From assembly GCF_037042905.1 (NCBI RefSeq), contig NC_087250.1, positions 8,558,001-8,622,000 of the forward strand: DNA of 64,000 nucleotides. The letters run 5' to 3'. The notes under the pieces were generated by a model. It worked only from the letters and a program-made list of their open reading frames with translations. It was not told the DNA's origin and did not search any database. Position 1 is the stretch's first letter. The number at the start of each line of letters is the position of its first letter. This stretch comes from Lytechinus pictus. Its lineage: Eukaryota. This document shows, one piece after another, positions 1 through 64,000 of this stretch. A program made the translations under genes and the position numbers.

Positions 1-2119
1 CTATTTGTATAATTTACGAATTCTTGTTACACTTCAGCTCGCGTCAAGTGCATCTGGAAGTTTGAATGCGAAGTTAACGGACACCAGGGCCCTGTCTTAC
101 TGAGAGTTACGATTGATCCGATTATCCTAAAGTATATGGAAATCCATCAACGTCATAATTTTTTCGTCAGGAAATTTGCACAATGTCCTTTTTATTAACA
201 AAAAAAAGTACACTGAATTTTCAAGAAAATTATGAATGTACATGAAAATATACGTCATATATAGAAAATATTTTGATCAAACATTTGTTTTAGATGTTGA
301 TGTTGCTGGCTTTCCATAGTTTTGGTTGATTGGATCAATCGTAACTCTTTGTAAGACGGGTCCAGATATGTTTGAATCACCCAGGTCGAGTCTCAACGGA
401 GCACAGCTTACCCTAACAGTCATCCTTGAGTACATCTTGGATCCATTTCATAAAACTAGTTATAATAACAAATTTCCATTTGGCAGTCAAAAGCTACTGA
501 AGGCCTTCAATCTGATTGGCTGATAGTCATATAATATAGGAAATTTGTTTTAACAAGCCTTTATGAAACAGTACTCTTGCTAGTCACCATGATTTACAGG
601 GAAGTTGTCATGCTCGGGAAATATCCTAGAACGTAAACGTAATAATAACTTAAGCCATGAAGACATTTCAAAAGTATTTACAAGTACATGTATATACAAG
701 AGATGTAAGACAATTGATACTACAGCAGTTAACATAAATACATCAGGGTCCCTTAGTCCATCGCCTAAATCCACCACTGTTTTTTCTTGTCACTTTCCAC
801 TTGAGATAGGTCCTATATTCAAAATGTTTTACTCACTCACTTTATTCAGTGTCCAAACTGTACTCTGGGACACGATTAGAAAAGTAAATGTCAAATCAAC
901 ATTGAAAGGAACTTGGAGGAGTGAAACCTTTTCTAAATGTTGCACTTACCAGCATTGAATGGTTTGAACCAATACTTAAAGGGGTTCTCCAGGGTTAAAA
1001 AAATATGATTTGAACAGATAAAGAAAAAATAAAAACACCGAAAATTTGATCAAAATCGTACAAGAAATAACAAAGTTATGGCATTTTATTTTGGGATTTG
1101 CACTATTCCGACAGTAAGTTCTATAGGCATGTCTTCATCAATATCCAATACGCATACTGATGATCTCATATCCCCACTTTTTATTTTGTATTTAATTATA
1201 TGAAATTAAATTTATTCAATTATTTTCCTCAAGGACAAAAAAAATGGATTGACAACTGATTCAGTGCATTAGATATTCATTGCTACAACTTATTTCATTA
1301 TAAGGGTATCATAATTATCACTCACTTATGCATGAACAATTATGATTTTCTGTAATGATATTAGAAAAAGGAAAGTGGGGATTGACATCATCAGTCCACC
1401 TAATGAAAATTCATGGCGACGTGCGTATAACTGTTTTCACAATATATTGCTAAAATTTAAAATTCAATAACTTCACTATTTGTTATCAGATTTTGATGTA
1501 ATTTTCAGCATTTTGTTTGTGTAAATTTTACTCTATTTGTTTAAATATAAATATTTTCAGCCCGGAGGATCCGGATTCAGCTTTATGCAAAGTTGAATAT
1601 AAAATTCCGAAAATTTTGTCACTCTTCCAGCCTTTTAAATGTTGATTTCATATTTTAGAGTGAAATTAAGTGAAGTCTCTGAAAAAATGCTTAATTCTCA
1701 ATTTTCTCTCTCTTTTCAATACCCAAAGCGTATTAAGACATACGACCATAGAGATATATACTAATTAAGCTGGGCTGATACTTCCTTGTTGATAAAACCT
1801 TCGGCTGATCATCTTTATCCTGAATACATTAATATGTTACAATGAAATAAAATAAAATACCTCAAAATTTGAAAATTAAGAGGGCAACTTAGAAAAGGCT
1901 GTTTAAAAACATGGCATTGGTGTCAGTCTCATATTGTCTGAAAACAGTCTCCTGATGCCCGTGAAGAACTCTTATCGAGGCAAAAGAAGGTTGCTACCCA
2001 TGTTACAACTGTAAAACCTAGCTTATTCTGAGCTGCCATCAAAATAATTTTGAGGTAGGAGGTTTTTTTTAGACTAACCATGATATATCTCTGTGATTGA
2101 GACCCATCTGGAAGAGGTG

Positions 2120-2560
2120 TCACGCGCGTAAAACATTCCCCATAGACTTGTGTGTTAAAATGGCACTTTTGAAAAATTCATAAAAAATAAATGTGAAACT
2201 AGAGGGTCAAATGTTTACTACCTTCGGATAGGATACATATCTGACATTCCATATCTGACCAGAGAAGGGTATTGTAGCCAGCTCATTTTAAAAATAAATC
2301 GCCATTTATGAAGATAACTATGATGGGATCAAATTCATCAACTGAAACAGTAAAATAGTCCCGATTCTTCCGCCAGTCAAAAAATAGTTCCAAATCATAG
2401 ATATATCTTCCCAATTTGGGCAAAGGAAGTTCTAGAGTTACCATTTCTAGAATCAGTGTTAGATTTTGAATCATATTCATACACTTTTGTCAATCAGCAA
2501 TATCAAATTGAAAAAAATTCGAATGGGTTGGGTCGAACGAATATCTTTTGTCCTCCTGAT
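2120..2560. repeat. Interspersed repeat just 3' of the paralog A stop
   Basis: Inverted copy at about 60600-61066 (same pseudo-ORF NLTLILEMV...) and a split copy at about 40520-41480. Confidence 0.75.
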
Positions 2561-2626
2561 GTAATTAGGCTCATGGAACCAAGAGGGCTTGCAATCACCC
2601 TCCCGTTCTCCCTCTCTCTTCTAACG

Positions 2627-2838
2627 TTATACAGCTTTATTGTCTCCTCGCTTCTTGCATCTGCAACAGATCGCGATGACGATGATCAGGAAGATGACGG
2701 CGAGGATGACCACGACGACGACGATGATGATATTATTTTGTTGCTTCCACCAGGGGACGTCTTCGTAAATTTCGCACAAGGACGACTCCTCGCTATACTC
2801 ATCATCATCATCATCATCATCTTCGGATTCCACATCCC
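2627..2838 (-). CDS. Paralog A last coding exon: acidic stalk, TM helix, tail CCRCKKRGDNKAV*
   Basis: ttgcag| acceptor; poly-Asp stalk; long Ile/Val stretch followed by basic stop-transfer residues; homologous to B 48084-48283. Confidence 0.88.
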
Positions 2839-5800
2839 CTGCAATATTGAAAAAACGGGGGTAAAATGTAGGCATATGGTATTCCAAGAAAAGCAATAAT
2901 AATAATGATAATAATAATAATAATAAGAATGATAATAATAATGATGATGATGATGATAATAATTATGATAATAACAATAATGATATTGCCAATAATACTA
3001 ATAATGATAATATTAACAACAGTAATCATAATGATGATGATGATAATAATAAAATTAATAATATTAATAATACTGATATTAATAATAATGATAACAGCAA
3101 TAATAATAATAATAACAATAGTAATAATAATACAATAGTAATGTTATGGATTGAATACAGATTTTAAAGGGATACTCCATGATAACAGATCCGACAAAAT
3201 CAGACAAACAAAAGACTGAAAAGATTATGAAAATTGGAAAATGCAAGAATCAACATGGGCCTACATGTAGTTATTTTCTACTTCAGGAAGGCATGCAGTT
3301 GTATGTATGGTTCCATAGGTGAGCTGATGATGAAATTTCGCTCACTATTTTATATTCTTTTGAATTTTATCATAACAAACAACGGTAAGTAAAACTTTGT
3401 ATTTGATCATAACGAATTACGTTTATCATTTACTAATTTTGTTTTTAAAAAGCAAAAAAAAAAAAAGAGGAAAAATAGTATTGAACAGTATAGTATACTA
3501 GCAATACAAGCTTTCTGAAATCAGCATTATCAATTGTATTGTGTCTACGGATTAATTTCCACTTATTGAGACCAAACAAAGATTTTTCATATTATACCAA
3601 AGATCAAAAAGAAATCTACTACTTTTTCTCAATGCCAATTAATGTTGCATCAAGAGTTAATAATGAATGAGAAATTGATGAAAACATGTGATATAAAAAT
3701 GAATGACTAGTCACGTGATTTATTTCAGCCAATCACTTGGTTAGGATCCAAATTTACATGTTACAGCACGTCATAATAACCGATCCTACCGTGACACGTG
3801 ATGCCGTCTCCACCCATGAAAAACCCTTCTGCGCAGGTGCAATAGTATCCTCCCACCGTGTTCATACACACGCCGAATTCCACGTCACAAGTGATGTTTT
3901 CACATTCATTGACATCTTGGCAGTATCCTGCGGCGTCTGGTCTGAATCCCTCGTCACACACACAGCTATACATGCCGTTCCTATTGACACACTCGCCGTT
4001 GTCACAGTGGCTGCAGTTTTCAGGAGCTTATGTAGAAACAAGGGGGGGGGGCAACTATATGCATTACATAAACTGGACGGAGCAACAATAACGCGTTGTT
4101 TTGAGGTTACCGGAAACACTTAGAAGTACTTCAAACAGTCAAGCGTGTGCAAAATTCCATACTTTCATTTCTCTCTTGTGTGTAAGTTCTTTCATACGAT
4201 TGGTATGGTCCTATATACTGTTAAATGTGTCATGGGTGCCAGTACACAGCGATATATGTATTCATTTTTTTTCGATGGGAAATCCATATCGGAAAAAGGG
4301 TTATCAAAAGGGCTAAATCAGATGATTAAATAAATGCAATATTAGTGTTAATTGCCAGGTCCGACCTGGAGAAATCCCCAATGGCACTAGGATCATCCTT
4401 TAAAAAAGAACCCAAAATCGCATATCTTAAAAAAAAAACCGCTAGTGACTACTGTTATTGTCTAAAACTCTTTTATTTACCTTTAGAAAAATTGGTTCAA
4501 ATCATTGCCCGAAAACCGATTACCTCGTTTTTTTTTCTATTTAGGTTTCAACATAGCCAAATTAGGCGGGGAAACTGCGAGTTGTCAAGGTTTATTTCCA
4601 ATTGGTCTAATGACAATTTGTCTAATTACCAACTCGTCTATTATCATTTGGTTTATCATCAATTCGTCCAATGTCCACATGGTCTAATGGCCATTTCGTT
4701 CACTCATCATTTCGTCTAACAACCAGTTGGTCCAATAGCCATTTAGTCCATAAACCCTTTGGTCTAATCGGATAAATTATTAGGCGAAAGGAATGAAAAG
4801 AAAATGGGTATTAGGCCAACTGGTGATTAGAAGACGTTATTATTGGACCAAATGGGTCTTAGACAATATGTTGATGGATGGAATGGCATAAGACTAAATG
4901 AAGGAAGACCATGTGGTGTGGTGACCATAAAAGAACTTAAACACAAGAGAGAAATAAAAGTAGAGTTGGCAGTAGACGAACTGGCAATTTACCCCGTGTG
5001 TTGCATATGATTCATCTTCGTGTGTGACACGTTTGTTACGATCTTATGAGCGACTCGGGCTTAACCTGCAACTTGCCGGGTAAGTTCGCGAAAAAGTGTT
5101 CTATTGCAAATAATAATGTACACGCGCGCACTGAATGGGGAGTTTGTGCGAGAAAATCGCGTCAGTAAATGGTACCACCAATTTTCCATAAAATACGTAT
5201 TATTGAAAGAATCGTACTATATCGGTTATGTAATGTTAGGGAGTAATTATATAATTGCGGGCGTGAATTTATACAATCTAATACACTTCATTCGATATAT
5301 CTACAATCTCCATGTAATATCGCCAACAAATAATGGTACCAAACAACACAGATGCAGTGCGCGCGCACACTGGACACATTTTCAATAAGCTAGGGAGCGA
5401 GTTACTCTATAGCAGCAGTTTACAGTTTAAGACCGTAACACACGTTGGTATGTATTGATGACCACAGGTCTTGGTTTGTACTACATTTGTCAATAGGGAG
5501 TTTTCGCAACCACTACGCAGACGCTTCCTTGAACGTTGAGAACCTAATGCAAAAAACCCTTCATATCAGAGAAGCCTTTGTCGAATATCGTTGAATCAAA
5601 ACAGCAGTGCCGTCCTTGACTCTGCACGAACGACATACACGTAACTTTTCGTCAGCTCCGATTCATAGGACGATGTACGTGCTGTCCCGGTTCACCAATT
5701 CTCGACAATGACCTCTCAGCGTTTTTCAGATTTTCAACGTTCTACAGAAAGGGCTGAGTAGTGATTGCGAAAACCTCGTCATTGAACAGTGTGACATGAA

Positions 5801-8800
5801 CACCATATAATACCTACCAGGGCCCCGTTGTATAAGAAGTTACTATTACATTTGGAATTCTCTTCCCCGTAACATCAAACATATTTCATATCTAAATTCC
5901 TTAAAGTCCAAACTGAAAAACTTTCTTTTCAATCATTCAACATCCTAATTTAATTCATCCCTTAATATTTCCTTATCATCATATGTTTATTTTATCAGTA
6001 CAAGTCTTGAATGTCATATTTTACTGTCCATAGGGACTGCCTCGACAGAGCCTTTGTCTTGTTCTTTTGCAGCTTCCCATTTCATGTTCATTTTTATGCA
6101 TGTACTGTAAATAGCCTTGTACAATCTTAGCCCTATTCTTTTCTTTATTTTATCTTACTTGCATCTTACTATGTATCTTTGTTTCTTTTTTCTTAATGTG
6201 TTTTTGTTATTTTTTATATGCTCAATGTCTTTGAATGGACTTGAATAAATCAATAAAAGAAAAAAATGGTAACTTTGCCATCAATGGTAACTACCATGGT
6301 AACGATGATCTACAGCATGCCAGAATCAAGGATTCCATGCAAGTTACTATTGACAGAGTTGCTATAATGGTAACTCTCATGCAACGGGGCCCAGGCCTAT
6401 ACAGAATGTCATTGAGGCTATATTGATATATTTACGTAGATTTATGCATTAACTATCTACAGTAGATCGTAATACAGCATTATTTTCCTAAGAACAAAAA
6501 ACAAATAGAACAAAAAAGAAAAGGCAAGGGAAATGGGGTAAAAAATATATCAATTTCTGAATATTTTGTCAAATTCCAGCACATTGTACTTTTGTATTTA
6601 AATTTATTTATTTTTTGGCTTTTTAGAAATTTTGCCCTACATAACATATCTGACCCCCTTAAACTTTCTGGCTCATTACGTTACTGACTTGAAACTATAT
6701 AGTATGGCTCATAAACCAACGAACTTAGAGGGCAGTAACACATGCTGGGAGGAGAGACCACGGATCTGAATATTGTTTGGATGGGTTCTCTCATGTTGAT
6801 CTATTCAGAAATGGAGTCACCGATGCGGACCGGTCGCCATCAAGGGACCATCAACAAGACATCGGCTCTGCACGAAAAGGCATGGGCTTCCATCATATTT
6901 TTCACCAATACTAAAGAAATGTGAGGTTTTTCAATTTTATTTTGCGCTATAAACTTGTATTAGACTCTTCTTTTTTTTTGGTACTATTAAATCGTGATGA
7001 TAAGGAGAGAACCCCCCCCCCCCGGAAAACCAGTGTTTTTTGAAGGAGAGATAGTCCCGGGAGATAGTCCCATATGTTACCTTTTGTATGAGCGCAGTTA
7101 ATGTTTCACAGAGGATATACTACATAATTTATGTCACCTGGTGGGTGTTTCATAAAACTGTTCGTAAGTTACGAGCGACTTTAAGAACGACTGGTGATCC
7201 TTTCTTGTGGTAAATGATATATTCATTGTCGATGGTTTGGCACGTAAGAAAGGATCACCAGTTGTTTTTAAAGTCGCTCTTAACTTACGAACAGCTTTAT
7301 GAAACGGCCCCCATGCATGGCAAAAAGTCGCCAGGGATGAATTTTCAGTTCAATAGCCTTACTGAAATGAGTAATTCTCAGCTTTGAAATATTATAAAAC
7401 TTACTATACCATTACCAAGAGGAGAACGCTCACTACCATAGAATGTTACATGAGAAACCTTTTGAGAAAACAGGGATTAAAGTTAACAAGTCTATTAAAG
7501 GACATGTACCCTCACACAAAATTGTGCAAGGGTGACAAAAAATAAGATTAGATCTCATTAAAGTTTAGGGGGCTTTTAGTTTGTTCCAAAGTTGGGACAC
7601 TAATTAGGCAAATCCTATTACTTCTTAAGCTATCGATCCAAGGAGGTTTAAAATGAGACGACCGTGTGTTCAAAACGAGGGGGAAACGGGTTTGGTTTAC
7701 TCGAAAGAACAACGTAACCAAAATAAAGAAATTTGATTGAAAGAAACATAATTGGGTATTTATATCCCTAATTAATTATCAAATTAATCAATGCAAAACG
7801 ATAAAAAATAATACTAAGCTGTAAATCATGAAATTTGAAAAAAACGAAAACTTAGAGTAAAAGGGCCTAATAGTAAAATGATAACAATCACAATCATGTA
7901 GGGGCGTCGCAGTCTAGTGGTTAAGACTCTCGTCTTTCAATCCGAAGGTCGTGGGTTCAATTCCCAACCATGGCGTGCGTTCTTCAGCAAGAAATCCACC
8001 CACATTGTGCTGCACTCAACCCAGGTAAAATGAATGGGTACCCGGTAGGAAGAAATTCCTTGAATGCCAGAGCCCATTTCGGCTATAGCCGGGGTAATAA
8101 TAATAATTAAAAACATTATTGTATTGCGCAGTTGAGTATATACATATAGAAATTGCGCAATTATAATGTACAATTATTATTATTATAGTAATGAATATCA
8201 GAAATCATAATTGTATAAAAATAATTGTTCAATGCTGAGGTTTTATGCGGCGAATTCCCCGTAAAAATGACTATCCAGACCATGTAATCAATATAAAAAT
8301 CATTGTGCTTTCATCGTTGTAAAAATGAATCATAATAGTTAATAAAATAGCATAAAAATAATTGTCTTTTCATCGTTGTGAAAATGAATCATAATAGTTA
8401 ATAGAATAGCAAATGTTGTCCGAATTTAGGATTTTTACGAAAGGAACAAATTATTGAATAAAAATTGATATGATACATGATGAAAACGCAACAATCGGCC
8501 TTTTGTACATGAAGTTAAAACTGAATAATTATATGAACAAGGAAAAGACCATTTACAACTGGGACGTAAGGATATCTTCGCAAACACCAAAGTAAATAGA
8601 GGATTAAAAAAAAAAGCAAAAAGAAGAGGGAGGGAATAAATAATATCAAAGTGAAGAGCAGGGAAAACGAAAGAAGGGAGCAATTAAAGAACTCTAAAAA
8701 ATTAAAGATAGTAAAGAAGGTTCAAATAGGCTTTACAAAAAACTATTTAGGAAATAAAAAATAAGTGTAAAAGTGTAAATTGACTGCTGTTACTTAAAGC

Positions 8801-9209
8801 GGACATAGCTTATTTTATATCGGCCCGGGAGATGCGATTTTGGTGTCTAAACCACTGGTTTAAAGGGTTCAAAATAATATATTAGGACATGTTTTAAGGA
8901 CAGTTAGTGGTCTGGTTTGACCAAAAAGTCCAATATGGCTCCCAAAAATTGATTCTAAAATGGCTGTTCATACTTAACATTTAAAATGATATAAGTATTT
9001 ATTTTCTGCGATGCCAAAACACGGGAAAGGCATACCAATCCCGTCGACGACATGCAAAGCAAACGGCTTCGTTATTTGTGTTGATGGTCCTAAGATGGCG
9101 GGCGATGGCTTCACCGCCCATCCACAGATAGTGTAGAGATCAGTGTGAGAGACCTGTGGGTCATAGTGATTTAGTTCGCTTTTCGCCTCCCAAGCACAGG
9201 TGACACAAA

Positions 9210-9262
<53 letters not shown>

Positions 9263-9279
9263 TACTACTACTACTACCG

Positions 9280-9342
<63 letters not shown>

Positions 9343-12300
9343 TTACTACTTCTACTACGACATATACTACTTCTACGATCACTACTACTATACTACTACT
9401 TCTTCTTCTTCTACTACTATTACCACCAAATCTACTACTACTTCTCCTAATACTACTTCTACTACTACTACTACTAGTTATAATAATAAGGAAAGTAATA
9501 CCTAAGCACGTGACGTTATCGTCTGCAAGGAGGTATCCGCCTTCACATCCACACACAGCCGATCCATTGACGTACAAACATACGCCACGAATATAATCGC
9601 AAGGGTAGTGTTCACCGCTTGCTTCACAAAGATTAGTGTCTGCAAGAAAACGAAATAGAAGTGCCGTGGCCGAGGGGTTTAAGGGGCTTAATAGGAGACC
9701 CTCGGGTCGGGGGATCGATTCCCATCACGGTACTTATGCCCTTGAGCAAGGCATTTTTTTCCCACATTGATGTTGTATCGTACATGAAATAAATGAAAAT
9801 GCCATATGCATTATGAATACCAATCTGTGGACTTGTTAAAAAACAAACAAACAAACATGGAATCGATGGTGGAGCTTACAAACGTAGAGGGCGTCAACAC
9901 TGCTGCGAAATATTGACGCCCCCTACGTTGGTTGATGGAGCCACAGAGGCTTCACTGAGACGAGGTTCTGACCCCCCCCCCCCCCCGTGGGTTCAAGTCC
10001 TTCTCTGGACGTCAATTTCCTTCAACAAGATTTTTAGTCATATTCTGCTGCAGTCAACCCAGGTGAGTTAAAAGGGAGGCCCTAATTGTATTTTATCCTA
10101 ATTGATTACAAACCAATGGAGATTTCAGAATAAATCTTTGAAATTCAAATAACCGTCGGAATTTGAATGGTCTGTATTGACAGTCAAACTCAAATTCAAA
10201 TTCAAATTTATTTATTTCACTTCTATCAAACAAAAACAAATTGTATACCATATATAACCATAAATATTGGTATCCGTTGCAAAAAAAAAAAATAATACAT
10301 ATGTTGTGAAAAAAAAACACTTAGACAATTTGGGCAACACATTGTAGGTTTTAAATATGTATACTATTTTTCAATAAAAATAAATTAAGATGGAAATGGA
10401 GGGACCCACTAAAAAGCAATGCTTGTACAAAGTGGGCCCCTCAAAAAATAGATAACACAACAAATAACAAAATAACAAAGTACAAATACAGATATATGTA
10501 ATCAAATGAGAAAAAAAAATAAATGAGAGATAAATAATACTCACAAAATAAATACGAAGTTATCAAAAAATATAGTTTGATATAGGACAAAACAACCCGT
10601 CCTAAAATATATCCACCCTTCCCCACCCCACCCCCCAGAAAAAGAGAAGAAAAAAGGGGAGAATGCCCTGAGAAGATGGATGGGTGCTGCTGAACGTAGG
10701 TAGAATATATGCCATCGTGGACTCAAGCAAACGGGGTCCGGTTTCAAATAACTTGTTATGATAACAAATTTCCAGCAGCAATGCAAAGCTAACAGAAATC
10801 ATCTCATATCATTGGCTGATAGTAAATTTGTTATAAAAATTGTGCATTGTTTACTATTATCATGATCTATTGCAAAACAGAACCTTAGATTTATCTTTAA
10901 AAAAGTTTTATATATTTTTTAAGGCCTACTCACGGGTATGGGGTTCAACTGTCGCTCCACTGCCCGTGCCGTTCCCGGTGAGATTCGTTGCGACACACTC
11001 ATAGTTATATATTGTACTGACGCACTGAAGGCCAGGCTCACAAGGCGATGGATGGCACAAGTCAACTTGAATATAGACATAATATTTACAGAAACGAGTA
11101 ATGACATGATTAATTTTTACAATAATTATAAGTTGATGATAGAGTATTTTTTTTAATCTGACGATATGAAATGAAAATATACTATTTACCATGTTTATGG
11201 AAAAAAAAATAGGCCTGGGAAATGTTCCCATGTTGTCTGTATAGGTGTTTCTCCTTTTATTGATAAATATCAATTACGCGTTCACAATAATGACTAAACG
11301 GACAAACAAATCAAATCATTGATCGAATTAAAAACGTGACATTTACAGAATAGTAACGATTAAAAAAATAGGCTACAAGGAAGAGCAAATAATTGGGATG
11401 CAGTGGGCAGCTATGGTAAGCAAAAAACTCGAACGAATAGCAGCCATGTTTAGCTGTGACCAGGGTCCGTCTCATAAAACTTCTTATAATAACAGCTTTG
11501 CAATAACAGTTAATAGATATATACTGAAATCCTTCAATCTGATTGGCTGATAGTAAATTTGTTATAGAAACTGTGTGCATTTGTTATTACAACAGGTATT
11601 TTATGAAATGGGTCCAAGAAGTGTAGCGGATTTGTTGGTGATTTTGAGTTTCATTCTTTAGTGACTATTGGGTGATTCCATGCTAGAAAAATCAGCCATT
11701 TTCACATCATTTTTCAACCTGCTGTCCAAACGAACTAAGAACTTCAATTTGCTTTGTGGTAATATTAATGTACTACTGGGTAGACATGCCAAAAAAAACA
11801 CCCAACGAAAATATGTTGTCCATAGGTGAATTAGAACTTAAAATATTGCGTGTCGTACGGGACATTTCTGCGTCCCGTGTGACACACAACATTTTCACCT
11901 ATAATCTACCCATAATAATTTTTTTTTGTGTTGGTTATTAGTTTTTCACGTGACTACCCACTATAGCTTTACCATTGACAAAAGAGAATATTTTATTGCT
12001 TAAGCATTCGGCTAGGAAACTAGAAATTGTTGTCAAAATGTCCCGTACGAAACGTATGGAATCGCCTTATTACGACTTTTGGTACAACATAGAAGAAAAT
12101 ATTTGTTTTTTTTATGTGAGAAAAAATGTCCCGAACTATGACCAAATAGTGTTTTCAATCACTTCATTTGCTCGTAAGCCACATTCAGATGCACACTCAG
12201 CATTTTTACTTGTTCACCCTGCATCTTGAGCAAGATCAAATAAACGCTCTCATATCACTCCAATCTTGAATTCGCTGCACTGGCACCCTATAAAAAATCG

Positions 12301-15300
12301 GAATATTTAAGATTGTTGTTGCTTGCTTTTCATAGTATTCTTGGATGAGCACCACAATGCAGTCTTTCATTTATCAATTACTACAGACGAAGCAGGTCTT
12401 TGCGCTCTTCCACTTCTGGCTTCCTTGTTATTCCAAAAGTTTCAAAAACTTGGGGGAAAGATCATTTGCTTCCTGAAGACATTAAAAAATGTTCCTCTGT
12501 CGAAACTGTCAAAAATCTTTTTTATTTAACTCTTAGCTTTTTATGCGCCTTGAGCACTCTACAGAGTGGATTCGGCGCTTTATAAGTCACATTATTATTA
12601 TTATTAACACGATTTGATTTACACGATTTTTTACCACGCGTCCAGAAAAATAAATGTGATGTCATCGCTTCAGTTATCTACACTGTTATAAAAATTCTAC
12701 TTAAAACCCCCCCAAAAAAATTCCTGCAGCAGAGTCTCAAGAACACCTGTTATCTTACTGCACTGTGTCATTTTACATGCATTTGTGTAAAATTAAAGAA
12801 AATTGGTATTTGGTGTATGTAACCTTACAGACTTATTGTAATAAAACTGTTTTCCCTTTTCTTAAACAGGCCCGTTCTGTGAAAGTGTAAAAAAATCTTT
12901 CCTGTTATAACAATTTACATAATGATTTCGTTATTTCTTTCTGTAAAATCTGTTTTTTTACTTTTCTTCTGTAAAGTTTTCTGTTTCTAACAGTGTATCA
13001 TTCGATATAAATTAGATAGAGCATGATATCCCTTTTTTCGACCTACCACTCTCGTTGATGAATACTTTCATACGCAGTATACCGGCCAAGCTCTGATGTT
13101 CCCCGTTTACCGGTATGGAGTCAGAAAATCCGGATCTTACATGATCCAACAGGTTCAAATAACCGATCCCACCTCGCCCGATATCGACCCAGTAGAAAAT
13201 ATCGTCGTATATCAGAATCTGTTCGACATATCCTAGCTCTATCGATATCGTTGTCACGATATTCCTCACGTGTTTCACGATATCGTACATCTCGATAGTG
13301 CGATCGTGGTTGATCCAAAACAGGTTCCCGTCTGCAAAAGTGTAAAGAAAAAAAAAAATCACAATTTAAATGATCCTAAACCTGAAGACACAGCCGAAAG
13401 GGCCAGAAGAAAGAAGGGCAAAGAGGCCGAAGGAAGTGGCAAAAATTATAATTTGACCAAAAATGATTACATTAACCGACTTCTACATTGTTAAATCTAT
13501 TGGGTAAAATTTTAACCAACACGAGGGTCATTATGTGTCCAACCAATTTGGGGCAATATTTCAACCAATGCGGGAAGCATGTTGTCCTGTAAGGTTAAAC
13601 AAATAAGCAGCATTTACTTTAGAATGGGCAATATTTTCATCACACTGGATAAATAAAAATGCCCCAAAGAAATTCCCAATGTTGGGTGGACACATAATTA
13701 CCCTTATGGAGCATTTTTGCCCAATATTTTTTGCAGTGTATTATTTTCTATGGTTACACTCTGTTTTCCCTAATGTCTTTAAAGGACAAGTCCACCCCAA
13801 CAAAAAGTTTGTTTTAATAAAAAGAGAAAAATCCACCAAGCATAACACTGAAAATTTCATCAAAATCGGATGTAAAATAAGAAAATTATGACTTTTTAAA
13901 GTTTAGCTTTATTTCACAAAACAGTTATATGTACATCCTGGTCGGTATGCAAATGAGGAGACTGATGACGTCATCCACTCACTTTTTTCTTTTGTATTTT
14001 ATTATATGAAATATTATAATTTTCTCTCCATTGTCAAGTAAAACAAGGATTAATTCCTCCCTGAACATGTGGAACTAGCCTTGTTTAGTGCTATTATGGT
14101 TCAGTCAAGTTGGACCTCATTGTCAAATCTGAAAAAAATGAAATATTGTTTAATTCAAACAATAAAAAACAAAAGAAATAGTGAGTGATGGACATCATCG
14201 ACTGACTCATTCGCATGTCACCGAGTTGTGCATATCACTGTTTTGTGAAAAATAAGCGAAACTTTAAAATGCCATAACTTTCTTATTTTACATCCGATTT
14301 TGATGAAATTTTCAGCGTTATGCTAGTTTGATTTTTTCTCTATTTATTCAAATATTGGGATGGACTTGACTTTTAAAGTGGTGAACACAAAAAAAAATTC
14401 AGAGGGAGGTAAGGGAAGAATGTAGAAAAAAGGAGAGAGGCGTGTGTAATCCCTGAGGCCTTTGCAAACATAATGACATAGGCAATCTTATCTCCCCCGG
14501 CCCTCTCCTTTCAAAATATACTTGTGCCATCCATGTCTGTTATTGACCTGTATTTTCGTTATTTTTTTTCCAGGAGGGTGTTCCACAAAAGGTCAAGTGT
14601 GAAAATGAGAGTCAAGCCAACGCGCACATGTCATTTAACGCGTTATCTGGTTGATTGATATGTATAGTGCGCGTCCCGTTCGCATTATCTGACCAATAAG
14701 GTGATGCCTTGTATATAGCGCAGGAAACTGAAATTGAAGTTCGACTCTACGTCACACTTAAATGTTTGTGAAACACTCCCTGATCTCCCTTTTTTTTCTC
14801 TGTGTTGCGTAGCCCCTTGCCCCCGTAGCACCGCCCCTTGATTCCACATAGTGATTAACAAACGTAGAGGGCGTCACGTCTTTGCCGTTGTTGCTTCCTT
14901 TTACGTCCGTTGATAGTGTTCTTACCCTGCGCGTTTCTTGTGAATGCAGTGACGTTTACAAGATCCTCATCGACAAGACTTTTTTTGCCAGTTCCATCCA
15001 CGTTCATTTGCATGATGCTATCCCCCTCGGAAAAATAGAGCATACTAGTAAAAAAAAGTAAGAAAAAAAAGGAAATGATTATCGTTACGCGTATTTTCGT
15101 GCAGGTATGTATGCCTTCGCCACAATATGTTTGCACGGAGAGGTCCGATTGCTACGTACAATGTACAAGTTAATTTCTTTTGGTTCCCGCTGGGAGAGGA
15201 GGGGCAGAGTCCTTAGTCTAAAAATGAACCTTGTAACCCTAACCACTAGCGTTCCTAAGAGGGGAGGGGCAGGGGGGCCAGACTGCCCCCCTGACGAGTC

Positions 15301-18300
15301 ACAACTCACGCAATGGAGGTATCCCTACCCCCCTGACGAGTCACAACTGATCCCTGACGAGTCACAAGTGGCCCCCTCCTTTTAACTTGAAGACCTTTTT
15401 TTTTTTTTGCTTTTCAATTTGTTTTGTGGGGGTGCGAAATGTCCTTTACTTGCGGTTGAAGGCCTTTATTTTATTTTTATTTATTTATTTTTTTTTTGCT
15501 TGTCATTTTTTTGGCGGACGATTTTGCCCCCCCCCTTTAGAAAATCATAGGTACGCCACTGACCCTAACCCAAACTTTACAAATCATAAATGAAATTAGG
15601 CCCGGAGCAAATGTCGTGTCACCGTCGAAAGAGGGAGAATTGAATGGGATTTTACCGGGGATGCTTTTCTTCATGTTTTAATCCAGCATGCGCTGCAGTA
15701 TTAATATTTTTTATTCTCATGTCGTCGAGAGCTTGACAAGAAGGCAGAAGGTCCTATTATCAAACTCTTTTGTATGACTCATCCGGGATCGACCCGCGAC
15801 CTCCCGTTCATGAGGACGGCGCTCTGCCCAAGAACCCACCCAGAGCCATTGAAAGAGTTCGGCCAACCCGGTTTCAATAGGTTGCCAACATGGCGCAATT
15901 TCTTGTGAAATTGGGCTTGCCTAACAACGCATTATGCGCCATGTTGGTAACCAATCTTGAGTCCCGATTGGCCGAACTATATCTCTAGTAATGCACTGCA
16001 AAACTCTGGTGTTGATTTAACACCAGCCCGGGATCTGTATATGTCCATACCAGAGAAGTATTAAACAACACCAGTATCGTTTTGGTCTAACACCAGATAG
16101 GTGTTCATACAACACCAACTTAGTATTAAAACAGCATCGGTTTGATTCCAAACTGGTGTTGTTTCAATACTTCTCTGGCTTGTCTGGTATGGACATAGAT
16201 TCCGGGCTGGTGTTAAATCAACACCGGAGTTTTTGCAGTGTGACTCTGGAGATGCCAGATACAGTAACAATGCTCTGAAATAACTTTGATCTCATTTACC
16301 TGTTCTGGCCATCAATGCACAATCCAAAGATACGTTTGTCATTGACGTGGACTCTGATCTTGTTCGTTCCGTCCAGCCTGGCCGAAGCTAGGATCAAGGA
16401 GACATTGCCGAACCAGTAGATCCTCCTATCGTGTTTGTTGAAGGCAATGAGAAAGGGTTCTGGAAAGGAAAGGAATAAATTCAAGGCCCCATTTCATGAA
16501 GAAGCCGGGAAGAAGCACCGTCACTTGCCATATAATCCAAATATCCCATTCACACCAGTCATCGATATTTGGTAAATGATTGCTATATGTTCTTGAGGCG
16601 CGCCACGACGTTTGTTCCGACCAGTCATCTTAATGCGTCCGCAATATCTGTAATTTCAGATACGTAGATAGATACTGCCCACTTCCTCACGTCATGACTT
16701 GTATCCCAAAGTCAATTCACACCCACTTTTACATTATTTTGGACATGGGACAATATATATATATATACGTTAAATTCTGTTCAAGATACGATGATAGATC
16801 ATAACCTTACGACGACTGATAATACAGATATTAATGCCCCGTACAGGTCACCATCCCACCAGACAACACACCGCCCTCTCAGGTCGATGAGAGTTCAGCA
16901 ATAAAATTACGGTAACTACAACTAAATAATTTTAAATGTTAATTAATCATATTCTAACCACATATGTAAAACTCTAAAGCGTAACTCTGTAGTACTATAA
17001 ACACATGCAATATTATACCTAATATTATACCTTATTTATATATATGTAAATACTATGTTCGTTCCATCTGATTTTCCTCTTTTGTAGGCCTGACGAAGGC
17101 CGATGATGGCCGACAGCTTGCAATAAAAAAGGAAACATGAGAGCTACGTCTCACTAGTCGTTATTTCTGTCTTCCAAGTATATATGTATATATATATTAT
17201 ATACATACATGCATATACATACATACATATATATATATATATAATAATAATAAATACAAGTTCATAAGGTTCACTGGAGGTTCATCAAGGTTGAACCTCC
17301 ATTCAACCTTGTGAACTTGTATTCATTATTCAAAGCTCTTCTTGTAAAGGACATCGAGCACTCTACATGTATACAAGGATATAATTAGTATATATATATA
17401 TATATATATCAAGTGGGGCACGATTACAGTACTAGTAACTCTACCACAGTATTACAGCCCAAGTGCGAATGAATGTCAAGGTGTCGAATGCCCTGAATGA
17501 CAAAGAACAACCAAGAAGTCTTTGTCGAAAATTGGTGATTCAAAACAGCAGTTTATGGTCCTTGACCCTAGTCAAAACAACACACTTTTTGTGAGCTCTG
17601 AAACTTCGGACGAAACTGATGTTCCAGTTCAGGAATTTTCGACAAAGGCCTCCCAGCAATGATGGGCATTTTCAATTTACATTTACTGTGTTCTTGAAAC
17701 CTCCATATATACGTCTCAGAGTGAAAAATCCTTAATCGCAACATGACCCAGGCCCTCGTTTCATAAAAAAATATTTACGATTGTTGTAACTACCGTGCTA
17801 ACACGACTCTACGGCAAGTTGACATTAAACCATGATGACAACGTAATAAACACGAGTTATTTATGAAACGGGCCCCAGGCCTCCGGCTGTTTAATTCATG
17901 AAAACACACACGCACACACACAAATATCGTCCATAAATAAATAAATATTACTCGATGAAATCTGATCAGGCAGATCATTAATGTACATGACAAAAGTAGG
18001 GGTCCGAGGACACTCCCTTACAGAATTCCACTGGTAACATCAGCCCAGTCATAGAAGGTATACCATTAACACAAACACGATGATTGGCACTTGTGGAAGC
18101 ATCATAAGACGAGAGTGAATGTTAAACAAAAGTTCAACGATCCCATTACACGTCTTGGTGACAAGTTGGGAAATTATAACTCAGTATCCCAGAGGACTAC
18201 CAGTAACAGTCACAACGTTACGTAATTATCGTCGGGAAGACATTTCAAGAATATATATAGGATAATCACTATCTTCTTCATGTGTTAGAAAACTACAAGT

Positions 18301-21300
18301 TGGCCTACTGAAATACATAAGTAGTGAATTTCTTGTCAAAGGGTCAAGTCATATCCTTGTTCCCTCAGTCATGTTGGCTTCGTTATTGACTATACTACGA
18401 TTGTACCATCTAAATCTGTTAAGGCCACCGCACACCTTACGGTTGTTCGCGATCCGATTTTGGAACAAATCAAATTTTGCTCATTTTCTGAAAATGTGAA
18501 TGGAAAATATAATTTTATTTGAGGTTAAAATACTAATATAATCATTTTGAAAGATTGCAAGCCTTTATTTTGGAGCAAATTAAGGCCAAATTAGTTTCAA
18601 ATCGTATCCAATTGAGCATAGTCACAGATTTAAACATAGGTATTCGTACGATGATTTCGAACATTACACAGTAAGAAATTCTAATTCACAATATTAGCAC
18701 CAAATTCTACTACATTTTATTCTGAAATCGGGTAACAGACCAATCGTAATGTGTGCGGTCGCCTTTAGAAAAATTGCATGGTGCTTACTTTGATTGTGAT
18801 ATGAGTAGGCCTATGTTAGAGCAAGATTCCATCTCAAAAATATATCGTAAATTAGAAAGTATATAACTGAAGACACCTGTCACGTACCTGCGTACAGTGA
18901 AGTTAGATGTCATATTTTGTCCAGATTAGATTACTTTAACAACCTTTTAGCACCTGTTACACACGTGTATTTGAAGCGGCTATTGCTTACAAAACTGGGC
19001 AGCCCGCATTATCTTTAATGGAATGGTCCGGGCTGGAAACATTTATATCTTTATACATAGAGTAGAATTCACTGAGCGAAATGCCGAAAATGTCATCAAA
19101 TTCGAATAACAAATGATAAAGTTATTGAAGTTTAAAGTTTAGCAATATTTTGTGGAAACAGTCGTCATGAATATTTATTAGGTGGGCTGATGATGTCACA
19201 TCCCCACTTTCCGTTTTCTTATGTTATTACATAAAATCATATTTTTTTCATTATTTCATATTTGTGTAAATAATATGTCTCCCTTGTAATGAAATAAGTT
19301 GCAGCAATAAAATATCTAATGCACTAAATCAGTTGTCAATCCAATTTTTCTAGTTCTTGGAGGAAAAAAATGAATAAACCTAATTTCATATAACAAAATA
19401 CAAAAGAACAAGTGGGGATGTGACATCATGAAATTTTGGGCATTTTGCTTAGTGAATTCTATTTATTTAGCTATAAATACTTCCAGCCCGGGCCATCCCT
19501 TTAAGGTAGATAGACGCCATGAATCCGGTCATTTAAGGGGAAGTTAACCCTGAAGAAAATTTAATTGTACAAATAGCAGAAAAAAAATATTGCCGAAGGT
19601 TTGAGAAAATCCATCAAAGAATGTAATTTTAATTATTTGATTTGTGATGTTTTATATGCCAGCAGCTTTCCTACATATCGTATGGTAAAAGAATCAATGA
19701 AATTTAATTTTCTCAGAAAATTGAAAATGGTTTTCACTCTTCCTTCAGTACATCAATAAACAAATCATTTCAAACCCGCTCCTAAAAAAAACACAAGTCA
19801 TCACGAACCATTGAAAATTTTATATTTATGCAATTTGTATTGCATATAATTATGCGACAGCTGTTCGTTTATGACGTCACAAACCTGAAACTTAACATTC
19901 TAATAACTTTCTTAATCTTTAATGGATTTTCTTGAAATTTTCAGCAATATTTATTATTGTTATTATTATTATTTTTATTTCATTTATTTATTATTATTAT
20001 TTTTTTTTTTTTTTGGGGGGGAACTATTTTTACAACATACTTTTCATCAGGGTGAACTTCCCCTTTAAATCTCTCTATTGGCTTTCCATAAAGAAGAAAA
20101 AAATTTGTCTTTAAAGGTCAAGTCCTTCCCAGAAAAATGATTATTTGAATGAATAAAGAAAAATCAAGCACAACACTAAAAATTTCATCAGAATCGGATG
20201 TAAAATAAGAAATAAGGCATTCTAAAGTTTTGCTTAGTCTTCACAAAACAAAATGCACAACTCAGTGATATGGAAATGAAAGAGTCGTATTTCTTTTTTT
20301 TTGGTATGAATTGTACAATGTTTCAATTTTTACCGATGATACAATAAGGACCAACTTGACAGAACCATAAAATGTTGAACAGTGTGGAGCGCGTGGCCCA
20401 GTGGATTTGTCCCCGGACTTTGAAACATAGGTTCGAATCCCAGCCATGGCGTAGTTTCCTTCAGCAAGGAATTCATCCACAATGTGCTGCACTCGACCCA
20501 GGGGAGGTAAATGGATACCGGCAGGAAGTAATTACTTAAAAAGCTGTGTGCACCTTAATGGGTAGCCTAACTTAGCCGAGGTAATAATATAATGATAGCA
20601 GGGCTTGCTGGGAGAACAGTTTTCGGAACTGGGTGAATATACCGTTATAATTATTATTATTATCTACCATTATGTTTCGGGGAAGAGGAAAACTTTGTTT
20701 CACATTATCATGAGAAAAAATTGTAATCAGAATATTTCATATTTTATATAAGATAATAAATAATAAACAGTGAGTGGGTGACGTCATCAGTCACCTCTCA
20801 TTGGCATACTGATCAGATTTGCATGTAATTAAGCGAAACTTAAAAATGTCATAATGTTCTTATTTTACATCCGATTTTTATGAAAATTTTCAGTGTTATG
20901 CTTGTTGGATTTTTCTCTTTTTATTCAAATCAACTTTTGGTCGGGGTAGACATGTCCTTTAAACTACTACTTTTTGTCTTCAGAGCACTTCATAACCAGA
21001 TGCCAAAATATATCAAAGACAGTCTTGCTTCCCATAGACCATCTCGCCCTTGTCTCTGTCCATCAAAGGCCAGCTGAAAGAAGACCCGTACAAAATCAGA
21101 TGATCCCAATTTTACTGTAACCGCACACTGCTCTCGTGTTGATTTAACACCAGCCCGGAATCTACATATGTCCACACCAGAGAAGAGTTAAACAACATCA
21201 GTTTCGTTTTGATCTAACACCAGATTAGTGTTTATACAACACCAACTAGTATTAGAACAGCATCGGTTTGATTCCAAACTGGTGCTGTTTCAATACTTCT

Positions 21301-24300
21301 CGGGTGTGGACATATATAGATTCCGGGCTGGTGTTAAATCAACACCGGAGTTTTTTTCAGTGTAACCGCATCTAAAGAATGGGTCAACATCCCCTCCTTT
21401 GTCAAATCATCAAAAACTACAGAATCAATTTAAGAAATCTTAAACAAAAACGTACCTCTTCCAGTTATTTCCATTTTATCTCAATTTTACATGCATTTGT
21501 ATGGTAATTATGTAGTTTGATATGTTTTTAAACTCTGTGATATACTCTACTTTTAAAATGGAGAGCGTACTAAATGCTAAGATCTGTGTCACTGGAATAA
21601 TGCAAATGTTTAAAATGCCAAAACTTTGTTATCCCTTGTCCGATTTTGATCAAATTTTCATTGTTTTGTTTGTCTGATTTTTCTTTATCTGTTTAAATCA
21701 GACTATGTTCAGCCCGGAGCATCCCTTTAATTCCAAGTACCCTTGCAAAATTCCTTACGACTACCAGCAACAGTCATGAAGTTACGCAACCGTCAGGAAG
21801 ATCATGTAGGGTAGTCATTATCTTTTTCAGGTGTAAGAGAAGTACAAGTAGGCCTACTTCAGTCGTTAAGTATTTAAGTGTTTTAAATTATGTTTGTTAA
21901 TACTGTTATTATTGTTAGAAAAAGAAGCTGTATTATCATTTTCATAATAGCTATTAACATTATTATTAATATTATCTTTTATTTTACATTGAAGATAGGC
22001 CGAGCAGATTATTGTTTGATGTTGACAAACGTAGGAAACATTCGGCCTTCCCCTTTTGGGTAGCGTAACACAGAGATTAGTGATTAACCGTAAGGTTGAT
22101 TTTCACGATTTTGTGTACCTTGTGTACCTTGTAGTCAATGCAATCAATCAATCTTTAAAAAAGAGCTCTACGATGATTGATTTGTTTGTATTACGAGACC
22201 ATGGACTCTTCAAAGTCTTCGATATATTTAAATTTATTGAATAAACTATAATATTCTTCTGGACAAGATATCACACAAAGGTGCCCATGGGAAAGCCTCG
22301 GAATGATGCATAATATGTAACGATGTAGATAAATGATAACATTTTAACATTACGACCAATAAGTTGTGGTGTTCCACAGGGAATTATTCGAGGTCCATTG
22401 TTACTTGTCATTTACATAAACGACATAAGTAAGTCTCATCATAATAAGGTTCTGGTATCTTATTCACAGGCGATTGAAAATATTATCTCATGAACATTTT
22501 AATCACATTGCGCTTTTCAACAGTAAAACTAAAGATTTAATAAGTAATCACTTGCAGGCCTAAAATAATTTAGAAAGACTTTAAAAATCGACCTGGAAAT
22601 ATCATTTGCAAGACGCACATACACACATCCCCTTGATGTGGTCATATCAGAAAGTTCGGGAGTTGGGAGGGGGGGGGGGAGGGGGGGGTGGGCTTATTAT
22701 GGACAACAGATTAACATGCCAGATACATATCAGTCATGTTAGTGGTAAATATGTCACTTGGCAGTGGAAAAAAGGGTAAACTAGCAAGTAGACCTTATAA
22801 ACCAATACATGAATATGTCTAGTATGTAACACCTTCCAAAGGCAGCTCCATGTATGCATGGCTATGAATTCGCCAAGATAGCTAGCTACTCATGAGTCAC
22901 ATCAGTTTAGAATACAAATAGTGGAGCCCGAGTGATAAATTGTGATTGAAGATAAAATATAGACCCGTCCTTAAAGAATCGGGGCGATTCTTACTGAATA
23001 CCTCACTGATGTTAATGTATAATAGAAGAATTAACGCATAGGGCGTACGTTCAGGATTTACATACAAGTAATTAAATTTGTCTACATAGGTTTGTCTACC
23101 TTTAAAACTTGCTCCCATATCTGTATATTTCCTTTGTATTTCGAATGCATGGCCCCAATGAAAACCAGAGTTTGTGTTGATTGGGCTACACTTTTTATTA
23201 AATACGTGAAATAAATAAATAAATTTACTATACCAAAACTACAGGTCTATAAAAAAAACTATATAAAACTAGTAGTCGGTTGTACTTACTAATGCCTGGA
23301 ACGATGTTAACCGTGTTGGGCACTCCGTCCAGAATGTCTCCGCCAATCTTATGGGGGGACCGCTGGCCCCATATGACCATATTGGTCATGAAATCATAGG
23401 TCATGACGCCTGGACGGTAGATGTGTTCAAACCGAGCCCTTTGGTACACCTGTTGAGTCAGGAGCTTTCCATGCTCTATGTTACTGTGGTAGATTCCGTA
23501 GTTGATCTGGTCCACGAATAACACCTTGTCCACAGCTAGGGAGAAATAATCATTTATCATCATTTATCATGTGGATGCGTCGTGGTTCTAGTGGTTCTGA
23601 CTCTCGCCTTTCAAACAGAGGGTCGTGGGTTCGAATCCTAGCCATGACGTGTTTTCCTTCAGCAAGAAATTTATCCAGAATGTGCTGCTCTCGACCCAGG
23701 TGAGGTAAATGGGTACCGGCAGGAAGTAACTCATCAAAGGCTGTGCGCACCAGAATCGGTAGACTAGCTTAGCCGGGGTAATATAGGAGCGCCTTGGATA
23801 CGTGCGCTATACAAATCCTATATTATTATTATAATTATTATTATGTTTATTATAAGATGATGCTGCGGTAAATTGCCTACGGCCAACTCGTCCACTCATC
23901 AAAAGGTCTACATTCATTTAATTAGTCTAATGCCATCCCGTCCACGAACATTTCGTCTAAAAACCATTTGGTCCAATAACCATTTGGCTCAATCATCACT
24001 TCGTCTAATCACCAGTTGGTCTATTACCATTTCGTCTCATAACCAGTTGGTCTAATATCCATTTCATTTTATCCATTTTGCACAATTAACACTTAGGTTT
24101 AATTGGACCTAAGTGACTTAGGTCCAATTAAACCGAATGGTATATGGACTAAATGGTTAGTGGACAACTGGTCATGGACGAAATGGTGAGTGGACGAAGT
24201 GGATATTAGACCATGTGGATATTGGACGAACTGATAGTAGACCAAATGATAGTAGACGAGTTGGCAATTGGACGAATTTGCATTAGAACGAATTGGAAAT

Positions 24301-26542
24301 AGACCGGTGCTATGACTTGCTAGAAATATCATCACGTGATCATTATAAGTATTTCATTTAACATGCACGTTTGCTAATAACTGGTGCTAATTGTTATGTA
24401 CTATATACATAATAATAATTTCTTTGGATCTCCGAGGAGGAGTAATAATCATTTCATTGGATCTCCAAGTAGGAGAAACATTTGATTTATTTGACTTGCA
24501 ACCAGGAGGTATCAATTATTTGTGCTACAGGAAAATGTTTGGAAGCCATACGCAAAGAAGAACATGTTATTTGGACGATATTATGTTGATTATACAAGTG
24601 ACATGGAATATGGATAGGAAAATTTATTTTGATTATGATCAACAAACTAAGTGATGGGGAAAGAGTGTTATGTATACTATTGAAGAACCTATGAATAGAA
24701 GTGCCAGCTGTAATGTACACACCAATGTAATGTACATGCTTCCCAGTAATCTACATGCCATCCCATGACAATAGAACAATAGATGGATACCTGAATGGAA
24801 TACCATTGGCTATAGAAAGAATGTCTCTACTCTGAACTTTAATGCCACTTCACTACTTAGCAGCCAAGCAGAGAGCACCTCCCAAAGTGTCAGGTAAAGC
24901 CTTCATGTTCGTGTGTACTTGAGATATAACACTATAATGACTAGTTCTATTAAACGGTCATCTAGGTCCCGTTTCATAAAGACTTGTTACAATAACAAAT
25001 TCCTAATTTCTATTACAAGTTTACTATCAGCCAATCAAATAGAAGGACATCCGTAGCTTTAAACTGTTATTGCAAATGTGTTACTATAACAGGTTTTATG
25101 AAACGGGCCCCCTGTCATGGGTTCGAGATCGAGGGCAACTTATAGATTAACAAGGATATATATATATCATTACAGAAAACGAGGCTTTAGTAAACAGCGA
25201 AATGAAACCAGTTAGGACAGTGTTGAGAGACAAATTTACCCCTCTAATTTTAATCGACTCTTTCTGTGTCGATAATACTAGCTTTAATCGTCTTTATAAA
25301 CATGATAAAAAGAATGGGCTGCAGAGTTGAAAATATATATAAATTTAGATCACACTGCATATGGTACATGTCGTTCTGTTTTGGTGTGGGGTTGGTCTCT
25401 GTGTGAGATTAAACATACAACCAAATATTACATATTTATGGCAGTAAAACCGCACAGCCTGTGAAATATTTAATTTACATTAATAATGAATATTTAGAAG
25501 AAAAACTTTTAATACACAATACAATTACTACCACAACATATTTTTTTAGGATCGTTAAATCGACACTATAATAGTATAAACGTCTCAGTTAAAAAGAGTG
25601 ACTTTTTTAGAAAATGTATTGAAAATACCGTCAAATGACAAAGAACAGCTGGAGGTCTTTGTCCAAAATTGGTGAAGTGGAAAAGTAATTTCGTCCTAAG
25701 TTCTGAAGCTGATTAAAAATTGCAAATATGCCGTTTGTCCAGAGTACAGGAATTGACTGCCGTTTTTATTCACAAACTTTCGACAAGGATATCTTTAAAG
25801 GAAACAAAAACCCAAGAAGAGAAGCAATCTTATTGGAAAAAGTAAAATGAGAGGAACAATTTAAAACAAGCTTCATCAAAATCGGTTGTTAAATAAGCAA
25901 GTTATGTATGGACGTTTAATAAGTCTTGTTGTACTTTCTATGGAGATCCTCAAATTGGTGCTTCAAAGTGGCTGATTTGTGGACAGTTCTCCATTTGTTT
26001 TGTACACAAATTTTTTAGATTTTCCCGTTTATTTTACATATTTCACATTATCTCCTCCTGACCTTGACATGTGGTGTGAATTATATTTTCCCATGTCATA
26101 TATTGTGCTCAGAAGGAGGCAAGATGCAATTTGAAAGATAATGAGGAAAATCTGAAAATTTACTAAACAAATGGAGAGTTGTCCACAAACTCAGTCATTT
26201 AGAAGCACGTTCGCCAATTGGAGGATCCCGATAGAAAGTACAACAAGAGTTGTCGAACTTCCATAACTGACTTATTCTATAACCAATTTTGATAAAACAA
26301 GTTTTAGATTGCTCCTCTCATTTTATTATTTATGATACGGTAGATTTTCTCCTTGTATTTTGGTTTCCTTTAACAATACATGTTGTGTGTTCTTGTATTC
26401 GTTACGCACCGAAATCCACAAATTCCCTATTTTTACAACATTATCTAAAAGACAAATTACACTTTTATGAATTCGAAACATACAGTTTCTTACCAGAGGA
26501 CGAACAAATGCAGAGGAATATGATGACGATGACAGACTCCAT
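2627..26542 (-). CDS. Paralog A (spliced, 9 coding exons, 525 aa): signal peptide + YWTD-like beta-propeller + 4 EGF-like modules + acidic stalk + TM + short tail; LDLR/LRP/pro-EGF-like membrane protein
   Basis: Exons 26494-26542, 23290-23535, 16300-16459, 14926-15044, 13047-13331, 10934-11065, 9502-9639, 3790-4026 and 2627-2838 all have AG/GT boundaries with compatible phases. They sum to 1578 nt (526 codons including stop) with no internal stop. Confidence 0.88.
2894..3145. repeat. (ATA/ATG)n microsatellite
   Basis: Direct reading; gives spurious poly-Ile ORFs. Confidence 0.95.
3790..4026 (-). CDS. Paralog A exon 8 (237 nt): EGF + calcium-binding EGF
   Basis: cataag| and |gtagga boundaries; DVNEC...CMNTVGGYYC fits the cbEGF consensus; matches B 49815-50051. 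Confidence 0.9.
4565..4995. mobile_element. MITE with internal (T)AGACCAA/TTGGTCTA subrepeats
   Basis: Inverted subrepeat arrays; copies at about 23867-24304 and 45465-45755. Confidence 0.65.
7901..8186 (+). mobile_element. tRNA-derived SINE
   Basis: A-box GCAGTCTAGTGG and B-box GGTTCAATTCC; body TGCACTCAACCCAGGT..AATGGGTACC; (ATT)n tail. Confidence 0.8.
9211..9490. repeat. (CTA)n microsatellite
   Basis: Direct reading; gives spurious poly-Tyr/Val ORFs. Confidence 0.95.
9502..9639 (-). CDS. Paralog A exon 7 (138 nt): EGF-like domain
   Basis: ttgcag| and |gtatta boundaries; NLCEASGEHYPCDYIRGVCLYVNGSAVCGCEGGYLLADDNVTCL has 6 Cys; matches B 50527-50664. Confidence 0.9.
   Translation of the reverse strand, partial: TLIFVKQAVNTTLAIIFVAYVCTSMDRLCVDVKADTSLQTITSRA
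10934..11065 (-). CDS. Paralog A exon 6 (132 nt): 4-Cys EGF-like module + N-glycosylatable linker
   Basis: tcaag| and |gtgagt boundaries; encodes VDLCHPSPCEPGLQCVSTIYNYECVATNLTGNGTG; homologous to the B exon starting at 54849. Confidence 0.85.
12170..12607 (+). mobile_element. L2-like LINE 3' end
   Basis: HITPILNSLHWHP motif; 3' GCGCCTTGAGCAC...GCGCTTTATAAG and (TTA)n tail. Confidence 0.65.
13047..13331 (-). CDS. Paralog A exon 5 (285 nt): blades 5-6 (NLFWIN, IFYWVD)
   Basis: ttgcag| and |gtaggt boundaries; matches B exon 56181-56465. Confidence 0.9.
13783..14372. mobile_element. Kolobok-type TTAA element
   Basis: ttaa-AGGACAAGTCCAC...TGGACTTGACTT-ttaa; long TIRs. Confidence 0.75.
14926..15044 (-). 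CDS. Paralog A exon 4 (119 nt): blade (MLYFSE...NVDGT)
   Basis: tactag| and |gtaaga boundaries; phase 2 to 1; matches B exon 57387-57505. Confidence 0.88.
15244..15561. mobile_element. hAT-type MITE
   Basis: CACTAGCGT...ACGCCACTG termini; 8-bp TSD ACCCTAAC; related G-rich copies at 31217-31621 and about 36866-37165. Confidence 0.8.
15994..16240. mobile_element. Palindromic MITE with CACTG...CAGTG termini (CACTA/CMC-like)
   Basis: Long TIRs; a near-identical second copy lies at 21126-21362. Confidence 0.75.
16300..16459 (-). CDS. Paralog A exon 3 (160 nt): YWTD-like blade (RRIYWFG...ARLDGT)
   Basis: ttccag| and |gtaaat boundaries; RIYW and LDGT are typical LDLR class B motifs; matches B exon 61695-61854. 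Confidence 0.9.
17073..17135 (+). ncRNA. Penelope-type minimal type-I hammerhead ribozyme-like motif (core variant GACA)
   Basis: CTGACGA-A-GGCC-gatgat-GGCC-GACA-GCTT, with flanks able to form an extended stem I, followed by AATAAA. Confidence 0.6.
17925..18100 (-). mobile_element. Decayed LINE (CR1/L2-like) reverse transcriptase fragment
   Basis: Frameshifted RVCVNG...DVTSGI.*GSVLGPLL...MYINDLPDQ...YLFMDD (RT motifs). Confidence 0.7.
18421..18767. mobile_element. MITE with AGGCCACCGCACAC / GTGTGCGGTCGCCT TIRs
   Basis: Imperfect TIRs of about 40 bp. Confidence 0.6.
19019..19500. mobile_element. Kolobok-type TTAA element (GGATGGTCCGGGCTG subfamily)
   Basis: TTAA flanks and TIRs; same family as 46099-46684 and the degenerate copy at about 980-1570. 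Confidence 0.7.
19537..20064. mobile_element. Kolobok-type TTAA element
   Basis: ttaa-GGGGAAGTTAACCCTGA...TCAGGGTGAACTTCCCCT-ttaa. Confidence 0.7.
20115..20958. mobile_element. Kolobok-type TTAA element with nested SINE
   Basis: TTAA flanks and TIRs; SINE at about 20386-20663 inside. Confidence 0.7.
20386..20663 (+). mobile_element. tRNA-derived SINE
   Basis: TGGCCCAGTGG / GGTTCGAATCC boxes; same body; (TTA)n tail. Confidence 0.8.
21126..21362. mobile_element. Palindromic CACTG MITE, copy 2
   Basis: Matches 15994-16240; flanked by a TAACCGCA duplication; interrupts a LINE fragment. Confidence 0.75.
22200..23226 (+). mobile_element. Decayed LINE (RT motif and 3' tail)
   Basis: SCGVPQGIIRGPLLLVIYINDIS at about 22362-22430; (AAAT)n tail; boundaries approximate. 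Confidence 0.6.
23290..23535 (-). CDS. Paralog A exon 2 (246 nt): propeller blades 1-2 (VLFVD, MVIWGQ)
   Basis: ccctag| and |gtaagt boundaries; same length as, and about 75% aa identical (hand count) to, paralog B exon 62500-62745. Confidence 0.9.
23573..23842 (+). mobile_element. tRNA-derived SINE
   Basis: GTGGTTCTAGTGG / GGTTCGAATCC boxes; same body; (ATT)n tail. Confidence 0.8.
25799..26369. mobile_element. Kolobok-type TTAA element
   Basis: ttaa-AGGAAACAAAA...TTTTGGTTTCCT-ttaa with long imperfect TIRs. Confidence 0.65.
26494..26542 (-). CDS. Paralog A coding exon 1: signal peptide MESVIVIIFLCICSSS(A)
   Basis: Acceptor tttcttcag precedes exon start 26560; ATG at 26542; hydrophobic core; phase-1 donor G|gtaaga matches the phase-1 acceptor of the next exon. 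Confidence 0.8.
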
Positions 26543-27373
26543 TATGACGTCACTTTTTAACTGAAGAAACAAAAATGGAGCAATGATGTTAGTTCTCCTT
26601 TCAGGATTAAAATAATTATATTTGTGGGCTATTCCCTAATTAAAGAAGTCTGAACTTTTCTATTAGACCACGACTTCCAAATTAATGTCGCTGTAAAAGA
26701 TAAATCTCAGAAAAACTCCGGACAGTATGAGAAGTGTCTTCAAAACGTGAGTTTGCTATGACGATCAGTTCATTTAAATTAAATCATAACAATAATTACA
26801 AAAGTTTGAAGGTTTGACCGCCCCCCAAAAAAAGACACTGTCGAGACTCGAAGGATAAAAGAGTTGAATTTCTTACGTTGTGACGTTGCGAAATGCAAGT
26901 GGTTTCCCTAGCCCCAAGTGTCATATAACCTATACAAATTTATATGACTATTCAAATATTTCGTACCGAAATTATAAAAGGCAAAATGCTTTACGAATAT
27001 TGTACAAAACAAACATAATTCATACAGCACTTTGTGATAAGACACTGTAAGATGTTGAAACTGATAACAGTTGGTGTCCGTAGAAGATGTTAGAATTACA
27101 CCCTATAGTTTCAACACAACACGAGCATTATTAAAGTAACATCCAAATACGTTGTTATGACATCCCCGGGTGTTGGGCTAACACTCACACACACATACAC
27201 ACAAAATCAACACCTGAGAAAAAGGACTTGTTTGGTTATCTATGTATATACACAATAATCCCCATTTCGTTGTGAATAACTGACTAAGGCCAGAAAATAT
27301 ATATCACTCACCCCTTTTTTCTGTATCAGTCACTCAAATTTCTTGCTTCTTCCTGATCCCCCCTGATCCTTAC

Positions 27374-27456
27374 CAGCTATAGAGATATATGGAGCCAGAC
27401 TATGGCCCTGACTGACATATGTTCGAGAATGACCAAGCCCTGTTCTCTTTACTAAC
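27374..27456 (-). other. Putative 5' UTR exon of paralog A, with a 13-aa uORF (27418->27377)
   Basis: catatag| acceptor and G|gtaagg donor (alternative donor |gtgagt after 27312); lies upstream of the signal-peptide exon, which itself begins with an acceptor. Confidence 0.45.
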
Positions 27457-28237
27457 CTATATGCAATAAATAATGTTTCGTACCAGCATTTGTTCATATA
27501 TATTTTTCTGTAATGAGTTTCAGAGCATGTTTTATGGATTTGACTTTCTGACCGGATCGTCGTTACATAATTTTTAAAGAAGCAAAAACATATGGGGCGG
27601 CGGCAGGGGAGGGAAAACAAAGAGAAGAAAAAGGAAGAAATCAGAAAAATAGAGAGTAGTCTGGGGAGAGTTTCGTGAAATAATAATAAATAATAATATA
27701 CAAAATTTATAAAGCGCTTTATACGGATGTTTCAAAGGGCTAAGAGAGAGAGAGAGAGAAAAAAAGAGAATATACATGTACAAGATTTCTCAGTAAAAGA
27801 ACGGACATGACGGAGAAGAAACTGAAAGTGAAAACAAATCATACATGCAAATACAGAGATATTAGTCGGTAAATATACAACAGAAATACAACGGGTCGAT
27901 AATTACGTAAGTAAATTCAGATAACCCTAATAATTAAAAAATATGATCCGACTTTTAAGAATCTTAACACGATATGATTAACAATGCAAATAAACTGAGG
28001 GGAATGGTTTTATACCTAACACAATGGAAGCGAAGGATGGGATCGATGGTGAAACTTAAGAGGTGGGTTTTAAACAGGGTGGATAGTTTTGGTAATTCCT
28101 CGAAATTGGCCTGTCACCATTCTAATTAATTTGTATATTATATGAATGTGTATGTCCTAAAACAGTCGTGATGTGGATGATATGAAATGAAAAGGTGTTT
28201 TTCATGATAAATTATGCTCTTATATGTGTGAATTTTA

Positions 28238-28791
28238 CCCGGGGGGGCCACTTACATTGACGAGTGGATACCATGCGCGACCAAAAAAACACGTAAAAAG
28301 GATGTCCTTTTCACGATAGGGCACGTTACTAACGTAACGTGATAAGGGTGTCAAAAACACAAAAATAATGAAAAAAGGGTGTCTATTTCGCTAGGAAAAT
28401 TACGTGTTTAGGGTCGAATTTGCGGGAATGATAAAACCAACAAAAAAAAAACGTTTTATAAAGGATGTCCATTTTGCCCCAACACTTCGTGTTTAGAGTC
28501 CGATTTGCGCGAGGTGTAGAAGGTGGGGTCGTACTTAACCAAATAAGGTAAAGCCGACGACCGAAGGACCCGTAACAATATAACATTCCTGTACTTGTTT
28601 AGGGGTTGATTTCAGGGAATATTTGCCAAGAGTATCGTTTTTTTCCAATACTTGTTAAGGGTAGGGTTTCACACGCCAATACTTGTTAAGGGGTGCATTT
28701 TCAGAATATGGAAATTACGTGTTTAGGGTGCTTTTCGAGACCCCATGGTCGCGCATGGTATCCACTCGTGAATGGAAGTGGCCCCCCCGGG
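28238..28791. mobile_element. MITE with CCCGGGGGGGCCACTT TIRs (copy 1)
   Basis: TIRs present; flanking duplication (G)AATTTTA(C); near-identical to 38883-39444. Confidence 0.85.
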
Positions 28792-28799
28792 AATTTTAC

Positions 28800-28950
28800 C
28801 TTGTCGGATATCCCGACAAAGTAATTTCAAAATTGTAACATACCCCCTCTATCACCCAAATCCAGTTATCCACCCCTCTGCAGACACACCACCACCGCTG
28901 CCGTGAGTGTGCTACGCAAGAACGATAATGTAGTCCGCTACATTGCCTTG
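28800..28950 (-). other. Putative first (non-coding) exon of paralog A; 5' end uncertain
   Basis: Donor AAG|gtaaaa at 28800/28799 ends a unique, GC-richer stretch; contains a tiny uORF ATG TTA CAA TTT TGA. Confidence 0.35.
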
Positions 28951-29772
28951 TCACTCGGTGCAGTGAACGGCAGAGCAGACTTTTATCTAAAAAGCCTTGA
29001 TCGCGTATCGACATTAGGATCATCAATTAGTACGTTCCTCACATGCACAACACACAACACCATTCTGTTTTCCTACCTTCCTTGCTCTTGCCTTGGCTGG
29101 CGGGGGCTGGGGCTTGCGAGTACATCCCCTATTGTCTAAGTCTAATTTCCAATATAACACGGGAACAATTTAGAAAAGTGATTTCAGAGTGAACACTACG
29201 TACAGCACAGCAGTTGGGAAAAAAACACATTCTTTTTCGGTCATATTCTCCGACTTTCCGCGTTTTAGTCTCGGCTCATATGTTGTTTCAGATTGATGAA
29301 AAAAGTTTTATTATGATTCTGATGAATCAAGAGAAAAAAGGGCAGTGAAACCAACAGAAAGAAACCCTTACATACAAAGGAAATTCCAAGATTATACATC
29401 CTGTTTATGTTTTGGAAATGCACTGTACTCTCACTAAAATGTTATGTAAACCGTCTTTGGGTAAATTGTGTCTGAATTCATAGACTAGTACAGTACATTA
29501 TCCACGTTGGTTGCACTGTCCTTTCTATGTATGCAGTAGGCCTGGCGGAATTGTATTTACTTGTGTGTGTGTGAGGCCGGAGTGTGTGTAAGCATAGAGC
29601 TATATGGTGTAAGGTCAACAGCACTGTATGACACCATGAACTGTATAGGCCTACTATATCGATATACTCGTGTGTGTAGGCATACTAGTAAAATGTCATG
29701 AAGAGTTCAGTCCACTGGTCATGTACATGGCGATGTAATTACAACCCATTGCTCCTGACCAGTGGTTCATAA

Positions 29773-29933
29773 TACATTGGTCACATTTGTCATACGGCGG
29801 CCGTACGGCGAGTCGAACGAAAACAGTTATTCATTTTTATTCAAACCATCTATATACATGTATATGTAGCTGGTACAAAAAAAATGTTAAAACTCGCCGT
29901 ACGGCCGCCGTAGAACAAATGTGACCAAGGTAT
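29773..29933. mobile_element. Short palindromic MITE
   Basis: TTGGTCACATTTGT..TACGGCGGCCGTACGGCGAGT is inverted at the other end. Confidence 0.65.
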
Positions 29934-31216
29934 AAATGAGTACGTGTCCTGAGATAATTCAATCGAGCTCTAACTAAACCATGCATGGACCTATAACAAC
30001 TAGCATGTCAGTGTCAAGTTGCGGAAAACTGGCAATCCTATGGAATTAGTAATGAACTTCATTTTTTTGTAATTAATTATTGGATAAAGTTCTGTACATA
30101 ATTCAGTTCGATCGTATACTTTTCGATAATTGGATGAAGACCATTTCGGGGTAATAACCACTATATCACTAATAAATAGACCTACCAAAAATAATAATGT
30201 GCAATATATAGAAGTCGTGTCGGATGTAACGTCGATACTAAGGCCGCGATCATCATTTTCCCCCATATTTCAAATACCTTTCCCCTTTCTCTTTCGAAAA
30301 CTGGCAATGGGGAAACACTGACGCCATAATTTGTTTTGTGGGACGCCAAAGTGTTACTGTCATGCAGAGCTGTCTCACTAAGTCTCAGGTCTCTATTTTT
30401 TAGTGATCGATGTGCAGGATTTTTCCTTCTCTATTTTAGACTGAAATAAATTTATGATTTTTATAAAGTTTTTTTTTTTTTTTTGGGGGGGGGGGAGGGG
30501 GGCAGGGGGTCATTTTCACGTGAAAAATATGGCGAAAGCTGAGTCATTTGATCTGCTACTATATAACTTCTAGTTTTGTATCTAAATGAAACATGAATTA
30601 GGAAGCACAGCGATGGAACGATCAGTCCATATCCCAACAAAAAGTTTATTTGATTAAAAAGGAAAATCCAACAAGCACTGGAAATTTAATCAAAATCGGA
30701 TGTAAAAAAAGAAAGTTGGGACATTTTTTATGATCAAATTTCACAGACCAGTTATATGCACATCCTGGTCTGTATGACTGCATGATGACGTCACACACTT
30801 AATTGTATTCTTTGTCAAATATAAATAAATATTCTAATTTTCTCCTAATTGTATGTGACATTTTCATTAATATATTATCGCTGTGGATTATATTTCTATG
30901 GTTCAGTCAAGTAATTGGTCCTTATTATTTTGAAATCTCTAAAAATTGAAATATAATTCAAACAATAAAAAAATAAAAGAAAAAGTGATCGATCGGACAT
31001 CATCAACTCTCATTTTCATATGATTGAGTTGTGCATAACTATTCTGTGAAAAATGTGCGCTATGCGAAATTTTGAAATGTTTTAATTTTCTCATATTTTA
31101 CATCCGATTTTGTTGAAATCTTCAAAATTATGCTTGTTGGATATTTCTATTGATTCAAATTAACATTCTTTTCTGGGGTGGACTTGACCTTTAAACATTG
31201 AACTATGGTCGAGGTG

Positions 31217-31621
31217 CAGCGGCGTACCCAGGATTTTCCAAAAGGGGAGCAAATTTTTTGGAGGATATTTCGTGCGCGAAAAGAATTGACAAGCAAAAAA
31301 AAGGAAAGGTCTTCAACCACAAATAAAGGATTTCGTACCACACAAAAATGGACAAGCCAAAAAAAAAAGAAAAATAAGGTCTTTAAGTTCAAAAGAGGAT
31401 CCACACGTCTGTTTTCATTGCATTTTTACATTCCAAATTATTAATTTTGCTTCTCAAAAGGGGGGCATGTCCCCTGGATCAGTTATGACTCGTCAGGGGG
31501 GGGGGGGGGGCACCTGTCCCCTGGATCAGTAATGTTGTGACTCGTCAGGGGGGGGGGGATATCCCCTGGATCAGTTGTGACTCATCAGGGGGCAGTCTAC
31601 CCCCTTAGGTATACGCTAGTG
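31217..31621. mobile_element. hAT-type MITE
   Basis: CAGCGGCGTA...TACGCTAGTG termini; TSD TCGAGGTG/GCGAGGTG (7/8); internal GTGACTCGTCAGGGG repeats. Confidence 0.75.
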
Positions 31622-34600
31622 GCGAGGTGCAAAAAAATAGGGACAATGATTTACAAGTCATTATATAAGCACTGATTTTCAAGTCATAAGCACAAGGAGG
31701 TGAAATTGAGAACGGTGCGAAGAGAAAAAATGCAATGAAAGAAAGAAATTAGTATAAAGAAAGAAAAAAAATGGAGAAGGGATGGGGGCTGCATGGGATT
31801 GCGTCGTTGGGAATTTCTTTAGTCTGACAAACTTTATTGCATTTTTTTTTCGTTTCTAACTTGACAAACAAGCCATGTACACGCCCCTCATTATAAAAGG
31901 GAGAAATATCCGGATATTGTCAATCGGACTGTTATGAGAGAAAAGCAAAAAAAAAATGTTGTGATATCGGCATCATAATTGATAGTGCATTGAAATAATG
32001 TTATTTCTTCATTAAAAAAATAACACACTTTCTTGTGAATAGGAACATGGCTTACCGCTCCCCCAACCTCACCTTCGCAGAGGGTGGACAAAATTATACT
32101 GAGCAAGTAGTTGACCTTCCTGTAAAATATCCTATATCCTATATTAAACGTGTAATTTTTGTTTGTCAACGAAACATAGCACGAATCTCTTGTAATGAAA
32201 AAATATCTGAGCTGACTTTATAATTTTATAAATTACAACATATCTTATTAATTGAGAAAGAGCAGAGGTCAACAATACAGTATATAATTGAGGGATCCAG
32301 GATGGGGGCACCCCAGGAATATTTTGAAATTTGCTCATGGACTTACATTTTTTATTTATTTACTTTAATGCATTTTTTAATCTATTAATTAATTCATTCA
32401 TTTATCATGTATTCTGTTTCATTTACCCAAGGTAAGAGAGTCTTGCACAAGAGAGCTAAATGTTCGAAAATGGCCATTATGGGCCCGTCTGTTTGCTATT
32501 TCCACCACTTTTTATTTTTTTCTTCACAACGTTAATTTTGTATAAGAATCTTCTACTATAATTGGTGTGCTTGCCTGACACACTTTCATTCCAATTTGAT
32601 ATTGACCGAACATTGCCATAAACATTACTGATAAATCGTTCTTGTACCATGATTGTTAAGAAAAAAAAGAAGATGTTCACCTATACCCTGGCAAAATGGT
32701 ATTTAATGCATGCTCAGTTTCAAGTTTCCAATTTGCACCTTTCTAATGAGTCTAAGTAGAAACACAAGTAAAGAACTATATAGCTCTTGAGGCCTATTCA
32801 GAAATAATATGTTGGATACAGGGGCAGCCTTCGCTGATGGGGGGGGGGGGGCGAATTTTGTCAGCCCAAAATTTTCCCTGATCGGCCTCTCGAAGTTGAT
32901 TTGTTTATGTTTATTTGAAGGGGTAGTCCTAACAGTGCATCTCTTAGCTTTATTTTAATAAATCATCATAAACATAATCTCATAAGCCTTAGTTCGTGCG
33001 CAAAGTGCGAACTAATTTTTTTTTTAAATGTATTTTGTCCTAAAACTTGAACATTCTGGGCAATGTTTGTGAGCCTGAACGTCATGTAACTGATTAATAT
33101 TACTGCGTATAGCGTGAACAGAAATTATAATACGTTTTGATCTGATCAAAAAGGGACCACCTTTCAAGAACTATACTTGCAGTTGGCCATGAATGCGTTG
33201 CATATTTCAACAATCAAATAGTGCATGCGAGTGCGAGCTGATTTTTTTTACATTTCTACCTAAAGAAGGGAAAATCTAAGCTCTTTTTGTCAATGTGAAC
33301 ATGATAGGTATATCACCGAACAATTGATGCGTGAGAAAAGCGTGAGCGTAAAAAAATTGAGATTTAGCCTAAAACGGGACACATTTTTCATGTTTTGTAA
33401 ATCATGAAAAGGATGAATAATTGGGAATCTTTCTACATGAATAATGCGAGCGCGCCAAACGCGAGCAGAAAACTTTTGGAAATCTGAAATGAAAATAAGG
33501 GTCCATCTAAGCTCTGTGTTTCAAGTACTTTGGTGGAAAATTGCTAGGTGGATATTGATCGCACTTAATAAAAAGCTGATATTTTGTTTTATTTTCAAAG
33601 TCGTCCACTCATCTTATTTTATTCTTTCGCCTCCTCCTTTTATTTCTTTTTCTTCTCTCTTTTCCCCCTTATTTTTCAATTTTCTTTCTTTCAACCTTTT
33701 TCTTCAGTTTTTTTTTGCTCCGCCAAGGGGGGCGGGCACCTCGCCCCCCTTCCTGGATCCGCCTTTGTAAATATTCAAAGTAAAAATGTTCTGTAATGAA
33801 GACAGGATCATTCAGAATTGTGCTAAAAGATGTACATGCATAGGCAAGGCATGCAGATCCATGGGGTCGAAGCGGCCGCTGGCAACCCCCTACCTCTGTT
33901 GGCGGCGGAAAAGGAGGTAAAAGAGAAAAGAACGAGGAATGAAAAGAGGAGTAAGGGAAGAAAATTATAAAAGAAGGAAGAAAGTGTAATAAAACTGGGG
34001 AGGGGATGATAAGAAAATAAAGAAGGAAATCAGGCCATAATGTTAAAAAAAAAAACGTTTAAAAACGTTGCTTACACTTCGCGCTCGCATTGAGTTGAGC
34101 GGGATAATATGTTCAACATGTTCAAGAGGATATTAACTGCCCTAAAATATTAATTTTCAAGTCTAGTCAATATGCACAAATTATTCTCGCCACTCGAATA
34201 TTAATTATCTTCTTTTTATTCAGCGATACACATTCTCTTCATGATTACAAGAAAAGTTCTAAATTCATATTGCAAAAATATTAGCTCGCGCTTTGCATTC
34301 ACAAATTTAGTAAGTAAGTGGTTGAAGGTAGCTGAAGGTTGAAAAGTAATCTGAAAAATAACAATATTGCACTAACTTTTTTTAAGAGAATGAAATTAAG
34401 CAAGCGAGGCGAGAATGCCGATGGTACTGAATAAAAATATAGCACCGCAGAATAGAAAAAAGGAGCTCGAGTTAGAATCTGTTATAACAACGACAATATA
34501 TACAAAACATACACAACACGATATATTTAAATTTCATTTTTCATAATAACATATTTTATGAATTTCCATATACATCTGTTCACACTAAAATTACACTACT

Positions 34601-36708
34601 GTACGAAAAAAAAACAGCACCTAGAACAAACTATGAATAACCCATTTTCCCCCCTTTCAAATAAATTGAGATCTATTTACGCACATGCACACGCCTTACT
34701 CTCCCTTTCCCCATTTTCTTTCTCCTGCTCCTTCAATACCCTCCAGGAATTGCTCAGGGTTCGGGGAAGGGGGTGTGTCGATCTCCCTTTGATCATCATA
34801 CTTTTTAATGAATCATAATGGCAATCTAATGGTAGCATCTAAACTCGCTCGTCGCGCTTGCATAAACTTATGCCGTCCTTGTGAGCATAGCTCACCCCCC
34901 CCCCTCCTGGTGACTTGGAACCCCCTCCCCATTGAAGAGAAAAGAATGATAAAGAGATATGTATCACGTCAAAATCTATCACAAAGTTAGATTTTTGTAT
35001 TGAAGGGTGATAAAAAAATTGCTCGCCTGCAGCTTTTCTAGTAATAATTTTATCCTTTATGCAATTCTGTCCCCCCTTGAAATTTTAGACTAATAGTGCT
35101 ACTGACCGCCCCCTCAAAAAAAGTAATGATAATAATAATAATAAATTACAAGTAAAAATAGGCCTAAATGTAACAAAAAAAACTTTCAGGGACCAAACTT
35201 AATTGTGTCAGTTATCCAATCTCCTCCAACCCCGTAAAGACCGACACTGGACACCCATGTTATTTTATATACACCGCGATGAAAGCGAAAATTGGGGGGG
35301 GGGGGGGGCGTGCCCCCAAATTCTTTGGCTAGAATTTAACATTATCTAGGATATGTTAATGCTTGTATGGTATCTCCGCGAAACCTCTTCGAAATTCAGC
35401 AGGATTTACGATCGTTTTTACATTAAAAATTAGCAAGCTGATTTAGACTTCGTGGCACATACATGTACGGCATCACATTTTTTCCTCCCGTTCGTTTTTT
35501 TTGTAATCCTCGATCGTCAACCTGGACGTGTTCTTATATGCCTAATTCCACTTTTCCTTAATCCCTTCTCTTCCTTTTTTTTAAATTCAGCTTTATCGCT
35601 ATCTCATAGGCGGATCCAGGGGGCGAAGTTCCCGGGTCCCCGTAGTGGCGGAGCAAAAAAAAAAGAAAAGTAAAAAAAAAGGAAAAGGGAAAAGAGAGGA
35701 GAAAAGGGGGAAGAAGACAAGTGAATAAAACAAGGCGAGCTGTCATTATTGTTTGATTTATAAATTGATTTTTATTATGTGCAGCCATAGTCCGTTTTAT
35801 GGTCTAAGTATCAATGCAGCTCCCGCTACGCGCTCGCATTATTTGTCAAGTACCCTAGTCTTCGTATACTAAATTCTCAAAAATATTCATATTCAGGTCT
35901 GATTGTCAAAACCTATCACATGATTGTCAAAAGACAATTAAAAAAAAAATCGGTTCGTGATTTGCGCTCGCATTAATTGTTAAAGATTATATCAACCAAT
36001 GTCTTCTATTCATAAATACAATGCTTACAATATCCAGTTGTCAGAACTTGATTTTAACAAATTTCTCGCTTTCATCGGGCTTATTAGTTATTAGAGTAAC
36101 AAATAAGATAAGAACATTTTCATGAATTGCTAATAACTATATTGTATTTTTTTCAGAATAGAATGTCGACAAGTTTCATCTCGCGCTTTAATAGGTAGAT
36201 AATTACCATTTTCATTATGATGACAAAATGTCCTTAGAATATCCCCGTCCTAGGTCAAAATAATTTTACAAAAATATCAGCTCGCGCTCACAGGCTCGAA
36301 TCATTTTATTAAATGCAATCCACATCCAATTTTCATTTTTAGTGATTGAAATAGTGCTTATATTAATTGAGATTATAATATAAACAATATTCTGCTCGCA
36401 CTTCGCACTCGCATTATAAATGTGAAAGATGCCTAATTACCCATCTTCACGAATTACAAAACATGAATAGTGTCCAGTCCCGTTTTTAGCTCTAAATCTC
36501 AAAATTTTCCTCATTTCGCTTCGCGCTCGTATTTTTTTAGTGTTTAGTAGTTCAGGATTACAAAAATTGCTTAGAATATCAATTTTCTTGGTTGGAATTT
36601 CAAAAGCTCAGCTCGCACTTCGTGCTCACATTATTCGATTGTTGAAATAGGCCAACAAGAATGTATCGTCTTCATGGAAACTACAAGCAGGTCCCTTGTT
36701 TATCAGGC

Positions 36709-36861
36709 CAGGGGCCCGTTGCAGAAAGAGTTGCAATCAATCGCAACTCATGCAAACAATGCGCAAGTCCCAAATGCGCGTTGTTGATTGGTCGAAAATC
36801 AAATTGCGCGTGATTTTTTTTGAGTTGCGATTGATTGCAACTCTTTCTGCAACGGGCCCCA
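36709..36861. mobile_element. Short palindromic GGGGCCCGTT...AACGGGCCCC MITE (Harbinger-like)
   Basis: TIRs; relatives at about 85-362, 5819-6393, 7140-7312, 17750-17878, 24964-25112, 53328-53456 and 57111-57282. Confidence 0.7.
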
Positions 36862-38882
36862 GAACAGTGGCTTACCTAGGATTTTCCAAGGGGGGGGGGG
36901 GCAAATTCGTCCGCCCAAAAATTTGACAAGCAAAAAAAAGGAGTTCAAACACAAATAAAGGAATTTGTACCAGAAAAAAAATTGACAAGCATAAAAGAAA
37001 GAAGAAAAAAAAAGGTCTTCAAGTTCACAGGAACAGGCCACTTGCGGGGGGGGGGGGGGGGGGGGGGGGAGGATACGTTCCTTGCATGGGTTGTGACTCG
37101 TCAGGGGGGGGGCAGTCTGCCCCCCTCTGGCCTCTGCCCCGGCCCCCCGTAGGTATACGCTAATGGGCCAAGCATATATTTAAAAAATTATACTCGCGCT
37201 TCGCATTTGCAGTAGCAATTAGATATACGAATCTTGCCCAGGATCAAAACATTACTCTTTTTCTTTATCTTTCCCTCTCTTTCTTTTATCCCTTTTCCCC
37301 ATTTCCAAATTTCCCTTCCCCAATGCATGCGCTGAAATATGACATGAAAGACATGAACACAATCGTTGTACACGCAAAAAAATGTGTATGATGGGAATGT
37401 CAGGAGGCCGAGCTGAGCGAGCGTGGCCACTGTCCATCGCATCGCGCAGTGCATACAGCATGCAGTAGTTGTATACCGTAATTTCAATCAATCCTCTCCA
37501 TAGTTCAACCCGAACTAATTTTGTCGCACGTGGAAATTTGTAGCCAAAATTTTGACAAAAACATATCTCCAGTACGCTTTCGTGAACCTAAAAAAAAAAA
37601 TAGAGTAACATGTGAACTACAGGTTAGAGGGACAGCATAAGGGTAAGTCAGTCCCCATGTTTTTTTTTAATTCCCTAACCAATCTAACGCAACGTTGTGG
37701 TCGCCTGCGCTCCTCGCAGAACTCGCCGGGGGAGAAACTCGACGGAAGTCATGCTATAACAATGACCGACGAGCATATACGGAATTAGCAGACTACGCTC
37801 GCAGGGATATTTCGGTTTGCTAAAAGTGGAACGGAATAGCGATCGACGAACAGGGGGAAAAAATCAGTCGTGGACGAAAGTGGGCGCTATATCGGTGCGC
37901 ATAAATTCAGCTAATTGTCAGTGAATTCAGCCGAGGAAATTGATTTTATTTCTCAGAGTTTATTTAAAATTTTGATATTTCCAAGATGAAATTTTGTCAA
38001 TTTCACATTGATTTATTATCAGCAATTGTTATTCAACAAAAAAGATTCATTCAACTGGAATTTTTGTATCCTTTACCAACACTATCCACGAGCTTTAAGG
38101 AGCCTTTTAAACAGTTATAACGATGATGCCTCACGGGATATTATTCCAGAGCTTCGGGGTAATAACTGGGAAGGATCTGTCATCGTCCTTGGTTTTAATT
38201 TGTGGTCCGGGCAGCAGTTGAGGTTGGGCAGTGGTGAGACGTCGAAATGCAGATGAAACTGATGAAGATCAGAGGGAGAGGAGGTTCTGTAGACATGAGG
38301 GGGCTTGATTTTGGATACACTTGTAAAAGAAATTGTCCGAAAAAATCCGGCAATTCTCGCTTTATCGGACAGTTACCATAGTAATTGTGCTTCTCAGCCA
38401 ATCAAAATCAAGGAAAGATGTCAGATCTGACAACTTTTCGTGCGAAACTGTTGATGAAACGCTCCTCTGGATTGCGTAGCTCGCGTACCTCCCCTTTTCA
38501 ACAAAGGAGGGAATACATTACGTAATCTTTAAATCTTCATTCCAGTCGCCCCCGGCAATTCCCTATAACAAATTACCATAGCGCTTGGAACCTGTACCAA
38601 CTAAAAAGTAAGCCTTTGAATGTTTCCTCCTAAATAGCTTTATTCTAGGTTTCATTTTACCATGAGAGGTTATTTTTACTACAGATTTATAATATTCCAT
38701 TCATTTTACGCGCAACATATTACGCCATGTAGAACTGTATCGTACAATTTTTTTTATACTACTACTCTGGTTATAACCATTATAAAACCTTCACTGCAAT
38801 CATGGTGATTGTCATAAGAAGTTACTTTGTTTATTATGAGGACTGCCCTTCCTCCTTGGGTGCAACTATGAAGTGAATTTCC

Positions 38883-39444
38883 CCCGGGGGGGCCACTTAC
38901 ATTGACGAGTGGATACCATGCGCGACCAAAAAAACAAACACGTAAAAAGGATGTCCTTTTCACGACAGGTCACGTTACTAACGTAACGTGATAAGGGTGT
39001 CAAAAACACAAAAAAAAAAAAAAAATTAAAAAGGGTGTCTATTTCGCTAGGAAAATTACGTGTTTAGGGTCGAATTTGCGGGAATGATAAAACAAAATTA
39101 AAATGTTTTATAAAGGATGTCCATTTTGCCCCAACACTTCGTGTTTAGAGTCCGATTTGCGCGAGGTGTAGAAGGTGGGGTCGTACTAAACCAAATAAGG
39201 TAAAGCCGACGACCGAAGGACCCGCGTAACAATAAAACATTCCTGTACTATTTGTTTAGGGGTTCATTTCAGGGAATATTTGCCAAGAGTATCGTTTTGT
39301 TTCCTGTACTTGTAAAGGGTAGCACACGCCAATACTTGTTAATGGGTGCATTTTCAGAATATGGAAATTACGTATTTAGGGTGCTTTTCGAGACCCCATG
39401 GTCGCGCATTGTATCCACTCGTGAATGGAAGTGGCCCCCCCGGG
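38883..39444. mobile_element. MITE with CCCGGGGGGGCCACTT TIRs (copy 2)
   Basis: TIRs present; TSD GAATTTCC (38875-38882 and 39445-39452). Confidence 0.85.
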
Positions 39445-40905
39445 GAATTTCCTGCTATAAATCCATGTTCGTTTATTTATAACCGTCACTAATATCAAGT
39501 AATTGAACAAAGAAATATGATGTAAATTATCTATATATTGCAAAATAGGAACACTCTAAAAGGTTTACCCAATTATTGGGTAAAATTGTAATATGCATGT
39601 TGGTTGGGTAAAAGGATACCAAATATTTTGAAAATTTTACGCAATTGTTGCGTTGAAATTTACCCTTAAAACACGCATTTAGCCCAATATGGGGAAAAAT
39701 ACCAAGGAAACATGCATGTTCCCTTTGGATAGAATTTTACTCAGTGTTTTACAGTGAATGCGTATTGTGATCCTTTGTTTCTTGGGAAAATATTGTGATG
39801 TAAATGGAGTAAGAGATAGTTAGGATATAATTTTGGTGGGAGGAAGAAGGCAAAAGACGACATAAAATGACGTTATATTAGTTTGTTAATTAAAAATTAT
39901 GATGGTATTATAGAATTACACGGCTTAAACCTGTCCATTCTTTGATCAACCTTCACCCTTCTCCCTGCATATCTCTATCGTTTCACTCATCAAATACATC
40001 ACAGGGGCATGGGCGGAAATCCCAAGGGAACAGGGGGACGCGTCCCCCAACCCAAAATAGTAGGGGGAGGGGGACACAATATCTGATGTCCCTTCACTCT
40101 TTGTTGGAAAAATACATCATTCAAAATCGAAAGAAAACATGTATTTTGGACGGGATGACGTTACCTTTTACGTGATTACCTTTTTTGTGCTTGTCAAATT
40201 TATTCTGGTCGAAATGACCTTTCTTTATGGGTGATTACCTTTTAAAAAAATCTTTTTTGTTTGCTTGTCAAATTTAACAGCCCCTGGTCCCCCTACCTAT
40301 TTCTGCCCTTGCAAAGGGGTAATTATACCCTGCCCGCCTGTGCACTGACTCCGCCCCCGCTAACATCTACAGTAGATGTGGTGCCGCTAAAATTGAATTG
40401 CATTAATGACACAATGTTGGCGAGACGCATATGGGTATAACGCTTGATGAAGTTTAATACCCCTCCTGTTTAACACGCCTGTTGTGTAATAGCGTCTCTA
40501 GTTCGTTTTATGGGGTATCAAGCGCGTAAAACATTTCCCAAAGACTCGTGTGTTAAATTAGCACTGTTGAAAAATCATTAAAGATAAAATTAGAAGGTCG
40601 AATGTTTACTACCAGTGGACATGGTGGATAGGATCGATATAAATCTGACCAGAAAAGGGTAACTGGACCGGTTCATGTTCTAAAATATATCGGCATTTAT
40701 GAAGACATCTTCTGACAGGATCAAATTCATCGGGTGAAACAGTGAAGTCGCCCTAATTCTTCCACCAGTAAAAAAATAGCTCAAACGTCATAGATATTTT
40801 TTCGCAATTTAAGCAAAGAAAGTTTAGTAATTTCCCTCCTTATAATCAGTGTTACATGGCCAATTATATTCGTACACTTTTGTCAATCAGCAATATAACA
40901 TTTAA

Positions 40906-41431
40906 AAGTCAAGTCCACATCGAAAAAATGTTGAATCAGACAAGCATAATGCTGAAAATTTCGTCAAAATCGGATGTAAAATAAGAAGTAGTTATGTCTT
41001 TTTAAAGTTTTGCATTTTCCACAAAATAGTTATATGCAGAAGTTAGTCACATGTAAATGAGAGAATCGATGATGTCCCTCACTATTTTTTTTTGTTTTTA
41101 TTGTTTGCATTATACATAATTTCTATTTTTGACAGATTTGACCAACTTGACTGAACATAATATGTTTAACATTGGTTATTCCACAAGTTCAGGGAGAAAT
41201 AAAACTTTGTTTCACAGGAGAATGAGGAGAAAATTAGAATATTTAATATTTCATGTAATAAAATAGAAAAGAAGTAGTGAGTGAGTGATGTCAACAGTTC
41301 GCTCATTTGCATAACGACCGGGATATGACATTGAGCGGAGGTTTTTTCTACATCCGATTTTGACGAAATTATGTTTGTTAAATTTTTCTCTTTTTATGCA
41401 AACCAATTTTTTGTTGGGATGGACTTGTCCT
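40906..41431. mobile_element. Kolobok-type TTAA element nested in another repeat
   Basis: Splits a copy (about 40520-41480) of the repeat found at about 2120-2560 and 60600-61066. Confidence 0.75.
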
Positions 41432-43201
41432 TTAAGAAATTTCGAACGGGTTGGGTCGAAGGAATATCTTTCCCTTCCTGTTGTAAGCTCGTGACACCCT
41501 AGGGCTAAGTCAACTTGATAATTCACTCTGAATCTCGTTTCATTAGGTTCCATACGTTGAGTTTAATCATGGACCTACATGTGTAGTAGGTCAACGGTTA
41601 AATGGACACTCCACTTGTAATAACTCCTTGAATGCGCCAAGCACCGTTAGCAGCTGGAGCTTAGCCGGTGTAATATGGGCGCCATTGAAAAGGCAACCAT
41701 TGATACTCAGCGCCTCATAAATGCTTTATATTATATAACTATATCATTAAAAAAAGGAAAGTGACTTAAAGTTTTGCTAGTCACTTTCAAAGTAATTCTA
41801 ATTCTATGACGCCGTTGAGGCGAACACAATGATAGTTTAATACGCTCAACTTTATACACTTTTTATTTTTTTGATGCATGAACATACATTCTACCCCTTA
41901 CGATATAGTCATTGTTGTCTCTATGTTTAACATATTATGAATTTTCATTATTGTAAGTTTGTTATGATTAAAGCTTTGTGATTTGTTTTGGTTAACCATA
42001 TCACAGGCATCTAGATAACCTATGACTATTTATTTCCGGCTAAGAAAATAGTGTCATTAACAATCTCATGAACATACTACCAGCGTCGTTTTACAAATTT
42101 AAGCGGCATAAAATTGTACAAACAATTTTGATGAAGAATTTTACTGACGTTCTTTGTTAGTTCTCTCTTTTTTTTCAAAGCTCTTTATCAATGGGCTAGG
42201 TAATCTTGTTCAGAATTCTAAATTATTTTTACGGTTCCAAGTTACATACCCATATATTCACAAGCGCACCCATCAAATTCTACACCAAAACCAATCCACA
42301 ATTCACTACTACACGCATGCAAGCAGATACCGAGCCCGGGGGGGGGGGGGGGCACTCAGTTTTTAATGCAAAGTGGGTATGTGCCGCGGAGGGTACCCCC
42401 ATTTTTATACTCAAATTTCTGTTCCAAGGCATAGCATTTTTGTCTTATTGAGAAAAAGAACAAAGAAAGCCGCTCCAAAGCATAGCATTTTCTTTTTATC
42501 GAGAAAAAAGAAGAAAGAAATCCGCTCAAGAGCTTCGCATACTTTTCGTTACGCCGCACAGTGGGCCAGGAAAGAGCAAAAGTGCGCCAAAACTGGTTTT
42601 GGGTCATGAAACAAATTTTGTTTTTTTCATGTTCTAAGCAAAGATAAGAACCTGTAGAATGTCTCCGTACAATATTTCTCAATGAAATTGATTATTAGTT
42701 GCCCATTTTATTTAATATTACCGGAAAATGACCCTTTACGGCTACCGCATGTGTAATTGACACGTTTTTAGAACTTTCATTGTTTTAACAAAACGGATTG
42801 CTTAATTTATTTATAATTCACGGTACTTTTTGATGAATGATTGTTTTAGGTGATCGGAAATTTTCAAAATAAAATGATAACCCCTTCAGAGGTAATTTTG
42901 GACGAAACCATTTGACAATGGGGGGGGTTTTAGCATTTTTTTTTTCATGAGCATTTCTTTTACAAATTGCTGCCGATTGCTGCGCTGTAAATACCATGAC
43001 GGTCTTTGTTATAGTTTATGCTTTACACTGATACCAAATTTAGCTGCATATACGTGCATTTTCTGGAGATATAACCAATTTCCAACCACATGTTCGCCGT
43101 ATTTATCACAAAAATTGTTCCAAGTTAGTGTCCCATTATGCGCGTGCCGAACGTTGCGGGTGACATTAGACAAACTCCCCGTCGCGTGCTGGGAGATAGA
43201 A

Positions 43202-43233
<32 letters not shown>

Positions 43234-44759
43234 TTGCTCAAGTGTAAGGCTCTTGTGACTGGTATCTGCCTAAAATATTTTCGTTAAGCCTACGTAAAGA
43301 CAAGCTTTCATTTCCACTTCCACTAACTATATAATAATACATGTAACACAACTTCATTTTGATGTCAACCTGTTCCATCCCGTGTTCCATATCTGATATG
43401 GTATCATCCTGAGAAGATTAATTCTTAAGGTAAGATTCCCGGATAAGATTATTAATTTGTTTTTTTGTTAATAAACCAAGTAGGGGCTACTGTATATCGC
43501 TATAACACACATGACTAGGGATGTGATAGGTCTCACGCAGTTTTCTGCCAAAATATGAGAATGTGTATAGGAAAGAGATGGGATATATGTGGGCTCTATA
43601 CATGTATAAGTTGCATTATCATTATTATAATATTTATCCCCCAAAAGGGTTTGTAACTTCACATACACGTATGAATTCGTTTATCTATTGGCTCATTCTA
43701 AATTTGGTATAAGTTATTGTTAGTATCGATCAAGAAGGAAGTGTATATTATCATTTCAAGGATTGTTTGGTTTGTGACTCTCATTGACTTTATATACATG
43801 TATTCCACAGACTAATAGTAACAGGTGACATTGTGATTAGTAGCAAGTTTTTAAGAGTACAACAATCACAGCCTCTTCCCCCTGATGTTCAAAGTATGCT
43901 AAAAGATCCTCTAACCAAAGACATAATAGTTGGTGAGATGGCAGAGAGAGACTCTGATTCGGAATAACTTTGTATACGCCGTTATTGGTGAAATAGGTAG
44001 ACCTTGTAGGGCCTTGTACTGATTAACCTGCAGAGGACCCGGCCTCTATTATTTATCATTGGAATAATTTTTTTAAAGATTTCACTGTCCACTTCTGGTA
44101 TCAATCCATTTTAATTCATGTAGGTGTGGTTAATCATTGTACCCAGGGAATGAAAATACTCCTTTGCATTTTTTTTTTACAATTTCACTTTGAATTTTAC
44201 AATTCCGGATTCATGGTAGGGCGCCCTCTTTAAGCGATACTCAAGTCACCAATTGAATTGTTTGTATACCCCGAGCACAGACTTTTCTTGTTTGTTTGCC
44301 TGTTTGTGTGTTTGCTGTTTGATAATATGCTTAATTATTGCTGAAATTTCTCTAAAACTAGTTTCTAAAAATTTGAAACTTATTGTAGAATTAGAAACAT
44401 GTAATTTCTTCTCAAATGTAAACAGCCAATCAGAAAACAGTATTTTAACGACGTCATCAATATTTGAAAATATTTTTATTGAATTATACGGGTGAAATTA
44501 CCCCTATCTACCAAATTTAATCGTACAAATGTGTGAATAATAGGTTTTGGCGCACTTTGGGTTCATTCTGGCCCACTGTGCGCCGTTCCGGTCGCATTGA
44601 TCTGCTACAATAAGCTGCAATTTTGGTGAAAAGCGGCCGCAGAGCCCTTGCGCGAGCCTTTGCGCGAGCGCACCCGGCGCCCCTGCCGCCGGGCTAGATG
44701 TATGCATGTATGTGGATAAAACCGAGACACCATCAAGCACACACAAACACCCTAACGCA

Positions 44760-45140
44760 CTAGGCACTCATTGAAACACCCACACATGCCACACTTCATC
44801 CACTTTTTTTGTTTCCATGCTCCCGAATCTACACACATCCATTCCCACACACTCTCGGGCACGTTTTACTGAGACATTACACACACAAAAACATACCCTC
44901 ACGCACTCCCTCCCATGGGCACTCATTGAAACACCCACACTTCATCCACTTTCTTGCTTTTGTTTCCTCGCACCCACAATCCACACATACCCATTCCCAC
45001 ACGCACATATAAACACACCCATACTTTACCCCCATGCACACACACACTCACACACACGTACGTTTTACTGAGACATCATCACACACAGACACACCCTCAC
45101 GCACACCTTTCCATAGGCACTCATTAAAACACCCTCACTT
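44760..45140. repeat. CA-rich degenerate tandem repeat (about 155-200-bp units, 2 full plus a partial)
   Basis: GGCACTCATT(G/A)AAACACCC occurs three times and CGTTTTACTGAGACAT twice. Confidence 0.75.
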
Positions 45141-45333
45141 AATGTTTTTTTTAAATAAGTAGATGATTTGTTGCAATTTCAGTTATATACAATCGTATAT
45201 ATGCAGTTTAATCAAATATTGAAGTTTTTAAACATATATTTTAAAAAGTATGAACTGCAATGGAATAAATAGTACAGACATGGACGCCGATTAACTTGTA
45301 TCGATGTTCTTTGGATCTATACTGAGCAGAAAA

Positions 45334-45334
45334 T

Positions 45335-45377
<43 letters not shown>

Positions 45378-45422
45378 ATAATAATACTACTACTACTACT
45401 ACTAATACCACCTCTACTACTC

Positions 45423-45464
<42 letters not shown>

Positions 45465-45465
45465 T
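45334..45465. repeat. (CTA)n microsatellite
   Basis: Direct reading. Confidence 0.95.
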
Positions 45466-46098
45466 TGCCAATTCGTCCACTCACCATTTCGCATAATAAC
45501 CAGTTGGTCTAATAGCCATTTAGTCCATATACCTTTTGGTCTAAGTGGACTAAGTGTTAAATTTTGCAAAATGAATGAAAATGAAATGGATATTAGACCA
45601 ACTGGTTGTGAGACGAAGTGGTGATTAGACGAAGTGATGGTTGGACCAAATGGTTGTTAGACGAAATGTTGATCAATGAAATGGCATTAGACTGAATGAA
45701 AGTAGACAATGTGGTGAGTGGACGAGTTGGCAGTAGACGAACTGGCAATTTATTACCTGCACTGCGACCGCACTATTGTCTACTATACGGCTTGTGTCAT
45801 ACGGTGAGCTCAAAGTGTATTCCCATGGTGAATTGGTGATATATGTAAATATGATTCACTCTGTTACAAGGATCACATTTAACAGTGTGAAGATAATTTC
45901 ACACTGTGGACACCTAAAAGTCTGGCTGTTCAGAGTGTGTTCACATAATGAACAATATAGAATGTGTTTTACACTGTTACAATGATCAAATGTTATAAAG
46001 TGAACACACTGTCCGCACTTGTACACTATAGTGTGCGCGTTCAGCGTATAGTACAGTGGACTGGGTGTAAATGTGATCCAAAGAATTCAAACGTTTAA

Positions 46099-46684
46099 AG
46101 GGATGGTCCGGGCTGAAAATATTTATATCTAAATAAATAGAGTAAAATTCACAAAAGACAATGCTGAAAATTTCATCAAAATCGGATTACAAATAACGAA
46201 GTTATTGAATTTTAAAGTTTATCAATATTTTGTGAAAAACAGTCATATGCACATCTTCATGAATATTCATTAGGTGGGCTGATAATGTTACATCCCCACT
46301 TTCCATTTTCTTATGTTATTACATGAAATCATAATTCTTTAATTTTTTCATACATGTGTAAATGATGTGTCTCCATTCTGATGAAATAAGTTGTGGCAAT
46401 AAATAACTAATGCACTTAATCAGTTGTTCTTGGTAATTTTTTTTGAATAAACCTAATTTCATATAATAAAATACAAAAGAACAAGTGGGGATATGACATC
46501 ATCAGCCCACATAATGAATATTCATGAAGACATGCCTAGAACTGTTTCACAAGAACAATGTAAATCTTTAGAATTCCATAACTTCGCTATTTGTTATCCG
46601 ATTTTGATGAAATTTTCAGCATTTTGCTTTGTGAATTTTACTCTATTTATTAAGATATAATTATTTTCAACCCGGATCATCCCT
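46099..46684. mobile_element. Kolobok-type TTAA element
   Basis: ttaa-AGGGATGGTCCGGG...CCCGGATCATCCCT-ttaa. Confidence 0.8.
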
Positions 46685-48083
46685 TTAAATTTAACAGTGT
46701 GAAGTTGATTTCACACTGTCTTCGAAACTGTGATAACATTGTGGACATTATATATACGTTTCCTGCAGGGTACAATCAAAGATTCGTTGTGTGCGATGGC
46801 TTTAATGTCTGTATATAAATAAAAAAAATAATAAAAAATACGTAGCCAATCTGCCACATGTCGCCAGCGATTCAAGGAATTTATTTTACCACTTTGTACT
46901 TCACCTGGGTAGAGTGCGGCAAGAATGCAAAGCATCTTGGCAAATGATGCTCGTGTTATTCGTATCATGGAACTTATGCTCTACAACCGAGCTGTTCAGT
47001 ATTTCAATGCTCACAATTCTAATATCATCAAATCAATAACAATTGCGACAATACAGTGAGAAGTAAAAACAAATATCTTAATCTATTGGGCATAAATATA
47101 TTAAAAACTGTACAAAATTATACATAACTATGTCCATTACTAAGTTTCCATGATACACTCAAGTGAAATAGCCCGTCCCAATCCAACCCAGTTCCCTTGA
47201 GTTCGGCCACGATTTCAGGCCACGATTTCAGCCATGCACAAATATCAATAAAAGAGATACTCTGTATTTTTGTATACAACATTCCAATACGTCCATGCCG
47301 GTCCGTCCAATGTTTCATAAAGACTTGGTATGATAATAGATGCGTAATTTCTGTTACGCGTTTTTTATCAGCCAATAAAATTGAATGATTTCAATAGCTT
47401 AAAACTGTTGATGCAATTTTTTGTGTGAAATCGGGTTTTAGTAAATAGGCACCAGGTTACTGACGTCACAATCCAACAATACACCGTCAGCGGTCCAAAG
47501 GAAATGCATTTAAAAGACATATCAATCAATACCACCATTCAGCGGATAGGAGAGATCATTTGCTGACTCAAGAATTGTGAAAAGGACTTGAAATCACGAA
47601 ATAAAATTACATCAGTGGAAGCAGCGAATTGGTTGTATCACTGAAAAATATTGTTCACCTCGATCGCGGAGCCTCTGGTTTTTTTCGGTGTGGAGAGTAA
47701 TGTTACTATATGATATAGGGATATGCATGGAATGTGTCGAAAATACAGGGGATTCGATTACGTCAGTTACGTTATACGACAGTTATTTATGGAATTCTTT
47801 TCACGTTTGATAAGCACCAGATTGGGATTTGATTTATCCTCAAAGCTGGGATGATATCACTTTCAAACTTTGCATTGCGCCACCTTTCGGGGAGAATGAA
47901 ATATGGCAAACTTGGGTGGTATGTGTGTGTTATTGATTTTTCTTTTACATAGTTGTATTGAATACTGGCATCTGTGACCGACATTGAACGTCATCCAAGC
48001 AGGGCTCGAACCCCAAAACTCTGCATCGATTTGGTTGTAGTTGCATGTCTTCTGATGATTCCGAATTTTATCGAAGAATGACT

Positions 48084-48283
48084 TTATGCGGCTTCATTGT
48101 TTTTTTCTTTTCTCTTGCATCTATAGCAGACGACTACGATGACGATGCTGGTGATGATGATTAAGAGAACGACTATGGTGATGATGATGATGATGTTCCT
48201 CGGCAGCTGCCATGTGATTGGGTCGTCGTAATTATCGGACACGTTGGTCTCAGTATCGTCGTCGTCATCCGTTTCCAAATCAA
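48084..48283 (-). CDS. Paralog B last coding exon: acidic stalk, TM, tail CYRCKRKEKNNEAA*
   Basis: cctcag| acceptor; homologous to the last exon of A. Confidence 0.88.
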
Positions 48284-51200
48284 CTGAGGTGAGTGAAATA
48301 TTTTTTGAGAAGAAACAAATGATAATATCTCATTGGTGGTGGTGATTAGAAAGAAATAGTGAGTTTTCGCAATTGCAACGGGGACGGACTCTACGACATA
48401 GTAGATCTATTAAAAAAGCCCCTAAGAGCTCCATGCACAGCTTAGAGGTCTTTGTCGAAAATTAGTGATCGGGACGGGTATTGTTCTGAGCTGAGAAAAA
48501 AATAGCAAATATGTCGTATGTCCGGAGTCATGGGCGACACTATTGATCTGATTTACCGATTTTCGACAAAGAATGCTTTGTCATGAACGGCTGTCGACAA
48601 TAGATGCTCTTCGTCCCAGAAAGCGTCTGCGTATAGTGGTTGCAAAAGCTCCCTAATGATTTCAGGGGCCGCGGTGAGGGTGTGTATGCATTGGCGGAAA
48701 TCACAGGGGGGACACGTCCTCCCTACCCAAAATAGTAGGGGGGACACAATATTAAATGTCCCCATACTATTTTTGGTCTTTTATGATGGAAAGAAATACA
48801 TCATTCAAAATCGAAATAAAACATGTATTTTGGACGAGATGACCTTACTTTTTGGGTGATAACCTTTTTTTGCTTGTCAAATTTTCCAGCACCTGGTCCC
48901 CCTACCTTTGGGGAGAGATTTCCGCCCTTGTGTGTATGTGTGTTAAGGGAGGGGGGGGGGTGGCCACTCAAAAGACACACAATCAAATGGTTATTTATAC
49001 GTTTTATACACGTTTATTGAAAATATCAATTTACCAAAATATTTGGATTTTAATTTTTTTATTTTTTTTATCTTCAACATTGTTGGCGAGTGAGTTACGG
49101 TTGTTTCCTTCACCTTTTACAGGTATTTGGGGGGAGAACTCACGGTAAACATGAAATATACAGGAAGTGAAATCGATTTTCCTTTTCTTAATCATTTCTG
49201 GCTTCCCATAGTTTTAGCACAGACTTGGTCCTATATACTCTGGCCGACGTAGATCCAGTTGATAATACGGGCAAAAGAATTCGGAGTAACACAAACTTAC
49301 CAGTTTCGCACAATATCCCTTCGATATCATCTGGGCAGAAGCACTGATTGTCCGTACATGTGCCATTATTTTGACAGGTAATTTCGGTACAGTCCACTAT
49401 GGATAAAGGGTTTATAAGACGAAAATGATGAAAAAAAATGGTAAAACTCAAATCTAAAATTGCTACAATTAATAAAAGTTTGAAGGAAGAAATGACAGAT
49501 TTCACAGAGAGGGGTAAGAGACATGTTAAAAGTTAGAAAACCGTATATGATGCAAATATTTTAAGTGCATGACGTCATGACTTTTCATGTTAGAAATATA
49601 TACAGAAATATTTTTTTCATATATATATGTACAAATCAAATTCAATTCCAATTTATTTACATTTTTGATAAAAAGGAAAGAGAATTAACAGAAACAATGA
49701 TAAAACAATGATAACAGCGTTGTCAAAACATAGCATGAACGTTGACCCAAAAGAACCAGAACACAGAATCGATATATTTTGTGAAAGACACCTATGACGA
49801 AACACGGATATTACCTTGGCACGTGAATCCGTCCCCAACTGTTATAAAACCAGTCCGACAGGTACAGTAGTATCCTCCTTTCGTGTTCACACATACGCCA
49901 TATTCCGGGTCACAAACAGAACTTTGGCATTCATTTATATCTTCACAGCGTTCATCTCCGGCTAGTGTGAACCCGCTGTCGCAGATGCATTTATAGATGC
50001 CGTTGGCCTCGATGCATTCGCCATTGTCACACTTCCGGCAGTTTGCGTGGACTTAGTGAGAAAGGGAGAAAGTGAGAGAGAGATAGAGGGGAAAGTGATT
50101 ATTAATAGATCATTAGAATAAACATTAATCAAATGCACCTTTTATCCCTTCTGTTAAAACAATTACAAACAATAAAAAGGGTAATTTAACACATGTTGAA
50201 GGCGTGAACAGTCTTTTCCAGGTAAGCCTAAAATTGAAAGAAAATGGACAACTAATAATCAATTTCATGGATAAATATTGCATGGATACACTCTTTTGAG
50301 GTTCTTATCTTTGCATAGTGCATTTGAAAGAAAGAAATATGTGTCATGATTTGAAACCAGTTTTGACGCACGTTTGCTCACTCCCTGCCCACTGTGCGAA
50401 GCAGAACAATAACTTTCTCCATAAATGTCATGAAACGTGTTTTCACCTATCAAAATATTTTGCATTATAAACGTGCAAATGATTTTTAATCAATGAAATG
50501 GAAGACGAGTAAAAAGGGTAACATACCTAAACACGTGACGCCATCAAATCCAAGAGCGTATTCCTCTTGACAGTCGCAGAGGGCTGATCCGTTGTTGTTA
50601 TGGCAGATACCACGCATCGCGTCGCACGGGTAGTCTTCACCGCGTAAACCACACGGATTCAATCCTGGTGGTTATATCAGTAAATAAAAAGCTCAAGAAG
50701 TGTTTATAAGCGTGCCTTATGAGGCGTTGCGAGAAACGTGCGATCAGTTGCAAGTCTATTTTAGGCCCTTAAATCATTAATTTATAAATTAATAATCAAC
50801 TGTTAATGACTTTGAATTCATTTGGTTTATTTCATTTCAATATTTACACTTTTAACATAAAAAAAAAAAAAATACAAATTAATCAAGCTTACACTTTTAA
50901 ATTGGTAACAACCCAAGTGGGGGGGGGGGCGCTTCCATTGACGAATGGATACCATGCGCGACCATGGGGTCTCGAAAAGCACCATAAACACGTATTTTCC
51001 ATCTTCTGAAAATGCACCCCTTAAAGGTCAAGTCCACCTCAGAAAAATGTTGATTTGAATCAATAGAGAAAAATCAGACAAGCACAATGCTGAAAATTTC
51101 ATCAAAATCGGATGTAAAACAAGAAAGTTATGACATTTCAAAGTTCGGCTTATTTTTAACAAAATAGTTATATGAAAGAGCCAGTTACAGTCAAATGAGA

Positions 51201-54200
51201 GAGTTGATGACGTCACTCACTCACTATTTCTTTTGTTTTTTATTGTTTGAATTATACAATATATCAATTTTTACGAATTTGACGATTAGGACCTCCTTGC
51301 CTGAAGCACAAAATATTAAAATAATGGAATTCCAAGTGTTCAGGGAGGAATGAAACTTCATTTCACATGACAATGATGAGAAAATACAAATATTTCATAT
51401 TTCATATAATAAAATACAAAAGAAATAGTGAGTGAGTGATGTCATCGACTCTCTCATTTGGATGTAACTGGCTCGTTCATATAACTATTTTGTTAAAAAT
51501 AAGCGGAAATTTGAAATGTCATAACTGTCTTATTTTACATCCGATTTTGATGAAATTTTCGGCATTGTGCTTGTCTGATTTTTCTCTTTTTATTCAAATC
51601 AAGTTTTTGTTTGGGTGGACTTGTCCTTTAACAAGTATCGGCGTGTAAAACCCTACCCTTAACAATTATTGGAAACAAAACGATACTCATGGCAATTATT
51701 CCCTGAATTGGACCCCTAAACAAGTACAGTGACATTTTAATCGGTCGTCGGTTTTACCTAATTTACCTACATCATTGGGTTTAGTACAGCCCAACCTCCC
51801 CACACCTCGCGCAAATCGTACTCTAAACACGTAGTGTTGACTCTCGGGGAAAAAAGTACATCCTTTATAAAACATTTTAGCCTCAATTTTTTTACCGTCG
51901 CAAATTTGACCCTAAACACGTAGCTTTCCTAGCGAAAATAGATACCCTTTTTTTCATTATCTCAGTGTTTTAAACACCCTTATTATGTTCCGTACGTAAC
52001 GTGCCCAATCTTGAAAAAAGACATAATTTTTTCGTGTTTTTTTTTTGGTCGCGCATGGTATCCACTCGTCAATGTAAGTGCCCCCCCCCCCCGGGTAACA
52101 ACAATACAAACAATATACAATAAACAAAAGTAATTGATAAATCAAAATCTTTTTAAACGTAATTAAAGTATATAAATAGTTGTCTATGTATGCCAAAAAA
52201 GAAAGAAAAGATATGAAAAAAAAGAGACCAGCTGAGAAGCGAGGCTTGTATTGTGATTGATTAAGGATCAAAGATTGTAATCTGGAGCCCATCTTACAAA
52301 GAGTTGTGATTGATCCAATCAATCGCAACTATGGAAAGCCAGCAAAGCCAACATATATAATGCATGTTTGCTCAAAAATTTCTCTACATATGAATGTATA
52401 TCCATAAAATAATTGATTACTTGACAATTTGGTGTGATCTTTGTTTGCCAAGGACATTTTGCAAATTTTCTGTACAAAAAATATGACACTGATATATTTC
52501 CCTAGGATTCTATACGATTGATTGGATCAACCGTAACTCTTTGTAAGACTGGGCCTTGATTTGCTCCAGCTAAAATTTAGTTATCACTTGTAGATTTGCA
52601 ACATAATATCTGGAGTTGATTGCTAATATTTAATATTTTTCTACGATTGATTCCATAGACTACATTGTACAATCAATCGTGAAAATCAAGCGTACTCCGT
52701 CCTGTGGAAGACCACTGAAAGACTTAAAATTGGTAAGGTCTTACAGCGGTCTTCAAGATCACTGAAATTTGTCATCTCTGTGGAATGGCTCAGAAGACCC
52801 CTCAAAGTACTTTGAAAGACTGATGGATATTTCTTGTCTTAGAGTTGTCCTATAGAGATCTTTTAATGGTCTTTCAGAGATCTTGTATACAACAAGTGAT
52901 CTTTCAGAATTCTTTCCATGGACTTTGCCTGGTCTTTCATTGATCTTGAATGATCTTTCAATGATCTCTCAAGAGTCTTATAGTGATCTCCGCAAAAATC
53001 TTGAGAGACTGCCGAAAGATCATTGAAAGACTATTAAGACCATTGAAAGTTCATCGAAAGACCACTGAAAGACTGCTGAAAGATCACTTAAAGACCATTT
53101 TCCTGTCAGACCGTTGTAAGACTGTTTGGAACCGTTTCAAACAGTTTTGGAGCCAATGAAGACCACGAAGACCACTGAAAGATTAGTCAGGACTCGTGTA
53201 AGACCTCAAAGACCATTGTAGGTTTATTGAGAGACCTCTGAAAGATCAACCAGAATTCATGGTCTTTCAAAGGTCTTTCAGCGGTCTTGTTCTCTGTGGA
53301 ATAACCTTTGTGTTAAGAGACCAGATCTGGCCCGTTGCAGAAAGAGTTGCAATGAAGCGCAACTTGATTTTCAACCAATCAACAGCGCGCATTTGGGACT
53401 TGTGATTGATTTTTTGACTTGCGTTTAAACGCAACTCCTTCTGCAACGGACCCCTGAATCTTTGTGAAACGCCCCCTTTCCCGATCAAATCAGATCATAT
53501 CAAATCACACTTAAAAGTGAAGTAAAATCATGCCTATTACAACACATCAGCATCAAATATTTGAATCAGATAAAATCACATAAACCCATTAAACCAAAAT
53601 CTCATAAAATTAAATCGAATCTCATCAAGATTACAAATGCTTGCTCTTACCACCGCTATTTAATGATGTTGTATTTCTCCCGGCCAGTGGCGTAGACAGG
53701 TTCGTACACCTGGGGGGGATGACTGGGCTGCCAACGCTAGTGAGGGCGCGAAGCGCCCGAGCGAGGGAGCGAAGTGACCGAGCGGGGGGAGGGTATGGGA
53801 GGGGGGTGTCCCCCCTCCCACGGTAGGGAGCTTTTGCAATTTTGAACTTGAAATCGTGCAATCTGATGCATACTTAATGAGGTAAAATAACACACACAAG
53901 CGCGCACGCACACACACACATAATCACACACACACACACACACCCTCACACACACACACACACACACCCGTGCGCGCACCACACACATACTACGCCTTGA
54001 ATGGACAGACATACATCGACAAGATCTACACACCGTGGCATATGAATACAGAATGGACTGACACATAGTATTGCATATTGAACCACACTACGTATTTATT
54101 TATCTCTGTGAATTTTGCTGTTACACCTCTTCAGAAAAAAACCAATGTCAACTGTGTACACGCAGGTATAGTCTTTGTTGTCTTGATATGGGTATGTGGT

Positions 54201-57200
54201 TATGAATGAAAACAGCCTCTGTGGCCATTTGTGAATAGAACACATAAACAACAAACAAATAACAATATGTCTGTTCATTATAAAGCATAATGAATACGTA
54301 CATACTATGCTTTTTTTTTTACCTCAAAGAAACAGGCATAGTATCCATAGATGGATATTGGCTGCCGGCTCATTAACATACAGATACAAAAAACATAAAA
54401 ACGGTATCACTATGATCCATGGAGTAACAATACTGCTTTGTAAGTTTGTGAAGAAATCGGAACCATAACGGCTAATAACAATAAACACAATTACAATAAT
54501 GAGGATTATTATTATCATCATCATAATTATTATTATTATTAATATTATAATCGTTATCATTATTATTATTACTATTATTATCATCATTATGACTTATTAA
54601 GTAACCAAATATCATTCCCCAAAACCTGGGGGGGGATGATTGTACATGCCATCCCCCCCACCTTGTGAGGTGGGGGGGATGCATCCCCCTCATCCCCCCC
54701 GTTGTCTACGCCCCTGCTCCCGGCATTGTTGCTGTCGGTGCTGTTGCCGGTGTTGTTGTTGCTTGTGTTGTTGGCTACGCAGTTGTATTCGAATCTGCCA
54801 CTAACACAGATGAGACCCTCTTGGCATGGAGATGAGCTGCAGTAGTTGACTGCCACATAAGCAGATAAGAAAGACATTTTCAAATGAGGACATTACCAAT
54901 AACATGTAGTATTAGCCTTTATTCATATAGACGAGCTCCAGTAGCCGACTGCCACACAAGCAGATAGGAAAGACATTTTCAAATGAGGGCGTGGCCAATA
55001 ACATGTAGTATTAGCTTTTATTCATAGACGAGCTGCAGTAGTTGACTGCCACATGAGTAGATAAGAAAGACATTTTCAAATGAGGACATGACCAAATAAC
55101 ATGTAGTATTAGCTTTTATTCATATCAAAATTCAGAGATATCAAAGATGCGAGAACAGGAGCATCGGGGAAAAAACTAACTTAATACATGCAGTGACCTA
55201 CGTAAGTCTTATGGGGAAAGACTGACTTAATACATGCAGTGACCTACGTAAGTCTTATGGGGGAAAGACGGACTTAATACATGCAGTGACTTGCCTAAGA
55301 CTTGCGTAAGTCTTATGGGGAAATACTGACTTAATACATGCAGTGACCTACGTAAGTCTTATTAGGGAAAGACGGACTTAATACATGCAGTGACTTGCCT
55401 ACGACTTGCGTAAGTCTTATGGGGAAAGACTGACTTAATACATGCAGTGACTTACGTAAGTCTTATTGGGGAAAGACGGACTTAATACATGCAGTGACTT
55501 GCCTACGACTTGCGTAAGTCTTATCGGGGAAAGACTGACTTATTAAATGCAGTGACTTGCTTAAGACTTACGTAAGTCTTATGGGGAAAGACTGACTTAT
55601 TACATGCAGTGACTTGCTTAAGACTTACGTAAGTCTTATGGGGAAAGACTGACTTAATACATGCAGTGACTTACGTAAGTCTTATGGGGAAAGACTGACT
55701 TAATGCATGCAGTGACTTGCCTAAGACTTGCGTAAGTCTTATGGAGAAAGACTGACTAAATGCATGCAGTGACTTGCGTAAGACTTACGTAAGTCTTATG
55801 GGGAAAGACTGACTTAATACATGCAGTGACTTGCCTAAGACTTGCGTAAGTCTTATGGGGAAAGACTGACTTAACACATGCAGTGACTTGCGTAGGTCTT
55901 ATGCGGAAAGACTGACTTAATATATGCAGTGACTTACGTAAGACTTAGGCCTACGTAAGTCTTTTGTGATAAACAAACGTAATTTCCGTTTATAGGCGAC
56001 TTTAACGGACATGTTCACAACTTTACCTTTAGTTTGGGCGATTCTGGATTCTTATTCTTTGTTACTCATTATTAAGATTTAATGTACGCAAAGACAGGGA
56101 TACCATTTTGGAATTCGCAGAGATAAATTAAGTATATCAACGATAGAAAAATGTAAGACAAATCTTTGAGTTCGACCTACCATGTTCGTCAATAAACACT
56201 TTCATATCCAGTATCCCCGCCAAACTTTGCTCGGTCCCACTCACTGTGATGTTTGTACGGAAGTCTTGATTGGTGGGATCGTTCAGGTGTAGATGGCCAA
56301 TCCCGCCTCGTTTATTATCTGCCCAGTAAATGATATAATTATAAACGACTATGTGCTCAGCGTAACCGATTAATATCGATATATTGGCGAGGGCGGTACG
56401 CACGTTGGTTTCCAAATTGTACCTCTCGACTGTTTGGCCACCGTTGATCCAGTATAGACAGTTATCTACAAGGAATAGAAGAAAAACAACACAACAATAT
56501 TGTCACTCTTTCTTGAAATTGAAATCTATTTCGGGAAATGGGGTAGGCTATGCCAACTGTTCAAAACCAATGGTAGGAGAAAAAAATCATGGTGTTTTAG
56601 AAATGACCTCGTGTTAGCCGATCGTGTTTAATGTGGAATTGATTCGTTTATTGTACAATAATATGAAAACTGGAAAGGAGCGATCCATATGATGTAGGCA
56701 CATCAATTAGCATTAAAAAGTTAAGAATCCTGAGAGAAATTTAGCACGACGTGGCCATTACACCATCCCCATAAAGCGCTCTTAATTTTTTTTTTTTAAC
56801 TCATGCGCTATTACATGTTTCTTTCCAATCTTCCTCCTCGTCTTTCATCTTTCTTCTTTGTGTGTAGATTTGATCATACTGTTCCTGTTCTTCTCGTTCT
56901 TCTTTTCCTCTTCTTCCTTTCTTTTTCCTTATTGGATTTGCTCTCAGAAAATGTAAAACAGTAGAGTTGTGCAAAACATGCAAACGAGGAAACGTCTACA
57001 AGGTGAACTTCAATGTTAGACTGATCGACTCATGTTGTCGCAAAATACAACCTTTCGTGTACTAGTAAACACTATCCTGTTTTCAGGAAACTGCCATAAA
57101 TGGAACTAACCAGGGGGCCGTTTCATAAAGCTGTTCGTAAGTTAAGACCGACTTTAAAAACGACTGGTTATACTTTCTTACGCGCTCAACCATCGCCAAT

Positions 57201-60200
57201 GAATATACCATTAACCATAAGAAAGGATCACCAGTCGCTCTTAAAGTCGCTCTTAACTTACGGAGAGCTTTATGAACCACCCACCAGTCCAATATGTGAC
57301 TTTCTCACGAAAGGTGGGGTAACGCGTTTACACGATCCGACGCGACTACCCGATGTTTTGAGACAAGCCCGTCCACCGACTCTTACCTTGGGCGTTTCTT
57401 GTGAAAGCAGTAACATTGACCAGGTCCGTATCAACAATGACCTCTTTATCTGTACCATCCACCTTTATTTCCATGATGCGATCTCCCTCAGAAAAATAGA
57501 GCTTTCTAGTCATAGACACATGGATGAAGAATGAAAAATGTACTCTTTCAGGGTGACCCATTCCCTTCCGGTATGACTTAAAAAAATAAAACTCGTTCAT
57601 ATATTGGTACCTCAACATTTTATCTTTACATCTTTATTTAGGATAAAAGAGCAATATTGATTAAATGCATGGCTCAGGGGCATAGGTGCCGTGGCCGGGG
57701 ATTGAACCTCAAACTTTCGCTTGTCTATGCAGGTCTATAGGCAGTTTATAATCACTCGCGTCGTGTGCGGGTTCGTAATCACTCGCGTTTTGAATTTTTG
57801 GCGATTTTTTTTTTATTTCGGTGCGATTTTTTTAAAACGGTGTCTTCAATGGGACAGACATGCAGGGAAAATAAAATGAAATTGAAATTCGAGTTTCGTT
57901 TTAAGCCGGCAATTAAGTGCCTTAAAATGAAATGTACTCGACTACTGTTTTAACATAACAAACAAGCAAATCAGCCATGTGGCTCAACTAACTTAGAATA
58001 GATCGGGACTTCTACTGTGTCTTATACGAGGACTCCGAGTCGGAACTTGCCATATCTGCCACACCGATATTACATCGTATCATTCCCATATGCGGACATG
58101 CCTGCATGCAATGGCCCCAAGGCGGCCGGACCCGGCCGCGGTCGGACACGACGTGCATCGGTAGCATGGAGCAAGCTAACGTGAGTCGAGCTGAGTTAGA
58201 TCCCACGTTATATATGAGGCGCCGATTGTACCAATATTATATAGAACAATTATTTGTTATATAATCATTATTCATTAAATAATAAAGCAATATTGACTGA
58301 CCTCGGGGCGATACGACATATATCGTCCAAACTAGATTTATATCGCCCGAGTCGTAGACGAGGGTGATATCAATTTAGTGAGGGCGATATGTCCTTTCGC
58401 CCCCAGGCCAGTCAATATTGCTATTATTAACCAAATCAGACATCTAGAGCAAAAATCGTTAAAATTTATATATTTTAAATTTTTAGAATGAGAATCTAGT
58501 TTATCAAGTTGAGCAGACTGGGCCTCTGAACTTTACCATTGTGACGTAATTGAAATGATGCGTCCCTGGCCTAGGGACGCAGTATCCATTATTATGACGT
58601 ATAGCACTGCGCGGTTCAAGGACGCGTGCAAAAACGCGTAGAATACCCGGATATTAGCGCTGCCTTTTATTGCCCGCTACATTTCCACGCATTTTCTCAT
58701 TCACTTTCCTGAGCGGGCAATAAATTGGGCCCGTGGATAAACAATTGGAATTTTATTGACCGGCCATTTGATCCCAGTCTTAAGCAGGCAACAATGTTTC
58801 AAAGTTGCCCTGCTCAGATGTCTGATACGTTTAATAATAACTATTATCACCCGTATCAGACATCTGAGCTGGTCATTTACAAAACCGCATTTCCCTGTAT
58901 TTTATTATTATCAGGAAGGGATAGGTATATTGTTTGTATTTTCCTCGGTTTCTATGCGCGTATTGACTTTGCATGCAGAGACGACGCAAAATATACCTTT
59001 GTATTTTCCCTGGTCTCACATCCGGGCCTTTGAGGATGCGAATGAAGTGATACGCTTCATAATGTTCCGCGCACCAACGATCTACGTCATAATAAAGACA
59101 ACGCTGGATCTGGGCGCTTGCAAGTACGTCATAATGGTAAAGAGCAGAGCCTAGACACTGATATTATCATGACACAACAGAACTCTATTCTTAAAAGATA
59201 TCACTGTTATCATGATTTTTGCTTTAGATATCTGATTTGGATGATAATAAAAATATTGACTGCCCTTCTTTCGGGGAACATCAAATATATTGCCCTTAAA
59301 AGACCCATATTGCCCTCGTCTAAAAACTCGGGCCAATATGATTCTTTTGCTGGCAATATATTTGATGTTCCCCTCAAGACCAGTAAATATTATATAAATA
59401 TTTATATATAATTTACATTTTATTTGTAAATAATTACTATTATATAAAATAACATTTCTAATTATTTATATATAATTCCAAGTAATTGTAAAATGTAAAT
59501 AATAATAGTTCGACATTCCATTATTTATAAATAATGATTATTTGTTTTTCATTATCTATAAATAATAATTTTTGTGTTTCATTATTTATAAATAATGACA
59601 CTGCATACTTCATTATTTATGAATAATTGCAATTCGTTTTTTTTATTATTTATAAATAAGTTTGTCGAGTTTTCTATTATTTATAAATGATAATTATCTA
59701 TTAACAATGCCAGTGCACATTTGTTTATTTATAAATAATTTGTTGAGTTTCCCAATATTTATAAATAATGAAAATTCATCGTGTTTCATTATTTACAAAT
59801 AACATTTTTGTTTGAATATCCCATTATTTATAAATAATCATTATTTATAAACAATAGAATGTCGAACTATTATTATTTACAAATAATGAAGTATTACTTG
59901 GAATTATATATAAATAATTAGAAATGTTATTTTATATAATAGTAATTATTTACAAATAGAATGTAAATTATATATAAATAATAGTTATTATCTAATGAAT
60001 AATGATTATGTAACAAATAATTGTTCTATATAATATTGGTACAATCGGCGCCTCATATGTAACGTGGGATCTAACTCAGCTCGACTCACGTTAGCTTGCT
60101 CCATGCTACCGATGCACGTCGTGTCCGACCGCGGCCGTGTCCGGCCGCCTTGGGGCCATTGCATGCAGGCATGTCCGCATATGGGAATGATACGATGTAA

Positions 60201-62745
60201 TATCGGTGTGGCAGATATGGCAAGTTCCGACTCGGAGTCCTCGTATAAGACACAGTAGAAGTCCGGATCTATTCTAAGTTAGTTGAGCCACATGGCTGAT
60301 TTGCTTGTTTGTTATGTTAAAACAGTAGTCGAGTACATCTTATTTAAGGCACTTGCCGGCTTAAAACGAAACTCGAATTTCAATTTCATTTTATTTTCCC
60401 AGCGTGTTTGTCCCATTGAAGACACCGTTAGAAAAAAAATCGCACCGAAATGAAAAAAAAAATCGCCAAAAATAAAAAACGCGTGTGATTACCAACGCGA
60501 CGCGAGTGATTACGAACGCGAGTGAATATAATAAGCCGGTCTATAGGCGTCTTAAACCACTCGGCCATGGTTCCTACATGGAATTCTCATACAGAACAGT
60601 GGGTGCAACGAGCCAAAGTACATCAGGAGGGCTAAAGATATTCGTTCGACCCAACCCATTCACATTTTTTAAATTTGATATTGCTGATTGACAAAAATGT
60701 ATGAATTATGATTCCAAATCTAACACTGATTCTAGAAATGGTAATTACTGAACTTCCTTTGCCCAAATTGGGAAGATATATCAATGATTTGGAACTATTT
60801 TTTGACTGGCGGAAGAATTGGGGCTATTTTACTGTTCCAGTTGATGAATTTGATCCCATCATAGTTATCTTCATAAATGGTGATTTATTTTAAAAATGAG
60901 CTGGCTATGATACCCTTCTCTGGTCAGATATGGAATGTCAGATATATATCCTATCCAAAGGTAGTAAACATTCGACCCTCTAATTTCACAATTATTTTTT
61001 ATGAATTTTTCTTAAGTGCCATTTTAACACACAAGTCTATAGGGAATGTTTTACGCGCGTGACACCAGTGGTAATTCTCTGCGATCAGTGTCATTTCGCC
61101 ATCTACGACACACACTGGAGATGATGTCACTAGTTTATTGGCGACAAAGTACTCACTGGGCAGCGGAATAGTTAATCTTAATTGTAAAAAAGTATTGATT
61201 AGCGATTGGTTTATTACGGCAAACAGCTTTAAATAAAGGTTGGTGGTTCCTTGCTTGATTTATTTTCACCCTTTAAAAATGAGTTAAAAAAGAATAACAA
61301 AATAAACAGTCTAAACTTTCAAAAAACTGTAACATGTGATCATTGACCACCTTCCTCTCTCTCTCTCTCTATTTCTCTTCTGTATGATCAATAACAGTAG
61401 CTGATGTTATACGTGGGCGGCTCCAATTCATTTTAATAGGAAGCGGCAAGATATAAGCTATTTTTTACTCAATTGAATTAGGCTTCCATGGGTAACAGAG
61501 ATTTACATGACCTATACCTCTCTTTCTCTATACGATTCGTTATCCCTGTAAATCCTCTTTCTCGGGTTTATTTCACTGATTTAAACATATAAGGGGTGGG
61601 GCGCTCACTCTGCCCCCTCCCGATAGCTAAAATAAATATAAGTATATTGTTAGGATACTGAATAACCATAACAACAGACATATATATTACTCACCCTTTC
61701 TGACCGTCCGCGCTTAGTCCATATATATGCCTATCATTGTAGTCGATCCTTATCTTATTAGTCCCATCTAGTCTGATTGATGCCAAGATTCTTGAGACGT
61801 TTCCAAACCAGTAGATCCTTCGGTCAAAATTGTTGAAGGTGATGCAGAAAGGCTCTGGAAAAATAAAGAACCGAAGTGAACTCGGTTATTTCAAAGATGG
61901 AGCGAACTGATCAACACTTTGCGGTCGTTTTCACTGACAGCCAGTCTTAAAATATACATATATTTTGAGTTTTAAAAATAAAAAAGAAAAAAGATCAGCC
62001 CGTTTTGTAGAGACACTAACATATTTTTGAAAGAAAATGTACATGCTTTGCTACGCTAAATTTCAAACATAATTTTAAAAGTTTAATGAGAAATTTTCAA
62101 AATTCATTGCTCATGTTTTTTTTTGTTCAATTTCAAAATATTTGCTTATATTGTCTTTAAACACAATATGAACAATCGTTAGTTCATATTAAACCAGGTT
62201 GTATGAGATGTCTAACGGGTTGTTTATTTCTTATTCTGTACTGTGTAAATATAAAATAATTGCGTTTCTAGAATAGATCCCTGAGGGACTCCTCATATAT
62301 ACCTGTACAAAGGCCAAAACATCTGAGTTTGTGAAATTGTTGTGTAAAAATATGGGAATTAAATATTCAACGGTTGCTAGAAAAAGTGCTCGACTGGGAA
62401 TATTATGTAAATCAATAATTTCGACCATTTCCTTTCATCCGCACTTACACACGCAATTCAATTTTAACATGTTTAAAGGAACTGGGGAATATTACTTACT
62501 AACACCCGGAATGATGACAACCTTGTTTGGCACACCGTCCAGAACATCGCCTCCAATTTTATGCGGGGACCGCTGTCCCCATACCACCATATTTGTCACG
62601 ATGTCATAGGTCATGACCCCTGGTCGGTGGATAAATTCGAAGAACGCCCTCTGATGCAGCTGATCGGTCAGGAGCATTCCCGGTTCTATATCACTGTGGT
62701 ATATTCCGAAATTGATCTGGTCCACAAAGAAGACCTTGTCCGCGG
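48084..62745 (-). CDS. Paralog B (5'-partial, spliced): YWTD-like propeller + 5 EGF-like modules + stalk + TM + short tail; one exon is TE-interrupted
   Basis: Exons 62500-62745, 61695-61854, 57387-57505, 56181-56465, [54717-54849 + 53651-53676], 50527-50664, 49815-50051, 49301-49396 and 48084-48283. Lengths 246/160/119/285/138/237 are identical to paralog A. Confidence 0.85.
48689..48930. mobile_element. hAT-type MITE
   Basis: CATTGGCGGAAATC...GATTTCCGCCCTTG termini; 8-bp TSD TGTGTATG; related copy at about 40008-40312. Confidence 0.8.
49301..49396 (-). CDS. Paralog B-specific short EGF exon (96 nt)
   Basis: ccatag| and |gtaagt boundaries; VDCTEITCQNNGTCTDNQCFCPDDIEGILCET has 6 Cys; phase 1-1. 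Confidence 0.85.
49815..50051 (-). CDS. Paralog B EGF + cbEGF exon (237 nt)
   Basis: actaag| and |gtaata boundaries; HANCRKCDNGEC...DINECQSSVCDPEYGVCVNTKGGYYCTC. Confidence 0.9.
50527..50664 (-). CDS. Paralog B EGF exon (138 nt)
   Basis: caccag| and |gtatgt boundaries; LNPCGLRGEDYPCDAMRGICHNNNGSALCDCQEEYALGFDGVTCL. Confidence 0.9.
50912..52095. mobile_element. Same MITE family, inverted copy with a nested TTAA element
   Basis: Reverse complement of the 28238-28791 sequence, split at TTAA; flanks GGTAACAAC; a related partial copy starts at about 63784. Confidence 0.8.
51025..51627. mobile_element. Kolobok-type non-autonomous element (TTAA TSD, AGG...CCT termini)
   Basis: Host sequence GCACCCC-TTAA-CAAGTAT is interrupted with TTAA duplicated; long TIRs AGGTCAAGTCCAC / GTGGACTTGTCCT. 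Confidence 0.8.
52708..53289. mobile_element. Palindromic element built from AAGACCACTGAAAGA subrepeats
   Basis: Subrepeat arrays in opposite orientation in the two halves. Confidence 0.55.
53651..54849 (-). pseudogene. Paralog B 4-Cys EGF/linker exon interrupted by a transposon (pieces 54717-54849 and 53651-53676)
   Basis: Removing 53685-54716 and one TSD copy restores a 159-nt phase 1-1 exon: VNYCSSSPCQEGLICVSGRFEYNCVANNTSNNNTGNSTDSNNAGRNTTSLNSG|gtaaga. Confidence 0.85.
53685..54716. mobile_element. Non-autonomous hAT-type element (1032 bp) inside a coding exon
   Basis: TIRs CAGTGGCGTAGACA / TGTCTACGCCCCTG; perfect 8-bp TSD CTCCCGGC (53677-53684 and 54717-54724). Confidence 0.9.
54830..55125. 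repeat. Three copies of a 97-99-bp tandem repeat spanning an intron/exon junction
   Basis: Units start at 54830, 54929 and 55026. Confidence 0.9.
55166..55963. repeat. Minisatellite, 15 units of about 46 or 57 bp
   Basis: GGGGAAAGACTGACTTAATACATGCAGTGAC[TTGCCTAAGAC]TTACGTAAGTCTTAT. Confidence 0.9.
56181..56465 (-). CDS. Paralog B propeller exon (285 nt)
   Basis: ttgtag| and |gtaggt boundaries; CLYWIN...IIYWAD...QSLAGILDMKVFIDEH. Confidence 0.9.
57387..57505 (-). CDS. Paralog B propeller exon (119 nt)
   Basis: gactag| and |gtaaga boundaries; KLYFSEGDRIMEIKVDGTDKEVIVDTDLVNVTAFTRNAQ. Confidence 0.9.
57740..60537. mobile_element. Foldback-type element with about 700-bp inverted arms
   Basis: Arms are near-identical (the same 64-aa pseudo-ORF appears on both strands); 8-bp TSD GGTCTATA (57732-57739 and 60538-60545); AT-rich repeat core. 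Confidence 0.85.
58283..59397. mobile_element. About 1.1-kb element with hairpin-forming ends, nested in the foldback arm
   Basis: Absent from the opposite arm; terminal hairpins at about 58287-58421 and 59252-59391. Confidence 0.7.
61695..61854 (-). CDS. Paralog B propeller exon (160 nt)
   Basis: ttccag| and |gtgagt boundaries; PFCITFNNFDRRIYWFGNVSRILASIRLDGTNK (missed by the ORF track). Confidence 0.9.
62500..62745 (-). CDS. Paralog B propeller exon (246 nt)
   Basis: cggcag| and |gtaagt boundaries; ADKVFFVDQINFGIYHS...GVPNKVVIIPGV. Confidence 0.9.
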
Positions 62746-64000
62746 CTGCCGAAAAAACATAAATAAATAAATAAATAGATAAAATAAGCGTGACCAAATA
62801 TATGAAGTAACATAAAACTAATGATAATTGATTCCAGGACAATTGTTCCGCTTTAAATTTCACACACCAATCGAATTACTGATTTTAAGCCTGCGTGGAT
62901 TTAACACTAAACCCTCCTTAAACCTAACCCTAAATCTAACATAGAACCTATTGCAACCCTTACACTACATCCTATATAGACAAAATAAAGCCAGCGGCAA
63001 TTGTCGCAGGAGCAAATGTCATGACACCTCATAGTCCAGTGCAATTCTTATCACCCGACTGGCAAACATTTTGAAGAATTCTTCTGGTGTAACATTGGGT
63101 TCCAGGACATTTGCTCCGGCGACTATTGATCAGCTCTTAATTCCATACACTAATGGAACGGCCAACTTCAACCCTGGGTTTAACACCGTATCCTTCCCTA
63201 ACACTGTAACCTACCCTACACCTATACCCTATACCAAACGTAAAATCCTATTGCAACAATTCCATAACCTTTACCCTTTATCCAGGGACAGACCCAGGAT
63301 TTTTCAAAGGGGGGGGGGGGGCACATTTTTCCCAAGGAAAAATTTGACAAGCCCCCCCCCCAAAGTCTTCAATTTCAAAAGGGGGTGCACATTTTAGTTT
63401 TAATGCCATTTTTACTGTTTTACATTATACATTTTTATTTTGCTTTTCAAGGGGGGGGGGGGGGCACGGGCCGGCTGTGACCTCCCTCCCGCCTCCTGGA
63501 TCCAACAGTCCCGACCTTTCGTTTGAGGACGCACACGCTTATTTACGACGGTAGTTGATTTTGGAAGAGACTTTTTGGGCCCGTCATCATGGTCGTAAAA
63601 TTCTGTCCTGCAATGCAAATTGTGTGACATGATATTTTTTTGTCGTTTCGCATCTGCGACGGAAACATTCAATATGCGTTTCGTGTGCAAAATTCTGGTT
63701 GCTACTATGGTAACAGCGATTTATCCGATTTAGGACGACTTTCCAAATCCACTTTTGGTTCCTCCCAGAGCTCGAGAAGCCGCCCGGGGGCCCACTCCCA
63801 TTGAAAAGTGGATACCAGGCGCGACCATACGTAAAAAGGGAAAGAGTGGGTAAGTACGTTACGTATAGGCATATGTAGCATTATAAGGGTGTCAAAAACG
63901 ATGATTAAAATACTGAAAAACGGGATATATTTCCAATACTTGTAGGGTGTCACAACCCAAATACTTAAGAGATGCATTTTCATAATCTGGAAAAGACTTA

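Follow-up and report, generated by a model that had tools for sequence, protein, structure and literature searches.

Neighbouring genes of the sea urchin Lytechinus pictus belong to a small family of predicted YWTD-propeller/EGF membrane proteins with very short tails

Results

Structure of the two genes

The window analyzed here, a 64,000-nt stretch of Lytechinus pictus contig NC_087250.1, carries on its minus strand two related genes, designated A and B (Table 1). Gene B extends from 26542 to 2627 and comprises nine coding exons separated by eight introns, all with GT-AG borders. Splicing these exons yields a 525-aa product with no internal stop, identical to the stored protein P0005 and to RefSeq XP_054757736.2 from L. 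pictus. In substance the initial observation was confirmed, subject to the corrections below. The protein consists of a signal peptide, a six-bladed YWTD propeller, EGF modules, a transmembrane (TM) helix and a cytoplasmic tail. A splice-acceptor-like sequence just upstream of exon 1 suggests an intron in the 5' UTR. A hydrophobic ORF at 30266 (minus strand), considered as the signal exon of gene B, was dropped once the 26542-26494 segment had been matched. Splice forms and tail lengths of both genes were derived from DNA signals and RefSeq models. Of 23 sequencing runs listed for window positions 2400-4100, 20 contain part of that segment and none is recorded as RNA, an outcome that speaks neither for nor against these forms.

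The signal exon of gene A is not found in the window and lies beyond it. The initial sequence-only reading attributed identical exon sizes to the two genes. This is correct for six of the eight shared exons but not for exon 6 (132 nt in gene B, 159 nt in gene A without its insertion) or for the last exon (212 and 200 nt, respectively). The insertion that splits exon 6 of gene A has terminal inverted repeats agreeing at 13 of 14 nt and an 8-bp target-site duplication; from these hallmarks, we take it to be hAT-like. It is present in this L. pictus haplotype and absent from P0003, P0015 and P0167. No relic of the membrane-proximal EGF exon of gene A was detected by tblastx in the last intron of gene B (best E 0.30). 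In S. purpuratus, omission of the last EGF exon gives a short splice form (isoform P0014, without this 32-aa module), and type B resembles a duplicated gene that has become fixed in that form. P0001 is probably a fused B-plus-A model.

Table 1. Coding exons of genes A and B and the insertion in gene A (window positions)
Gene	Feature	Positions	Strand	Size	Profile match
B	Exon 1: ATG and signal peptide (16 aa), phase-1 donor	26494..26542	-	49 nt	
B	Exon 2: blades VLFVD and VIWGQ	23290..23535	-	246 nt	
B	Exon 3: blade IYWFG	16300..16459	-	160 nt	
B	Exon 4: blade LYFSE and invariant N182-V-T sequon	14926..15044	-	119 nt	
B	Exon 5: blades LFWIN and FYWVD, closing strand	13047..13331	-	285 nt	
B	Exon 6: truncated 4-Cys EGF and glycosylated linker	10934..11065	-	132 nt	
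B	Exon 7: LRP-type EGF	9502..9639	-	138 nt	PF14670, E 2.4e-6
B	Exon 8: EGF and calcium-binding EGF	3790..4026	-	237 nt	PF07645, E 9.3e-14
B	Exon 9: acidic stalk, unpaired Cys477, TM helix, 13-aa tail, stop	2627..2838	-	212 nt	
A	Exon 2: propeller	62500..62745	-	246 nt	
A	Exon 3: propeller	61695..61854	-	160 nt	
A	Exon 4: propeller	57387..57505	-	119 nt	
A	Exon 5: propeller	56181..56465	-	285 nt	
A	Exon 6, 5' part: 4-Cys EGF and Asn/Ser/Thr linker, ending in first target-site copy	54717..54849	-		
A	Non-coding, transposon-like insertion splitting exon 6	53685..54716	-	1,032 bp	
A	Second target-site copy and exon 6, 3' part (53676-53651), with GT donor	53651..53684	-		
A	Exon 7: EGF	50527..50664	-	138 nt	
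A	Exon 8: EGF and calcium-binding EGF	49815..50051	-	237 nt	PF07645, E 3.6e-13
A	Exon 9: extra membrane-proximal EGF, lacking in gene B	49301..49396	-	96 nt	
A	Exon 10: acidic stalk, TM helix, 14-aa tail, stop	48084..48283	-	200 nt	

Family range

The gene pair is far beyond what chance would produce, since two further species have orthologues that are laid out alike. Close relatives were found in Lytechinus and Strongylocentrotus only, and the notion of a lineage-restricted family is supported as far as the searched databases reach. The current L. pictus set includes three gene models of the family. The third, P0015, is recorded on a contig that is also 28,517,652 bp long and appears to share this chromosome-length contig; the array very likely continues beyond the window, as had been surmised. 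The family tree comprises 10 rows (P0008, which carries insertion-derived residues, was left out for that reason) and is unrooted, with the A/B duplication undated. The genes already figure in RefSeq under the automatic names pro-EGF-like, LRP1-like and LRP2-like. Literature searches by family accessions, or by Lytechinus combined with "pro-epidermal growth factor-like" or "cueball-like", returned no article (supplementary proteome and transcriptome tables being outside their scope). The Lrp-like accessions in the available text of a skeletal-proteome paper (PMC5460417) differ from those of the family, and the available portions of PMC10339998, PMC5521101 and PMC10662966 contain nothing on urchin short-tailed propeller proteins. 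Rfam gave no matches.

A divergent six-bladed propeller

The six degenerate YWTD-like blades noted initially were confirmed as pentamers at residues 21, 70, 112, 154, 195 and 237 of the gene B product. Pfam PF00058 does not match any of seven family proteins at E values up to 1; an Atlas feature search nonetheless finds Ldl_recept_b clusters at 0.91-0.93. Sequence homology to LRP6 is detected with an E value of 5e-19, and a profile built from the propeller only matches VLDLR (2.3e-9), LDLR (9.4e-8) and nidogen (1.2e-6), as well as LRP2, LRP4 and LRP6.

A structure model made from five family sequences alone had a mean pLDDT of 47.7 and left the N-terminal blades unresolved; its Foldseek matches were not relied on. 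In a second model, pLDDT for blocks of residues 21-280 ranges between 78 and 95. This model superimposes on the propellers of ApoER2 (Z 29.5, rmsd 2.6, 256 residues aligned), LRP4, LDLR and nidogen (1npe: Z 28.3, rmsd 2.6, 255 aligned) with Z scores of 28-29.5 and rmsd of 2.5-2.8, although its alignment included 36 canonical YWTD proteins and the model leans towards that fold. Its best 12 fold matches (Z 24-29.5) are YWTD proteins without exception, and structural alignments to LDLR/LRP-family propellers show 13-18% identity. The EGF stalk of the second model is unreliable (pLDDT below 50 at residues 313-382 and 414-485) because the corresponding columns were aligned to unrelated propellers. 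Altogether, sequence and model indicate that the N-terminal domain is a six-bladed member of the YWTD beta-propeller superfamily, homologous to the LDLR, LRP and nidogen propellers.

Purifying selection on the propeller is well supported by comparison of coding sequences: dN/dS between A and B is about 0.12 in the propeller exons as opposed to 0.36 in the EGF exons, rough values because propeller dS is near saturation (pS 0.70). Six proteins share the same residue at 140 of the 267 propeller positions, compared with 36 of the 147 EGF positions other than Cys. Between L. pictus and L. variegatus, propeller identity is 95% for B and 92% for A and exceeds that of the EGF stalk. The putative top face, its positions being assigned by inference, shows no enrichment in invariant residues (16/30, versus 124/237 elsewhere in the propeller; p = 1.0). 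Conservation at this face does not exceed that of the remaining propeller, and a special binding pocket is therefore unsupported.

EGF stalk, membrane anchor and tail

The four to five EGF modules initially counted are present, with three or four intact; the first, immediately following the propeller, contains only four Cys in all six proteins inspected. The acidic stalk, the TM helix and the tail of about 13 aa with juxtamembrane Cys were all recovered: the tails of B and A measure 13 and 14 aa and include three and two Cys, respectively. Across the family, last exons from RefSeq or predicted from DNA specify tails of 13-16 aa. The claim that endocytic motifs are lacking also held, as NPxY and [DE]xxxL[LI] are missing from the tails of eight out of eight proteins from three species. 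So did the claim that there are no LDLa repeats. None is found in seven proteins, the signal exon of gene B splices in phase straight to the propeller, and when all six frames of the window were searched with four LDLa patterns, the single match was to the loosest of them and lay in a plus-strand frame full of stops.

Discussion

A known layout with a motif-free tail

The sequence-only reading implied that this layout was unique, a view that does not stand. The two best Atlas matches of the whole S. purpuratus protein are arthropod clusters described as "protein cueball" (0.92, with 201 of 256 features shared, and 0.91). Their members are 593-596 aa long and 99-100% of them carry Ldl_recept_b (PF00058), a profile that finds no match in the urchin family; no Ldl_recept_a is listed. 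The same list includes a 572-aa chordate cluster with EGF and Ldl_recept_b. In the available text of PMC4321038 and PMC3127973, Cueball (Drosophila cue, CG12086, and its arthropod orthologues) is a membrane protein, of about 600 aa, with LDL-receptor class B repeats and EGF-like modules. The urchin proteins likewise combine class B repeats, EGF modules and a TM segment without LDLa. The likeness is one of layout, known by the description of the Atlas clusters, and does not imply orthology. One could still envisage a strongly diverged Cueball orthologue that has lost its cytoplasmic sorting tail and acts in membrane trafficking or gametogenesis. Similar length and the absence of a listed LDLa family speak for this possibility, which we nevertheless regard as unlikely. 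Pro-EGF clusters follow closely at 0.90-0.91, which shows that the Atlas ranking reflects layout, not descent. Moreover, the acidic dileucine motif ending the Cueball tail, which recruits GGA (PMC3127973, Table 1, as available), is missing from the urchin tails, and the best outsider single-domain scores among the matches listed belong to amphioxus, sea star and hemichordate proteins.

These scores (45-62 bits) include those of XP_038051798.1, KAI8503926.1, XP_006813888.1, XP_070538617.1 and XP_038058173.1, which combine propellers with EGF or other modules and have no PF00057. PF00057 is absent from all eight near-scoring invertebrate propeller proteins, which were chosen partly because a regular expression found no LDLa in them. 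Unlike the urchin family, these deuterostome proteins mostly have at least two canonical propellers, their tails are about 86-243 aa long where a TM segment is predicted, and one is an adhesion GPCR. Outsiders score about nine times lower than family members do among themselves (528-546 bits); the outsiders listed have totals of at least 80 bits, a threshold that could hide single-propeller proteins at 62-79 bits. Hence the layout is already known, from Cueball and from LDLa-free propeller proteins of other invertebrate deuterostomes, and it is the motif-free tail that differs. The family is real but small, a variant of a known receptor kind and not a new kind.

Comparison with lipoprotein receptors, pro-EGF and nidogen

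With LDLR, VLDLR, ApoER2, LRP1, LRP2, LRP4 and LRP5/6 the urchin proteins share type-I topology and a six-bladed YWTD propeller followed by EGF. They depart from the core LDL-receptor family in lacking LDLa repeats and an NPxY or dileucine tail, in having a single propeller at the mature N-terminus, followed by the 4-Cys EGF, and in apparent changes at the NxI-pocket positions. Aligned to LRP6 propeller 3, positions presumed equivalent show Tyr or Phe in place of the pocket Arg and Thr in place of Asn, and the invariant N182-V-T sequon adjoins them. The available text of PMC7585440 links LRP6 N185 to NxI binding. The LRP5/6 Wnt co-receptors have four propeller-EGF pairs and PPPSP motifs; the urchin proteins have one propeller and no PPPSP. 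These proteins are not 1:1 orthologues of a characterized LRP or pro-EGF, in line with the initial proposal.

In cubilin, the tail used for endocytosis is borrowed from amnionless. A comparable arrangement, in which the urchin protein would be the cargo-binding subunit of an endocytic complex and use a partner's tail, would suit both the LDLR-superfamily ancestry of its propeller-EGF unit and its want of a sorting motif. We judge it slightly less likely still than Cueball descent: LDLa repeats are absent, no partner gene is seen within the window, and the protein has its own TM anchor, making a separate anchoring subunit unnecessary.

Pro-EGF, the source of one automatic name, also has an LDLa-free YWTD propeller arrangement with an EGF array and a TM segment. 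EGFR-ligand precursors of this type have two propellers and a membrane-proximal EGF with a G-x-R-C motif. The urchin protein is half as long, with one propeller, a very short tail and no EGFR-ligand-type module. Thus, although the RefSeq names and the pro-EGF clusters hint at a growth-factor precursor whose membrane-proximal EGF is shed, possibly by cleavage of the exposed acidic stalk, and activates an EGFR-type kinase, this appears clearly improbable. That module ends in G-I-L-C in gene A and G-L-S-C in S. purpuratus, is missing in gene B, and the EGF exons are under weaker constraint than the propeller. Least probable of all is a receptor for immune or non-self recognition that is diversifying within a growing tandem array; this would fit the tandem copies, the lineage restriction and YWTD motifs too degenerate for PF00058 but not the small number of L. 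pictus models or the strong conservation of the propeller.

Nidogen G3 shows that a single YWTD propeller can be a protein-binding module. Nidogen is a secreted matrix protein with its propeller at the C-terminus; the urchin propeller is N-terminal and membrane-anchored.

A proposed tethered binding module

On balance, we favor an account in which these genes encode a small echinoid family of type-I proteins, each presenting a divergent YWTD propeller on an EGF stalk as a tethered binding module that works via a partner. Four established or well-supported points underlie this account: the exon-intron structure, the propeller fold, the lack of LDLa repeats and of tail motifs, and purifying selection acting on the propeller. 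The binding or co-receptor role suggested initially remains the best reading. The propeller would bind a conserved extracellular protein, such as a matrix component, a secreted factor or another receptor, although probably not through a Dkk-, sclerostin- or agrin-type NxI loop. With 13-16 aa devoid of sorting or signaling motifs, the tail should not allow the protein to internalize or signal alone, and the protein would thus act through a partner, as a tether, adhesion molecule or co-receptor, perhaps in the way that the LRP4 ectodomain serves MuSK. According to the available text of PMC6966886, the neuromuscular junction does not require the intracellular domain of LRP4. The juxtamembrane Cys cluster may be S-palmitoylated, and type B may dimerize via the unpaired stalk Cys. 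A bolder version has about as small a chance of being right as Cueball descent. It portrays an echinoid-specific minimal LDLR-superfamily member, with the usual ligand pocket of its single propeller replaced and bordered by an invariant N-glycan. Palmitoylated and lacking a tail, the protein would engage a developmental or gamete-surface ligand as co-receptor or decoy; type B would be a disulfide-linked dimer and type A a monomer, and gene A would make a secreted propeller from its transposon allele.

In conclusion, the automatic names are misleading, since the defining features of lipoprotein receptors and growth-factor precursors are absent. The family adds to the lineage-specific surface proteins of invertebrate deuterostomes into which YWTD propellers have been shuffled, and is the most reduced form among the proteins compared. 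Its significance is modest, the genes being so far tied to no phenotype or open question. If the co-receptor reading is true, L. pictus would offer a system for finding a new YWTD-propeller ligand; if the minimal-receptor reading is true, this genetic model urchin would allow a tractable test of what a lone YWTD propeller does without LDLa repeats or a tail.

Gene structures

Six-frame translation of the window revealed matching exons in two minus-strand genes, A and B. Gene B is complete, with nine coding exons and all eight introns bounded by GT-AG; its spliced translation shows full identity to RefSeq XP_054757736.2 from Lytechinus pictus (P0005), which identifies the window as DNA of a sea urchin. 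The signal exon of gene A lies outside the window, and this gene has an extra 96-nt EGF exon. The sequence-only reading had described the exon sizes as identical; this holds for six of the eight shared exons, exon 6 and the last exon being unequal. Its count of 4-5 EGF modules needs similar adjustment: since the first EGF carries just four Cys (6/6 proteins inspected), the intact modules are three in B and four in A, one of them calcium-binding. The reported lack of LDLa repeats was borne out, no credible LDLa motif being found in the six frames of the window. Gene A bounds gene B upstream, which leaves effectively no room for hidden LDLa exons in the latter.

The 21-kb A-B spacer holds nine ATG-started ORFs of at least 80 aa, none protein-like by eye; no convincing coding sequence was found in this interval, nor any Rfam match anywhere in the window.

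Positions of genes and repeats in the window
Feature	Position	Location	Description
Gene B	26542-2627	minus strand	ATG to stop
Gene A	62745-48084	minus strand	to stop
A-B spacer	26600-48000
Insertion	54716-53685	inside gene A exon 6	1,032 bp; 14-bp inverted ends; 8-bp target-site duplication
Long inverted repeat pair	57749-58285, 59985-60512	gene A intron	539 columns, 94% identical
MITE-like family, three copies	28228-28796, 38873-39450, 50919-52091		~45-bp inverted ends
Dispersed repeat	2116-2580, 60602-61066, 40514-40907		copies 93% and 77% identical
Two tandem-repeat arrays	54830-55125, 55166-55966	gene A intron 5

Insertion in gene A and other repeats

The inverted ends and target-site duplication of the exon-6 insertion are hAT-like hallmarks. 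On read-through a stop is met inside the element, after the first EGF, and a read-through product would thus be truncated ahead of the membrane anchor. In the models of L. variegatus, of a paralogue and of a second L. pictus assembly, exon 6 is intact, so the insertion is probably of recent origin or else polymorphic. The RefSeq model of gene A (P0008) spans it by a predicted intron. The first tandem array duplicates the exon-6 splice-acceptor region, producing look-alike acceptors upstream.

The long inverted repeats enclose ~1.7 kb with AT-rich internal repeats and look like a foldback-type non-autonomous element. The first two MITE-like copies are 92% identical; a second element (~51021-51631) is nested within the third. 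The first dispersed-repeat copy starts ~50 bp past the gene B stop codon and so probably lies in the 3' UTR.

A degenerate YWTD propeller

None of seven proteins reached PF00058 (Pfam); the YWTD repeats are therefore degenerate. The family lies within the YWTD superfamily. A phmmer search with the S. purpuratus protein gave LRP6 at E 5e-19, and a propeller-only profile matched LRP2, LRP4, LRP6, VLDLR, LDLR, ApoER2, nidogen and ROS1 (45 sequences, E<=1). A model predicted from 42 sequences (block pLDDT 78-95, residues 21-280), biased towards the YWTD fold by the 36 canonical propellers in its alignment (a family-only model was poor), matched ApoER2 (Z 29.5, rmsd 2.6, 256 aligned), LRP4 (28.7, 2.5, 251), LDLR (28.4, 2.8, 258) and nidogen (28.3, 2.6, 255) among 48,161 chains, at 16-18% identity; Foldseek agrees.

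Distribution and copies

Word-indexed searches yielded matches for 4 of 6, 5 of 1,524 and 6 of 4,155 candidates, all from Lytechinus or Strongylocentrotus except one weak EGF-type match. An exhaustive profile search returned 3,224 proteins at E<=0.001, with two family members among the best 150; full-length family propellers scored 528-546 bits versus 62 bits for the best outside domain among the matches listed. As these are ordered by total score and reach down to 80 bits, relatives with a single propeller that score 62-79 bits, cueball among them, could sit below.

P0005 and P0008 apparently share their contig with a third L. pictus model (P0015). In L. variegatus, two models of each type lie on a 47.8-Mb contig and may be haplotype duplicates. 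In S. purpuratus there is one full A-type model, and an isoform skipping the last EGF has the B layout; the several isoform models from this species usually imply transcript support. In one database model, P0001 (XP_054757310.1), a front half of type B is joined to propeller exons of type A. Two neighbouring copies have probably been fused in this model, suggesting that a B copy is followed downstream by an A copy in its assembly.

Comparison with known systems

The layout has precedent. In Atlas, a protein-cluster feature search, the top two whole-protein matches are cueball clusters from arthropods, for which no LDLa family is given; a 572-aa chordate cluster with EGF and class B repeats is also returned. 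PF00057 is absent from eight of eight near-scoring invertebrate proteins, picked partly for lacking an LDLa regex match. Excerpts describe Cueball as membrane-bound and EGF-like, with LDLR repeats (PMC4321038), and its tail as bearing an acidic dileucine that recruits GGA (PMC3127973). The sea-urchin proteins, in contrast, have no such tail, and that they are diverged cueball is unlikely; a role as an endocytic subunit is slightly less probable.

NPxY and dileucine motifs are absent from all eight tails in three species, in line with the sequence-only reading of the two genes in the window, and in all full-length models the stop codon falls 13-16 residues past the TM helix. A tail exon that is longer but less often used may lie outside the window, the splice forms considered being those given by DNA signals and RefSeq models. 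Held to the defining tests of core LDLR-family receptors, LRP5/6 and pro-EGF, the family proteins failed each, and a growth-factor precursor is quite improbable; an immune receptor is marginally more so.

Echinoderm skeletal proteomes are reported to include Lrp-like proteins of variable domain order, with accessions different from those of the family (PMC5460417). An unusual combination occurs in P0097 (XP_038058173.1) of the sea star Patiria miniata, an adhesion GPCR with YWTD propeller repeats, EGF and HYR. A literature search, supplementary tables aside, found no paper on the family.

Proposed function

When A is compared with B, the propeller exons give a dN/dS of 0.12 and the EGF exons one of 0.36, dS being close to saturation. 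Propeller identity between L. pictus and L. variegatus is 95% for B and 92% for A; in the EGF region it is 86% and 89%. Invariant positions number 140/267 in the propeller and 36/147 (non-Cys) in the EGF region.

We lean towards a tethered binding module that would need a partner for signalling or internalisation: constraint falls on the propeller, which lies distal to the membrane; the top face of YWTD propellers is where they bind proteins (excerpts of PMC7585440 and PMC6966886); and the tail offers Cys and basic residues only. Conservation at inferred top-face positions, no higher than in the rest of the propeller (16/30 versus 124/237, p = 1.0), counts against a binding module. As regards the tail, the family may be likened to LRP4, whose intracellular domain is dispensable at the neuromuscular junction, according to an excerpt of PMC6966886 citing Gomez and Burden 2011. 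Ligands with an NxI loop are unlikely, because the presumed pocket positions, from alignment to LRP6 propeller 3, carry Tyr/Phe and Thr adjoining an invariant N182 sequon. The tail Cys may be palmitoylated, and Cys477, found in type B of both Lytechinus species, is a candidate for a disulfide dimer.

The original observation was real and, in outline, correctly read. The genes are already annotated in RefSeq, under misleading automatic names. The family consists of propeller-EGF membrane proteins that resemble Cueball but have a minimal tail.

Follow-up and report, generated by a model that had tools for sequence, protein, structure and literature searches.

Gene B of the sea urchin Lytechinus pictus is assembled with a DNA transposon inside one of its coding exons, which raises the questions of whether the insertion is real and what becomes of the gene product. 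The locus was analysed in a window of 64,000 nt (the whole stretch of DNA that was studied, to which all coordinates refer). The insertion is real, ordinary and gene-breaking. In the explanation that we consider probable, a young non-autonomous hAT element in exon 6 of B constitutes a recent, unfixed allele that is null or weak and is buffered by a neighbouring paralog, C.

Gene B and its interrupted exon

Three paralogs (A, B and C) lie in tandem on the minus strand, with B in the middle, and each encodes a 562-aa type I membrane protein. Each protein has a signal peptide, a six-bladed YWTD propeller, a short EGF-like module and an N-glycosylated linker; then come three to four modules of the EGF or calcium-binding EGF kind, before the protein ends in a transmembrane helix and short tail. 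Coding exon 1, with the start codon and the region for the signal peptide, is not within the window but about 8 kb past its end (window-equivalent 72055-72102). The remaining coding exons, all on the minus strand, are exon 2 (62501-62752, propeller start), exon 3 (61694-61855), exon 4 (57387-57504), exon 5 (56181-56465, last propeller blades), exon 6 (53651-54849), exon 7 (50527-50664, EGF), exon 8 (49815-50051, EGF and calcium-binding EGF), exon 9 (49301-49396, EGF) and exon 10 (48087-48283, encoding an acidic stalk, the transmembrane helix, a 14-residue tail and the stop). An earlier note on this DNA, made from the letters alone, described all B exons other than exon 6 as open. This is true of nine out of nine, which are 100% identical to the public model of the B locus, P0003, apart from alignment edges.

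The profile of alignment A1 (positions 53-259) matches the propellers of LRP6, LRP4 and nidogen, for which structures have been solved (E-values: 9e-15 to 6e-6). EGF_CA and cEGF in the B protein score above the Pfam cut-off, and Pfam's YWTD model gave no match at E<=0.01, including in single-exon searches. The profile matches and the two EGF families bear out the propeller and EGF ectodomain that the same note had proposed. The order of the modules, with a six-bladed propeller leading into EGF, is the same as in LDL-receptor-type YWTD propeller and EGF proteins. Proteins of this LDL-receptor-type class carry the NCBI names 'pro-epidermal growth factor-like' and 'LRP1-like'.

As assembled, exon 6 is 1199 nt long. 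Without the element and one copy of the target duplication it is 159 nt long, has a single open frame and is of phase 1-1. It is bordered by an acceptor AG (GTGGCAG/TCAAC) and a donor GT (GGTG/GTAAGA), and these borders, at 54849 and 53651, agree with joints of paralog C transcripts aligned to B. The exon 6 product is a 4-Cys EGF-like module followed by an Asn/Thr-rich linker; the element sits within codon 331 (Arg) of this linker. Read-through past ...NNAG adds 43 residues (SRGVD...LLNKS) before the first in-frame stop codon, at 54589-54587 (ORF end 54587), for a predicted product of 373 aa. Both the splitting of a phase 1-1 coding exon and the read-through of 43 transposon-encoded residues to a stop at 54587 had been claimed previously, and both were found again here. 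Exact spliceosomal removal of the element plus one duplication copy was considered at nine offsets, none of which gives GT-AG, GC-AG or AT-AC ends.

The inserted element and its family

The element is 1032 bp long (53685-54716). A perfect 8-bp duplication, CTCCCGGC, occupies both flanks (53677-53684 and 54717-54724), and no further copy of this sequence lies on either strand of the 64-kb window. The terminal inverted repeats, CAGTGGCGTAGACA (53685-53698) and CAGGGGCGTAGACA (the reverse complement of 54703-54716), are identical at 13 of 14 positions. Within the element are a (CA)n-rich microsatellite (53890-53980), an (ATT/ATC)n-rich microsatellite (54473-54594) and a single minus-strand AATAAA (54095-54100). 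The size, inverted repeats, perfect duplication and internal AATAAA are thus as first reported from the letters. Six ORFs of the element were searched against Pfam and no family was matched. Cut-and-paste insertion of the 1032-bp element into exon 6 would have duplicated the 8-bp target CTCCCGGC.

A search of the same genome gave 1803 candidate places, 40 of which were scored; all 40 match the element at 86-100%. Ten loci were fetched, nine of them full-length (a count that includes the exon 6 copy). Perfect 8-bp duplications flank all nine full-length copies, every one different, and the terminal ends are identical across the nine; the tenth locus (L008) is 5'-truncated and has no duplication. 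Position 7 of the duplication is A in 8/9 copies and position 2 is T in 5/9. In this small sample (n=9) the pattern is close to the 5'-nTnnnnAn-3' target preference given for the hAT element Hermes in the part of the source drawn on here (PMC10368747). In the target of the exon 6 copy, position 2 is T but position 7 is G.

Three of 30 loci in the same genome that encode Dimer_Tnp_hAT (PF05699) align with the first ~190 bp of the element (L040, L042 and L046). The alignment includes the end CAGGGGCGGATCC..., whose distance to the domain is the same at each of these loci. Because their terminal repeat diverges after CAGGGGCG, these loci are taken to represent a related family rather than a proven autonomous partner; their end, CAGGGGCGGATCC, is unlike the element's own, and no autonomous partner with ends identical to those of the element was found among the 30 PF05699 loci. 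The terminal repeats of hAT elements are short (about 10-25 bp) and imperfect, and begin C/T-A-G. The element shares with the hAT superfamily (Hermes, hobo, Ac/Ds) its 8-bp target duplication and its short imperfect terminal repeats starting CAG and, like other non-autonomous hAT elements, it is without a transposase of its own. The earlier assignment to the hAT type is therefore upheld by the 8-bp duplications in nine of nine copies, the CAG... ends and the terminal homology to Dimer_Tnp_hAT-encoding elements. Judged by its sequence, the element is hAT-type and non-autonomous, and belongs to a young multi-copy family. MITEs are usually under about 800 bp, with high copy number and no coding capacity. 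The element is likewise non-coding and high in copy number (1803 candidates), but its 1032 bp exceed the usual size, and it is better named a non-autonomous hAT element than a MITE.

The exon 6 copy differs from the majority of the nine copies at 5 of 799 sites, and the mean pairwise difference among the nine is 1.23%. As the copies used for dating are those closest to the query, this divergence estimate is biased downwards. A literature search found nothing specific on transposons of L. pictus.

Empty sites and RNA at the locus

Paralog C, the closest relative of B, adjoins the window from outside, and its exons are 92-99.5% identical to those of B. At the equivalent place it has an empty site with a single copy of the duplication, and the matching exon of paralog A is empty as well. 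No second haplotype copy of the locus was found in the assembly, where the flank 54717-55400 has no match beyond itself and paralog C. An intact B-type exon is encoded by P0001 (XP_054757735.1), a B-type protein of L. pictus that belongs to a different annotation and was found in nr only. P0001 is 97% identical to the B model; its signal peptide is that of B, as are its letters at the exon 6 positions that distinguish B from C. The genome search returned A, B and C as the only paralogs, and no locus that encodes P0001 exactly.

Because a B-type protein has this exon intact, the insertion is probably not fixed. With the assembled haplotype filled and another B-type allele empty, the insertion allele is most probably recent and unfixed. 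P0001 itself is a prediction, and if its pipeline bridged the filled site exactly, it would not show an empty allele. The intact exon of P0001 and the 5/799 differences from the copy majority agree with the earlier description of the insertion as recent and possibly polymorphic. The insertion is known from the assembly, since no read or contig of the insertion allele was seen across either element junction. Among the pieces listed for a relative's DNA contigs (X20), none extends across the insertion site. An assembly artefact is unlikely, because the hallmarks of transposition are perfect.

RNA contigs were aligned to B at 90% likeness, a setting at which transcripts of paralog C align on B. 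The sets X1-X4 contain spliced joints and so represent spliced RNA. At five introns, contigs from X1 and X2 show CT..AC joints, and their letters agree with C at 15 of the 19 diagnostic places listed; paralog C is transcribed. Since these spliced contigs come from C, they have no bearing on the fate of the insertion allele. One contig, which joins 50665 to 54717 via 22 letters with a single duplication copy, was first taken as an empty B allele. This reading was dropped, as the contig has C's letters (15/19) and the 22 letters are those of C, without an ATG triplet.

A weak hint of B-type RNA is given by X1, in which the share of words is 0.68 (versus 0.48 for X2-X4). Window-type letters are present in X1 at low depth (~37/187 at 56322-56337 and ~38/125 at 50004), which means that some animals may express B. 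Paralog C confounds the junction test suggested previously (56181->50664 versus 56181->54849), and RNA tests at the B locus must tell the two near-identical genes apart.

Fate of the interrupted transcript and comparison with known systems

Unprocessed B mRNA would contain a stop 129 nt into the element, with four exon junctions downstream. Nonsense-mediated decay is the default fate of an mRNA with such a premature stop, and the transcript should therefore mostly be degraded, making the allele null or weak. The intact, transcribed paralog C would allow the loss of B to be tolerated; tolerance through redundancy is expected on general grounds, as is tolerance of insertions into linkers. A minority of B transcripts may be rescued, either because most of the element is cut out or because the symmetric 159-nt exon is skipped. 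Three points go beyond the earlier note, which had proposed a null allele, a soluble decoy or exon skipping: the third paralog, C; decay of the read-through mRNA as the expected default; and a fourth possible outcome, in which the bulk of the element is taken out in frame.

In-frame rescue, by which most of the element would be removed from the pre-mRNA to give a full-length membrane protein with 48-49 additional linker residues, is unlikely as an account of the allele. It is suggested by P0003 (611 aa), which retains 49 element-derived residues and is otherwise 100% identical to the B exons; its residues 287-369 correspond to 54850-54602 (100%). This model needs the removal of 54602-53710 on the minus strand, a stretch of 893 nt whose ends are AC..AG, or CT..GG if the interval is shifted by one base; neither pair is canonical. 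If RNA supports P0003, the B allele may be functional rather than null. P0003 may instead be a pipeline construct, and attention is drawn here to a public protein model in which transposon-derived residues are joined via a non-canonical gap.

Two routes to rescue can be envisaged. The first uses cryptic spliceosomal sites (GT at 54605, AG at 53711-53710). The best canonical alternative, one of 66 frame-keeping GT/GC..AG pairs, is a predicted GT..AG intron of 896 nt (minus strand, 54605-53710; TG/GTTACT ... CCCCCCCAG/G) that keeps the frame, is stop-free and adds 48 aa. It shares its acceptor with P0003, and its donor lies 3 nt from the border of the P0003 gap, but this donor is weak, matching the consensus at 5/8 positions. 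The second route is SOS splicing, which removes exonic DNA transposons from RNA and has been described both in human cells and in C. elegans (Zhao et al. 2025, PMC12779559). In the passages of that paper used here, the process is spliceosome-independent, triggered by inverted repeats and dependent on AKAP17A, CAAP1 and RTCB; its junctions are rarely GU-AG and lie in or near the inverted repeats, and function is restored only at poorly conserved sites (PMC12779559). The insertion in B lies in a low-complexity linker, and the predicted minimum-free-energy fold pairs the ends of the element through a 9-bp repeat helix and an 11-bp G-run helix, with the 3' junction between them. However, the 5' junction is 114 nt within the element, away from the repeat, and the terminal repeats are 14 nt long, as against 54 nt in Tc1 (PMC12779559). 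No RNA joint at the places required by either route is present among the 15 joints listed (872 further joints exist). A search of other annotated proteins for the element-derived peptide gave three matches among six candidates, all of them unnamed ORFs of other copies, and so gave no sign of widespread exonisation.

Skipping of exon 6 is more doubtful still. Very long internal exons are often skipped, and the 1199-nt exon might go unrecognised, with exon 5 joined to exon 7 (56181>50664). The product would stay in frame and lose 53 residues (the EGF-like module and linker), as exon 6 is 159 nt long and of phase 1-1, and its neighbours (285, 138, 237 and 96 nt) are all multiples of 3. Against this, the joint 56181>50664 is absent among those listed, at a very low depth of B-type RNA. 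In LDL-receptor-type proteins the post-propeller module is usually needed for folding of the propeller, and the propeller of B may need it too.

It is very unlikely that B is a decaying duplicate, a pseudogene in which the insertion is fixed, with P0001 derived from a bridged model or a different locus. By manual count, P0003 has ~9 residues unlike all five other homologues in A1 (versus ~4 for P0001), and repeats have enlarged the introns of B (from exon 2 to exon 10, B covers 14.7 kb and C 8.7 kb). Nonetheless, the nine other B exons each have an open frame and undamaged splice borders, the genome has only three paralogs and none encodes P0001 exactly, P0001 is B-type throughout, and the element is young. 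Least credible is a secreted decoy, a soluble 373-aa propeller and EGF protein with a 43-residue element tail whose mRNA would be polyadenylated within the element and escape decay: a single AATAAA does lie on the sense strand (54100-54095), 487 nt downstream of the stop (54589-54587), but in AT-rich DNA one such motif says little, none of the 3' ends listed (at very low depth) falls within the element, and the product is absent from the protein collections searched, in which the three matches are the unnamed ORFs mentioned above.

The biological weight of a recent, unfixed, null or weak B allele is small: a sea-urchin genome that is rich in transposons and highly polymorphic is expected to contain exonic insertions of active DNA transposons whose effect a near-identical tandem paralog buffers. 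As a natural allele in a laboratory-breedable species, it offers a testbed for the removal of transposons from mRNA, whether by cryptic splicing, exon skipping or SOS splicing. Introner-like elements are precisely removable with canonical splice sites, whereas the element in B is not (0/9 offsets). Maize Ds is, like the element in B, a non-autonomous hAT-type element found in a coding exon, where cryptic sites within or close to the ends could take out most of the element and leave a few in-frame residues. Wessler and colleagues reportedly described, in 1987, exonic Ds insertions that were partly spliced from pre-mRNA. The spliced RNAs of Ds are said to have been sequenced, whereas the B case is known from the gene model P0003, with its non-GT..AG ends, and from predicted sites.

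As in SOS splicing (PMC12779559), the element in B is an exonic DNA transposon, and its ends are predicted to pair; the removal that P0003 needs is non-GU-AG too, has one border 25 nt from the element's end and would leave extra in-frame residues where the protein is poorly conserved. The two differ in that SOS splicing involves Tc1/mariner elements with 54-nt repeats, whereas B has a hAT element with 14-nt repeats, a second border 114 nt inside the element, and a gene model as its source (PMC12779559). It is improbable that the AC..AG gap of 893 nt in P0003 reflects real mRNAs from which a hAT element was cut by SOS-kind repair, leaving a 49-residue in-frame scar in a tolerant linker. If true, SOS splicing would also occur in echinoderms and act on hAT elements whose terminal repeats are very short, here at an insertion that segregates naturally.

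The interrupted exon and its gene cluster

All parts of the insertion anatomy described in an earlier note on this DNA are present. The interrupted coding exon of gene B runs from 54849 to 53651 on the minus strand, between the acceptor ...GTGGCAG/TCAAC and the donor GGTG/GTAAGA. The 8-bp sequence CTCCCGGC is duplicated at 53677-53684 and 54717-54724 and is absent elsewhere on both strands of the 64-kb window. The 1032 bp between these copies (53685-54716) have inverted-repeat ends, CAGTGGCGTAGACA and CAGGGGCGTAGACA, that are identical at 13 of 14 positions. With the element and a single duplication copy removed, the exon is 159 nt long (phase 1-1) and has a single open frame whose product, NYCSSSPCQEGLICVSGRFEYNCVANNTSNNNTGNSTDSNNAGRNTTSLNSG, contains five N-x-S/T sequons. 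Read-through from the exon into the element adds 43 residues before a stop at 54589-54587. The element has a single sense-strand AATAAA, at 54100-54095 (minus strand). The event carries every hallmark of transposition, and apart from it the gene is intact.

The B protein consists of a signal peptide, a YWTD propeller, a short EGF-like module and linker (encoded by the interrupted exon), an EGF / calcium-binding EGF region, a transmembrane helix and a 14-residue tail. A profile of the homologue alignment (A1, positions 53-259) matches the propellers of LRP6, LRP4 and nidogen (best E-value: 9e-15), and Pfam EGF_CA and cEGF are above cut-off. Relatives in Lytechinus pictus and L. variegatus are named pro-epidermal growth factor-like or low-density lipoprotein receptor-related protein 1-like by NCBI. 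Exon 1 of B (MESFFFIIFLCICSYS) lies on the minus strand ~8 kb past the window end.

A, B and C form a tandem cluster of three genes, and no additional paralogs were found in the genome. With B minus-strand exon peptides as queries, paralog A is a more distant copy inside the window (~2.6-26.5 kb, 45-76% identity per exon), and its equivalent of the interrupted exon is intact. Paralog C, found via the insertion flank, is just beyond the window (C6:8558001-8622000) at C6:8637778-8648400 on the minus strand (window-equivalent 79778-90400; loci L016-L019 and L013). Its exons are 92-99.5% identical to those of B and its introns are far more compact, such that exons 2-10 span 8.7 kb in C and 14.7 kb in B. 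The B signal-peptide exon is similar to that of A rather than that of C. C carries one CTCCCGGC at the homologous position and therefore shows the empty site.

The surrounding introns contain further repeats. A ~99-bp tandem repeat at 54825-55122 (three copies, 86-94% identity) duplicates the exon acceptor and first ~25 nt into the upstream intron as a "junction echo", with a CAG/ acceptor-like end retained in every copy. Because this region matches C in overlapping, shifted pieces, the alignment suggests that C has the repeat as well. The upstream intron also has a tandem array at 55365-55950, with repeated open frames (VTACIKSVFPHKTYVSLKQ...) and several shifted self-matches. In B intron 3-4, near-identical 90-codon open frames at 57992-58264 (plus strand) and 60006-60278 (minus strand), inverted and ~2 kb apart, probably form the long inverted termini of a further transposon. 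The downstream intron contains a very high-copy repeat of ~610 bp (51020-51631; contig depth ~1e5). Other copies are at 13781-14377 and at window-equivalent 88622-89239 and 94584-95176, including in introns of A and C. This repeat has a "skips 607" joint in raw RNA reads (X21; 104 + 182 reads) and loose ends at both borders in 4/4 runs, and has the appearance of a further mobile element, a palindromic element or an insertion polymorphism.

The element and its family

A search of the L. pictus genome (812 Mb, 368 contigs) gave 1803 candidate places for the element. Forty were scored and all match, at 86-100% identity. Ten loci were fetched. Nine of these, including the B copy, are full-length with identical ends, and each is flanked by a perfect 8-bp duplication, all nine sequences being different. 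The tenth (L008) is 5'-truncated and without duplication. No further copies were found in the window or the next 40 kb. Of the nine duplications, eight have A at position 7 and five have T at position 2. According to PMC10368747, the hAT element Hermes likewise makes 8-bp duplications, with the target preference 5'-nTnnnnAn-3'.

None of six ORFs tested from the element has a Pfam match, and the element is therefore non-autonomous. The hAT dimerisation domain (PF05699) has 62 matches in the genome, and 30 of the loci were fetched. Three of these, on three contigs (L040, L042 and L046), are alignable to the element over its initial ~190 bp, including an end reading CAGGGGCGGATCC..., and have the PF05699 domain ~340-460 bp inside at a constant offset from that end. 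Because of the duplications and this terminal homology, the hAT-type call of the earlier note can be accepted, the three loci representing a related family rather than a proven partner. The element belongs among hAT non-autonomous elements and is of an already known kind.

With two microsatellite stretches left out, 5 of 799 sites (0.63%) in the B copy depart from the nine-copy majority and the mean pairwise difference among the nine is 1.23%, divergence being biased downwards because the nine dated copies are those most similar to the query. Judged by its copies, the element family is young. In DNA contigs of a relative (X20), depth is ~6,400-6,600 on the element ends (53508-53831 and 54480-54803) and only 12-130 on the interior (53832-54479). 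The end sequences are abundant in the sister species and the interior of the 1032-bp family seems rare there, a contrast consistent with recent expansion in L. pictus.

Protein records and RNA contigs of B and C

Two protein records match the cluster exon for exon: P0002 (562 aa) is C and P0003 (XP_063956775.1, 611 aa) is B. P0001 (XP_054757735.1, 562 aa) and P0008 are nr-only records, and no locus encoding either at 100% was found in the assembled genome. P0001 is of the B type, with 97% identity to P0003, the B signal peptide and, within the interrupted exon, the B residue at every B/C difference. Its exon is uninterrupted (...NNAGRNTTSLNSG). The simplest reading is that P0001 represents a second B allele without the element, from another assembly. 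As a predicted protein, P0001 shows a B-type product without the insertion elsewhere in the species, with the caveat that a pipeline bridging the filled site exactly would yield an identical protein. The 0.63% divergence from the majority and the intact exon of this predicted protein support the earlier description of the insertion as recent and possibly polymorphic. The insertion is probably recent and not fixed. A fixed pseudogene is very unlikely, and an assembly artefact is hardly to be expected.

When aligned with five homologues (A1), P0003 has ~9 private residue changes, among them IYEC>IYKC (an EGF module) and YNDVIYW>YNYIIYW (a propeller blade). P0001, the other B-type allele, has ~4. 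This excess could be due to chance or to relaxed constraint on the insertion-bearing allele.

Of the six homologues, P0003 alone carries an additional 49 residues, placed precisely where the element is inserted: the right end of the element supplies 40 (as far as ...NDIWL) and the left end nine (CTNLSTPLA...). The sole removal that reproduces this protein is 893 nt (54602..53710, or shifted one base on). Its ends are AC..AG, or CT..GG with the one-base shift, and so do not form a canonical intron. A canonical pair is found three bases upstream (TG/GTTACT at 54605 and CCCCCCCAG/ at 53710). This pair ranks first among 66 GT/GC..AG pairs that keep the frame without a stop, and its predicted use would take out 896 nt in frame and leave 48 additional residues. 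At none of the nine possible offsets are there canonical ends for excising the element plus one duplication copy exactly, and the element is therefore not introner-like. The gap in P0003 may derive from RNA reads, from a shorter, internally deleted allele in the RNA animals or from the annotation pipeline.

RNA contigs (X1 and X2), raw RNA reads (X21) and the DNA contigs of the relative (X20) were aligned to 48000-57700 at 90% likeness. Spliced contigs of X1 and X2 have CT..AC joints at 48283>49301, 49396>49815, 50051>50527, 54849>56181 and 56465>57387. An additional joint, 50665>54717, passes through 22 letters and a single duplication copy. An empty B allele was rejected as its source, as the contigs match C at 15/19 listed variant places and the 22 letters are those of C. 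Within the interrupted exon, letters specific to B stand at 54737, 54740, 54748, 54798, 54824, 54833 and 54847. Because the contigs carry C letters, they confirm the exon borders and the transcription of C, and do not address the B insertion allele. The near-twin gene next door is both intact and transcribed. In X1, B-type RNA is weakly hinted at: the share of words is larger (0.68 vs 0.48 in X2-X4), and the window letters at 56322-56337, short of the interrupted exon, are in ~37 of 187 depth.

Proposed fate of the insertion allele

The proposed model for the insertion allele is as follows. In read-through mRNA, four exon junctions would follow the premature stop; degradation is therefore expected, so that the allele is probably null or weak. 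Alternatively, excision of most of the element could restore the frame in part of the transcripts; this outcome, rather unlikely, corresponds to P0003 and is missing from the earlier list of a null allele, a soluble decoy polyadenylated in the element and in-frame exon skipping, which is to that extent incomplete. Among the 15 joints listed (872 more lie outside these), there is no joint within the element and no skip joint (56181>50664). Skipping of the symmetric exon is unlikely. Transcripts that end inside the element, which would encode a soluble 373-aa product, are very unlikely. Degradation, rescue, skipping and early ending can coexist.

As an event the insertion is ordinary and belongs to a kind already known. 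It is of some use for correcting the public model P0003, and could serve as a natural test case for how transposons are removed from mRNA. A situation like that of B is found in maize, where exonic Ds insertions are reportedly spliced out in part. Folding prediction for the interrupted exon pairs the element ends in two helices, one of 9 bp (repeat) and one of 11 bp (G-run). The 3' border of the P0003 gap would fall between these helices and the 5' border 114 nt inside the element, a placement that is a lead to SOS splicing, not evidence for it. As described in PMC12779559, SOS splicing excises DNA transposons located in exons from mRNA, with borders within or close to paired inverted repeats; GU-AG borders are rare, part of the products keep the frame and rescue of function is limited to poorly conserved sites. 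The non-canonical AC..AG gap of the gene model P0003 resembles the junctions described there.
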